Assembly: GCA_051294905.1 (NCBI GenBank)
Contig: CM119383.1
Location: 2,232,001 to 2,296,000 of the forward strand
Direction: 5' to 3'
Origin: Botryllus schlosseri
Taxonomy: Eukaryota
Length of the DNA stretch: 64,000 nt
The translations under genes and the position numbers were made by a program. Under the pieces are notes generated by a model that worked only from the letters and a program-made list of their open reading frames with translations, made no database searches and was not told the DNA's origin. The stretch's first letter is position 1. Each line of letters begins with the position of its first letter. This document shows, piece by piece, positions 1-64,000 of the stretch.

Positions 1-148
1 ATCATTTTGTTGCTGATTATTACTTATTGGCACAAGACAGATGACCGCTGCACGATAATTGGGCTAAATTTGAACTACAACTTGAGGGTCCGCGGTGGTC
101 CGTGACGATCGGAAGGGGTCCGCGAAGACAAAAGGTTGAGAACCACTG
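1..148. mobile_element. 3' end of a hAT (Charlie/Buster-type) MITE
   Basis: Ends in ggttgagaaccactg (reverse complement of the CAGTGGTTCTCAACC TIR); positions ~36-148 match 50605-50722, and the family's other end is seen at 49933 and ~53080. Confidence 0.8.
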
Positions 149-438
149 AAATAGCTAGTAGATTACTGGTGCCCAAAATGAACTGTTCATCAACAGTCTG
201 TTAAAATAACGAAACCATTAACAAGTAATTTGCACACGAAACGAAAACACTTCTGCTGTTCCCATTCAGATACCGGTTCTGAAATGCGATGCTTCACCTT
301 GGAAAGTGTCATTGTATTGTTTCGGTCGAAACGCAACAGCGAGATTGCTTAATAACAACGGGCTTCTAATTACTGGAGATAGAAGTAACATTTGGAAGGT
401 ACGGGTTTCGATTTCGAATGTCAACTTCTCCTGCTTAC

Positions 439-636
439 GCAACTATGCACACGACGTACTATCATAACAGTCACAATTCGAATATTGATCGGGCCTGGTT
501 GTCTGCAACCAATGATGGTCAAGGGCGTTTCATCGCGAATGATATGTGTGAGATGAGAGTGTGTTTTGACCTCTGGTGGGACCCCTGAGGCAGGCTCATC
601 GGCGAAGAGCCACTGCTCCACAGTATACATGCACAC
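439..636 (-). CDS. Putative P450 exon 5 (H helix and atypical I helix)
   Basis: Acceptor tgtacag| in phase 0, compatible with exon 4; GC-richer than its flanks; donor gtaagc at 438 (or gtacgt at 459). YTVEQWL and HLTHIIRD...LTIIG...VMI align by position to the H and I helices but lack AGxE/DT. Confidence 0.45.
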
Positions 637-1237
637 CTGTACAATATTTTGGGAAATTTCAATACATAGAATATATCCTCTATTAGAGCTTATGTATCGC
701 AAATTATTTCAAATAAAGCTTATTTTGTGCAGTAAGACCTATGGTTATGAATTCTATTCAAAAAATTATACTCAACAGACAGTTGCACATGTACTTTGGA
801 TTCACATTTTTAGGAGTAAAAAGTTATGCATGCATGTATATTGTATATTGAAAGGGTGTGCACTGTGCAATTGATGAGAGTTTGGGAACTTGGACTTATT
901 CAGATGATTAGAATATAATTGAAATAGTGTCCAAATGTATTTCATTTGACAGGAGCTGTGATTTACACATGTTAAATCATTATTATGTATTTTTGCACTA
1001 CCGGTCTGATGCTTCATCTCCTTGGTCTTGTAAGCATCGTAAATATACATCTGTAAATGCATTTCCTGGCGGTTGGTGCTGCGTCGCTTTGCTACTGTCC
1101 TGTTCGTAAATGAAAAAAAATGTTCGATAACTTTCATCGATTTTGCGATTCTCGGAAATCTCGAAGAAACGCAAGGTAAAATCATGGGTGTTACGAAAAT
1201 TTGTTTGTGCGTCGATTGTAATAGGCTACCCGCATAC

Positions 1238-1399
1238 CATTTTTGATAGAGAATAATATAGCTCGTCCAATCGCTGATTGTAGTTTTCCACGACCTTCAA
1301 CCCGGGGAGGGAAAACAGTCTGAGCCAAGGCGCGTACTTCAAAAGTGTTATGGTGAGTGCAATTGATGATCCGCCGTGGAGCATATTCATCAGTTCTCT
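1238..1399 (-). CDS. Cytochrome P450 coding exon 4 (F-G helices)
   Basis: Acceptor cattttcag| and donor ATG|gtatgc, both phase 0; LLKYAPWLRLFSLPG resembles the P450 F'-G' 'L...PWLR.lP' segment. Confidence 0.8.
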
Positions 1400-1797
1400 C
1401 TGAAAATGTGACAATGCAATAATAATAAAGAGAAGTCTAACTAATCCATCGACGCTAAATATTTTGTGGTTTTTATTAGAACAAATACAGCCACTTTCGC
1501 AGAGTGTGGTCGTATTTGAACTGCGTCTAAAATATTTTCACGAGTGGTCAGATCTCACTATACCGATCTTTGCAACTTGTCTGAAATTGCAATGCGAATT
1601 ATTTTGTTTATGGATGTTAAGATTACTGGAAAATAATGGCATTTCACAAAACCTTTCACACAACAGAACCTAGTAAGGTTCGTTTACCAACGCGAACATC
1701 TGAATGATCAAGCCCCACGTACCAAAAAGGATGTCAGCGCTATCCTGAGGCGTATAAAAATAAATTGGCATCGCGGTTCGAACGAAGTGTAGCTTAC

Positions 1798-2063
1798 GCA
1801 ATAGTCTCTTAAGCACGGACGATTGACGGGCGGCAATGCCCCGAAAAGGAGACGAGTCAATACGCTTGCTGTTACCACCACCACCTCCAAGTGGGGAGTC
1901 ACGTCCTTGCCGTTCGCGGACAGATCCGCAATCCTTTCGATGAATCTGCTGATCTCTTCTTGACAGATATCTTCCCCGAACGAACCAGCCAGATTAGATC
2001 GCAAGTGACGCATGGCCAGACTTCTATTTCGGTTCCAAGTCGCGCCGTTGCACATTATGATTC
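1798..2063 (-). CDS. Cytochrome P450 coding exon 3 (C-helix WxxxR)
   Basis: Acceptor tttgtttag| (phase 1) and donor TGC|gtaagc; encodes GIIMCNGATWNRNRSLAMRHLR (WxxxR) and ICQEEISRFIERI...VTASVLTRLLFG. Confidence 0.88.
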
Positions 2064-2929
2064 CTAAACAAACGTTCGTTGATTGAAGGTACAGAACTTC
2101 AAAATACAATTGAATTTTGCATTCAAATTGAAATAAACCCGAATATTTTCGGTTGACACTCGTCAATTGTAATCGTCAGCTATAGGCCTACTAGAAGAGA
2201 TGGAAAAGTATACATTTATACAAGTACATGTACACGTTGATTGAATAACGATGGATCACAATTTCTTTGCGTGCAGACCTTTTGATATCCGGCACTGTCT
2301 TGGTGATTACCAAGCCCGCTATATGTTGTGCTGAGATTCATAGCTGACCGAATATGCGATCAGATCAAAGAATCCGTTGAGACCGAACTAACATGTTTCC
2401 CAAAACAAAAAATGGCAAAATATTTAGACGGATATCTCCGCTAGATGCTGCGAAGGTGATACAGTTACGGCATCCACACTCCATGAATAAGGTTACGTGT
2501 ATAAAAAAAATAGCCGTAGGGGATCGGGTACATTTTTAGCGATTCTTATGCAATCTTCAAGCATGGCAATAACTCATAATTAGTTGGTCTACCTGTTCGC
2601 AAAACAACTAGGACTTGCACAATACATGTTAGAACATGCGGGAAGCTAATTGATTTCTGATCAACAAAACTAACTGCATAGCCGCTATTAGCGACTTCGT
2701 GATCAATGGTACGTAGTAGTAATCAGCTGGTAGAAACAGTCATCAATGCGTATGAGCTACTGGGAGGTAATTCAGGGGTAGCATTATCAAGGTGAAAGTA
2801 TTCGTTTGAAACTGTGTGAATATGGTTCCTCGGTAGTTAGTAGAATACCATGTTTTATCATTGATCCGAACCGTGAATTTATTTCCCAAGGAGAGTAAGC
2901 CTGTTGCAGATTAATTGTGCAAAACTGAC

Positions 2930-3057
2930 CGCAGTTGGTTCCTCTCGCATCATCGAAATGCTTGCTAATCTTTGGCATCGTGGGTCGACTTTGAAATCTG
3001 GGATCGAGCGATATCTTCTTTATAAGATCAGTGCTGTTGACGCAAATCGTCGGGGAA
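2930..3057 (-). CDS. Cytochrome P450 coding exon 2
   Basis: Acceptor ttccttgcag| (phase 2) and donor G|gtcagt (phase 1); encodes SPTICVNSTDLIKKISLDPRFQSRP, matching the P450 'VVLN..ELIKEA...F..RP' segment. Confidence 0.85.
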
Positions 3058-3595
3058 CTGCAAGGAAATGTGATGAAAATATATATTAAAAGATCAGACT
3101 TAGATATGATAAATCTTTTCATTGGCCCGTTAGAAAATGCTCAAGGCCCCCAGGTTGGGTACCCTACACTAAAGTAACATAATCACTCCTCGTTACCATT
3201 TCAATATATGGCATAGTTAGCAGCCTGACTGCAGTTCCGAATGCGATGAATATCTATGTAATGACACTCGACAATCAACAAATTCGTCGAGTAATCTACA
3301 TCCTATATATATATATTGTGTACCAAACAATGGTTTTCTAAATGGCGAACGGATTTCGAACATAGGCCTACACAAAACCGATACTCAAAACTCACAGAAC
3401 AACGCGTTTTTAATCGTTTCCATCAACATCAACAAGACTTGGAATTCTGACACTAGATCCGTTCTGCAAGTTCCTATGGGCACGCTTTACGCATGCAGTA
3501 ATGTTCCTGAGTGGTACTTATCGCCACGTATATAATAGTGAATAAGTTTTACGGCTTCGAGTAATATTTCTGTACAGCTGCACTTTAATAATCAC

Positions 3596-3849
3596 CTGAG
3601 AGTGTAAACGGTGAAAATACTCCCGTAAATTCGACTCAGTCTGTTGATGGTGTTGGCCAACCCGTTACGAAATACGTAGCAGCTACCGATGATGGGTATC
3701 TTTGGTGGCCCGATCGGCAGTATTTCGACGTAACTTGTTTGTTTCCTGCTTTGCAGCATCTTACTGCGCAATTTGATCCGAGGCAATCCCATTTTTAACC
3801 AACTCAGTAATAGGCAAGCAATAGTCACAAACACCGAGAATAACAGCAT
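3596..3849 (-). CDS. Cytochrome P450 (clan-2-like), coding exon 1: membrane anchor and proline hinge
   Basis: MLLFSVFVTIACLLLSW hydrophobic anchor, then LPIGPPKIPIIGS (PPGP hinge) and YGSIFTVY. Donor AG|gtgatt at 3596/3595 (phase 2). An acceptor ~9 nt upstream of the ATG suggests a 5' UTR intron. Confidence 0.85.
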
Positions 3850-6800
3850 AGTGTTACCTGAAATGATTTGAAATTACCATCGTCAATATGATTTTTTATC
3901 TAGTGAAAATGGACATAGGCCTACTTGAATGTAGGAATTGTTAAATTGTTGTTATGTATACTGTTTGCAGTTTCTGTGAATCAGGGACATCAAGTTATAG
4001 ATTCATTTCTTGCATAGAAGTAAGTCTTGAACAAGGCTGGAGGCTTCTGAGATATACAATATGTTATGTATTGACACTGCTGGCATTTGGAAGCTGGATC
4101 ACGATAAAAGTAGGTTAAACGTGGAAGTAGTCGTTTAAAACATGTTACTTTGAGACCACCATGGTTAAAAAGACCGCGGCAGTATGACTTATATTCTACG
4201 AATTATGCTACAAAGATGCAATGAACTACAGGTCTGTTGTATGCGTCTTTAAGCCAACTACTGCTCTGATAAATACTAAGTATTGTGCTGACAGAATTAT
4301 GGCTCCTCACTTATCCGGGGTATAATAAGTCCTGGTAAACTGCCTGCTCTGCAATTTTGCTACCGAACCTTATATGCTGTTTTCTCGGTAAAATTTGATC
4401 TTGAAAGTCTGCAATATTAACTGTGCTAGATTATCGAATCGGTAGCTGGTCATTTCTGAGCGATGTGCGTACAGTCTGTGATGGGTCGAGGACATTAGTA
4501 TCTTTGCGGCCTCAATTTTAGGCACGACTGCAGGCTTACCGTTTAGAGAACATGCGGGGGCCCTTGTAAGTGAGTGTAAACTATACCATTCAATTGTATG
4601 GGGAAACGATTACCACACTTTATGCACGATCATAATCATGAGCATATCAAACCTGGCATTATTATTACGGCGAAATTGGCAGGAGCTGAACCTTCTTATG
4701 AAAAATTGATGTTGGAATTTTTTTGGAATATTTTTGCTTATGCCTCGAAATCTACCAGCCTGCTATTATCTGGGATCTACAAGTAAGTGAAATGGCTAAT
4801 CGCTTAGAAATTCATTCCGAAAGATAAGAAAAATAGTGGTCGACCTTTTGGTGATCGAAAACGCGGGTTCACAAACAATATAATCGTTTCATGACATTGC
4901 AAAATATAAATTGCTACAATACATTTTCGTTTTAAATTTGGAAGATTCGTCACTAATCCCGGATGAAGTTGCGTTACGATATTTGGACCAAGATTTTCAG
5001 TAGTATCTCATACTAACACATAACTTCATATTTACCTGCTGCAAATGATCACTCTATATAGTTTTAGAAGTTGTATGCAATCATGTGTGCGGACCATGAG
5101 CAATTGAGCATTAAGCATGATAGCGGTGCCTTTCGCATGGTTCAATTTTAGATACGCTGGTGCCTATATTGTTTCGACAATGGACATTGAACATATACGG
5201 ACTTCATGATATCTGAATCTGATGAAAATCGTTACTCACGTACGGACCGGACCATTACGTCACCCATATACACTCGCTCCATGCCGCAAAGGGATTATAG
5301 TCATATCCGGCCTGAATTTTAGCAAGACATGAGCACTTAAGCCAGTAGCTTTCGCCCGTTTTATTAACGATGGGTACTTACAAGAGATACAGCGTAGGCA
5401 TGTATTTTGTACGCAATTGGGACAGTATGTAAAATAGAACTGTCACGTCACCCATGGAAGTGCGTAATAGCCCCGGTTCTGACCATCTTCTATGTCTTGG
5501 AGTGTGGGTTCTGAACAAGTAGTCCGTGCACTCCGCGGGGGTATGAAGCGCATTAGTCTTGCGTCCGTAAATTGCGTAATGGGGATTCAATCGATATCTA
5601 AATAGGGTGTTTGTTGTGAATGAAGGGTAGTGATGAATTGGCCCGTATCACAAGTTGTATTGAAACCCATGTAGACGCTTAATACCCGGGTTTGGAAGCG
5701 GCCTGACAATGGACACGTTGTACGAGAAATGTTTATGAAGACTCAAAGTGCAAACCCTGTTTGAAAGTGAGCTTTGGGTTATGCGTTGACCGCGAAGACC
5801 CTGCTTCGGACGCACGAGAGCGAGGGAAAATGCCAAAATGTTTACGGAGAAATGCTTCTAGGATATTTGACCATGATCAAAGTTATATAAATGACAGTTC
5901 CTGAATTTGAAACAAAAATAAACATCATTATGCTTGTATCGATTGATCGCCCCTAAGACATTAAATATGAGTTAGTTGTGAAACTAAACAGAAGTCACTA
6001 CGCGTGCATTCACGATTCGATACTCACCTTATAAAGCGTGCTCTACGGAAGACTGGATGTACCCGTCGATATATCGTCTTTTGTAAACTACGGTCAAATG
6101 TCAAACAGTAAAATAGCTTTGTGTGTCCTAATGGTCTTATACAATTCCGGCCAATCCAAATATTTGCTTTGCAATCAAAAGTTGCCATAACCTTCTTTAT
6201 TACACTACGTCCCATACTACTGTATCCATCGAAACAGCTGCCTCATCATATAACGGTATAAATGCGGAGATTTATTGAGGTGATACTAATTTGGCAAACG
6301 AGAAGTATATGCTATCAATCGTTTACCTAAGAAGTGATGCCTTCCGCCAACAGCCCTGGTATGGATACGGAGATAAATTGTGAATCACAGAAACAAACGA
6401 AGAAGGTTCGTTTCAGGTAATATAGCCTAGGATTTGCGTCTGTGTATTGTAATATATATCCTAAAACTGATCTTGATACCGCTGTTTGTACTGTCCTTAT
6501 GTAGTAACTAGCACTTTACATTTGTCCAGCATAAGTTCGTATATTGCGGCCTCTAGCAAATTCGTTCCGGACCTGTTGTTTATCAGCAAACATATACTGT
6601 CCGAAACATGGTATACTCATCGTCGAGATTGTCAGATTGCGTTGTGTAGTCTTGAGTTTTGCTTCTATTGCCCATGGCATCATTTCTTGTTAGCTTGACT
6701 GTGTATGTATAGAGTTGTATTACTATCTATTGCGTACTGTCCGGTATGGGTGCGGAATTAGGGTTGGATTTAATTGACGTGAAGACTAGAGCAGATTTTA

Positions 6801-7673
6801 ACATCGGACTATTAGAAATGGCCACGTAGTCTAGTATAGTTCGAAGATATGCTGTGGATAAGCGAAATCAAGCCCTAACATAACATCGTACATGTATACC
6901 TTGTTAATTTGACCAATATCTGATTATGCACAGATTGCACAGTGCCGATAATGTTTGAGTCAGTTGATTTATGTTAACTTGCGGTTTCTTTATGATTTTG
7001 GCTTATTCAGTCGGTTTTGTTATCAATTAGGTTTAGGTTTATCTGGACCTATTTGGACTTTGTAGTTTGTACAGCTGAGATATTTTATGTTTACTATGCT
7101 TGGAAATATAAACGCACGATATTGTCGATATCGCGTCGCTCAGAATCTATAGATCTCCGCCTCCCGATACATATTCGACCGTGTGAAAATTATTAAAACA
7201 CCGTAAGTTGATAACCACAAACACGGGTCGATATTATAAATACATACTTAAAGTCTCATTACATCATAAGCCATTTTATGATAATATATACGAAGCCAAA
7301 ACAAGTTAACAAAGTTGACATATCATATCACGATACATTCATCTATTTTTAAAAGGCATTTTATCGCTATTGTTAGGGAGCATATCCTGTTACCTCAATA
7401 TTCCGAAGCTTGTTGCACCGTGTATTGTATGGATGATGAATGACATTACGAAATATATAAATATTCGCTTATACTTTGGGTTGCCTATCGTATTACAGTA
7501 AGGCCATCGAGGGCTTCGACTTTAAAGACTTTCGAGAAACAGCTTCTCAGTGACTCAGTAGGTTTTAAGCTGCCAGTGCGACCCTGAATTGAAATTATAT
7601 TATCAAGCTGTCTAATTAAGACTTCAAAAAGATTCAATCAGTGCGATTGTGTGGTTGAGGTCAAGCTATCAGT

Positions 7674-7898
7674 ATGATCACGTACGAAAACGGTAGACGA
7701 GTGTCTTGCTTTAGTGTGGCGAGCGAAGAGACGGGGAAGACCATGACAAGTGCTGTGCTGGAAAGTAGGGCTTCTCCTGTCCAAATGACTAGACGGAAGG
7801 GTCCTACGCCTTTGGAGAGGATGGTGGAGATACAATCAGAGGCTGAACACTTGCTGAGAAGCGTGATTGTTAATGAGAGAGCTGGGCGTTGGGAAAAG
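7674..7898 (+). CDS. TPR-repeat protein, probable first coding exon
   Basis: ATG at 7674 (or 7743), open to donor AAG|gtagat (phase 0); joins in frame to the exon at 9461 (RAGRWEK|VVAMYNALL). Confidence 0.65.
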
Positions 7899-8245
7899 GT
7901 AGATATTGTGTGCACTTGTTTACCCTTACTGTAGCTTATACCGCGAATGATTGGTGTCTTATGTGCGTTTGACAAATTCTCACCAAAAGTGGTCAAAATA
8001 ATCAGCTTTTCCGCTCAAATAGAATATGAAGTAACGCAGAAAATTACTACTCAATCACAAGTAGAAGTAACTATTTCCAAGAGATGTCTAATTTACTTCG
8101 CGTTGAGTTAGGAAAGGAAATGTCTTGGAGAGTACTCATTTATGCAGCTTCAAAAGTCGATTTGGTAGAGGAGTCGCATACTTATAGCGGTTAATCGGCG
8201 GTGGCTTCTTTCGATATTGCAAGATGTATCTAAGTGACTAATGAC

Positions 8246-9072
8246 GAGGGCGAGTTTTTTATTGGGGTAGCATAAAAAGTCAAAATTTTGTCATAATTGT
8301 AGTGTTATGTCAAAAGATTGTCAAAATTGTTTACAAAGTCAAAAAAATTTTGCCACCTGCATTTCGTTTGTATCGGAGACGTTTGCGCTGTCAGTGGACT
8401 TGTCATCTCAGATTTTACAGCTTGTAGCCTACATTATAGGCCTACCGTTGTAGACGGCCCATAGTTTGCTCACTGTGAATCATAAACGGTCAAATGAAAC
8501 AAATAGGTTGACACAGTGGTGTTATGCTCAACGTATCGAAATATCCTAACTGAAGCGAGACTGCGTGGGCATTGCTGATGCCGAGCCAACATTGCCAGAA
8601 TGAAGCAACAAGGTCTGTCACCAGCAGTGTACGCACAACTTCAGAGTGCCAGACAACTGCTCCTAAACGTTCTTTCTCTATTCTTGACAAGCTAATTACT
8701 AAGGACAGACACTTTATACCCGAAAATGTCGGAAAGTATCTTTCGTTGTAATTGTAATACAACAAATTCTAATTATATCTACTGGAATTCTTTATAGGCT
8801 CAGATTTCGTTAAAATAGAGTTTTATCATGTAACAATTTGTCAGTATTAAGTCAAAAAGTTTTTTCGAGCTAAACTTCTTCGTAAGGACAGACAGTTCCA
8901 ACCAGAAATGAAGTACAATTCAAACATTGTGTGCGAAAACGCCTAATTTACATACATGAGGGCAAAATATTCTCAAAATTAAGTATTTTAACGTCAAAAA
9001 ATGTCAAAATTTTCATTTTTCAGGTCAAGATCTTTCGTTATTTCGGTAAAAAAGGTAAAAAATATCGCCCTT
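8246..9072. mobile_element. hAT MITE family B (TAGGGCGAT termini), older copy in TPR intron 1
   Basis: Degenerate ends gagggcgag...atcgccct, GTCAAAA subterminal repeats, internally similar to 44290-45153. Confidence 0.75.
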
Positions 9073-9460
9073 CATGACAGTAAAAATAGATAGAATCTGA
9101 TAAAATATTTTCCGCTAGCGTGCTACAGGCAGTTAAAGCAGTTCTTATGACAATTTTCACTCGTGAAAACTCAGCCCAAAACTATTTTTTACATTTCAAA
9201 ATCCAAAATGGAAAAATGAAGTAGTTCAGCTCAAAAAGTGTTCAAGTTGAAGTGGAAGTAATCTGAAAACATATTTCGTACGATATATGAAGGATTTATA
9301 TGGAACAAGAGTCATAATTATGATTATACATTTGAATAGAATAATCATAATGTTATAATCCGGAATACTTTCGGCTGACACTCGCCGGGGCTGATCGTCA
9401 GCAACTAATTGTGATTATGTATTTTAAAGAATAAGCAATGCGATTACTTTCAACAAGTAG

Positions 9461-9658
9461 GTTGTGGCAATGTACAACGCCCTTCTGAAACTGATATCCA
9501 GACGGAACATGCCGCAAGGATTTTCGCTTACCGATTCCTACGTTCTGCTGATCTACGAATCGTATTATCATCTGGGCCTGGCCTTACAAAATTTACAAAG
9601 GCACAGGGAAGCTGTGGCAGCATATACTCAAGCGATTAAAGCGGTCAACATTCATAAG
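9461..9658 (+). CDS. TPR-repeat protein exon 2
   Basis: caagtag| ... AAG|gtaaat; YYHLGLALQNLQRHREAVAAYTQAIKA is a canonical TPR unit. Confidence 0.85.
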
Positions 9659-9784
9659 GTAAATATAAATAAAGTATAGGCTAGTAAACAACCCCAGGAA
9701 AAGTTACTCATCAAATGCGTATTCATTTTATAGTCCGCCATTACACTGATGCACCATCCCATCCACTCCCGGGGTTTGACAATT

Positions 9785-10190
9785 AGAAAATTTCCCGGTT
9801 TTCGAAATTAGATTAGGATTAGGGTTAGAATTATACTGAATTCGCAAACACTTGGGAATTGAATCTCAAATTTGTACGTTTTACAACGAAAATCAAGCTC
9901 GGTTCATATCAAAACAGAGTTCATTTCCATAAGCACGAGAATCTCACATGCCTGTATACCGCGCTTGGATCGTTTCGCACTTAACAGTTCTGTTGCATTC
10001 TCAGGAAGCACAGAAAATATATTAGAATTAGAATTAGAGCATAGGAACATTTCACAGACTAAATTAGAATTAGATAACTGGCAGTTCGCTTTTTGTAGTA
10101 TTTGTTTTGAATTCTGGATTTTGTTCAACATCCTAGTTTTTGCGAATTCAATAATCTAATACCTAATACGGAAAAGCTGAAAACTTTCTA
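9785..10190. repeat. Dispersed repeat with AATTAG/TTAGA motifs
   Basis: Related sequence at ~13970-14340, ~19200-19620 (inverted), ~20750-20860 (inverted), ~51700-51870 and ~52690-52800. Confidence 0.7.
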
Positions 10191-10227
10191 GTTTCTAGCG
10201 TCTTTCATTTCATCATCGCGTTTTCAG

Positions 10228-10391
10228 AATGGCTGTTTGGCGGGGTGCAATTCGAACACCTGCTTTCAAACGCCGGTACTGGCCAAACGCGCGTTCTCGC
10301 ATGCTAAGATGGGAGACATGACCAGAGCATTTGTGGACATCGAGAAAGCCGTCGTGCTCGACACTAGGAACTCGGACCTTTATTGCATAAG
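10228..10391 (+). CDS. TPR-repeat protein exon 3
   Basis: ttttcag| (phase 0) ... AG|gtaggt (phase 2); KRAFSHAKMGDMTRAFVDIEKAVVLDTRNSDLY is a TPR unit. Confidence 0.85.
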
Positions 10392-10404
10392 GTAGGTATT
10401 ATGC

Positions 10405-10792
10405 AGATCATGGACCGGAGCCGGATTGGATATCCGGCCGGATTTTTACAATTTTGACCGGACCGGATCGGAGCCGGATCACTACTTTTTTGATCCGGTC
10501 AGAATCTTTATGGATAAGCATAACTTTTATAACTATATAACTACCAACCAACCACACGTAAATAACCACCAAGCCAGTGTGAACATAAACGAGGCATATT
10601 TATCAATTCACGGAACCTCCGTACCGAGTAGAGCCGGGTTTCTGGTCGGACTTTTTCATTTTTGGCCGGAACCGGATTGGAGCCGGATCAGTACTTTTCC
10701 TGATGCGGCCGGAGCCGGATCGGAGCCGGACCAGAGAATTGCACATCGGATCGGAGCCGGACCAGAGAATTTGTCGATCCGCTCCGCACTAG
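10405..10792. mobile_element. MITE with CCGGAT/GGAGCC subterminal repeats
   Basis: Many ggagccggat/ccggatc motifs; ends gatccgctccgcacta (TAGTG-type hAT TIR); includes a small internal tandem duplication. Confidence 0.65.
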
Positions 10793-10881
10793 TAGGTATG
10801 GGTTTTATCTTAAATCTGTACTGTAGGGTTATGCTCTGATGCGTTTGACCTGTACAAGTATATCATTTCCATGCCCATGAT

Positions 10882-11315
10882 TAGGGTTGCATTTAAAACA
10901 AACATTATTTTAAAACACTTTTGTTTAAAACATGTTTTAACAGTGTTTTAAACAAACGCCTTTTAAATAAAAACAAAATTGTGTTTTTTTTTAATTGTAA
11001 AATTATGCTATAATTGTGTAAATACTTCCCAAAAACATGTTTTATGAGCCTACGGACAATTACCACCGGATATAGCCGACGTATATCGATATGCGATGGT
11101 TGGAACCCTCAAAATATAGTTTGTTCAACAGCAATAGTACAAATATTTCGTCAAAGGAGCTATATTTAACTTATATTTTCAATGGTCAATGTCAATCCAT
11201 TATGACGTCACAATTGAACATTCGTAACTTCCTGGCTTAAAAAATAAAAACAAAAAAAACGCATGTTTCAAACAAGGGCCTTGTTTTAAACATGTGTGTT
11301 TTGAATGCAACCCTA
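10882..11315. mobile_element. hAT MITE family D (TAGGGTTGCATT TIR)
   Basis: TIRs tagggttgcatt/aatgcaacccta, perfect 8-bp TSD cccatgat, TTTAAAAC subterminal repeats. Confidence 0.9.
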
Positions 11316-11334
11316 CCCATGATAGGCCTACAGG

Positions 11335-11884
11335 TCGGGTTGCATTTAAAACAAAAATCAAATTTAAAACAAACATGCTTAAAACATGACACTTGTTTAA
11401 GTCATGTTTTTTTATTATTGTTTATTAGCCACGACCTCACGAAACTTTAGATGTGACGTCACAGCGGAATGACATTAAAATTGAAAATATAGGGTTAATA
11501 TATGGCTGCCATGTCAAAAATGGTTTCCGACCCCTGTCTTAAACGACCAAAAATAAATTTGATCGGGACTGCATTGTAATGCGTTTTTTTACGGTCGGTG
11601 GACATCATAATCAAAACATCCTTTTCGTACCAATGATCTATACTTGATATAACTGTTGTACCGACGACTATTTCGACGGTTCCAACCATTCCATATCGTA
11701 TACGTCGACAATATCGGGTGCATATCGTCCGTAGGCTCATACTACATGTTTTTCGAAAATATTCACACAACTGTGGCATAATTATACGTTTAAAAAATAA
11801 ACAATTTTGTTCTTTTTAGAATAGCATTAAAACATATTTTGAACAAAGTGTTTCAAAACACCATTCGTTTTAAATGCAATCCTA
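11335..11884. mobile_element. Second family D copy, opposite orientation
   Basis: tcgggttgcattt...aaatgcaatccta; interior is reverse-complementary to 10882-11315; a third copy spans ~28945-30609. Confidence 0.8.
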
Positions 11885-12146
11885 CCTATATCATGATAGA
11901 GGCTAGCAGGATTGCAAAATTAGGCTTGGAATTTTACATATCCCAAGCTAGAATGAGTGAGAACCAACCCTGTAGCTGAAATAAGCTATCCAATTCTAAA
12001 CTAAATATGCTGAGGATAATGGGTTGTAGTGTTATAACACGGACAATAGCCGTCTGTTTTATGTACCATCCTAAGGTTAATCTGTTGAACTGCTCGGTAT
12101 AGACTTATTATCCAGCCTGCGAATGTATATTGTTTGTTTTACGCAG

Positions 12147-12273
12147 GGCTCTATTATGGAACACGACAAAAGATTCAGACAAGGCAGTCGACGATCTGAA
12201 CAGGGCATTGAGATACAATCCTTGTCACGTGTGCGCGTTGCTATTGCGTGGATCGATAGATCAACCATTTCGG
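12147..12273 (+). CDS. TPR-repeat protein exon 4
   Basis: tttacgcag| (phase 2) ... CGG|gtaagc (phase 0); RALLWNTTKDSDKAVDDLNRALRYNPCHVCALLLRG is a TPR unit. Confidence 0.85.
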
Positions 12274-12567
12274 GTAAGCTAAGGAATGTGATATTACGAC
12301 GTATGGAAATTTGGTAGAATCAATAACATATATATATCTTACGATTTGAAATAAACCCGAATATATTTGGCTGACACTCGACAGGGGCAATCTTCATCAA
12401 TAGTACGAATTCTCTAATGGTTGCTGACGATTACCCTTGACAGTGTCAGCCGAAAATATTCGGGTTCATTTCAATATGAATATGCTATTCAATTGTATGT
12501 TGAAGTTCTGTACCTCCAAGGAGCTCTAGTAGAGAATTGGCAATAACATTGTATCAACAGTCATAAT

Positions 12568-13847
12568 TAGAGCCCGACCGATTATCGGCTCGCCGATAAT
12601 ATCGAGTCGATATCACGCTTGGAGAGAAATATCGGTATCGGCCATTGAAGGTAAAAAAATATCGGTCATTTTCGTGACGTCACAACATGGTGGCAGGGAG
12701 ACGGAGAAGTCGATAGAAGACGTGAGGACAGTAAATTATAAAAATGAATGGCCAAGCTGCATATAGTGCATACTGCATACAGGGCAGTAGGCATGCCTAT
12801 CTGAAAAATATTGTAGATAACTGATCACCGTTATGCCCCACTGACTTCGTGGGAATCCCCCTGCAATAATCGATCACCAAAGACAGAGATCAGCTGGATG
12901 GATAGTTGTCTCAATTGTCTGCAGAAGATTTCAATCAGTAAGAGAAATGACAACTTCAATCATGCTGGACTGACCCTCGTGATGACAGGGAAAAGCGTCG
13001 CGCCGAAACATTTCTCTGAAGATAGTGCTATTGGTTCGGTACCAACAGAGCTAATCATACTGTGTATGAAGTCGCCTGATTGAGGCCGGCGGGGCCACCA
13101 TGATAGGAAATATGCGAGCATAGAGGGCAAGAAAATCAAGCAAAGGTGGAGTGAAGCCAATAATAGATACGAAAATTTTTGATTCCATGATGACATTGGC
13201 CAATTCTGACAAAAGAGAGTAAAATATTGATCAATTGATTGTTGAAATGCTGGTCATGGTCAAGGCCCAAGGATGATGGGTGGAGCAGTTGCAGACATGG
13301 ACAATTTGAGTTGTTTTCAACATTCTCTTCAGCTATTTGTTAATGATGTGCTGAAGGCTCCAGGTGCACTGCCAGAAGAATATCAATATTCCGTGAAACC
13401 ATTGAATTGAAGGAAAGATCCCCTGCAAGGGAGCGGTGGAACCGAAATGAAGAAAGATTTCCAATTCTTGTTGTGCCACTAGCTATGGTACCAAGTGAAA
13501 GACTACTCACTGTGTTTAGTACTATATACATCATTTATGAAAGACCACCACAGAAGTTCACTCCTTGGAGAAAGAGCCGAGAAATTGTGCTTCGTGAACT
13601 GTAATCTGCAACTGCTGGATTGGTGCTTTTGATAAATTTTTATAGCCCCTAGATCATTTATTTCACGTTCAAACATATCAATGGCTGTAAAATTGTTGAA
13701 ATAAATGCTCTGAGGTGTTAAATATGGGCCTTGAGCTAGATTCCATATATTTTGAATATCGGCTGAATATATCGAGGTTATCGGTGGAGGTACTGGATAT
13801 CGGCCTTATCGGTATCGGCTCAGAAATCCAATATCGGTCGGGCTCTA
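12568..13847 (+). mobile_element. Non-autonomous hAT element with decayed transposase C-terminal dimerisation-domain remnant
   Basis: TIR tagagcccgaccgat/atcggtcgggctcta, perfect TSD gtcataat; ~13410-13600 reads KDPL..W.RNEERFPIL...VPSERL, the hATC motif (WW...E..FP.L...VPSER.FS). Confidence 0.88.
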
Positions 13848-14398
13848 GTCATAATATCGTACTGTTATTGCTGACGATTGCCCCTGACAATGTCAGCCGA
13901 AAAAAACGCGTTTATTTCAATGTGAATATACTATGCAGTTGTATTTTCGAATGCCATACATTTTCTTTCAAATTAGATTAGGATTAAAATTATAGCTAAA
14001 CCAATTTAGATTAGAACTCGAATTAAAGCCACACATTTTTTACCTAATTAGGATGGAATGAGAATTCTATCTTCAGTTTTTTTCTAATTAGATTAGAATT
14101 ACTGAATTTGTGAAACTTGTAAATTGAATCAGTACAGTTCGTATTAAATCAGTTTTGTAGTATTTTCAGAAAGAAAGAACAACAGAAATTAATTCAAAAT
14201 TAGAGCATAGAAAAATTTTACAAAATAGATTAAAATTCAAGTTTGAGAGTAAAAACATTTCAAATATTAGATTGGAATTACTGACATTTCACTTTAACTT
14301 GTATTAAATAGACAACCAGATCAAATTATCCAATTCTGGGTTTGACGAAAATTTCTGGCTGTCGAAACGAAACCGCGATCTTTCTTCCTGCTTTGCAG

Positions 14399-14553
14399 AT
14401 TTCGTTCAACTTTTTGGAAGGCCTCAGCTTAAAAAACAATCAGAAAACGATGAAGAAAGATCACATCAAAGCCCAACAGATCAACCCGCAGGCGACGCAG
14501 TTTTTAGACGTGACCGACATTCACGCTGCTAAACTGATTAAACTCTGGAACAG
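14399..14553 (+). CDS. TPR-repeat protein exon 5
   Basis: ctttgcag| (phase 0) ... AG|gtgggt (phase 2); KKDHIKAQQINPQATQF; phase-compatible on both sides. Confidence 0.75.
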
Positions 14554-14652
14554 GTGGGTTGGGGTTAGCACCAGGGTCGTGTATACCCTTAATCCTTAAT
14601 CCGACTTGAGCAATGTGACTAGCAGCTGGATTACACACAGGATGTTTAAATA

Positions 14653-15000
14653 CAGTCGAATCTGCTTAATTCAAACACCGGATAACCCGGATAACCGCTT
14701 TATTCGTCCAAGATCTTCGGGAACGAACAAAAGTACAAACTGCACGTAAAAAAACTCCGGTTAATTCGGACAAAGACATCATCGTAGACACAATAAACAA
14801 TGCTTCGTTCACCTCAACACAAGATAAGTGAATATGGTTAAACAATGGGCGATACATGCAGTAACAATCGACGATGTAGTCATACAAGGTCGTTTTTAAT
14901 TGGGTACAATTGCGTGCATCTTGTAGAACAGATTGACACAAAAAAGTATAGCAGAAAAAGTGAAATTGTTCACCAAAATAAACGAAGAACAATGCAAAGA
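14653..15000 (+). mobile_element. Possible pogo/Tigger-like 5' end
   Basis: TA|CAGTCGAATCTGCTTAATTC resembles pogo-type TIRs; no matching right end found. Confidence 0.35.
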
Positions 15001-15724
15001 CGCTCCCTTGACAGTTCGGCAGTTAGTTACGTTGGTGGGGATATTAAATACTACATCTGAACCCTATGCGTGCGTAACACAGTAATACAATATTTGTTGA
15101 ATGGTTTGGTATCAAAGATACTGTATAAATACAGCTAACTTGAAGTTATAACTAATGTACGTTTGATGCGATTTAGCTCGCCTATACCGCCACTTTCCAC
15201 TTCATTTTCATAGCTTGTCCTTTTTATGTTATCACGTGTTACTTTTCATTCAGTGTGCATGCCTCTTCTTTACATCGCCTAGGCCTAGGTGAGTGTATGA
15301 TTTCGAAGACTACTCCAAGTCGTTTCGTCACTTTCCTATCTTTCAATATATAATTATCAATCGGATCACAAAATATGACGTCACCGGTATGAAATTTCGA
15401 TTAATCGAAGCGACGAGATGGATGATGCTCAATGTGCTAGTACATGAAGCTCAGTACCTCCACGGAACTTTTCAAAATTAGTCTTCATGCGACTAAAACT
15501 TCACTCATCAGTCGTAATTGTAACGCCACAACAGTACGTATATCTATACTCGTATCCACAAGCTAAGGTTAGCGTCTCGTGCTATAGGAACAACTTTATA
15601 GCAACTATTATGGGGTATGGGCTATGCATATAAGGAGAATGTCCGAGAGCAGTCTGTTACACATTGTATTGTACATACTTGACTATCAAGAGATACTGCA
15701 TCTGATTACAAGATGTTTTTAAAG

Positions 15725-15834
15725 GTTCTTGTGGTCGCTCAACGTCCCGCGAAACATCGTACACCCGGAATTGATGGAGTGTTTCAACTCGGCAAGAATT
15801 CAGCAATCCACAGCCCATAGCAATAAGAGGACTC
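15725..15834 (+). CDS. TPR-repeat protein exon 6
   Basis: tttttaaag| (phase 2) ... C|gtgagt (phase 1); the join reads LWNR-FLWSLNVPRNIVHPELME. Confidence 0.7.
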
Positions 15835-16267
15835 GTGAGTATATACTTGCTTGCCTAGATTCTCTCCTATATCCCCGATCAGTTCGGAAATTATGGACAA
15901 AGATATAGTCTCAGGTAATGATATGCTCCAGTATAGAAGCAGTGCAGCGAAATGATGCTCAGTTCCGATGACAAACATTATGCCTATCTGCCGAGGCACG
16001 ATAAAACTACCATAAATGGTGTGTGCTGGATATGAAATATTCATGCCAGTGAAGTTAAAAATCATACAGTAGCCCACTAGAGTTTAATAAATTACAAAAT
16101 GCACTGACAAACCTAAAAAGTATGCCAGAGACAATTATAATTTAGATTAAATAATTAGGAGATAATTTAATTGTGAAAGTATTTTCCGTCATCCTGATAT
16201 ATAGGCGCATATAGGAGATTTTTGGGCGATTGTGACAATTGCAGTCATTTGATAGTTCCAGTTCTAG

Positions 16268-16343
16268 TTGATAATATTTGGGAAAAAACTGTTGCAGAAT
16301 ACTGTTCAATTGAGCCTCAAAAACTGTTTCGGTACCGGGACAA
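16268..16343 (+). CDS. TPR-repeat protein exon 7
   Basis: gttctag| (phase 1) ... AA|gtgatt (phase 2); LDNIWEKTVAEYCSIEPQKLFRYRDK bridges the phases of exons 6 and 8. Confidence 0.6.
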
Positions 16344-16525
16344 GTGATTTAAAACATATCTTAAATCAGTCGCGCAAAGACTTATTTTTCTTCACTTCAG
16401 TTATCAAATATAGAATTGTTATCGGCGAAGTTCTATTGCCACCGTCAGCGTGTGACAGGAGTTCCAGTTGATCATGATCAGTCTCTTTCAATTGACAAAA
16501 CTTAACAGTATTATTTACACTGCAG

Positions 16526-16776
16526 GGATTTATATGATGGTGTTGATTTAACAAGTCTGTACACAATTGCAGGGATCATTCGACCGAAATCCACCCCAAC
16601 TATCCAAATCAACGGCGCATCGCAAGAGGAGCCAGTGATCCCATTTCACGACACTGACGACTTAGACAAGAAACCATTTCGATGCGGCACACCCACAGTG
16701 CACAGAGACTCGCTTTACACCAAAAGGGCCAAGTCTTACGGGGACGCGGTTCGGACTTACAAGATTGTATTACAAG
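16526..16776 (+). CDS. TPR-repeat protein exon 8
   Basis: tttacactgcag| (phase 2) ... G|gtaaca (phase 1); open frame DLYDGVDLTSLYTIAGIIRPK...DAVRTYKIVLQ. Confidence 0.7.
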
Positions 16777-17187
16777 GTAACATACATAGGTACAGGACGT
16801 CGTATATTATTGCCCTTGGTGTTTGCGAGGCATATAAACCGACTCATGATATTCATACACACGATCTGTGCATATGCATACTATGAGTGCATGATGTGCA
16901 TATGCCACTGGACAAGGAAGGTGCAGACATAGCCTTGTAAGGCTTTAGAAGTCCAAGTACCCAGCGCTGTTACTCGTGTAGAACCAAAAGTGGACGTAAC
17001 CTCATAAATTTCTACTCGAATACATGTAGAAGTAGTGATTCGCCAAACACGTCAAAACTAGTTCAAATGAAAGTAAAAAATGAAGGTTTGAATAGAACAC
17101 AAGTAAGTAGTTTAAAAAAGCAGCTTCTGGGGAGACGTGGCGTAGATTTAGCAGTTATTCGAACGTAGTTATTTTTTTAACTCGCAG

Positions 17188-17346
17188 ACTTCATCTTCAT
17201 GACAGAAACCAAAAATATGTTCAAACTCTCAAACATATATTCAGTATCCCAGAACACAGGACAATTTAGCCCAGTCCCCATGCCAATTTCACTCAAAAAG
17301 GTGATGAATACCTATCCCAAAAATTGTTTGTACTTTAGAAAATTGG
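17188..17346 (+). CDS. TPR-repeat protein exon 9 (3' boundary uncertain)
   Basis: ttaactcgcag| (phase 1); donor G|gtatat at 17346/17347 gives the phase 1 needed for exon 10; other donors exist nearby. Confidence 0.55.
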
Positions 17347-17504
17347 GTATATTTTCCTTGACACTGATCCAGGTAGAAGTGAAAGTGGCGTATGACAATA
17401 TACCCGTTTGAGTAAGTCTAGTGCTCTGAATACTCCAAGGTAGTTCGTTTCGGACCATCTCTGATATACGGGAATGTTGCGTGAGATTGACTTGATCTTT
17501 ACAG

Positions 17505-17619
17505 CATCGAAAACGCAAGAAATGTCGCCAACGATATCAAGGCCGCCAACAGCAATGTCTACTGCCTCCGACAGATCCACGCCTGGAAATTATGCACCCG
17601 CCAGACAGTTTGGACAAAG
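17505..17619 (+). CDS. TPR-repeat protein exon 10 (S/T/P-rich)
   Basis: tctttacag| (phase 1) ... AG|gtttgg (phase 2); ASKTQEMSPTISRPPTAMSTAS. Confidence 0.7.
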
Positions 17620-17939
17620 GTTTGGGCTTCTACACTGATTCGTATTTTGGTCAAATAAGGGGAAGCAAGGGAGAAACCTTGACTTCCTACATTCAACGAT
17701 GTGCAATTGACCATCCTATCGTAATTGCCTTTGAAAACTGAATGACGATAAGCTTGTAATCTGACTGTATTCACTGCTATCACCAGCCGTTGAAGATCTA
17801 GTTATGTGTCCTTGGTCACATGTGTGTTTGTCATGTGAACTTCAAAATTTTTCTGTGTCAAATTTTACTGGCTATTTTACCGGCTATCCGACAGTCGACG
17901 AGCATATCCACATTCGAGTCCAAATACAAGAAATTTCTA

Positions 17940-18180
17940 CTAAATGAATACTAGTCGGTCCTCAAGATTACCGGACCACGACCTGACCTCGCCTTCCGTG
18001 ACATGCCACCTCATTTTTGTCGCTTGCTTTTCTATATTATCTTCTTTTACTTTTCATGCAGTGTGCATGCCTCCTCTTCACATCGCCTATGGCCAAGGCC
18101 AATGTGGATGGGTGTCTGATTTAAAAGACCACTCCAAATCGTTTCGACACCTTACTATCTTTTCATTGTATCACAATTAT
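17940..18180 (+). repeat. Dispersed repeat, probable LINE/SINE 3' end
   Basis: Similar to ~15130-15345 and, inverted, to ~52960-53075 and ~49050-49110 (shared agtcgtttcg...cctatctttca motif). Confidence 0.55.
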
Positions 18181-18231
18181 TGGGATGTACTGAACCGATA
18201 AAAATTGCTTATAAACCGAACAACAAATCAT

Positions 18232-18758
18232 TTGATAAAATTGTTAGGTTGGTTAAAAACGCTGCATATCAAATTTGACTTAATTCCAACCTGAAGAATC
18301 TAAGCTATTGTTGAAAATTATGAATCTATTGAAAAATGAAACGTCTCAAATTTACTGGTTAGGTCATGAAATTCTCAAGATGTCTGCAAAAACGGCGCCT
18401 AAAAAATCTGGTTCAATTCCAACAAGCAGAAGCGAAGTTATTTTCGTATAAAATTTTGGATTTAAAACACTGTTGGTGGGCCCCAAAACTCATAATTCAA
18501 TAATTTCCCGAAACCCGAAATTTTGTACTGTAATATCTTCGCTTCTACGGGTTGTAATTGATACTAATCTCTTGTGAATCTTTGTGTGAGACAACTTGAC
18601 AATTTTATGGCGTGGCCAGTGAAATTTCAAAAACGAATTCATTTTCTTTATTATATAAATTAATAATTTATTACTCTATTAGCTTCACTTTTACAGGTTC
18701 GAATTAAGCCAGATTTGGTTTGCAGCGTTTTCTTTTATCCAACCTAACAATTTTACCG
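18232..18758. mobile_element. MITE with ~60-bp imperfect TIRs
   Basis: taaaattgttaggttgg...gctgca...ttaattc.aacctg at the left is reverse-complemented at ~18695-18757. Confidence 0.6.
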
Positions 18759-18885
18759 AATAGCCAGTATATTTTGAAGAAAAAAGCTATTTTTAAGCAA
18801 CCCTATTCCGCAGTCCAGTCTGGGAACATCATGAAAGCAAGTATCTCGATCTTTATGTGATATTGCATCCACTTTGCTCCCGCAG

Positions 18886-19174
18886 AACACCCTCCGCGGT
18901 CTCGTCGAAAAGACTGAGCGTATCATTCTCAAAACCACTGCTAACAATACCAACCCGCAGAGCTGGAACCGTATCAGCCCCGCCCACGCTAGTACAACCA
19001 GCATCGCGAAGATCATCGTTGACAGTTCCTACCCCCAAGCCAAGGCCCCCGTCCGCTATGACATTGCAGCAGCGAAATTTCGCAAGGGCCGCGTCTATGA
19101 AAAGCGCGCGAGATGTTGTGAGTCAGAGGAGACGTTCGGCGTCTGAATACGCGCGGAAAGTTCACGGAATGAGG
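18886..19174 (+). CDS. TPR-repeat protein exon 11 (basic S/P/R-rich)
   Basis: ctcccgcag| (phase 2) ... AGG|gtatga (phase 0); GC-rich open frame containing RPPSAM. Confidence 0.75.
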
Positions 19175-19897
19175 GTATGAACCATACTTGGTCACCTGAA
19201 TAATTCTACTTGGACTAATTAGAGCGAAATGCCGATATTCTAATTCTAATCTAATTTCTAAAATGTTTGCCCCAATTCTAATTCAAATCTAATTTGTGCT
19301 ATGCTCTAATTCTAATTTTATTCCCATTTTTGGCTTTCCTGAGTATGCTACAGGATAGCTGTATAGTGCTAAACGGGCCAAGCTCGCTGTACGTACATTC
19401 GCTATCTTCGTGCTTATGAAAATGAGCTCTGCAATTTGATATGAACTGAACAAGTTTTTACGAATTCAGTCATTCTAATTCTAATCTAATTTCGAAAAAG
19501 CTGTGTAACTCTACCTCTTTTTCTAATTTGGAAAAAAGATGTGTCGCTTTAATTCTAATTCTAGAGTAATTCGAAAGAGCTGTAGCTAAAATTATAATGC
19601 TAATCTAATTAGGAAATGCTGAAAATTCTCTTGTTGTTCAACTTGGTATGGATATGGCAAAGTATCTGTTTAATTTTGTATAAAAGTTTGTCATATTATA
19701 GGTTGCGTCCAGTACTACATTCATTGTAGTATAATCTATCAACTCGAAGACTTTTTGTGCGACCCCCGCACCGATAATACTTGATAAGGGACACAGGAAA
19801 AGTTTTTGAGTCAATACATCATTCTACCTAATGAATGCAGTCCTGATAGCAATATTCAAAGTTTATATACCGCCAGTCACATATTCGCATTTTGCAG

Positions 19898-19999
19898 GTA
19901 TTCGAACCGATCAACGTTACAGACGCACCGAGAATGTACTACAAGCCTTGGTCAGGCGACAAGCTGCCGGTAGGAAAGATCTCGCGCGTAATGGAGTGA
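19898..19999 (+). CDS. TPR-repeat protein terminal exon
   Basis: ttttgcag| (phase 0); VFEPINVTDAPRMYYKPWSGDKLPVGKISRVME*. The 12 exons sum to 1971 nt (656 aa plus stop). Confidence 0.7.
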   Translation, partial: VFEPINVTDAPRMYYKPWSGDKLPVGKISRVME

Positions 20000-20929
20000 A
20001 GACAGAATCAACTGTGCAATTATACTGACCGCTAGCTGCCGCTGATAACACGGAATTGTTTTCATAGTTTCATTCCTTCTACAACAGTGCTTCTTAACCT
20101 TTACTAATCTGGAGAACTGGTTTGTGTCTTAATCTCCGACGAACCAATGAGATTGACTCGGCGAACCCCTGAGGTTTGTTTGAATCCCGGTTGAAACCCA
20201 CCGGTCTAAATTCTGAACACTGTGTTATTGCCTTCTTTCTTGGAGATTATATTTTAATATATTGGCAGCTATCTTATTGTGTACTGGAATAGTGAAAAAG
20301 GTTCTATTTAGATCTACGTTGAATAGTGTTTTGAAAGCCGAATTAAAATCTGATTTTTGTGGCTTGAGAAAGGTCTCTATCGATCGCATGTCAGTGTAGC
20401 CATCAAGTTGCTAACCTGAGTGAGAGACATTGAACGAATGACGTGTAGGCTATGTATCATAAGGAGATATACGTGCATAGATATACAATTATACATGCAT
20501 AGTATCATCATCAAAAAATAGCTAGTAGGGGTTTCGCACATCATAGGTCAGAAGATGAGAAATTATTTAACTTGGGGACTTCAAAGATATGGGATTCATG
20601 TGACGAAATTAGATCGAAAACTCGTATCAGCCCGTCACTGGTGTCGCCGGTAACACGTACTATTGTCCAGGGCAGATTTTCTTTCTCACCGCTTATCTGC
20701 TTGAACTTGTTAGGCCTATACCCTGCACGCTTGAAGAAATGGATAATTCTAGTTGTCTAGACTAATTAGAGCAAGATGATGGTAATGTAATTTGTTAAAT
20801 CTTTTTATACTCTAATTTTATTCTAATCTAATTTCTGGGTTTCCTGAAAATGCTACAGCTTGCTCGGGCGTAGCAAGCAACAGCCTGTCGAAGACAAGCT
20901 AATTAGTGGTGCTTGTAACTCAAAGCTGG

Positions 20930-21080
20930 TAATTTGTGGTTTTGATGCGAACTGACCTTACCGGGTCAGCCTTACCAGGACATACTCCTGTGACACGGCC
21001 CAGAAGCCAGGCATTTCGATGAAAGTTATCGTCCATGATTAGGATAATATCATTGATTTCATGTAACATTTTCATCAACC
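20930..21080 (-). mobile_element. BEL/Pao LTR-retrotransposon pol C-terminal relic (DUF5641-like)
   Basis: INDIILIMDDNFHRNAWLLGRVTGVCPGKADPVRSVRIKT matches the BEL motif GD.VL..D...PR..W.LGRV....PG.DG.VR.V.VKT; second copy at ~53590-53725. Confidence 0.8.
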
Positions 21081-21089
21081 TGTTCGAGT

Positions 21090-21200
21090 AGTGGCGAGAT
21101 GGTGCAGTGGTATAGTCCGCGGCCACAACACCAATGGGCACGGGCTCGGGTCCCACCGAGGTCGAATTCAGAATTCCTATACTAAGAGTTGGGGTTAAAT
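21090..21200 (+). mobile_element. tRNA-derived SINE head (truncated)
   Basis: A box tggtgcagtgg (21100-21110) and degenerate B box ggctcgggtcc (21143-21153); homologous to 46655-46760. Confidence 0.7.
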
Positions 21201-21956
21201 AGCCTACGCATTGTAGAATGTATAATTGCAACAGCTAGCCGGATACTAAGAAAACGCTCGCGCCTACCCGTTTCTCTTGCTTATGTTGTCATTCACAGTG
21301 CAGTGCAATGTGCATCAGTGCAATGTGCAATGTGCATATTTATTAGGTAATTTACGTGTGTGTGCGGCGGGGGGCGGGATGGGGGTCACTGCCTCACCAG
21401 ACATGAACCTCACCGCACGTCACTGCTACGATACCGCCATCAAGGTTCCGTGGCTTCAACAGTGAAAATTAGTATTGAAATTGTAATTCTCGTTGATAAA
21501 TTAAGTTTCAATGGTGAGAAGCGTATAATTTCAGTACTCAAAAAAATCGTCTTTTACCACTCGACTCGAATCATTAGAATTAATACTCGCTTCAGTTTCG
21601 AGTACTCGAATCATTGTGCCCAGCCCTACTCGTAATATGAGTAGATCAGATAGTTAGCCTAGATTTAGGAATAAAGTTGATCAAAGAACATTATTTGTAC
21701 TGTGCTGCGTTCTATAAGTTTAGGCCATCACTCGTGAAATCGCATTCCATTGATTTATATATAAATTGAAAGTCTGAAGGAGAAGTTTGCAGCCCTTCTT
21801 CGGTCGCGGCCTATTATAGGGTTTGAAATGTTCTGTGCCCCACCTCGTAGAAACTATAAGCTCTGCTCAAAACAGGGCAGTCCATCCCCAAACAATTCCT
21901 AGCTTGATTTCGGCGAATGGGATATGAGTAGAAGTGGAGAAAGGAGTTCTATTATG

Positions 21957-23262
21957 CAGGGCCGTAACAGCACTTCTGGGGGGCTTCGCCCCCCAGAGCC
22001 CCCTTGTCTGCCCGCTCTTTGGGGCTACTTGTCATCAACATTGGGTGTCCGTTTAGTGTGCCTCCCATTCTCGCCTAGACGCGCGAAGCGCGAAAAATTT
22101 CAAGAATTCATGATTCAATCGGTCAGTATCATCGAGGATTGCATACATATTGCTATAAATTTTTATCATCTATCTGCTGGCGTATTCAGATTTACCGGTA
22201 GAGCTGAGTGAGATGTATTTAAAAAGGTAGGACCCCTCAATAATGATTAAACATCTTCGGGCGTATACCCGTTGGCAGGAACGAAACAGCACTTCGTCAG
22301 GTCCCAAAAAAACTTGGGTCTTGGGCTCCAATAGGGTGATAAACTGCCCCCAGTAACCGACCGACCCCCCTCCCATTCATCTTGCTGATCGCTTTTGCCA
22401 CGAAAGCAGCCGTACTGTTCAGTGAGCCAGCGCGAAGCGCTAAAATTTTCGATAATTAATGATAAAATCGGTCAATAAGATCGGGAATTGCATATATATT
22501 GCTATCAATTTCTTGTCCTCTCTGCTCCCTTTATCAGATTTACCGGTAGAGCTGAGTGAGGTGTCTTGGAAACTGTAGGGCCCGCAAATAATAATTAAAC
22601 ATCTTCGGCGGGCGGACCCGTTGGTATGACTTCGTTACATGATGTTATTTCGTGACCTCTTGTCTGCTATTTCAAAAAATATAGAATCGGGCAAACGTAC
22701 TAAACTAAAAGACGCACACGGTTTAAAATTGGTTTTTCTTCACTGGCGTATAATTTTCCCCGCGGGATGGAATTCGTCTTCTGAGGTTCAGATTGCCAAG
22801 ACAGGAACATTCGGCGCCAGTAATTTAGGCGCCTTGGCTATGGACAATTAAAGCAATACGTAATTTGTATATATAACGAAGTTTTCAGTCAGCGTAAGGG
22901 CAGTCCTTTTCGGCCAAGGTTTTTACGCTGCCGATCGTTCTGGCACACTTCTTGGAGTCGCATGTAATAGGCTATGTCCTAAATCGTTATATGTCTTGGT
23001 GTGTCGTGTCGCGGTATTGGCCAACGCCGATATGTCCATTTCTAAAAATCTTTCGTGTTCTTGTCTTGGGGGAAGAGTACCGAAAAATCATGATATTTGG
23101 CACCTTGAAATCGCGCATAGCGCGAAAAATTTTTTAAAAGTTTCATAAATTTTCAAAAAATACTCTATAATTTATGCTAATTCACGAAATAATTTTGGGC
23201 CCCCTTCGAGCTCGCCCCCTCCCCCCAATTGGGGGTTTTGGGGTGCGGCAGTTACGGTCCTG
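21957..23262 (+). mobile_element. hAT MITE family A (CAGGGCCGTAAC TIR)
   Basis: TIRs cagggccgtaac/gttacggtcctg; absent from the paralogous position in block C (~54120); other copies at 33416-34699 and 44205-46069. Confidence 0.85.
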
Positions 23263-26065
23263 TCTGTGCATTACAGACGTTGCTAACTCGAACATTCAAT
23301 TCATTGATACAAACTATTCTTGCGACTGAAACATTTGTGTACAATGTACAATTGTACGTGTACAATGACATGTACTTATACAGTGATTTCGAATTAATGA
23401 TTTCAAGACTGGAAATTTTTAAATCGACTTGACATATTAATGCGCTGCGCTAAATTTGCGATCCGTGACGGGGGTGACGTGTATTTTCACCAGCAGTCCA
23501 TAATTGATAAAATATTGCTATTTATGTTACTATAATATGACCACAGTACCGTATACCTATACATCAAACACAGTTTAGTCTGAATTTACTGGATACCCTC
23601 TTGAACGGCACATGACATATGACGATGTCGGAATACTTGATTACTGCAGCTGTAACTCTAGCAGTCTAGCTATTATATAATCGAAATTGTTCTAGTTGCT
23701 GTTAGTCGCGAGTTGTCATCATAATTGTAGCCAGTGGGAAAAGACGCCAGAGTCAACTGTTGTTAACCGATTTGTAAATATTACTTTGAAGTTGGCGTGA
23801 ACGTTCATAGATAAATTACATCTAACCGTATCTCAGGGGTAGGCTCCGATAATTGGAGGCATACAAAGTGAGATGGTCTCAATCGAGTTAGAAAGCTAGG
23901 CCTGCTCGACGAGCCTAGATTGATGCAGCTAAAATATAACGTACTAACATTTGAACTAGGTGACGCCCAGACGTACATTTTGCAGGACTGCAATTCTGGT
24001 TGGACAAACTGCTGCAGTTGTCAGATGCAACTTCGCGAAATAAATAGAATAATTTTCCGTGGCAAAATGACTGGAGTCAATCAGGTAGGGCCTACCCATT
24101 TCGTGGTGTCGCCTAGCATTTCGTGCAACGATTGAACAAATCTAATTGATTCCCCGCCGAAGCAATTATTATACCACGCGTGGTAATGTGAAGGTCTCTG
24201 TCATCGTGAGCTCCGTTGTTTAGTTTAGTTGAATTTAACGCGCAGACCGCCCTACACGCGGATAGGTTTACCGCGAAGTTAGCGCTCTGTATATTTCAGT
24301 ATATCGTCGACTCGCATTTAAGTCACGGTTACTGTTAATAAGCTCCCGTCTTATTCGCGTTTATTGGGGTCAGGGATCGTTGCGTAGGGATATCGTATTG
24401 AGCAAGTGTTCTCCGACGATACATTGAGGGCGGAGATAATATAGTTAGCTGATCCGGAAGAATGCTAATCATGTCATTAAAAACTGCTGATCGGAACGCA
24501 TTTTAGGTGGAGATAATAAAGTTAGCTGATCCGAAAGAATGCTAATCATGTGATTAAATACTGCTAATCGCGACTCATAAAGCTGGAAAAGGTTACGCGC
24601 GATTCTTAGTGGAGACGTACCGAGTTTTCAATCAAGTGGCGTTATCTGTTGCAGCATAATGCGAAAATGCGTTATAGGCTGTCAGTTGTCAATTTGTTGA
24701 ATGAAACAGCAGTCTGCTGATAACGATACTTCTACTGCAATAGCTAGAATTATCATCGTCGCGAAATGAAAGTCGTGTCAGATTCGTACGGTACAGCTAA
24801 GTAACGTATTATAGAATATCGCTCTACAATGGCGGGAGCATAATTCGATGATTGTTTAGTGAAGCCATTAGCTAGGAGACAGTCGGCATGGTCGTTATCG
24901 GAAATATTGGTGCGTAATAGGAATGGTACGCAGTGTAAGCAGTTTTTATAGATAACTATAGTTTGTTCCGGTTTGTTGAATCCTGAGATTCACACTAAAT
25001 TCATGCGCTGCGATCAAACGGATTCTTTAATCCTGGGTTGATAAATCCTGACGATCGCGATAATCGACGTCATTGCCAATCCAACTTTATTATCTCCGCG
25101 CTGAGTTTTATTAGGCAGGTTATCTATAGCAAGACACAGCCGACAGAAGGGTCGTCGAGGACGTTCACGTTCATACATTTAGGCGGTCCGTTTTATAAAT
25201 GCTGGAACTGTCGTCGCATGCGATGCGTGGTTCCGTTAGTGTGGATCATTTTCATGCTTAAACTAACTTCATACTGCCAATTCCAACGTTAGTATATTCG
25301 CATTTCTAGTATGTCTGCGGGATTTGTCATTCTGTTTAGATGAAATGCATATATGTTCTACGTCAGAGGTGTCGAACTCAACTTGGATCGTACCTTTGTT
25401 TTTCCCTGGAATGCTTTCTGATCAAGCCTATATACATTGGAGTGTACGATGATTGGCCGAGTCAATGCAGTTAGAAACCGCTCAAGTAGCTGCTCTGACG
25501 AGGATATAAGTTGACGTATTTCCATGCTCCCTTTGTTTTAGTCGTAATGCGGGGTCTGCCCCACGAATGCGTTCTGCGCTCAGTGGAATTTAGTTCATTA
25601 TTATTAAATAGCAACTCGAGTTGTAACTTGCATACAACCAGGCCTACGATATTGTAGCCCCTGGTACAACGGTTTCGCATTGGCGTTTTCGCCTCTGTAA
25701 AAAACTGCCTGTTGGTCTGTTTTCCCAGAAATCTTTGATTTGGGTGTGCATTTTTTTGACTTCTCTGAATTTGATGTCAATGTCACCAACTTGTTCCCAG
25801 CTGTGATTAGAACGCAAACGCGGCACTGCCGTCAGATGGTTCTAATAATGTGGCCTAGAGACGTATTCGACATTTTGTGCATTGAGGAATTATTTACATT
25901 GAAAGTATTTTTCAATAAAGTCTGAACTTCTGTTTGAAACATGTTGGATAATATAAGCATTTATTTCATTTAGTCGCATGTTTGGCAGCCCTGCTGTGCG
26001 ACATTGTCACTTCAAAGTATTGCATACTAAACCCAACCGATTTCATTCAAGATTTAGTATTTTTG

Positions 26066-27153
26066 ATGAGCGGTCGGGAGATTCTTATTGGCATGCAGGT
26101 TGGCTCGAATCACCAATGCGATATTTGTGGAAAAGATGTCTCTCGAAAGGTTTACCTCAAGAGGCATTTATATACGCATTTGAGCCATGAGCGTCATGAG
26201 TGCGATATTTGTGGTAAAGAATTCTTGCACGAAACGTCCCTCAAACGTCATATGAATGTGCATATGGGCCTCAAGAACGAATGCGATATTTGCGGGAAAA
26301 ATTTCACTGACAAGAGTCGCCTTGGACGCCATAGGCGTATCCATACTCACCTGGGCCAGTTTGCATGCAAAATTTGTGGGAAAACATTTACTGACAAGAG
26401 TAATCTCAAACGCCATATGGATATCCATACTCACATGAGCCAGTTTGCATGCAAAATTTGTGGGAAAACATCTACTGGCAAGAGTAATCTCAAGCGCCAT
26501 ATGGATATCCATACTCACCCGGACCAGTTTGCGTGCAAAATTTGTGGGAAAACATTTACTGGCAAGAGTAATCTCAAGCGCCATATGGATATCCATACTC
26601 TCCCGGACCAGTTTCATATCGGCGTTAAGGATAATCAATGTGATATTTGTGGAAAAGAGTTCACTCGCGAGGTCGCTCTTGAGACTCATTTGAAAATGCA
26701 TTTAGGCATCAAGAATAGTCAATGCGATATTTGTGGGATAGAATTCAGTAACAAGGATAACCTAGATCGTCATATAAAAATTCATATCGGCATCAAGTAT
26801 AATCAATGTGATATTTGTGGGATAGAATTCAGTAACAAGGGTATCCTAAATCTTCATATAAAATTCATATCGGCATCAAGGATAATCAATGTGATATTTG
26901 TGGGAAAGAATTCACTCGCACGGGCGTCCTTGAGAATCATATGAAAATGCATTTCGGTATCAAGAATAATCAATGTGATATTTGTGGGAAAGAATTCAGT
27001 AGCAATGGTGAACTCGAGACTCATTTGAAAATGCATTTCGGCATCAAGAATAATCTATGTAATATCTGTGGGAAAGAGTTTGCTCGCAAGTCTGACCACA
27101 GGCGCCATATGCATGCCCGTTTCGGCCTAAAATATATTGGGTGTGATATATGA
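26066..27153 (+). CDS. Tandem C2H2 zinc-finger protein, paralog 1 (12 fingers; 1-nt frameshift at ~26860 within finger 9)
   Basis: Repeated CxxC-x12-H-x3-H units. ATG at 26066 follows an acceptor-like ttcaag| shared by all three copies. A4 at 26860-26863 versus A5 in the preceding finger shifts the frame; fingers 10-12 lie in the next frame, ending at 27153. Confidence 0.85.
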
Positions 27154-29100
27154 GGGAAAGCATTTCGTTAAATAAATTGCCTAAAGAATCACGACGTCCT
27201 TTCCTATTCGAAAGTACTCCCTCGAACGTCACGTGGACATTGACTTTCGAAAAAACTTAGAATTACCGCAGACTAACGCGAAGACTGAAATTGATATTCA
27301 TATTTGTGTTGAACACTGTTAGTACTGTTCATTAAAATTTGTGTTTAAAGACTATTTGTACAGTTAATGTCCAGTTTCCGTGTAAGAGATCTCGCCGAAC
27401 TTTGGCGAGATTGTCGCGTGGATGGCGACTCGATTTGCAGTACATTTCGAGGAGATTAGGATGTCAATATTCATTTCTTGTGTTTAACATCTGATTCGCC
27501 ATGTAAGTTACTTCGACTTCGTACTGTCGGGCGTATGTATGACTATATAACCTGGAAAATAACAAGATTCATTGAGCACTGAGCAGTTTATCGATCACGA
27601 TATCGTGCCGGTTTGACGCGATGATTCGTTATCTATTTCAACGCAAAGTTTCGTTTCTGTGAGAAACGCGTCAATTAACGAAGATAATGTACGTACAATC
27701 TACTTCATCGTCCATACCTTTACCCCCACTGATTGCTCTTTCAAGCGACATGTAAACTGTTCATGCCAACATGCGTCTAATGCGGGTTAGGTTATTCATT
27801 AGTGTTGTAAATTGGGGTGTCGGTAAGGTGTTAGTTACGCTGGAAATGGCGATGGTTATGACGTCAAGGTGACAGTTTTGCGGCATAAGCAGGAGACGTC
27901 ACTATCTGAGAGAATGGCCGTGTGTATCTATTTTATCGCGACATTGCGACAGATCGATGAAGTTTTGTCTTGGCGTAGGACAGAAAAATTGCCCATATGT
28001 CCAAGGATGCGATGATGTAGAATGCTGAAACAAGCCTCTCCGACACCTTCGACTAACTTGACCTGGTAGAACTTGGGTCTGTAGTTGTACAAGATGGTGT
28101 ACAATTTTACATGTTTCTGGTGTCCTCAAAATCAGTATGACGTATTTCATGCTAACGTAGGAATACAAAGAATCAAGGTAACGGTCGATCTTGTGTACTG
28201 AACAGACGGACAGGCAGACAGACAGATTCAGTGTTGTGCTAAGTGCCGATAATAATATTTGCCTTTAGTCAGCAAAAACCAACCGTATATGTAAAATCCG
28301 CATTAGTTCTTATAGCTTATTGTTCATGACACAGACATCGCGTGAGAACATCGAGGACATACCATCGTCGCAACGTTAAGCCCACCTTGATGCCGTAGAA
28401 AAGCAGTACCGTAATTGCAGAAGCCTCGTAAAATCAATCTTCGATATTTCAACTCGACTCATTGTTGATCGAAATAAAGGCTTGTTAAATTCAATCTTTA
28501 AACACACTTAGTAAATGATCATATTGATTGTAATAATATCAAGGTGAATCTGTCGAGCCAGAAACAAAGAAATTCGCTTGTCGAAATGCCGACTCGTCAA
28601 TAAATTCTGTGTCGTTGGAGGCTTGACCAGGGACCTAAAAATAGGGATTTAGGTTGATTTGGATTTCATATGAAGCTTCTCTCACCCACAAATGCACGAG
28701 TGCTTCAGTCAAATTTCTATAAAATCATGAGACTCGCCGCGACATTTTGATTTCTTGCAGTCTTCCCGGAATACAATTTCAGACTCGTGCTCCCTCTGCC
28801 AAAAAGTGTTGAGCATCCAATTGCAACAAAATCATAGGTGCACTGCTCATTCTTAAATATTCAACACATGCGCACCAAATTTATTCAGGCACCAGATATA
28901 ATCGTATCTGTTGGCTGCAGACTACACCTGGTGGGTATACTCAATTCAAAACAAACATGTAAAACAAGGCCTCTGTTTAAAACAAGTATTTTTTTCAAGC
29001 CATAACGTCGCGAATATTCAATTGTGAAGTCGTATAGTGGATTGACATTGACAATTGAAAATCTAGGACCAAAATAGCTCCTTTGACGAAATATTTACGT

Positions 29101-30356
29101 CAGGGGTCACCAACCTTTTTTGCAACCAAGAGCTACTGATTGAAGCGACGGACTACCATTTACTCCCGCCGTTTACCCATACCAGACTGAATTTCGCCGC
29201 TTTGATATTCAGAGCTCTGGGCAGTAATCACATTGCGTTAAGACCCCGAAGAGAGTCTTTTATATTAAAACATCTCATTTCGACTATAGCTAGCCACTAA
29301 GATATTTCAAGAATCATGAATTACTTCGCACCATGTTTGTATAAATTATACAACAACAGTCAACTCAAATTTTAAAATAAATCACTTTAGACTGGACATC
29401 ATGTTATCTCTTTCTATATTAGTCTGTGGGGAGTCTGGCATTTCAACTATAGTCCGCTATTCTCCGGTATGTAACTTGACACTGCAACTCTGAGTGAGTG
29501 TTCCAGATGTGCATTAGTGAGGCGTGTTCTGTGTTTGTTTTTGATGAAGCTCGTGTCCGTAAGGCTGATTCACAACGGTAAGTTGAATCAAACACGCGTG
29601 CAACCTTCATAGCTGCTGTGCATACACCACTGTACTTTTCCGTGTCAACAGCGCACCAAAAGTTTGCTGCAGCCTGGTGGGCTTTGAGGTGGGGGTCATT
29701 TTGCAGTGTTACAATTTCAATCTCAATCTCAAACTGTTCAGCATTCAAACATGACAGATTTCATTATACTGGACAGCAGCAACCATTACGAAAAGTTAGA
29801 AACATGGTACTAAACTGCGTGGAGTGTAAGAGAAGCAAGCCGTGCCAACAGATGCAATACGTATAATGGGCATACAGATATGAAAAATCTGCTAGTACTT
29901 CACGGCTATCTGCTACCGAAGAGTAATGTTGTTCACTACTTTGGCATTGTCCTGGACATTGTAAATGGAACCCCCACCATTTCAAGAAGACCCTGGATGG
30001 CATTCCGTCATATCACTTGTTCAGGCAGTCCGCCGTATCCTACGTCTTCGATATCTTGTGATTCTATTACATGTTGGTGTATTACTATAATTGTAATTGA
30101 GGATATTTGATATCGTCATTTTAAGTGTTTAATGTTTATATATATGTATTGTCATTTGTAAGTTACATGACAGGGTGCTGATCTTAACAAGAATAGACAA
30201 ATCAATCAATCTATATATTCAAAAGCTCACTGGAAATAATCTGACGAATATTGGTAAATGCTGCTGTTCAATCTACTTTTGAAACAGGCTCGCGGGCTAC
30301 TCATCTGGTTCTCGTGGGCTACCTGTGGCCCGTGGACCCCGCGTTGGTGACCCGTG
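29101..30356 (-). mobile_element. Buster/SPIN-type hAT deletion derivative nested in a family D MITE
   Basis: TIR caggggtcaccaacc; near-TSD atttacgt/aatcacgt. The minus strand reads IVTLQNDPHLK...FW...KY....AAMKV...FDSTYRCES, then (shifted) KNKHRTRLTNAHLEHSLRVAVS, the Buster/GTF2IRD2-like C-terminus. Confidence 0.85.
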
Positions 30357-31087
30357 AATCACGTTCTATCTGTTGAACCGACTATTTTGAGGATTCCAAC
30401 CATCCCACATCGTATATGCCGGGTATATCGAGTGGTTATTGTCCGTAGGCTCATACAACGTATTTTTTGGGAAGTATTTACATAATTATGGCATGATTTT
30501 ACATCTTGAAAAAACAATTTCTTTTAAAGAGCTTTTGTTCAAAACACTGCTTTAAAACATGTTTTAAACAAAGTGCTTTAAATAACCATTTGTCTTAAAT
30601 GCAACCCTAATGAGAATGAACTTAATTTGATAAGATATGAACTGAACTTGATTCAATGTCCAAGTTAGTAGCACCCTTCTCAATCTGAGCCAGATTCGGA
30701 CTCGTGTGCTCCTCGCGAAATAAATTTGTTTGTGGTAGAGCGATTTCAATATATTTCCACTACCGATACAATCGACAATACGGATGGGGGGTCAAGAAAT
30801 AACAGCATGCCACAAAATGACTAATAACAATTGGTCGACCCGAAGATGCATTATCATTTATAACGTGGGCTGAGAAAGGATATTTGATAGTGATATGTGA
30901 TTTGCTACTATTAATTACGGAATTCATTCGTGAATCTGAAAATTTTTCGACAATATGCAATCCCAGCGACTATTCATAACATTGCCACTCGCGATTTCGG
31001 TGCGTACAGTTGAATGAAAAGTAGAATAGTCCAGAGTTCACCGGGAATGGATATGGACAGATTAACATAAGTATTTTGCGTCTAGTT

Positions 31088-32610
31088 CAGTGGTTCTCAA
31101 CCTTTTTCACCTCGCGGACCGGTAAAATTTCAAAAGATATTTGATGGACCAGTGAACCTTAAAAAATTGAAATCAATCCCAAATGTAATGTATCCAGTCG
31201 TTTTTCTGCAAGTATGGTTCTAGAGCAGGGTTGGCCAACCTTTTTGCTATTCACGGCCGCATTTCGAATACCTATACGACCTACGGCCGCAGTCCAGGAC
31301 ATAGTCGCAAGGAACTAACTGGACACCACACCCATGTTGAGCTATGCATGTTCAAGTCCATGTCCATTGTCCATTTCTGGTGAACTCCGGACTAATCTAT
31401 CTTTTCATATCGTCTTACTATTAGTCATCGAAATCGCTACATAGTGGTAATGTTATGAATAACAAATGGCAGCGGTTATGGTCGCGCCATGCACGAAACT
31501 TTTTTCAGATTTACGAATGAATTTCGTCATTAATATTTATAGTTCCACATATTACTATGAAATATTAATCCTTTCTCAACCAAAGTGATCAGATTCGTCG
31601 GTAGAGTTGATGGAGGGGTAGTGTTTTCGAAAATTTAGAGCAAATGGATGCATCTTCGGGTGGACCAATTGTTAGTATGGTCACTTTGGGAAGTGTTGTT
31701 ATTTCTTGACTTCCCATCAGGATTGTCGGTATAGTGGAGAGACAGTGGAATCTCCTAAATGTACCAGAAGAAGATTTCTTTCGTGAGGAGCGCACGATTC
31801 CAGAGTGTCATTTCTATATGGGGTGCATCATGTTCCTCCGCTGTTCCAATCTGTACTGTGGGGCTCAGATTGCACGGGCGCTACGACTACATTAAAATCG
31901 AAAAATGAAGTCGCATTGAATCGCGCATAGCGCGGAGAAAATTTCATGATTAAATAAAATATCTCAAAAGTTCGGGAGACAATTCGTAAATTCAATTTTC
32001 ATGTCTACGGCCGCCGATACATGCTAATTTAATTACGTGTCCACGGCCGCGCAAATTTTCTTCTACGGTAACAGGTTGGCCACCCCTGTACTAGAGAGTG
32101 AAATTGTGAGGGTTTTGTTCCTAATTAAATGTATTTATGATGGTATTCATTTGATTTTACGGTAGTGTCTGCTGAGTGCTGAGTAGAGGTAAACTTGACT
32201 TGCCCAGATTAACATGGCTAATTTCGAGCCGACGACCGTGCATTAACCGACCGGGCAAAGTGGAATAATATTCTATCTTGCTCATTTCCCACTACTACCA
32301 GACGTAGCCTACTACCCGTACAAAAACGCCTGATTACAGCGATACCTATGGCCACCCACAAAATTAAGGAATCCAGAACGAATGATCGTACGAATTGCGC
32401 GGTTTAGCGAGTCAGCTCACGGGCCTAATGTTACCTCGCGAATATCTGTATCGGTTTAAAATTTCACGTTTTATTTATTTTACCAATGGACAAGCCTTCA
32501 ACATCTTGCATCTTGAAATGAAGGTATAAAATCTAAATATACCTCGCGGACCGGCAGAAAAGTCGTCACGGACCGGCACCGGTCCGCGGACCGGCGGTTG
32601 AGAACCACTG
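31088..32610. mobile_element. Charlie/Buster MITE (CAGTGGTTCTCAACC TIR)
   Basis: TIRs with perfect TSD gtctagtt; inserted into an inverted family E copy that ends at ~32709. Confidence 0.9.
31226..32088. mobile_element. Buster MITE family E (CAGGG(T/G)TGGCCAACC TIR), nested
   Basis: TIRs with TSD ttctagag/tactagag; homolog at 49561-51156. Confidence 0.88.
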
Positions 32611-33415
32611 GTCTAGTTAGTTCATTACGGCTATGCCCTGGAATGCGGCCTTAGGCTACATAAGCAATCGAAATACGGCCGTGATTAGCGAAAAGGTTGC
32701 TTACCTCTGTATTAGATGATGTGCTGCTACGTGATGCGTTTCGCATCCCTAATTCGTAAAACAAGTCAATGAGTGCTCGTGATGAAACGATGAACGGCCG
32801 GGCATGTCAAAAAATAAAAGGTGACCAAAACAGGCTTTGTAGGACCCTATATACATTTTAATGACTTGATAAATAACGTGTCTGTGGGTTAAAAAGAGTT
32901 TATCATGTGTACCATTGTTTTGAATTATGACGACGAATAAAAATTAGTAAATTTGTTTTGTGTTAACTAGGGCTGAGCGAAATCGAGTAGGCCTGCCTTA
33001 GTGATTCGATTCTGAATAGAGGAGGGGTGTCAAACATGCCACATATTTTGTAATCGGGAAAGGAGGACCCTTTTTCAAAAAATTTAAACTTAGAATACCG
33101 GAGGAATATCTTGAAAAAATGGTAAATTTTTCCCACTTCGTGGTCAAAAAAGGTCAACTTTCTCTCTCGGCTTTCAAAATACAGTTTTTCTTTCACATTA
33201 TCAGTTGGTTGACTAAAAAAAGGTCGACTTTCCGGCTCAGCTCCCGAAATGCCCGCCCCAGCGTTACTTCAGGGCTGATCTACTATATCTCCTTAGATTT
33301 TGCCCTATATTTAACCAAAATTCTCGAAAAAGAGGGCAAAACATATAAAAAAAAAAAGGATACTTTCAAAAAAGTCAAAAAAGAGGATAAATCCTCTTGA
33401 AAGAGGACGTATGGT

Positions 33416-34699
33416 CAGCACCGTAACTGTCGCACCCCAAACCCCCCCAATTGGGGTGTGGGCGAGCTCGAAGGGGGCCCAAAATTATTTCGTGAATTAG
33501 CATAAATCGTAAGAGTATTTTTTGAAAATTTATGCAATTTTTTCAAAATTTTTCAAGTAGCCATTCAAGTAGCCATTTATCTTTATTATTGGATATTGGG
33601 CCAGCCCTTACCGCGCCACGACCCACCAAGACATACAATCAAGTTTTAGGCCATACAACATGCGACTGCAAAAAGTGTGCCAGAACGATCGGCAGCGAGA
33701 AAACCTTGGCCGAAATGCCCTTATGCTGACCGAAGACTTCGTTATATATACAAAATACATATAGGTTTAATTGTCCATAGACGCCTAAATGACTGGCGCC
33801 GAATGCTCCTGTCTTTGCAATCTGAACCTCACAAGACCAATACCATCCCGCTGGGAAAAATTTATGCCAGTGAAGAAATACCAATTTGAAATCGTGTGCG
33901 TCTCTTAGTTTAGAAGCCTACGTTTGGGCGATTCTATATTTTTTGATATAGCAGACTTGAAGTCACGAAATAACATCATGTAACGAAGTCATATCAACGC
34001 GTCCGCCCGCCCGAAGATGTTTAATTATTATTTACGGGCCCTCCCGTTTTCAAGACACTTCACTCATCTCTACCGGTAAATCTAATTACGTGAGTAGAGA
34101 GGACAATAAATTGATAGCATAATATACATGCAATCGCCGATCTGATTGACCGATTTTATCAGAAATTATCGAAAATATTCGCGCTTCGTGCTGGCTCACA
34201 ATACAGTACAAATGATTTCGTGACAAACGCGAACAACGTGGTGGAGGGGTCGTTTCATCACCCTATGGGAGCCTAAGACCCACGTTTTTTGGGGCCTGAC
34301 GAGGTGCTGTTTCGTTCCTGCCAACAGGTACACGCCCGAAGATGTTTAATTATTATTGAGTGGTCCTACCTTTTCAAACACACCTCACTCAGCTCTACCA
34401 GCAAATTTGATTACGTGAGCAGAGAGAAGACAAAAATTGATAACAATATATATGCAATTCCCGATCATACTGACCGATTCAGTCATGAATTCTTGAAATT
34501 TCCCGCGCTTAGCGCGCTTAGGCGACAAAAGCTGATTCGCTAAACAAACTCCCAACGAATATGATAAATAGCGGTAAACAGGGTATCGCCGGAGGGAGGT
34601 CTGGGGGGCGAAGCCCCCCAGAAGTTCGGTCTATAACCCTATGGGGGGCCCAAGACCAAAGTTTTTTGGGGGGGCTGACGAAGGGCTGTTACGGCCCTG
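33416..34699 (-). mobile_element. hAT MITE family A, inverted copy
   Basis: cagcaccgtaac...gttacggccctg with perfect TSD cgtatggt. Confidence 0.9.
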
Positions 34700-34878
34700 C
34701 GTATGGTAACCCTACTATAATATGACCACAGTACCATCAACACACACTTAAGTGTGAATTTACTGGATACCCTCTTGAACGGAACATGACATATGACGCT
34801 ATCTGAATACTTGATTACTGCAGCGGTAACTCCAGTCATTATATAATTGAAATTGTTCTAGTTGCTGTTAGTCGCGAG

Positions 34879-37002
34879 CAGGGCTGTGGAGTCGGAGTCG
34901 GAGTCGGTGGAGTCTGAGTCGGAGCTTGGCTAATTTTCGCTTGATGGAGTCGGAGTCGGAGTCGTGAAAACTGTAGAGGCCGGAGTCGGAGTCGTGAAAA
35001 CTGTAGTGGCCGTAGTCGGAGTCGTTGAAAAAATACTGACTGGAGTCGGAGTCGGAGTTTGTTAAAATGACCCTGACTTCGACTCCGACTCCGACTCCAA
35101 CTTCTTTATCCAGTAAACAATTTCTTTTCAAAGATACCTTTTAAATTACTAATAATACCTGTAATAGGATTTTTAAGTACTATCAATCACTGTTAGTAAC
35201 GATACAGATCATGGGGGCCAGACCGTGCCCCGCAGGCCAAATGTGGCCAGCGAGGTTTTGTGTGGCCTGCGAGGTAATTCTCGAAATTAGATATAACATC
35301 AGGTAAAATTGCACGGCCAACCAAAATTTGATTAGCCTGACCGCGAAATTTGATGATGACTAAAACATCAGTTTCGACCCATTGGCGTAACCAGGGGCCA
35401 GCCACCTTCAGCGCAGATCTTCGTATATGACCATAAAGTAGAATATTCCATAGCAGATTTATTTGACTTGAAATTTTTCTTAAACCTTCGCATGATTTAT
35501 TATCAGGTTTTTTGCATTTAGTATTGGAAACCCTAGAAATTACAAATACGCGCAATTTGCAGAATTGAGTCCAACTATATTCATTAGGAGAACGTGTCGT
35601 CCAACACGGGACTTCGCTTGTAGGTTCGAAGCGAGATCGTCGGCGATGAAACATTTGCGCAAAATGACAGAGCCATGCTCACCGAAACCGTCGATATTGC
35701 TATATCTAAAACGCTAAATAATCCTGTCCTAGCCAAATGAGCCCATGGCTATACAGAGGCGACCCCCAATATGTGCAAGTAATATATTTATCGATCGAAT
35801 TCATTCAGTACCTTTGAAATAATTTCGTGGTTCGCGCGACCAGGGCATGACCGCATACTGTACAGTTGCACACTGAGTTTTCAATACATAATTGTTATCA
35901 ATTTTAGAACATAGTCATATAAGTCTTGTTTTCAATGTTACCGAATTCGGTTCGTTCCTATCGGGCGACTAAAAACAGGTTATCAACATTCAAGTTTCCC
36001 GCGCACTGGTCCGTAAATCTCATGCGACCTTTTGGCCGAAAAGGTTGGCCACTCCTGAAATAGTTAGAATTGAACATTATTTGCAAAATACAATTCAGTT
36101 GTATAGAGGAAGATAGAAGCAATATGCATCTTCGCGATGCAGTCACAAATTGATGCAATTTTTGGAATTATACCATGATATTGGGACAGCGCAAATATAT
36201 CGTCTGGTTGTAAAATTGATGTAAATATAACCAAACGCTCCTTCCCACTTGACAAAATTAAAAATATTTGTGGTGTAGCTTAGCTGCTTGGGTCGGACAA
36301 ATGATTAAGAAAGACTGCAAGTCCTAGTCCTTGACTAAGTACATGACTGAGTACTTGACTAAGAGAATGTAGACTAGACATATGCTATTTGACTACTTCT
36401 TAAATTTCGTTAATGACCAATGTCAATTAGTATTGTGAGAGTGTGTGTGCTTTTACTCATTGCAGTCTGTAATGAGAAAATTAGTAAGATGCATCTCTGT
36501 ATTAGTTGCTGACTGATGCACAAGAGCAACACTTCGATTGTTTTATCTACATTTTAATTATACAGGATGGGATATATGTCGTGTTCGAATGATTCATACA
36601 TATTAGGTTATTAGAGAGTCCATGTTATGAAAACTGATAAAATATGAAAAAATGAAGGTAATTTAGAAAGGCAATCTTTCATCCATAGTGAATAATTAGT
36701 GCTGTGCCACAATGAAACAATTTTGCATGCCATCGTTTGTTTGTATTTGTTTAATGGTTATATGATAGCCATTTAACCGTAACTGTGGCATATAATTTTC
36801 GAAGTAAATTAGTAATACTGTTGGATTCGGGGTTGGAGTCGGAGTCGGAGTCGGCGTCGGTATTTTAAAGACTCGGGAGTCGGAGCCGAAGTCGGAGTCG
36901 GTACGTTTAAAGACTCAGGAGTTGGAGTCGGTCCATTGAAAATGTGTGGAGTCGTAGTCGGAATTGAAGTCGGTGCTAAAATTTACCGACTCCAAAGCCC
37001 CG
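34879..37002. mobile_element. hAT element with GGAGTC subterminal arrays, carrying a nested Charlie-type MITE (~35210-36057)
   Basis: cagggctgtggagtc...gactccaaagccccg; TSD gtcgcgag/gtcgtgag; empty site seen in block A (~23705) and block C (~54547). Confidence 0.9.
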
Positions 37003-39353
37003 GTCGTGAGTTGTCATCATAAGCGTAGGCAGTGGGAAAAGGCGAATCCGTAGTCCCTTCCCCTTCCCATTTTAGACTGTACGTATACTGCACATTGTGA
37101 CGCCATACATGTCACTAAGTCTCATTAACAGAGTAAACTGAAAAGCTTGATGTTGGTCTCAATCGAGTTAGCAGGCTTGGCCTACTCGAGGAGCCTAGAT
37201 TGATCCAGCCAAAATATAACGTACTATCGTTTGAACTAAGCGGCGACCTGACTATACGTTTTGCGGCACAGCAATTATGGTTGGGCAAACTGTTGCAGTT
37301 GTCAGATGCGACTTCGCGAAATAAATATAATTATTTTGCGTGGCAAAATGACTGGATTCAATCACGAAGGGCCTAACCATTCTGTGGTGTCTTCTAGCAT
37401 TTCGTGCAACAATTGAACAACACTAATTGATTCCCCGCCGAGGCAATTATTATATCACGCGTTGTAATGCGATGGTCTCTCGCATCGTGAGCATCGCGAT
37501 TTAGTTGAGGTTAACGCGCCTACTACATACGCAGATATGTTTACCGCGTTAACACGCCTACTACATATCCAGATATGTTTACCGCGAATGTAGCACTCTG
37601 TATAGTTCAGTATATCATCGACTCGCGTAAGTCAAGGTTACTGTTAATAAGCTCCCGTCTTATTCGAGTTACGTGGGGTCGGGAATCGGACCTCATGGAC
37701 ATCGTGTTGAGCAAGTGTTCTCAGACAAGACATTGAGTTCTGTTAGGGAGGTTATCTATAGTTAGATACAGCCGACAGAAGGGTAGTCTTTCCCTGGAAT
37801 GCTTTCTTATTAAGCCTATATCCATCGTAAAACACGATGATTGGCCGTTTTTGCAGTTAGAAACCGCTAAGGTAGTTGCCCTAACGAGGATGTAAGTTGA
37901 TATATTTCCATGCTCCCTTTGTTTTAGTCGTAATGCGGGGTCGACCCCGCGTATGTGTTCTGAGGAATGCTAGATGTTTAACTGTAAATGCGCTGGACTT
38001 TGGTTCATTATTATTAAATAACAATTCGAGTTATGACTTGCATACAACAGTTTCGCATTGGCATTTAGCGTTATAGGCTGTCAGTTGTCAATTTGTTGAA
38101 TGAAACAGCAGCCTGCTGATAACGATACTTCCACCGCAATAGCTAGAATTATCATCGTCGCAAAATGAAAGTCGCGTCCAATCCGTACGGTACAGCTGAG
38201 TAACGTATTATAGAATATTGATATCGCTGTACAATGGCGGGTGCATAATTTGATGATTGTTTAGTGAAGCCATTACAGTCGGCATGGTCATTATCGGAAA
38301 TATTGGTGCGTAATAGGAATGGTACGCAGTGTAAGCAGTTTTTATAGATACGGTAATTATAGTTTGTTGCGGTTGTTAAATCCTGAGATTAACACTAACT
38401 TTATGCGCTGCGATCAAACGGATTCCTTAATCCCGAGTTGATAAATCCTGACTAACGTGATAATCGACGTTATTGCTAATCCTGATCTGAGTTTTATTGG
38501 GTAGGTTATCTATAGCTAGACACAGCGGGCAGAAGGGTAGTCGAGGACGTTCACGTTCATACATTTAGGCGGTCCGTTTTATAAATGCCGGAACCGCCGT
38601 CGCATGCGATGCGTGGTTCCGTTAGTGTGGATCATTACTTCACTGCGTATTTTCATGCTTAAACTAACTTCATACTGCCAATAGCATATCCGCAGTTCTA
38701 GCATGTCTGCGGGATTTGTCATTCTGTTGAGATAAAATGCCTATATCTTCTACGCCAGAGGTGTCGAACTCGATCTTGGATCGTACCTTTGTTTTTTCCT
38801 GAAATGCTTTATTATCAAGCCTATGTATGCTTCGTGAGGAATACTAGATGTTTAACTTAAAATGCACTCAGTGGAATTTGGTTCATTATTATTAAATAGC
38901 AATTGGAGTTGTAACTTGCATACAACTCGGCCTACGACATCGTAGGCCCTAGTACAACGGTTTCGCATTGGCGTTTTCGCCTCTGTAAATAACTGCCTCT
39001 GGTCTGTTTTCCCAGAAAACTTTGATTTGAGTGTGCACTTTTTTGACTTCTCTGAATTTGATGTCAATGTCACCAACTTGTTCCCGGCGGTGATTAGAAC
39101 GCAAGCGCGACACTGTCGTTGGTTGGTTATAATATTGTCGCCTAGAAACGTATTCGACATTTTCTGTATTGAGGGATTATTATTTTCGTGAAAGTATTTC
39201 TCAATGAAGTCTAACTTCTGTTTGAAATATGCTGAATAATATTAGCATTTATTTCGTTGACTTAGATGTTTGGCACCCCTGATACGCGCCATTGTCACTT
39301 ACAAGCATTGCATACTAAACCCAACCGATTTCCTTCAAGATTTAGTATTTTTG

Positions 39354-40814
39354 ATGAGCGATCGGGAGATTCTTATAGGCATGCAGGCTGGCTCAAATCA
39401 CCAATGCGATATTTGTGGGAAAGACTTTTCTCGAAAGTTTTGCCTCAAGAGGCATTTGGATACGCATTTGAGCCTGGAGCGTCATGAATGCGATATTTGT
39501 GGTAAAGAATTCTTGCACGAAGTTTCCTTCAAACGTCATATGAATGTGCATATGGGCCTCGAGAACGATTGCGATATTTGCGGGAAAAATTTCACTTACA
39601 AGAGTCTCCTCGAACGCCATGGGTATATCCATACTCGCCCGAACCAGTTTGCATGCAAAATTTGTGGGAAAAAATTTGCTGACAAGAGTAATCTCAAACG
39701 CCATATCGATATCCATACTCACCAGAACCAGTTTGCATGCAAAATTTGTGGGAAAAAATTTACTGGCAAGAGTGATCTCAAACGCCATATGGATATCCAT
39801 ACTCGCCCGAACCAGTTTGCATGCAAAATCTGTTGGAAAAAATTTACTTACAAGAGCAATCTCAAACGCCATATCGATATCCATACTCACCAGAACCAGT
39901 TTGCATGCAAAATTTGTTGGAAAAAATTTGCTGACAAGAGTAATCTCAAACGCCATATCGATATCCATACTCACCAGAACCAGTTTGTATGCAAAATTTG
40001 TGGGAAAAAATTTACTGGCAAGAGTGATCTCAAACGCCATATGGATATCCATACTCGCCCGAACCAGTTTGCATGCAAAATCTGTTGGAAAAAATTTACT
40101 TACAAGAGCAATCTCAAACGCCATATCGATATCCATACTCACCAGAACCAGTTTGCATGCAAAATTTGTGGGAAAAAATTTTCTGACAAGAGTTATGTCA
40201 AAAGGCATATGGCTATCCATACTTATTCAAACCAGTTTGCAGCATGCAGAATTTGTGGGAAAGAATTCACTCGCAAGGGTGTCCTTGTAACTCACATGAA
40301 AATTCATCTCGGCATCAAGAATATTCAATGCGATATCTGTGGGAAAGAGCTGACTCACCAGGACCATCTCAAGACTCATTTGAAAATGCATTTCGGCATC
40401 AAGAATTATCAATGCGATATTTGTGGAAAAGAATTCACTCTAAAGGGTAACCTAAATCGTCATATAAAAAATCATATCGGCATCAAGGATAATCAATGTG
40501 ATGTTTGTGGAAAAGAGGTCACTCGCCAGGTCGATCTCGAGACTCATTTGAAAATGCATTTCGGCATCAAGGATAATCAATGTGATATTTGTGGAAAAGA
40601 ATTCACTTACAAGGGTGACCTAACTTGTCATATAAAAAGGCATTTCGGTATCAAGGATAATCAATGTGATATTTGTGGAAAAGAATTCACTTGCAAGGGT
40701 GACCTATCTTCTCATATGAAAATGCATTTCGGTTTCAAGGATAATCTATGTGATATCTGTGGGAAAAAGTTCGCTCGCAAATCTGACCATAAGCGCCACA
40801 TCCATACCCATTAA
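39354..40814 (+). CDS. Tandem C2H2 zinc-finger protein, paralog 2 (17 fingers, intact)
   Basis: Uninterrupted ORF with 17 CxxC-x12-H-x3-H units; linkers THxNQFA and (F/I/L)GIKDNQ; probable ATG at 39354. Confidence 0.92.
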   Translation: MSDREILIGMQAGSNHQCDICGKDFSRKFCLKRHLDTHLSLERHECDICGKEFLHEVSFKRHMNVHMGLENDCDICGKNFTYKSLLERHGYIHTRPNQFACKICGKKFADKSNLKRHIDIHTHQNQFACKICGKKFTGKSDLKRHMDIHTRPNQFACKICWKKFTYKSNLKRHIDIHTHQNQFACKICWKKFADKSNLKRHIDIHTHQNQFVCKICGKKFTGKSDLKRHMDIHTRPNQFACKICWKKFTYKSNLKRHIDIHTHQNQFACKICGKKFSDKSYVKRHMAIHTYSNQFAACRICGKEFTRKGVLVTHMKIHLGIKNIQCDICGKELTHQDHLKTHLKMHFGIKNYQCDICGKEFTLKGNLNRHIKNHIGIKDNQCDVCGKEVTRQVDLETHLKMHFGIKDNQCDICGKEFTYKGDLTCHIKRHFGIKDNQCDICGKEFTCKGDLSSHMKMHFGFKDNLCDICGKKFARKSDHKRHIHTH

Positions 40815-42553
40815 GGTCTAAAATATGTTGAGTGTGATATATGACAGAAGGCATTTCGTCAAATAAATTACCTAAACAATCACGACGTCATTTCCTGTTC
40901 GAAAGTACTCCCTCGAACGTCACGTGGACATTGCCTGTCAAAAAAATTAGAATTACGGTTCCGCAGACTAACGCGAAGGCTGAAATTGATACTCATATTC
41001 GTGTGGAGCACTGTTCATTTAAATGTGTGTTTAAAGACTATTCGTACAGTTAATGTCTAGTTTCTGTGCAAGAGATCTCGCCGAACTTCGAGGGGATTAT
41101 CGTATGGATGGCCACACGATGTGCAGTAGATTTCAATGAGATTGGGATGTCAATATTCATTTCTTGTATTTAACATCTGGTTCGCAATGTACTGTATGTT
41201 ACTTAGACCCAAATTTTTGTCTTCGTACTGTCGGGCGTGATACTATATAACCTGGAAAATAACGAGATTCATTCAGCAATGTATCGATCACCATATCGAG
41301 CCGGTTTGGCGCGATGATTAGTTATTTATTTCAACGTAAAGTCATCCTTGTGAACCCATGTACTATAGCTATTGTATGGGCGACAAATCAGACAGTATCA
41401 TCTTTCTTCCCAGTTTCGTTTGTGTGAGTAACGCGCCAATGAACGAAGATCATGTACATTATGGTCCACTTCGTCGTCCATACCTTTACCTCCACTGATT
41501 TTCCACCTTTCAAACGAGATGTAAGCTGTTCCGTGTTCAGAACTTCATACCAACAGGCGTCTGATTCGGGTTAGGTTAATCACTAGTGTTGTAAACTGGG
41601 GTGTTACGCTGGAAACAGCGGTGGCTATGAGGTCAAGGTGACACACCTTCGACTAATTTGGCTTGATAGAACGTAGGACGTAGGTCTATACTATTCCTTT
41701 ACAATATGATGTACATTGTACATATTTCTAACATCGTCAAAATCAGTATGTTGTATTTCATGCCAACGTAGGAATACAATGAATCAAGGTAGCGTTCGAA
41801 CTCGTGTACTGAACAGAAGGAGGGCAGACAGGGACAGATTTATTCAGTGTTGAGTGCCGACAAAATTATTTGCTTTTAGTCATAAACCAACCTTATATGT
41901 AAATCCGCATTAGTTCGTATAGCTTATTGTTCCCGACAAAGACATCGCAAGGATATACCATCGTCGCAACGTTAAGCGCACATTAATGCCGTAGAAAAGC
42001 AGTACCGTAATTGCAGAAGCCTCGTAAAATCAGTGTTCGACATTTCAACCCGACTCATTTTTGTTCGAAATATAGGATTGTTAAATTCGATCTTTAAGCA
42101 CACGTAGTGAATGATCATAATGATTATAATAACAACAACAAGGTGAGTCCGTTGAGCCAGAAACAAAGCAATTCGATTGCCGACTCGTCGATAAATTCTG
42201 TGTCGTTGTAGGCTTGAGCAGGGACCAAAAAATAATGATTTAAATTGATTTGGATTTCATATGAAGCTTCTCTCACCCACAAATGCACGAGTACTACAGT
42301 GATCACTGATCAGTCACATTTCGATAAATCATGAGACTCACCGCGACATTTCGATTTCTTGCAGTCTTCCCGGAATACAATTCCAGGACTCGTGCTCCCT
42401 TTTGCAGAAAAATGTTAAGCATACAATTCCAACAAAATCATAGGTGCAGTGCTTATTCTTGAATATTCAACACATGCGCACCAAATTTAATCATGCACCA
42501 GATATAATCGTATCTATTGGCTGCGGACTACACCTGGTGGGCATACTCTACTC

Positions 42554-43795
42554 CAGGGGTCCTTGCATAACGGGCCGCATCTTAACAGCAAAAACGGCTG
42601 CGGGCCGCAGAACATTATTACCGTATATTCGTGGATTACTATTATATTTAGGCTAATATAGCCTATTTACCAGTCTTATATGTGCATTTAGTACATTCTA
42701 CAGCATTTATGGACAGCGTTCGTAAGCTTTCAGTTGCTGTTTCTAGTGAGATTATGTGATCTTCCGACGGAACAAGAAAATCCCTTCATGAAGCGTGCAT
42801 TGCATTCGTTGCCAAGTCGGTATGTGCAGTGTGCACGTTCAAACCCTTGCATCAGAGAACTGAACTCTCTGTTTCAATGCGTGAGCGAGCAAGTATAAAA
42901 TTAAGGTAACTTTTTCGTTACAGAGGCCATTGTCACTTTGAGCTCTCAGTGATATGAGAAGACGTCTCATGATCGGGGTAATTTCTAAGCAAGCCAATCA
43001 ACCCTTCTCCTTTCCTTCCATGGCTGATGCCCTGCACCAATAGTTACAGAAGTCAGCTTTGTCAAGTTGATGTTGTTTGCTAGTCCCCTCTCCCCACGTT
43101 TGCCCGGCCTGCATTATGTCTACAAATATATCCACTCTGATAGAATACTTCAATACATTTAGCGTTGCAATGTCCGTGGATTTTGTCCAATGCTATAGGT
43201 TAAAGTAGTCGACGCGGCAACGTGTTTCAAAACATGCGGCAAAAGATCAACTGACATTGCTGTTACTCTTCTTGTCACGGTTGAATCAGACAACTGCAGC
43301 TTCGAAATTTCTTAGGTGAAGTTGTCCTTGCAGCTAAATTCTGGAAACTGCGGAGATTCGCACAGTATAGTAACGTTTTGTTGAAAACACACCTTTTCAA
43401 GCAGATTTCATGGGTTTAGCGATATACCAAGCAATTTTGAACCATGCGCCTTTAACGTCGTCGGCAATCTCAACAATGCCTCAAAATATGGATTGCTAGG
43501 CCTGAGACCTATCTAGCAACGCTTTTTTCTAAGATCAGATGATAAGTATAACTACAGATGGAACTGTCCGAAGACCTATTCAAAACAATAAGAATCTATA
43601 CTCGACCATATATCAAGAAACCAGAACACATTGAAGAATGAGAATAAATCAAATGAAACAGAGACGGTGCGATAAGAGAGCTTAAGTAGCTAAATTAATA
43701 TGTAACAATACTGTGCCGGTAGTAATTGCGATCATATTGAAAGATCTCGCGGGCCGCAGAAAAAGCGTCTGCGGGCTGCGGGTTGAGAACCCCAG
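42554..43795 (-). mobile_element. Buster-type hAT deletion derivative
   Basis: caggggt...gagaaccccag with perfect TSD ctctactc; not present at the paralogous position in block C (~61515); interior has weak, decayed transposase-like sequence. Confidence 0.85.
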
Positions 43796-44204
43796 CTCTA
43801 CTCACTCAGTGATGGACGCGTAGGAGTAGGGTGGAAAGCCTGCATGTACTTTGCACTCGCCATCTGCTTCAAAAACTGATGACTCGTACAGAAATCCGGT
43901 TATAACTGAAAAATCGAAGCTCATTGGGACGACACCGTACGCGAATCGACGACAAACTTATCACGAATCGCGATCTGATTTGAGATTTCGGTTGAAGGCT
44001 TAGTAAAGCCTTTTCAAACTGAAAATGATTTCAGTTTCAAAATATTGTTGTTGCCAAAATAAGCTATTCTCCTGTGCCCAACATCACTATGCCTCACTAG
44101 CTGTTAGCTGATGGAAAGAGCGTGCAATCGGTCTAGTCCAGTGGTTCCCAATCTTTTTGTCTTCATCCCCCACTTCAGATTTATTCCGACCCTTCATTCC
44201 CCAC

Positions 44205-46069
44205 AAGGACCGTAACAGCACTTCGTCAGCCCCATCAAAAAAGTTGATTTTGGGCCCCCACAGGGTGATAAACCTAACTTCCTGATAACTAGGGCGATTT
44301 TTTTTGAAATGTCAAAAAAAGTCAAAATTAGGTCAAAATTGTAGCGTTAGGTCAAAAAATGTCAAAATTGTTTAAAAAGTTTAAACCTGCAACCTGCATT
44401 TCGTTTGTATCGTAGATTTTGCACTGTCGGTGAACTTATTATTTGACATTTTGCAGCTTGTAGCCTACTTTATAGGCCTACCGTTGTAGACGGCCCATTG
44501 TCTGCTCATTGTGAATCATAAACATTCAAATGAAACAAATAGGCTAACGTGGTGTTTGGTCAATGTACCTCAATATCCTAACTGAAGCAAGATTGCGTGG
44601 GCATTGCATGGTTCTTATATCAAGAAGCGCATGATGAAAAATTGTGATGTAGATAGCATTTTCAAAATGAAGCAACACGGTGTGTCACCAGCAGTGTATG
44701 CACAACTTCAGTGTTGTCAGCCAAAAATGCAACAACTGCTGCTGTTGAACGTTCTTTCTCCATTCTTGGCAAGCTACTTAGTAAGGACAGACACTTTCTA
44801 CCCGAGAATGTAGGAAAGTATCTTTCGTTGTACTACAACAAATTTTAATTATTTCTACCATAATTCGTGATGTAACTACTGGAATTCTTCATAGGGCCAG
44901 ATTTCGTAGAAACACTAGTTTTTTCATGTAAAAATTTGTCAGTTTTCAAGCCAAAAAAGTGTTTTCAGGCCAAAATACTTCGTAAGGACAGACTGTTCGA
45001 ACCAGAAATGAAGATAAGTAATACAATTTTCACATTATGTGCGAAAACACCTAATTTGCATACGTGAGGTCAAAATTTGGTCAAAATTCAGATTTTTTTA
45101 GTCAAAAAAAAGTCAAAATCTTCCGTTTTTTAGGTCAAAAAAAAATCGCCCTACTGATAACCTAAACCTAAACACTTCAGCCCTGCTGAGCGGGCTGAGC
45201 CTGTACGCTTCTTTTCCGCTACTCATCAGCTACATTAGTGCGTCGCCTTATTTGGTCTAAACGCGTGAAGCGCGAAAAATTTATATTGTTCGTGTTTGAA
45301 TAGGTAAATATGATCGGGAATTACATACATTTTGTTATCAATTTTTATCCCCTCACTGCTCACGCAATAAGATTTACCGGTAGAGCTGAGTGACTTGTGT
45401 TGGAAAAGGTAGGACCCCTAAATAAGAATTAAACATTTTCAGGCGGACTCGTTGGTATATTGACTTCAATATATTATGCTATTTCGTGACCTCCTACATC
45501 TGCTATGTCAAAAGATATGGAAATCTCCCAAACTAAAAGGCCCACACATTTTCAAATTGGTATTGCTTTACTGGCAAATAATTTTTCCATGCGGGATGGC
45601 ATTTGCCCTGTGGGGTTCAGATCGCCATGACAGGAACATTCGGCGCCACCCATTTAGCCGCCTATGGACAATTAAACATATGTATGTTGTACATATATCG
45701 AAGTTTTCGGGCACCACAAGGCCATTACTTCTCGGCCAAGGTCTTCTCGCTGCCGATCGCTCTGGTACACTTCTCGGAGTTGCATGTTACATGGCCTTGG
45801 TGCGTCGTGGCGCAGTAATGGCCGACGCCGAAGTATCCATTTCTATAAAAGCTACGTATTTTCGTGGCAGAAGGGTACGCAATAATCAAGATATTCGGCA
45901 ATATTAAATCGCGCCTCCAGCACGAAAAAGTTTTGAAAAAATGAAAAATGGCATAAATTTCCAGAAAAATACCCTATAAATTATGTTAATTCGGAAATTA
46001 TTTTGGGCCCCTTCGAGCTCCCCCCCCCCCCCCAATTGGAGGGTTTGGGGTGCGGCAGTTACGGTCCTG
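44205..46069 (+). mobile_element. hAT MITE family A copy containing a nested family B element
   Basis: Perfect TSD ttccccac. Confidence 0.9.
44290..45153. mobile_element. hAT MITE family B
   Basis: TIR tagggcgattttttt/aaaaaaatcgcccta and perfect TSD ctgataac; partial copies at ~48700-48975 and ~51230-51530. Confidence 0.92.
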
Positions 46070-46654
46070 TTCCCCACTTCCCAACACTTTATTCATCACA
46101 GAGCAGCTATTTGCTGGTTGACTATACACAAGACACCAAACCACACCAGTACGCAAGACAATCGCCTATAACTGCAACATAAGACGTATTGTGAACCGAT
46201 ACAAGCAACGGTCAAAATTTCGCGAAAGCGTTATTTCACGTCAAACTAGTCGTGCCGGATGCGTTTGTGACGCCATGATTCGCCAGTCAGAGTTAAAAAT
46301 GAGGTTTTGTGAACAACACGAATATAATTCTCGATACATACATTCCAGAGCAGTTAACTGGTAACGGTAATTGCGCATGTGTCTCCGTGAATATGTAGAC
46401 TGTCCCGTATATAGTTTTGAACAAATACGTCTATTCCCCACCAGAAACCATTGAATTCCCCACCGTTTGGGAACCACTGAACTGGAATTATCTATCGTTA
46501 TCCAACGCCATTCTCGTGCTTACAATGTACATCACATGAAAGATAATTTGGTATTTTCGACCAGACCTATTTCTTTGCACTTTGTGAGATTGGTGTGGGT
46601 CTCCTGCCCTTACTCTTTGGCAATATGGTGCAGTGGGCAACTAATGTATAATAT

Positions 46655-46930
46655 AGTGGCGAGATAGCGCAGTAGTATATATCGCGGCTGCAACACCAAT
46701 GGGTTGCGGGTTCGAGTCCGACCGAGGTAGACTTCAGAATTCCTATACCAAGTGTTGGCGGTTTATCTAGGCTCGTCATCGCCACCTCGTCCGCGTCAGC
46801 GGTGTCTTACAAACAGTCTAGAAGTGGGCCGTGCTATAAGTCGCCAGTTACGGAATAACAATGAAGAATAAATGACCATAGTAGTCGACAGACATCACGA
46901 ATACCATAAAAACAAAAAGTAACTATGCTA
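46655..46930 (+). mobile_element. tRNA-derived SINE
   Basis: A box tagcgcagtag (46665-46675), B box ggttcgagtcc (46709-46719), unrelated body and A-rich tail; 3' part repeated at ~53485-53590. Confidence 0.78.
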
Positions 46931-47034
46931 CCCGTAATCTCGTCTGGTAAACGATTATTTATGACCAAACACTTAATTTATACCTAGCATTGTACAACTT
47001 TTGGAATATTTCAGTCTTGATGTTGCATTTTCAG

Positions 47035-47133
47035 ATTTGCCGAAAGTAATTTGTACTGTGGGCGGCACTCACGCCGACCGCCCGAACATAATAGAAGCGT
47101 ACGACATTGAATCGAGGGAGTGGTTCGATTTCG
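47035..47133 (+). pseudogene. Kelch-repeat exon (orphan or pseudogene)
   Basis: ttttcag| ... G|gtagac; KVICTVGGTHADRPNIIEAYDIESREW has the kelch GG...Y.....W signature. Confidence 0.7.
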
Positions 47134-47268
47134 GTAGACGTGCGCGGCCAACAATGTTAGTTCGGTTTTCTTTCATATTTATTCGTGTCATGTTGCTTAT
47201 TTTGTGACTTGAGTCCTAGTCCAAGTAATTGTGTTCATTGTTCAGTTTTGAGTTCAACCCGGTTTAAT

Positions 47269-47846
47269 TATAGATAACTAACCTACGGACAGATACGCAA
47301 CACCCGTCGTCACGCTTGCTTGCCCGGAGGAAATTACTGCTCAGCAATCTGAACGCAACATAATTGCTAATCCCATAGCTGACGACCCGCGCGCTTAAAT
47401 TCTATAAAGTTGATCTTATTTGAAAGCTACTGCCGCACTGATTCCGAAAATATACATTAAATTCCAATCAGGGCAATGGAACTCCCTTGAAATACACCGC
47501 AAACTCTGAAAATCGTCATTGTTCTAAACAATCGCAGCGACGCAGCACGATGACCATAACAATGGCCCTTGCATGGTTGCGATTGTTCAGAACGATGTCG
47601 ATTTTCAGACTTTGAGGCTTATTTCAAAGGGGTTCTATTGCCCTGATTGGATTTTAATGTATATTTTCGGAATCAGTGCGACAGTAGCTTTCAAATAAGA
47701 TCAACTTTATTGAATTCAAGCTAGTGGGTCGTCAGCTATGGGATAAGCAATTATGTCGAGTTCAGATTGCTGAGCAGTGATTACCTCCGGGCAAGCAAGC
47801 GTGACGACGGGTGTTGCGTATCTATCCGTAGGTTAGTTTATCTATA
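47269..47846. mobile_element. Foldback MITE (TATAGATAA termini, ~270-bp inverted arms)
   Basis: Arms 47269-~47538 and ~47576-47846 are reverse complements; 7-bp flanking direct repeat gtttaat. Confidence 0.88.
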
Positions 47847-48979
47847 GTTTAATCGACTTGTTTTCAATAGGGATGGTGTGAACCTCTGAAAGGCTCAGGT
47901 TCGTTTGAACGTGAACCTTTTTGAAAGGTTCTGTGTGAACGCGAACGTGAACCTCATGACGTCACATGACGTCATATTGTTAATTACAACCCTTCATTTC
48001 AGTGAAGTGACAGCCTGTATTAATGTACACGACACGTAGCGACGACTCGGGCCACATAGGGCCGCAATGCTGAAGTACATATTGACGATTTAAACGTTGC
48101 CAAATGTACCAACTGGTGAAATCAAATGATATAATAATCCCATAAAATCAATATCTTCAGTCGCTTTGCCAACAATTCCGATGGGACTTGTAAGGGAATG
48201 TAAGTAAGCTTACGCAGTGACGCAGCGGTGACGCAGCGGTGAGGTTCATGGCTGGTGAGGCACGGACCCCCCACACATACTCACACACACACACACACAC
48301 ACACACATACAAACACGCACTCACGTATAAAGTACCTGATAAAGAGACCCAAAATGTGAATAACAACAGTAGCGGGTATAGAGAGCACTTTCTTTGCACA
48401 GTGATAGCCGGTGCAATTTCACATTCTACAATACATGTAGGACTGGTCGCTATTGTGCTAAATGGGCAAGTTTAGACGGATAATAATTACTATCTCTTCG
48501 AGTACCGGTATAAATTATTCGAGGCACATGAAAATAGCATCCTCATTTACACATATTTTTTCATAAAAAAACACTAGATTTGCGAAATTTCGAAAGAAAA
48601 TGCACTAGGACACTTGGCGAAGTCAAAATACGCTAGATCTGGCCCCATCCGATCTTGCACCTCACCCTATTTGATTGTTTGGGGTGCGTCTCTTATTAAT
48701 AGGGCGATTTTTTTACCTAAAAAAGGGAAATTTTGACATGAAAAATTTTGACAATTTTCAGCCTTAAAACACTTAATTTTGACCTCGTGTATGTAGATTA
48801 GGTGTTTCCCCACATAATCTTAGAATTGTACAACTTATCTTCATATCTGGTTGGAACTGACTGTCCTTAAGAAGTAGTTTGGCCTGAAAAAATCTATTTG
48901 ACTTGAAAACAGACAGATTTTTACATGAAAAAACTTTATTTTAACGAAATCTGGACCTATGAAGAAATACAGTAGTTTT

Positions 48980-49490
48980 AACATAACATAACATAACATA
49001 ACATGGTTGGGTTATATTTTTATCTGAACAAGTCACACACAATGTACAATGCGATAAGATACAATGCGATTTCATGAACAGATAGGAGGATGTAGAACGA
49101 CACGCATCAGTAGCGATCCTTTACTCTAACATCCACCTCGGCCTAGAGTGCCCGATGTTACAGTTCTTTTTCGATGTTGATCTCTTTGAAGCCGCGGCCC
49201 TTTCTACTAGTTCTTTTCCATTCATTGTGAGTGCTTTCTTTCCTCGGGTCTTTTTCTGCGGTATTGGGAAAGAGGAAGTGATTGGAGTTAGTCTTTTGTA
49301 TGGAGTTGGATGGAGTTGGTCTTGGAGTATCTTTGTGTGGAGTTGTTACTGTGTTAAGTCTTGGATTGGATTGGAAGTATTGATGTGTTTATTGTGTCTG
49401 CCTTCGTTGAATATCCGTCGAATCTGCAATGTGTCTCTGGATCCAGTCGAACCTGAAGTAACTATAGCCGCATTCAGTTAGATAGCGAGG
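48980..49490 (-). mobile_element. LINE (CR1/L2-like) 3' end with microsatellite tail
   Basis: On the minus strand, a decayed coding-like stretch ends in an A-rich segment followed by (TGTTA)4; its 3' UTR motif is shared with other dispersed copies. Confidence 0.5.
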
Positions 49491-49560
49491 ACTACGACCG
49501 AACGGCTATCGCGCATTATGGGAGAAATAATTGAAACTTGTTGTTGTTGTTTTTGTAGTA

Positions 49561-51156
49561 CAAGGGTGGCCAACCTTTTTGCCAATCACGGGCGAATTTC
49601 GACTACTTGTGTAGTCTATACGGCCGCTTTCCAGTCCAGGGCCTAGTCGTAATGAACTAGATGGACGCCAAATATCCATATTTGAGTGTATGTCCATTTC
49701 TGGTGAACTCCGTACTAATCTATTTATTCATAGGCTCGCTATACTCACCAAAATTGCGAGTGATTACTGGTCATGTCATGGGACTGCTGATTGTCGCACC
49801 AAGCGCGGAAAATTTTTCTGATTTAATAATGAATTTCGTCATCAATTTAAGTAGTTTTACATATTACTATCTAACATTTATCCTTTCTCAGACCATGTTT
49901 ATGATCAGATTCACCGGTAGAGTTGTGAGGGGCATTGGTTCTCAACCGGGGATCCGCGAAGCATTTTCAGGGAAACCTCTAAATTTGAAAAATGAATAAT
50001 AACCTAATTTGTATTTTTTTCAATTAGCGAAAGCATGAGACAGTTTCGCTTCATAATTGCTAAAACCTCAGGACTCACTTCATTAGAATAGTTGTCAAAT
50101 ATACAATATCCTTCTGTGAAACCTCATTTGAAATGAAAAATTGCCAATGGCCTACAGAAATTCCTGGTGTTTTTCTAATCCCTCCCAATGAGGGGATTAA
50201 AACACGTCACGAAATCCATTTTCTCTTGTGATTACATAATCACTATTCCAGAATAACTTCAAGATGAGATGCTAGATGTAAATGACTAGGCTGGACGTTA
50301 TATAAGTTCATTAAATATTCTGTTTTTCAATTTTGGTGTCATATATGTTGCGATCATACCCAAATGTGTCGCCGGAAGCGTAACGCGTTAATATTACATT
50401 CGCCAGCACCTATTTTTGTGGAAGTATTTTCGGCACTCGTTCAAATGAAATAGAAGGCGGGTATTTTCAAGACAATAAATACAGATGCAAAATTCGCTTC
50501 GAAATAATAGAACCCAATTTCTATATATAATATGATTATTTTCGCGAAAATTCATTTTGTGGCTGTTCTCACAAGCCTATACGTATACAGTTGATATTTG
50601 TGTAAGATAGATGACGGTTGCACGATAATTGGGCTAATTTTGGACAGATACTTGAGGGGGTTCGCGGAGGTCCGTGAAGGTCCAAAAGGGGTCCGCAAAG
50701 ACAAAAAGGCTGAGAGCCACTGATGTAGGGGGGTTTTTTCGAAAATTTTGGGCAAGTTATATATGATGATGCATCTTCGGGTTGGCCAATTGATATTAGT
50801 CACTTTGTTGCATGCTGTTATTTCTTGACCTCCCATAAGGATTGTCAGTATAGTGAGGAGTACACGATTCCGAGTTGTTATTTCAATATGGGGAGTATTA
50901 TTGTACTCTGCTGTTCCAATCTGTAATGTGGGGCTCTAATTGCATGGGGCACTACTATATTACAATCGAGAAAGGAAGTCACATTGAATCGCGCGCAGCG
51001 CGAAGACAATTTCAAGATTAATTAAACTCTCTCATGAAATCGGGAGTCAATTTGTAAATTCAAATTGCATGTCGACGGCCGCCAACACATACTGATTGTA
51101 TTACGTGTTCACGGCCGCACAAATTCCCTTCTACGGCCGCAGGTTGCCCACCCCTG
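49561..51156. mobile_element. Buster MITE family E with a nested Charlie MITE (49933-50722)
   Basis: TIRs and perfect TSD ttgtagta. Confidence 0.88.
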
Positions 51157-51928
51157 TTGTAGTACATCAACGAAAGCTACTTTCCTACATTCTCGAGTAG
51201 AAAGTGTCTGTCCTTACTCAGTTCAACAGCAGAAGTTGTTGACTGACAAAATTGAAGTTGTGCGTACACTGCTGGTGACGCAGCGTGTTGTTTCATTCTG
51301 ACAATGTTGTCAGAATCACAATTTTTTTATCGTGCTCTTCTTGATATAAGAACCAATGCCCACGCAGTCTTGCTTCAGTTAGGACATTTCGGTACGTTCA
51401 ACATAACACCATGTCAACCTATTTGTCTCATTTGGCTGTTTATGATTCACAATGAGCCGTAGAATGTCGAATGATAAGTTCACCGACAGTGCAAATATTT
51501 ACGATACAAACGAAATGTAGGTGGCAAAAAAAATTTGACTTTGTATACCATCGATTACATTCATGAATTAATCACCCCATGTCTGGTTGAGAATAATCAC
51601 TGCTGTATTTGCAGAAACTTGGATATTAAATTGGATATTGAAGAAACGCTACATAAATCAAGTTCACTTCGTATCTAATCAGAGTTGATTGTCATAAGCG
51701 TGAGAATGGCAAATGTATGTACTGTACAGCAAGTTTGACCCGTTTCGCACTGTACTGTTCTACTGTAGCATTTTCCGAAAATCCAGAACTGATTAGAGTT
51801 GAAATTGGAGCATAGAAAATTAGATTACCTGCATTTGATTCTAGTTATTAATAGACAACTGGAATTATGTAGTTTTCCACGTCTGCACTTTGCAAAACAT
51901 CGCATCGTGTCAATTACATTCATTGTAG

Positions 51929-52480
51929 TACTGGAATCGACAGAGGTCGCTGGCCAAAAGGAATGGAGCTTTTTCAGCGACATGAAGCACGCCCGCAGTC
52001 TACCCTCAGTGGCGGCAGCCTGCGGGAAAATGTACGCGCTTGGCGGATTTCGAAAATGGAATATGGAGCGTCTGGTTCAATTCACAGTTCCGTATCCATA
52101 GAGGAACTAGGGCTGCAGCCATCAATGGCTTTTTGTACGTAATGACGGGTGTGTGTATAATGTACATTGTACAACTATGGATCTTCAACGTAGCGAGCGA
52201 GAGGCTCAGGCAAAGCGAGGCAGAACCGATCATAGGAACTAATTACTACATTGTAGCAGTCGACGGACTTCTCTACGCGATGAGCTCTACCTTAAAAACG
52301 ACCAGCATTGTATTATGATTTCGCGTTACAGCCCTAAAGCTGATGCCTGGTCTGTGTGGTCGGAAAATGTAACTTCAAAGCGGCCTTCTGCCTCGAGTCT
52401 CGCTCCGATGGACCGCGTGTCGAAGCAGGTGTGCATGGAGAAGCAATCTTTACTTGTCTCTTTGACGTAACGCAGTAGTA
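51929..52480 (+). pseudogene. Decayed kelch-repeat coding region
   Basis: EWSFFSDMKHARSLPSVAAACGKMYALGG; then in another frame DFENGIW...AAAINGFLYVMTG...VAVDGLLYAM; then in a third frame SRYSPKADAW. At least two frame breaks. Confidence 0.75.
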
Positions 52481-55400
52481 ATACACTGTCATTTGTAGGC
52501 TTGATACAAAGCAGGAAAGTTGCATTATTATTATTAATATTAAAATTGATATTGCGAAAGTGTGTGTTAACTAAGGCTGAGCGAATTCGAGTACCTTTGT
52601 GATTCGATTCTGAATAGAGAATTTGGCGTAGAGCAAGGGGTGTCAAAAACATACCGCCCGCGTGTCACATCCGGCAGATGTCTGTACACCAGGCTTAGCC
52701 CGTTTCGCACTATACAGTTCTCCTGAGTATTTTCAGGAGAACCAGAAGTTGGATTCGCTCTCATTAGACAACTCGAATTATCTAATCGCTCAATTCTGAG
52801 TATAGAAGCTGCTGCTATGTGTTCACGTGAACGCCAGTGAGAATTGTTCCAAGCAAAACGAGAATGGATGCTCGCACGCGCCAGCGATACACGTATGATA
52901 TTTGTTAAATCACTTGTTATCACAAGCATAATCGTCCTGTTTTCCGTAAAGATACAAAACTTTATGTACTTTAATCCAGACACTAGATCTGTTTATTACC
53001 AATTTCGTCATTTCAAAACAACACAAGATTGCGATACAATGAAAAGATAGGAAGGTCTCGAAACGACTTGGTCTAGTCCAGTGGTTCTCAACCGGGGGTC
53101 CGCGGACCCCTAGGGGATCGCGAAACCTCTAAATTTGCAAAATAATATATTTTGTATTTTTTTTAATTAGGGAAATCACGGGCAGTTTCGCTTCATAACT
53201 GCTAAAACCTCGGGACTCACATCAACAGCACGGCGGTCTGAGCTGAAACATCGCACTATGCAAACTCATTTTTATTGCCAAATTCCCAATAGCGTACTGA
53301 TTAGGGCTGGGCAAAATCGAGTACATAAGTAATTCGATTCTGACTCACGTATTTTGCTTCGAGTCGAGTATTCGAGTATACCTCATTATCACGTCACAAC
53401 AGAATGTACTGTCAAAGTTCAAATATGTACATTGTACATTTTATGTCACCACATAGAATATAATGCCTTTTTTCCGCCGCCGCCGCCTTGCTATAAGTCG
53501 GCAGTTACGGATAGAAATGAAGAATATCGGTCTGGTGTAAATTACAGTAGTCGACAAACACCACGAATACCACAAAACAAAAATATAAACTGACCTTGCC
53601 GGGTCAGCTTTACCAGGTCATACTCCTGTGACAGGGCCCAGAAGACACGCATTTCGGGGAAGGTCATCGTCCATGACCAGGATAATATCATTGATTTTAG
53701 GTATCATTTTCCATCAACCTATTTGAGCCGTTTTTAGAGCCTTTACAAAGGGTTCAAGATCACAAGGAACAGCAAATACTGTTGTGATTGGACGGTTGTT
53801 CACAATTTACTCACACTCACTCATCGGGCTTGCTTACTAGGCAAGTCATCTGAGAACACTCGACTATTGCAAATTGCCCGTAAAGTCATTGCTTCTAGGC
53901 CTTACAGCTCAACTGGAGATGATCCCCAAGTGGCTCAAAGTCTAAAGGAGTTTGCAGCGTTCCTTCGGCCATGGCTTATTTTCGAGTTTGAAATGTTATG
54001 TGACCCACCTCGTAGAAAATAAGCTCTGCTCAAAACAGAGCAGTCCATCCCCAAACAATTCCTAGCGTGATTTCGGTGAATGGGATATGGGGGGAAATGG
54101 AGAAAGGGGTTTTCTTATTGAATCTGTGCATTACAGACGTTGCTAACCCGGGACATTCAATTCATTGATACAAACAATTCTTGCGACTCCTACATTTGTG
54201 AACAATGTACAATAACATGTACTTATACAGTGATTTCGAATTAATGATTTCAAGACTAGAAATTTTTAAATCGACTCGACATATTAATGCACTACGCTAA
54301 ATTTGCGATCCGTGGCGGTGGTGACGTGTATTTTCACCGGCAGTCCATAATTGATGAAATATTGCTATTTTATGTTACTATAATATGACCACAGTGCCGT
54401 ATACCTATACATCAAACACACTTTAGTCTGAATTTACTGGATACCCTATTGAACGGCACATGACATATGACGCTGTCGGAATACTTGATTACTGCAGCTG
54501 TAACTCTAGCTATTCTATAATCGAAATTGTTTTATAGTTGCTGTTAGTCGCGAGTTGTCATCATAAGTGTAGCCAGTGGGAAAAAACGCCAGAGTCAACT
54601 GTTGTTAACCGATTTGTAAACGTTACTTTGAAGTTGACGTGAACGTTTTTAGATAAGTTACATCTGACCGTATCTCAGGGGTAGGCTCCGATAATTGGAG
54701 GCATACAAAGTGAGGTAGTGGTCTCAATCGTGTTAGCAAGCTAGGCCTACTCGACGAGCCTCTAGTCTAGATTGATGCAGCCAAAATATAACGTACTATC
54801 ATTTAAACTAGGCGACGCCCATACGTACATTTTGTAGGACAGCAATTCTGGTTGGACAAACTGCTGCAGTTGTCAGATACAACTTACCGAAATAAATATA
54901 ATTATCTTCCGTGGCAAAATGCCTGGATTCAATCACGTATGGCCTACCCATTCAGTGGTGTCTCCTAGCACTTCGTGCAACAATGGAACAACTCTAATTG
55001 ATTCCCCGCCGAAGCAATTATTATATCACGCGTTGTAATGTGAGGTCTCGCTCATCCTGAGCTCCGTGGTTTAGTTGAGTTTAACGCGCCTACCGCCGTA
55101 CAAGTGGACAGGTTACCGCGAAGTTAGCGCTCTGTATATTTCAGTAGATCGTCGACTTGCATTAAAGTCACGGTTACTGTTAGTAAGCTCCCGTCTTATT
55201 CGCGCTCAACGGGGATCAGGGATCGTTGCGTAGGGATATCGTATTGGGCAAGTGTCCTCTGACAAGACATTGAGGGCGGAGATAATAAAGTTAGCTGATC
55301 CGGAAGAATGCTAATCATGTGATTAAAAACTGCTAATCTGGGCGCATTTTAGGTGGAGATAACGAAGTTAATAGCTGATCAGAAAGAATGCTAATCGTGT

Positions 55401-57478
55401 GATTAAATACTGCTAATCGCGACTCATAATGCTGGAAGAGGTTACGCGCGATTCTTAGTGGAGATGTACCGAGTTTTAAATCAAGTGGCGTTATCTGTTG
55501 CATCATAATGCGAAAACGCGTTATAGGCGGTCAGTTGTCAATTTGTTGAATGAAACAGCAGCCTGCTGATAACGATACTTCCACCGCAATAGCTAGAATT
55601 ATCGTCGCCAAATGAAAGTCGTGTCAAATTCGTACGGTACAGCTAAGCAACGTATTATAGAATATTGTTATCGCTCTACAGTGACGGGTGCATAATTTGA
55701 TGATTGCTTAGTGAAACCATTACCAAGGAGGCAGTCGGCATGGTCATTATCGGAAATATTGGTGCGTAATAGGAATGGTACGCAGTGTAAACAGATTCTA
55801 TAGATAACTATAGTTTGTTCCGGTTTGTTAACTCCTGAGATTATCACTAACTTTAGGCGCTGCGATCAAACGGATTCCTTAATCCTGGGTTGATAAATCC
55901 TGACGAACGCGATAATCGACGTTATTGCTAATCCTGATCTGAGTTTTATTACGTAGGTTATCTATAGCTAGACACAGCGGGCAGAAGGGTCGTCGAGGAC
56001 GTTCACGTTCATACATTTAGGCGGTCCGTTTTATAAATGCTGGAACCGTCGTCGCATGCGATGCGTGGTTTCATTAGTGTGGATCATTACTAGGGCTGGG
56101 CAAAATCGAGTACCTGAGTGATTCGATTCTGAATCACGTAATATGCTTCGAGTCGAGTCGAGTAATCGAGTATCACTCATTATGACGTCATAACAGAATG
56201 TAATACGCCAAAGTTCAAATATGTACCGTTTATGCCACCACAACGAATATAATGCCTGTTATCCTTCTCGTAAATGATACTTTGGTATTTTTCTACCATA
56301 CCGATTTCATTCCACTCGGTGACAATGTTGTGGGATAATCATGAGTTCGAAAATGTGCTACGTCCAGTAACCTGACGTCCAGTAAACAGATTCTATAGAT
56401 AACTATAGTTTGTTCCGGTTTGTTAACTCCTGAGATTATCACTAACTTTAAGCGCTGCGATCAAACGGATTCCTTAATCCTGGGTTGATAAATCCTGACG
56501 AACGCGATAATCGACGTTATTGCTAATCCTGATCTGAGTTTTATTAGGTAGGTTATCTATAGCTAGACACAGCGGGCAGAAGGGTCGTCGAGGACGTTCA
56601 CGTTCATACATTTAGGCGGTCCGTTTTATAAATGCCGGAACCGTCGTCGCATGCGATGCGTGGTTCCATTAGTGTGGATCATTACTTAACTGCGCATTTT
56701 CATGCTTAAAATAACTTCATACTGCCAATAGCATATCCGCAGTTCTAGCATGTCTGCGGGAGGTGTCGAAGTCAACTTGGATCGTACCTTTGTTTTTTTC
56801 TGAAATGCTTTCTTATCAAGCCTATATACATTGTAGCATACGATGATTGGCCGAGTCAATACAGTTAGAAACCGCTAAAGTAGTTGCTCTAACGAGGATA
56901 TAAGTTGAAATATTTCCATGCTCCCTTCGTCTTAGTCGGAATGCGGGGTCGGCCCCATGTATGCTTCATGAGGAGTACTAAATGTTTAATTTAAATGTGG
57001 AATTTGGTTCATTATTATTAAATAGCAATTCGAGTTGTAACTTGCATACAACCGGGTCTACGATATTGTGGGCCCTGGTACAACGGTTTAGCATTGGCGT
57101 TTTCGCCTCTGTAAAGAACTGCCTCTTGGTCTGTTTTCCCAGAAAACTTTGATTTGAGTGTGCATTTTTTGACTTTTATGAATTTGATGTCAATGTCACC
57201 AACTTGTTTCCAGGGGTGATTAGAACGCAATCGCGACACTGCCGTGAGATGGTTCTAATAACGTGGCCTAGAAACGTATTTGACATTTTGTGCATTGAGG
57301 AATTATTTACATTGAAAGTATTCCTTAATGAAGTCTAAACTTCTGTTTGAAACATGCTGGATAATATAAGCATTTATTTCATTTATTCGGATGTTTGGCA
57401 GCCCTGCTGTGCAACATTGTCACTTCAAAGCATTGCATACTAAACCCAACCGATTTCTTTCAAGATTTAGTATTTTTG

Positions 57479-58516
57479 ATGAACGATCAGGAGAATCTTA
57501 TTGGCATGCACGCTTGCACGAATCACCAATGCGATATTTGTGGAAAAGATTTCTCTCGAAAGGTTTACCTCAAGAGGCATTTGGATACGCATTTGGGCCA
57601 CGAGCGTCATGAGTGCGACATTTGTGGGAAAGAATACTTGCACAAAATATCCCTCAAACGTCATATGAATGTGCATATGGGCCTCCAGAACGAATGCGAT
57701 ATTTGCGGGAAGAATTTCACTGACAAGAGGCTCCTCGCAGGCCATAGGCATATCCATACTCACCCGAACCAGTTTGCATGCAAAATTTGTGGGAAAAAAT
57801 TCACTGGCAAGAGCAATCTTAAACGCCATCTGGATATCCATACTTTTCCGAACCAGTTTGCATGCGAAATTTGTGGGAAAAAATTCACTGGCAAGAGTAA
57901 TCTTAAACGCCATCTGGATATCCATACTTATCCGAACCAGTTTGCATGCAGAATTTGTGGGAAAGAATTCACTCGCAAGGGCTTCCTTAACACACACATG
58001 AAAATTCATCTCGGCATCAAGAATATTCAATGTCATATCTGTGGAAAAGAGCTGACTCACCAGTACAATCTCAAGACTCATTTGAAAATGCATTTCGGCA
58101 TCAAGGATTATCAATGCGATATTTGTGGAAAAGAATTCACTCTTAAGGGTAACCTAAATCGTCATATAAAAAATCATATTGGCATCAAGGATATTCAATG
58201 TGAAGTTTGTGGGAAAGAGGTCACTCGCCAGGTCGAGCTCGAGACTCATTTGAAAATGCATTTCGGCATCAAGGATAATCAATGTGATATTTGTGGAAAA
58301 GAATTCACTTACAAGGGTGACCTAACTTGTCATATAAAAAGGCATTTCGGTATCAAGGATAATCAATGTGATATTTGTGGAAAAGAATTCACTTGCAAGG
58401 GTGACCTATCTTCTCATATAAAAATGCATTTCGGTTTCAAGGATAATCTATGTGATATCTGTGGGAAAAAGTTCGCTCGCAAGTCTGACCATAAGCGCCA
58501 CATCCATACCCATTAA
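57479..58516 (+). CDS. Tandem C2H2 zinc-finger protein, paralog 3 (12 fingers, intact)
   Basis: Uninterrupted ORF with 12 C2H2 units; the last 7 fingers are nearly identical to fingers 11-17 of paralog 2. Confidence 0.92.
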   Translation: MNDQENLIGMHACTNHQCDICGKDFSRKVYLKRHLDTHLGHERHECDICGKEYLHKISLKRHMNVHMGLQNECDICGKNFTDKRLLAGHRHIHTHPNQFACKICGKKFTGKSNLKRHLDIHTFPNQFACEICGKKFTGKSNLKRHLDIHTYPNQFACRICGKEFTRKGFLNTHMKIHLGIKNIQCHICGKELTHQYNLKTHLKMHFGIKDYQCDICGKEFTLKGNLNRHIKNHIGIKDIQCEVCGKEVTRQVELETHLKMHFGIKDNQCDICGKEFTYKGDLTCHIKRHFGIKDNQCDICGKEFTCKGDLSSHIKMHFGFKDNLCDICGKKFARKSDHKRHIHTH

Positions 58517-59998
58517 GGTCTAAAATATGTTGAGTGTGATATATGACAGAAGGCATTTCGTCAAATAAATTACCTAAACAATCACGACGTCATTTCCTGT
58601 TCGAAAGTACTCCCTCGAACGTCACGTGGACATTGCCTGTCAAAAAAATTAGAATTACGGTTCCGCAGACTAACGCGAAGGCTGAAACTGATACTCATAT
58701 TCGTGTGGAGCACTGTTCATTCAAATTTGTGTTTAAAGACTATTCGTACAGTTAATGTCTAGTTTCTGTGCAAGAGATCTCGCCGAACTTCGATTATCGT
58801 ATGGATGGCCACACGATGTGCAGTAGATTTCAATGAGATTGGGATGTCAATATTCATTTCTTGTATTTAACATCTGATTCGCAATGTACTGTATATTACC
58901 TAGACCCAAATTTTTGTCTTCGTACTGTCGGGCGTGATACTATATAACCTGGAAAATAACGAGATTCATTCAGCAATGTATCGGTCACCATATCGAGCCG
59001 GTTTAGCGCGATGATTAGTTATCTATTTCAACGTAAAGTCATCCTTGTGAACACATGTACTATAGCTATTGTATGGGCGACAAATCAGACAGTATCATCT
59101 TTCTTCCCAGTTTCGTTTGTGTGAGTAAGGCGCCAATGAACGATGATAATGTACATATGGTCTACTTCGTCGTCCATACCTTTACCTCCACTGATTTTCC
59201 ACCTTTCAAACGAGATGTAAGCTGTTCAGTGTTCAGAACTTCATACCAACAGGCGTCTGATTCGGGTTAGGTTAATCACTAGTGTTGTAAACTGGGGTGT
59301 TACGCTGGAAACAGCGGTGGCTATGAGGTCAAGGTGACACACCTTCGACTAATTTGGCTTGATAGAACGTAGATCTATACTATACCTTTACAATATGATG
59401 TACATATTTCTAACATCGTCAAAATCAGTATGTTGTATTTCATGCCAACGTAGGAATACAATAAATCAAGGTAGCGTTCGAACTCGTGTACTGAACAGAA
59501 GGAGGGCAGTCAGGGACAGATTTATTCAGTGTTGAGTGCCGACAAAATTATTTGCCTTTAGTCAGTAAAAACCAACCTTATTTGTAAATCCGCATTAGTT
59601 CGTATAGCTCATTGTTCCCGACAAAGACATCGCGAGGATATACCATCGTCGCAACGTTAAACGCACCTTAATGCCGTAGAAAAGCAGTACCGTAATTGCA
59701 GAAGCTTCGTAAAATCAGTGTTCGACATTTCAACCCGACTCATTTTTGTTCGAAATATAGGATTGTTGAATTCGATCTTTAAGCACACGTAGTGAATGAT
59801 CATGATGATTATAATAACAACAACAAGGTGAGTCCGTTGAGCCAGAAACAAAGCAATTCGATTGCCGACTCGTCGATAAATTCTGTGTCGTTGTAGGCTT
59901 GAGCAGGGACCAAAAAATAATGATTCAAATTGATTTGGATTTCATATGAAGCTTCTCTCACCCACGAATGCACGAGTACTACAGTGATCACTGATCAG

Positions 59999-61272
59999 CA
60001 GGCCTGTTTATTTTTGGATATTTGATTTTATTTTTGGAGATTCTCCAAAAATAAGATTTGAAAACATCCAAAAATAAGCTTTTTTTGGATGATGTTTTTT
60101 CAAGTTTTTTAGTGAAATGCGCGAGTCAGAGCAGTGTAAATACTGTTGAAACAACCAGGAAACTCACAAACACACACAAAAACAGCATGTGTGTCCGGAA
60201 GAGTTCTCCGAAACGCTGAAAGTACTTCCACTCACTGGAAGGATCAGAGGCGACACGACTAGGGTTAAAGAGGCGGCAGGGTATGAAATCTTGCGAGTGT
60301 GGTGCGGGCGGGACCTTGTAACGCAGGCCGAATATCGCCACCTGTACAACAACAACTTCGTCCACACGATGATGGGCCTGAATGGCTACCTCCAACGGCA
60401 ACAGGACTTGATCCAGGAAAAGAAAAGTATGTGCCCCAAGTTTGTAGACACATGTTGGTTGTCAATTAAGAAGATTACCACTTGATTGACTATAGACAGT
60501 TAGACACCGTACCAAACTCCTCGGGGTTATAAACGATAAAAGTCCGGCCTGTGCACGTCCGCTGCAGTAGCGGATCCTACTAATCGTCCTCGAGCGCATG
60601 GCCACAGAGGTGAGCACCACCGTCACAAAGATTCAGGGACTTGGCCATCTGATCGTGGAGCATCATGATGAGCTCCATCGCCTGGTCGAACGCCTTCGAG
60701 CTCGGTGCCCAGCTGAGGACTGGGACAATGACATCCGCGGCAAGGAAGGTCCTCTGGTCAGAGGGTGCTGGGCTATCAAGTTCACTGAGTCACGCAATTT
60801 CGTGGAGGATCAGAGTGTGCACTGTGCAGTCCTCGACCTTATCGAGAATATCGGCGAAAAAGAGAAGCAGTCCACGTTCAAGGCAGCCAGGAGCCTTATA
60901 GCAGGGCTCATCGACGGCATAGAGAAAATTGAAGTTGCCGACAATGAAAGGGCTGATTTCTCGAAAATCAATTGTGAGAAAGGTCTCTTCCTGGCGTCAC
61001 CCACTGATATTTATTTGGAATGCATTCTCCAGGCCAAAGACTTTGTGACGAAAGTATTAAAAAGTTAGATCAAGATCACTGATGATGTCGATGTGTTGAA
61101 GAATATGAATACATGATAATAACATATATTCGTTGAAGTTTTTTATGTAGTATTAGGGCTAAAAACACCTTCATTTCTTATTTTTGGAGATTCTCCAAAA
61201 ATAAAATTTGAAAACATCCAAAACTAAGCTATTTTTGTTATTTTTGGAGAAATCCAAAAATAAACAGGCCTG
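59999..61272 (+). mobile_element. Recent non-autonomous hAT-type element carrying internal ORFs
   Basis: 21-bp perfect TIR caggcctgtttatttttggat, perfect TSD ctgatcag, TTTGGA subterminal repeats; empty site in block B at ~42306-42313. Confidence 0.93.
60598..61068 (+). CDS. 156-aa ORF inside the hAT-type element; probably an internally deleted transposase fragment
   Basis: Open ATG-to-stop frame in GC-richer DNA; HCAVLDLI and GLFLASPT..Y.ECILQAK weakly recall the hAT C-x2-H and PTRW regions. Confidence 0.4.
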   Translation: MATEVSTTVTKIQGLGHLIVEHHDELHRLVERLRARCPAEDWDNDIRGKEGPLVRGCWAIKFTESRNFVEDQSVHCAVLDLIENIGEKEKQSTFKAARSLIAGLIDGIEKIEVADNERADFSKINCEKGLFLASPTDIYLECILQAKDFVTKVLKS

Positions 61273-62104
61273 CTGATCAGTCACATTTCGATAAATCATG
61301 AGACTCACCGCGACATTTCGATTTCTTGCAGTCTTCGCGGAATACAATTCCAGGACTCGTGCTCCCTTTTACAAAAAATGTTGAGCATAGAATTCCAACA
61401 AAATCATAGGTGCAGTGCTTATTCTTGAATATTGAACGCATGAGTACCAAATTTATTCATGCACGAGATATAATTGGATCTGTTGGCTGCAGACTACACT
61501 TGGTGGGCATACCCTACTCACTCTGTGTCTGTGATGGACGCGTAGGAGTAGGGTGTAAAGCCTGCATGTACCTTGCAGGCACACGCCATCTGCTTCAAAA
61601 ACTGATGACTAGGGCAAGTTTTTGTTGCACTTGTCGCGAGAAAGTTGCATTTATAATTCTTGTTTAATTATTAGGGTATGAGATACTCGAAAGGTTCCGT
61701 TGTATAACCTAACTCCTGCAGAGCTGTCAAATTTGTTCGCACGGTTTGGCGAAACCGCCAAAAATTACATTTTTTACCGGCACATAGCGAGAAAATTACG
61801 CAATGCGGTAATAATTCTCCCCAAAAAGCCAACCAGCATAGCTACAACACCCTCCTTCTAAAACAAGTCAAATACCTCACCCCAAATCCCGTAGGTCTAC
61901 AAACTTGACCCACGGCGTTGCAGAGAAACTTACACTTTGCGACTTTACCAAAATCTATAGCCTGAATAAGGTGTGCTAGCGAAAATATAATTTTCGGCGG
62001 TCCCGCCTTGGCGTTCGTAAAATGGGAAACTACCTCAAATTTAAACGACAGCATCAATAAAGCGATCTATTTACATATTGTTCGAACACACCCGTTCTTG
62101 GCGG

Positions 62105-62240
62105 CAGGGCATGGTATGGTATGGAAGTATGGTATGGTATGGATCGATATTTTGGTATGGAATATGGAACAATGCAAGTATGGTATGGAATGGAAGATTT
62201 TAATCTATGGTATGGAACGACATTTCCATACTTCCATACT
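62105..62240. repeat. hAT-MITE terminus with (GGTAT)n subterminal repeats
   Basis: cagggcatggtatggtatgg... start followed by many GGTAT/GGAAT units; the other end was not identified. Confidence 0.55.
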
Positions 62241-62487
62241 TTGGTGTTTTATACATTTTATCGTGATCTGTGCAAGCTTCATGAAGCGTACGTTGTTCGT
62301 TGTTCACGTAATACGATCGATTTTGTTATGTGTGAACGTGAACTATTGAACGCTGTGTAGGAACAAATACACGCTTGTGCAACAGTTTTAGGAGCACTTG
62401 GAATGACATGATTTTGTGATGTAATAATGACAACAGTAATGTTGATTCTAATGAGACTAGACACGACGTCTCCGAGCATAGTCTATC

Positions 62488-62518
62488 TATAGATAACGAA
62501 CCTACCTTGTTATCTATA
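62488..62518. mobile_element. 31-bp mini-element of the TATAGATAA family
   Basis: tatagataac-gaacctacctt-gttatctata flanked by the 7-bp direct repeat gtctatc. Confidence 0.6.
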
Positions 62519-62621
62519 GTCTATCATGTGACGCAATAATTGGTAATGTAGGCTACTCCAACTACCTCATTCCTTGAGTGACGACAGCTTACAAGCAATC
62601 ATGATGCAACGAACTAAATGC

Positions 62622-63991
62622 CAGTGTTGGGATGACTCGAGTCAGACTCGAGTCAACTTTTTCGCATGACTTGACTTGACTCGAGTCACTTTGCAAAAAT
62701 GACTTGACTTGACTTGACTCGGCGCTTCAAAAATGTGGATTGACTCGTGACTCGGAGCAAAATTTACGAGTCAATTTCAAGTCATCAAGTAAACGGTGTC
62801 GACTAAATCAATGTATACTGTGCAATGTGTGCATGTTCATTTTATTCACGATACGCCATTGTAACTTGTGAGAGCAACCAGTCATTCACTGATTGTACGT
62901 TTCGCTGATCCTGCATTGTTACATCACACATACACTGACCGCATACGAAATGATCACAGCTTGCCTTGTCGTTATAGCAAATTAATTTAATAGCAACGTA
63001 TCGCTGTTTATTGGACGGCTCTGTCCTTACATTGAACGGCGCTCACCTTTACCAACCATCTTGTATGATTAAATCTAACAAATGTATTTTATGTATTTAT
63101 GTCATCAACGATGTGTATAGATGGCTGATGTATTGTACGATATCAATTTCTTTCATCTTCTCGAGGCCTCGTATTCGATCCTCTATTTTTGCTGATAATA
63201 ACAGAATGTATAGCATGTCGCTCAGAGTTGTCAAACTCAACTGACGTCGCGGGTCGAATTCAAATATACAGATCACTCGCGGGCCGCACCAGTCAGATGA
63301 TTCCTAAATATTACTAACCCTAAACTCAGTATATGCACTTTTTCGCATTCTCGGAACGGGTGTCAATGTCAGCGATTTTCTCCTGACGATAACTACAATC
63401 ACAACTCCGCTGTCGGGTTGTTATAATGTGGCCTATGAACATATTCGAAATTTGCTCTCTTGAAGGAATATTTATTAGTGGTATTTGTTACTGCAAATTC
63501 GAGAAATGTGTTGGATAAAATCACACAATTTTCACCATATACTCAGAATTTCTTCGCGGGCCCAATGAAATCATTTGGCGGGTCGTACGTTTGACACCCC
63601 TGATGTATAGCTATACAGTTACTCACGTATTTTATTAGCAGTTCCACGTGTGCGTGAGCGATACAACGCATTTTTGCATGTATATTTAACTTTATATTCG
63701 TTATTGGATTCAAGATAAATGACCAATTGATCTCTTTAACATAGCCAGTAAAATATAATGAATTTGAATGATCACTCATAATCCGAAAATTCAATTTGAC
63801 TCGAATTTTGACTTGACTCGTGTCTTAACTTGACTTGACTTGACTTGACTCGAGTCACCTCCAAAAAACGAGTGACTTGACTTGACTCGAGTCACCTTTG
63901 AAAATCGATTGACTTGACTTGACTCGAGTCAAAATGTGCAATGACTCGAGATGACTCGTGACTCGAAGGTAGTGACTTGATCCCAACACTG
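62622..63991. mobile_element. hAT MITE (CAGTGTTGGGA TIR) with GACTT/GACTCGAGTC subterminal arrays; nested Charlie MITE at 63214-63602
   Basis: Perfect TSD ctaaatgc; the nested element has TSD atgtatag. Confidence 0.92.
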
Positions 63992-64000
63992 CTAAATGCT

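Follow-up and report, generated by a model that had tools for sequence, protein, structure and literature searches.

The window, a stretch of 64,000 nucleotides, carries A, B and C, three of five C2H2 poly-zinc-finger genes that are arranged in tandem on contig C13 and encode fingers only. This is likely to be a young cluster evolving by birth and death, with B, C and E most likely encoding DNA-binding proteins. An earlier note on this DNA had described a trio, which holds for the window but not for the cluster, as copies D and E lie 8 kb and 35 kb past the window end. The five copies are all local, in tandem and on the same strand; three are intact (B, C and E, the last with 16 fingers) and two are broken (A, and D by a nonsense mutation). 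Elsewhere in the genome, a genome search placed only one diverged copy (C8, 69% identity).

Table 1. Features located in the window, with the evidence or properties of each
Feature	Position	Strand	Evidence or properties
Duplicated block A	21769-28942	+	self-BLAST colinearity with blocks C and B
Zinc-finger gene A	26066-27153	+	ORF list and three-frame translations; 12 fingers if frameshift read through
hAT-like element, 1523 bp	31088-32610	.	target-site duplication GTCTAGTT
Duplicated block B	37154-42553	+	self-BLAST
High-copy dispersed repeat	38953-39262	.	directly 5' of the B zinc-finger ORF; common to 5/5 copies
Zinc-finger gene B	39354-40814	+	486 aa from conserved ATG, 17 fingers, intact
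AATAAA	40862-40867	+	48 nt past gene B stop, inside vestigial decayed finger
hAT-like element, 864 bp	44290-45153	.	target-site duplication CTGATAAC
Kelch-repeat pseudogene, first Kelch exon remnant	46980-47192	+	tblastn
Kelch-repeat pseudogene, last exon, broken over three frames	51856-52452	+	weak Pfam Kelch matches; tblastn
Duplicated block C	53937-61519	+	self-BLAST
Zinc-finger gene C	57479-58516	+	345 aa, 12 fingers, intact, chimeric
hAT-like non-autonomous element	59999-61272	.	25-nt inverted end from CAGGCC; target-site duplication CTGATCAG

Duplicated blocks and the Kelch-repeat neighbour

The ORF list and self-BLAST confirmed the earlier reading of three colinear blocks, each with a single-exon C2H2 array, at 80-95% identity, although the shared blocks span 5.4-7.6 kb by self-BLAST rather than the 8-9 kb first given. 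Block A aligned with block C over 23263-25250 against 54123-56088 (89.7% identity) and over 25366-27649 against 56760-59039 (84.6% identity), both by self-BLAST. Later changes include a repeat inserted in block A (~21972-23262), a local 595-bp tandem duplication in block C (55787-56091 / 56382-56686) and a hAT-like insertion, also in block C. The dispersed repeat directly upstream of the finger ORFs returned ~1199 first-look candidates in the genome, with scored matches 70-82% identical.

A Kelch-repeat pseudogene, absent from the earlier note, sits between B and C. Its first exon remnant has 90% amino acid identity (tblastn) to a copy at L062 4267-4533, which lies between D and E and looks intact, and its last exon matches a 227-aa open exon of L062 (tblastn); the comparison covered part of the D-to-E interval and part of the BTB/BACK region of this Kelch gene. 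The Kelch exons end in their own stop and are part of a gene separate from the zinc-finger array. Judging from sequence, the Kelch-repeat gene was co-duplicated with the zinc-finger gene and the window copy is a pseudogene. Only two copies of the Kelch exon were found in the genome, both local (one dead and one between D and E), and for this reason a recurrent two-component pairing of Kelch and zinc-finger genes was rejected for this locus.

The layout of the copies also bears on the idea that each block is one copy of a large transposon bearing a zinc-finger gene, which is extremely improbable. Terminal inverted repeats were sought at the block ends and none were found, for which the idea was rejected; the local, tandem, same-strand arrangement, the duplication of a host Kelch gene alongside and the single diverged copy elsewhere also argue against it.

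Anatomy of the zinc-finger genes

The zinc-finger ORFs occupy 25982-26944 (A), 39270-40814 (B) and 57395-58516 (C) on the forward strand and encode fingers of the C-x2-C-x12-H-x3-H type at 28-residue spacing (PF00096, E = 1e-55 to 1e-95). A Pfam scan of the three ORFs matched C2H2-type families only, with no other domain, which bears out the reported absence of KRAB, ZAD, SCAN, BTB and SET. The leader of about 17 residues noted before finger 1 was likewise recovered, counting from the conserved ATG of B (39354) and C (57479) to the first Cys. In this leader, as in those of other zinc-finger ORFs of the genome, the sequence is similar to the last part of a decayed finger, and the reading frame is open for ~28 codons upstream of the ATG. 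The ATG is preserved, together with a CTAAAC...TTCAAG/ATTTAG motif, in 5/5 copies. Downstream, AATAAA lies equally far past the stop in each of the intact genes (B, C and E) and presumably acts as their poly(A) signal.

Array structure differs among the copies. The finger counts of 12, 17 and 12 put forward earlier stand for B and C, while A has 12 only when a 1-base frameshift is disregarded: as assembled, a 1-base deletion beside the A-run 26860-26863, either genuine or a homopolymer error of the assembly, puts the array out of frame, and an in-frame loss has removed most of one finger at the junction of fingers 6 and 7. In B, fingers 4-6 were duplicated again as 7-9 in a 252-bp unit (39585-40281), and fingers 4-10 form a run of near-identical xSNR helices. 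Gene C is a chimera, with fingers 1-6 sharing 99-100% DNA identity with fingers 1-6 of E and fingers 7-12 being 93-100% identical to fingers 12-17 of B.

The non-TGEKP linkers described earlier were recovered, the arrays carrying THxNQFA and (F/L/I)GIK(D/N)xQ types with TGEKP absent. The H-to-C linker keeps the canonical length of 7 and retains from TGEKP either T1 only or G2 and K4. The GIK(D/N) linker is the local version of AG(V/I)KNH, the genome-wide type; the xG(V/I)K(N/D) type was confirmed on 25 other zinc-finger ORFs of the genome, and among 412 linkers of other such ORFs none was TGEKP. Poly-zinc-finger ORF candidates in the genome number well over a thousand. The private middle module with THxNQFA linkers was found nowhere else in the genome, and the genome-wide count of NQFA linkers that the earlier note had called for returned not a large family but nine exact NQFACKIC junctions, all within the five genes of this one cluster.

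Selection and expression

Divergence among the copies separates the framework of the fingers from their DNA-contact positions. Pairwise omega was 0.28-0.65 at non-contact (framework) codons and 0.3-2.4 at DNA-contact codons (1.1-1.2 in most pairs), values that come from small counts and pairs that are not independent. B and C differ by fewer non-synonymous changes over amino acids 1-128 (Fisher p = 0.004). Entropy at helix positions -1, 2, 3 and 6 was 2.8, 2.4, 2.9 and 1.8 bits, highest at -1, 2 and 3, compared with 0-0.8 bits at the Cys and His ligands and at the core Phe and Leu. With framework omega at ~0.3-0.6 and contact omega at ~1 or more, B, C and E are probably real genes.

Array turnover is visible in periodicities of 84, 168 and 252 bp, B carrying the 252-bp unit and E one of 168 bp. 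The proposal of rapidly evolving arrays therefore stands, in that contact residues are the most variable and lengths differ via finger duplication and recombination. So does that of a lineage-restricted subfamily: searches of 5.8 billion proteins with full-length and N-terminal module queries returned none above 47% identity, the best being generic ZNFs. The ORFs and their near relatives were also absent from a 15-billion-protein collection.

When samples of 1.0-1.9 Gb from each of three bulk RNA-seq runs were mapped to block B, depth on gene B was ~0. The earlier note had named lack of expression as a point that would refute it, and the near-zero reads on B in three runs are in line with that point, in a sample too thin to refute. 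Run X1, whose kind is uncertain, covered the B ORF and flanks evenly at 5-15x in a manner resembling genomic DNA, and mapping of reads to block B revealed no splice joints or loose ends at the candidate acceptor of B.

The low depth on B, the absence of the ORFs from all protein collections, the breakage of A, D and the Kelch copy and the similar identity of coding and flanking DNA would all suit a reading in which every copy is an unexpressed relic, a recently dead duplicate whose ORF has not yet decayed. This is rather unlikely, given the framework constraint and the Fisher result, the three arrays of 345-486 codons that remain open despite a dS of ~0.25 between the B lineage and the C/E lineage, and the invariance of the Cys and His ligands in 45/45 fingers of B, C and E. 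The effective time for which the ORFs needed to stay open is reduced by gene conversion. The RNA depth on B, the lack of a protein-collection entry and the two broken copies of five also count against the birth-and-death explanation.

Upstream sequence

In KRAB, ZAD and FiNZ genes, the finger exon usually lies downstream of one or more effector exons. A comparable arrangement, in which the finger ORF would close a larger gene and one or more exons further 5' would supply an effector domain that has escaped notice, would agree with this usual layout, with the frame that is open 5' of the ATG, and with the branch-point-like CTAAAC and AG dinucleotides that precede the ATG in all copies. Against it, forward-strand ORFs of at least 50 aa in the shared 2-4 kb upstream had no Pfam match, a search that small exons could escape, and a dispersed repeat occupies the DNA directly upstream. 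A tblastx comparison of the upstream 1.5 kb of 27 zinc-finger loci matched recent duplicates only, in all frames and thus at the level of DNA, and no upstream protein-level conservation was found against 25 other zinc-finger loci. A sliding-identity profile of the five copies had no outstanding stretch. An effector domain encoded upstream is accordingly improbable.

Probable birth and death of the cluster

Under the preferred explanation of a birth-and-death cluster, a segmental duplication would have copied a zinc-finger gene with its adjoining Kelch-repeat gene, after which in-register unequal recombination of 84-bp finger units would have changed array length. Recombination between paralogs would have produced chimeras, such as C with its E-type 5' half and B-type 3' half, and copies would have died by frameshift (A), by nonsense mutation (D) or, as with the Kelch copy in the window, as pseudogenes. 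The products of B, C and E would most likely be sequence-specific DNA-binding proteins composed of the 17-residue leader and three finger modules, probably ordinary fast-evolving regulators. Each mRNA would contain one coding exon, with a candidate splice or trans-splice acceptor 9-15 nt 5' of the ATG and the predicted poly(A) signal 48 nt past the stop. A search with the Ciona spliced-leader pattern returned a single match, which had a mismatch and was at chance level.

If expressed, the cluster would be a compact natural example of zinc-finger arrays gaining new specificities, in which five adjoining copies directly display the duplication of modules as well as the recombination of paralogs. 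It would also add one more non-vertebrate lineage for asking whether finger-only proteins police repeats.

hAT-like elements and possible repeat recognition

hAT transposons are recognised by an 8-bp target-site duplication, short inverted ends with a YAG start and a transposase with a C-terminal dimerisation domain. Requiring YAG-type inverted ends of at least 13 nt and an exact 8-bp target-site duplication, six hAT-like elements were identified in the window, three of them inside 20930-61610, compared with 0 in ten shuffles. The minimum of ten transposon families stated earlier was not reproduced, although self-BLAST of the window recovered further dispersed repeats. From their sequence, the elements look non-autonomous. 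The one in block C entered after the block duplication (self-BLAST) and contains a 156-aa ORF (60598-61068) with weak likeness to a hAT transposase C-terminus; this ORF had no Pfam match, and its Atlas feature matches to FAM200/hAT C-terminal clusters (0.83-0.90) offer no more than a weak lead. The 864-bp element has related copies in flanking loci as well as at other places in the window.

A role in surveillance, in which the fast-changing arrays would recognise and silence hAT or other repeats in the manner of KRAB-ZFPs or zebrafish FiNZ-ZNFs but with no fused effector, has a published metazoan-wide precedent in Wells 2023 (PMC10547256). It would be consistent with the rapid array turnover, with contact residues evolving at a neutral rate or faster over a constrained framework, and with recent hAT-like activity in and around the blocks, including the post-duplication insertion in block C. 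The near-identical xSNR helices of B would also suit a periodic or repeated target. Contact-variable, framework-constrained fingers are, however, known also from ZNFs with targets other than transposons, hAT-like surroundings are expected anywhere in a repeat-rich genome, and no finding here ties the proteins to transposons. The linkers occur in five genes only, far below a repertoire on their own, B had no reads in three RNA-seq runs, and no effector or adaptor was found, the Kelch neighbour being a two-copy, local gene with one copy dead. Such surveillance is considered fairly unlikely. It is more doubtful that the finger-only ZNFs, including the NQFA subfamily, form an effector-free surveillance repertoire for transposons and repeats, acting by steric block or through a separate adaptor; if they did, new specificities would arise mainly via finger-module shuffling between adjoining paralogs, as in the chimeric C.

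Comparison with known zinc-finger systems

The cluster resembles tetrapod KRAB zinc-finger clusters in its tandem arrangement, single finger exon, growth by 84-bp units, recombination between paralogs and many pseudogenes, and in its variable contact residues within a constrained framework. It differs from them in its non-TGEKP linkers and in that KRAB (PF01352) was not found in the ORFs or in upstream forward-strand ORFs of at least 50 aa. In KRAB-ZFPs, transposon binding and embryonic expression are established, and silencing of transposons is TRIM28-dependent. The cluster is likewise distinguished from ZAD-ZNF, SCAN-ZNF, BTB-ZF and PRDM genes, as no ZAD, SCAN, BTB or PR/SET match was obtained in the ORFs or in those upstream ORFs.

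That lineage-specific non-KRAB ZNF expansions of metazoans track transposons is an idea already in print since Wells 2023 (PMC10547256). The same paper describes the zebrafish FiNZ-ZNFs as ~700 genes with a conserved N-terminal domain, expressed at zygotic genome activation, the knock-down of which leads to transposon derepression (PMC10547256). The present cluster is similar in being a lineage-specific non-KRAB poly-ZNF expansion outside tetrapods, and differs in having five genes, 17 residues before finger 1 and no N-terminal domain found. The cluster is of the ordinary kind for such genes and adds little beyond the published metazoan ZNFs.

Five tandem copies on contig C13

The three C2H2 zinc-finger (ZF) genes of the window (C13, 2,232,001-2,296,000, in the 495.5-Mb assembly G000) lie in blocks that self-BLAST and a repeat finder show to be colinear at 80-95% identity. 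The blocks measure 5.4-7.6 kb, less than the 8-9 kb of the earlier note. Genome searches carried the cluster past the window end to two further copies, D, interrupted by an in-frame stop (HI*IH) and decayed in its tail, and E, which is intact with 16 fingers; outside the C13 cluster one copy, 69% identical, was found on C8. That the blocks are a transposon was rejected, as block B shows no terminal inverted repeats at its ends and all five C13 copies share one strand; A-E are therefore tandem segmental duplicates. The upstream part of block C holds a local tandem duplication (55787-56091/56382-56686, 98.7% identical, 595-bp offset), absent from blocks A and B. A dispersed repeat of ~310 bp (window 38953-39262) lies immediately 5' of every cluster ZF ORF, and a genome search for it gave ~1199 first-look candidates, with scored matches 70-82% identical.

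Remnants of a Kelch-repeat gene, which includes a BACK-like exon, sit between B and C, and a copy that looks intact, its last exon open over 227 codons, lies between D and E. This is a local gene co-duplicated with the ZF genes, whose window copy has since died and become a fragmentary pseudogene. A functional Kelch/ZF pair at this locus has no support, the last exon having only two copies genome-wide (B-C and D-E intervals), one of them dead. A cytochrome P450 exon lies at the left window edge, outside the range of the earlier note (1711-2175, minus strand; PF00067, E = 3e-5), and some 10-20 kb before the window start the interval C13:2212001-2222000 holds sulfotransferase exons on its minus strand (5593-5943 and 6894-7256 of that interval; PF00685, E = 4e-11).

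Features of the cluster (window positions unless stated; L062 is C13:2316001-2326000; the earlier note covered 20930-61610)
Feature	Position	Strand	Source or remark
ZF ORF A	25982-26944	+	ORF list
ZF ORF B	39270-40814	+	ORF list
ZF ORF C	57395-58516	+	ORF list
Block A	21769-28942		self-BLAST/repeat finder
Block B	37154-42553		self-BLAST/repeat finder
Block C	53937-61519		self-BLAST/repeat finder
Copy D	C13:2,304,168-2,304,890		genome search
Copy E	C13:2,331,497-2,332,934		genome search
Kelch exon remnant	46980-47192		90% protein identity to exon between D and E
Kelch last exon remnant	51856-52452		split across three frames
Kelch copy, D-E interval	L062 1978-2307, 4267-4533, 6002-6424, 8889-9569		
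hAT-like element	10882-11315		outside earlier range
hAT-like element	12568-13847		outside earlier range
hAT-like element	31088-32610		inside earlier range
hAT-like element	44290-45153		inside earlier range
hAT-like element in block C	59999-61272		inside earlier range
hAT-like element	62622-63991		outside earlier range

Finger-only ORFs and their linkers

The ORFs match only C2H2-type Pfam families (PF00096, E = 1e-55 to 1e-95). No non-finger domain was found in them or in plus-strand ORFs of at least 50 aa in the shared 2-4 kb 5'; upstream regions of other ZF loci showed no protein-level conservation. All copies share a start ATG (B 39354, C 57479) with the first Cys 17 residues on, and this leader resembles the final part of a decayed finger (…I-x-M-Q/H-A-G…), as also seen in other ZF ORFs of the genome. 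Conserved in all copies is CTAAAC…TTCAAG/ATTTAG, 9-15 nt 5' of the ATG; AATAAA, 48 nt 3' of the stop codon, is also conserved, and the Ciona spliced-leader pattern is absent. If the animal trans-splices a leader, the simplest gene model would be a single-exon trans-spliced mRNA. Three bulk RNA-seq runs (1.0-1.9 Gb, 6-13% of each) gave essentially zero depth over gene B, with signal in 36800-42600 confined to edge repeats, a thin negative given this sampling and the unspecified source tissues.

Genes B and C have 17 and 12 regular fingers, as first counted, and the 12 given for A hold only with read-through of a frameshift: eight intact fingers precede a ninth broken by an apparent 1-base deletion adjoining the A-run 26860-26863, beyond which the next frame encodes another three. 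Gene A has, in addition, lost sequence in frame between fingers 6 and 7, and 3' of the stop codon every copy retains the vestige of a finger that is already disabled. Other long ORFs in the arrays (39393-40220 minus, 39544-40290 plus, 57467-58114 minus) were rejected as genes, being products of the periodic, stop-poor 84-bp repeat.

Both reported linker types, THxNQFA and GIK(D/N), are present. Across 25 other poly-ZF ORFs in the assembly, none of the 412 linkers is TGEKP and the consensus is AG(V/I)KNH(K/E), so GIK(D/N) is the cluster's own variant of a genome-wide pattern that retains G2 and K4 of TGEKP. THxNQFA linkers belong to this cluster alone: all nine genome occurrences of the degenerate pattern NQFACKIC fall there, as do nine of ten for GIK(D/N)NQCDIC; the NQFA-linker subfamily numbers five genes. 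Poly-ZF candidates number at least 1460 at first look (45-50% identity) and concentrate on contig C1, the best-scoring other matches lying mostly in a few megabase-scale regions (about 4-6, 10, 18-19, 32-37 and 41 Mb). These exact proteins are absent from public protein collections. Protein searches found no relative above 47% identity to full-length queries, and the N-terminal module gave 26 candidates sharing words, the best 42% identical; orthologs elsewhere were thus undetectable, and the cluster has no gene annotation.

Array turnover and selection

Gene C is a chimera with an E-type front and a B-type rear. Finger by finger, its fingers 1-6 match those of E at 99-100% DNA identity and its fingers 7-12 match B fingers 12-17 at 93-100%, and the flanks agree (5' with E, 98-99.7%; 3' with B, 95-99%). 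Tandem Repeats Finder gave array periods of 84, 168 and 252 bp, and helix signatures showed B fingers 7-9 to repeat fingers 4-6 and a two-finger unit present three times in E. Together, the periods, the chimera and its concordant flanks indicate that arrays change mainly by recombination or gene conversion among neighbouring paralogs and by in-register slippage of finger units.

By Nei-Gojobori on colinear stretches, omega (dN/dS) was 0.29-0.75 overall, 0.28-0.65 at non-contact codons and 0.3-2.4 at helix codons -1, 2, 3 and 6 (most pairs 1.1-1.2), estimates that carry small counts, non-independent pairs and ages blurred by gene conversion. Between B and C (aa 1-128), non-contact codons held 13 synonymous changes in ~60 sites against 23 non-synonymous in ~276 (Fisher p = 0.004), and non-synonymous change was higher in contact codons than in the rest (p = 0.048). 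This pattern, with Cys and His ligands invariant in every one of the 45 fingers that B, C and E have together, finger-position entropy maximal at helix -1, 2 and 3, and three arrays still open at dS ~0.25, favours real, constrained genes whose specificity would change freely.

Transposable elements and comparison with known clusters

Six hAT-like elements in the window combine YAG-type inverted ends of at least 13 nt with an exact 8-bp target-site duplication; 10 shuffles produced none. Recent hAT-type activity is therefore real, but the ten or more recently active DNA-transposon families of the earlier note were not reproduced under these strict criteria. The element in block C breaks colinearity with block B and thus inserted after the B/C duplication; its 156-aa ORF weakly resembles the hAT transposase C-terminus, as a lead only. 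No link was found between the hAT-like elements and the ZF proteins, for which TE recognition is a speculative possibility. A proposal already in print (PMC10547256) has ZNF expansions of metazoans tracking TEs, and the present finding is real but ordinary. The C13 cluster resembles KRAB-ZFP, ZAD and FiNZ clusters in its mode of evolution, but no KRAB or ZAD domain was detected in its ORFs or in the upstream ORFs searched, and only 17 residues precede finger 1, where FiNZ genes have an N-terminal domain; it is best classed as a finger-only tandem C2H2 cluster restricted to its lineage.
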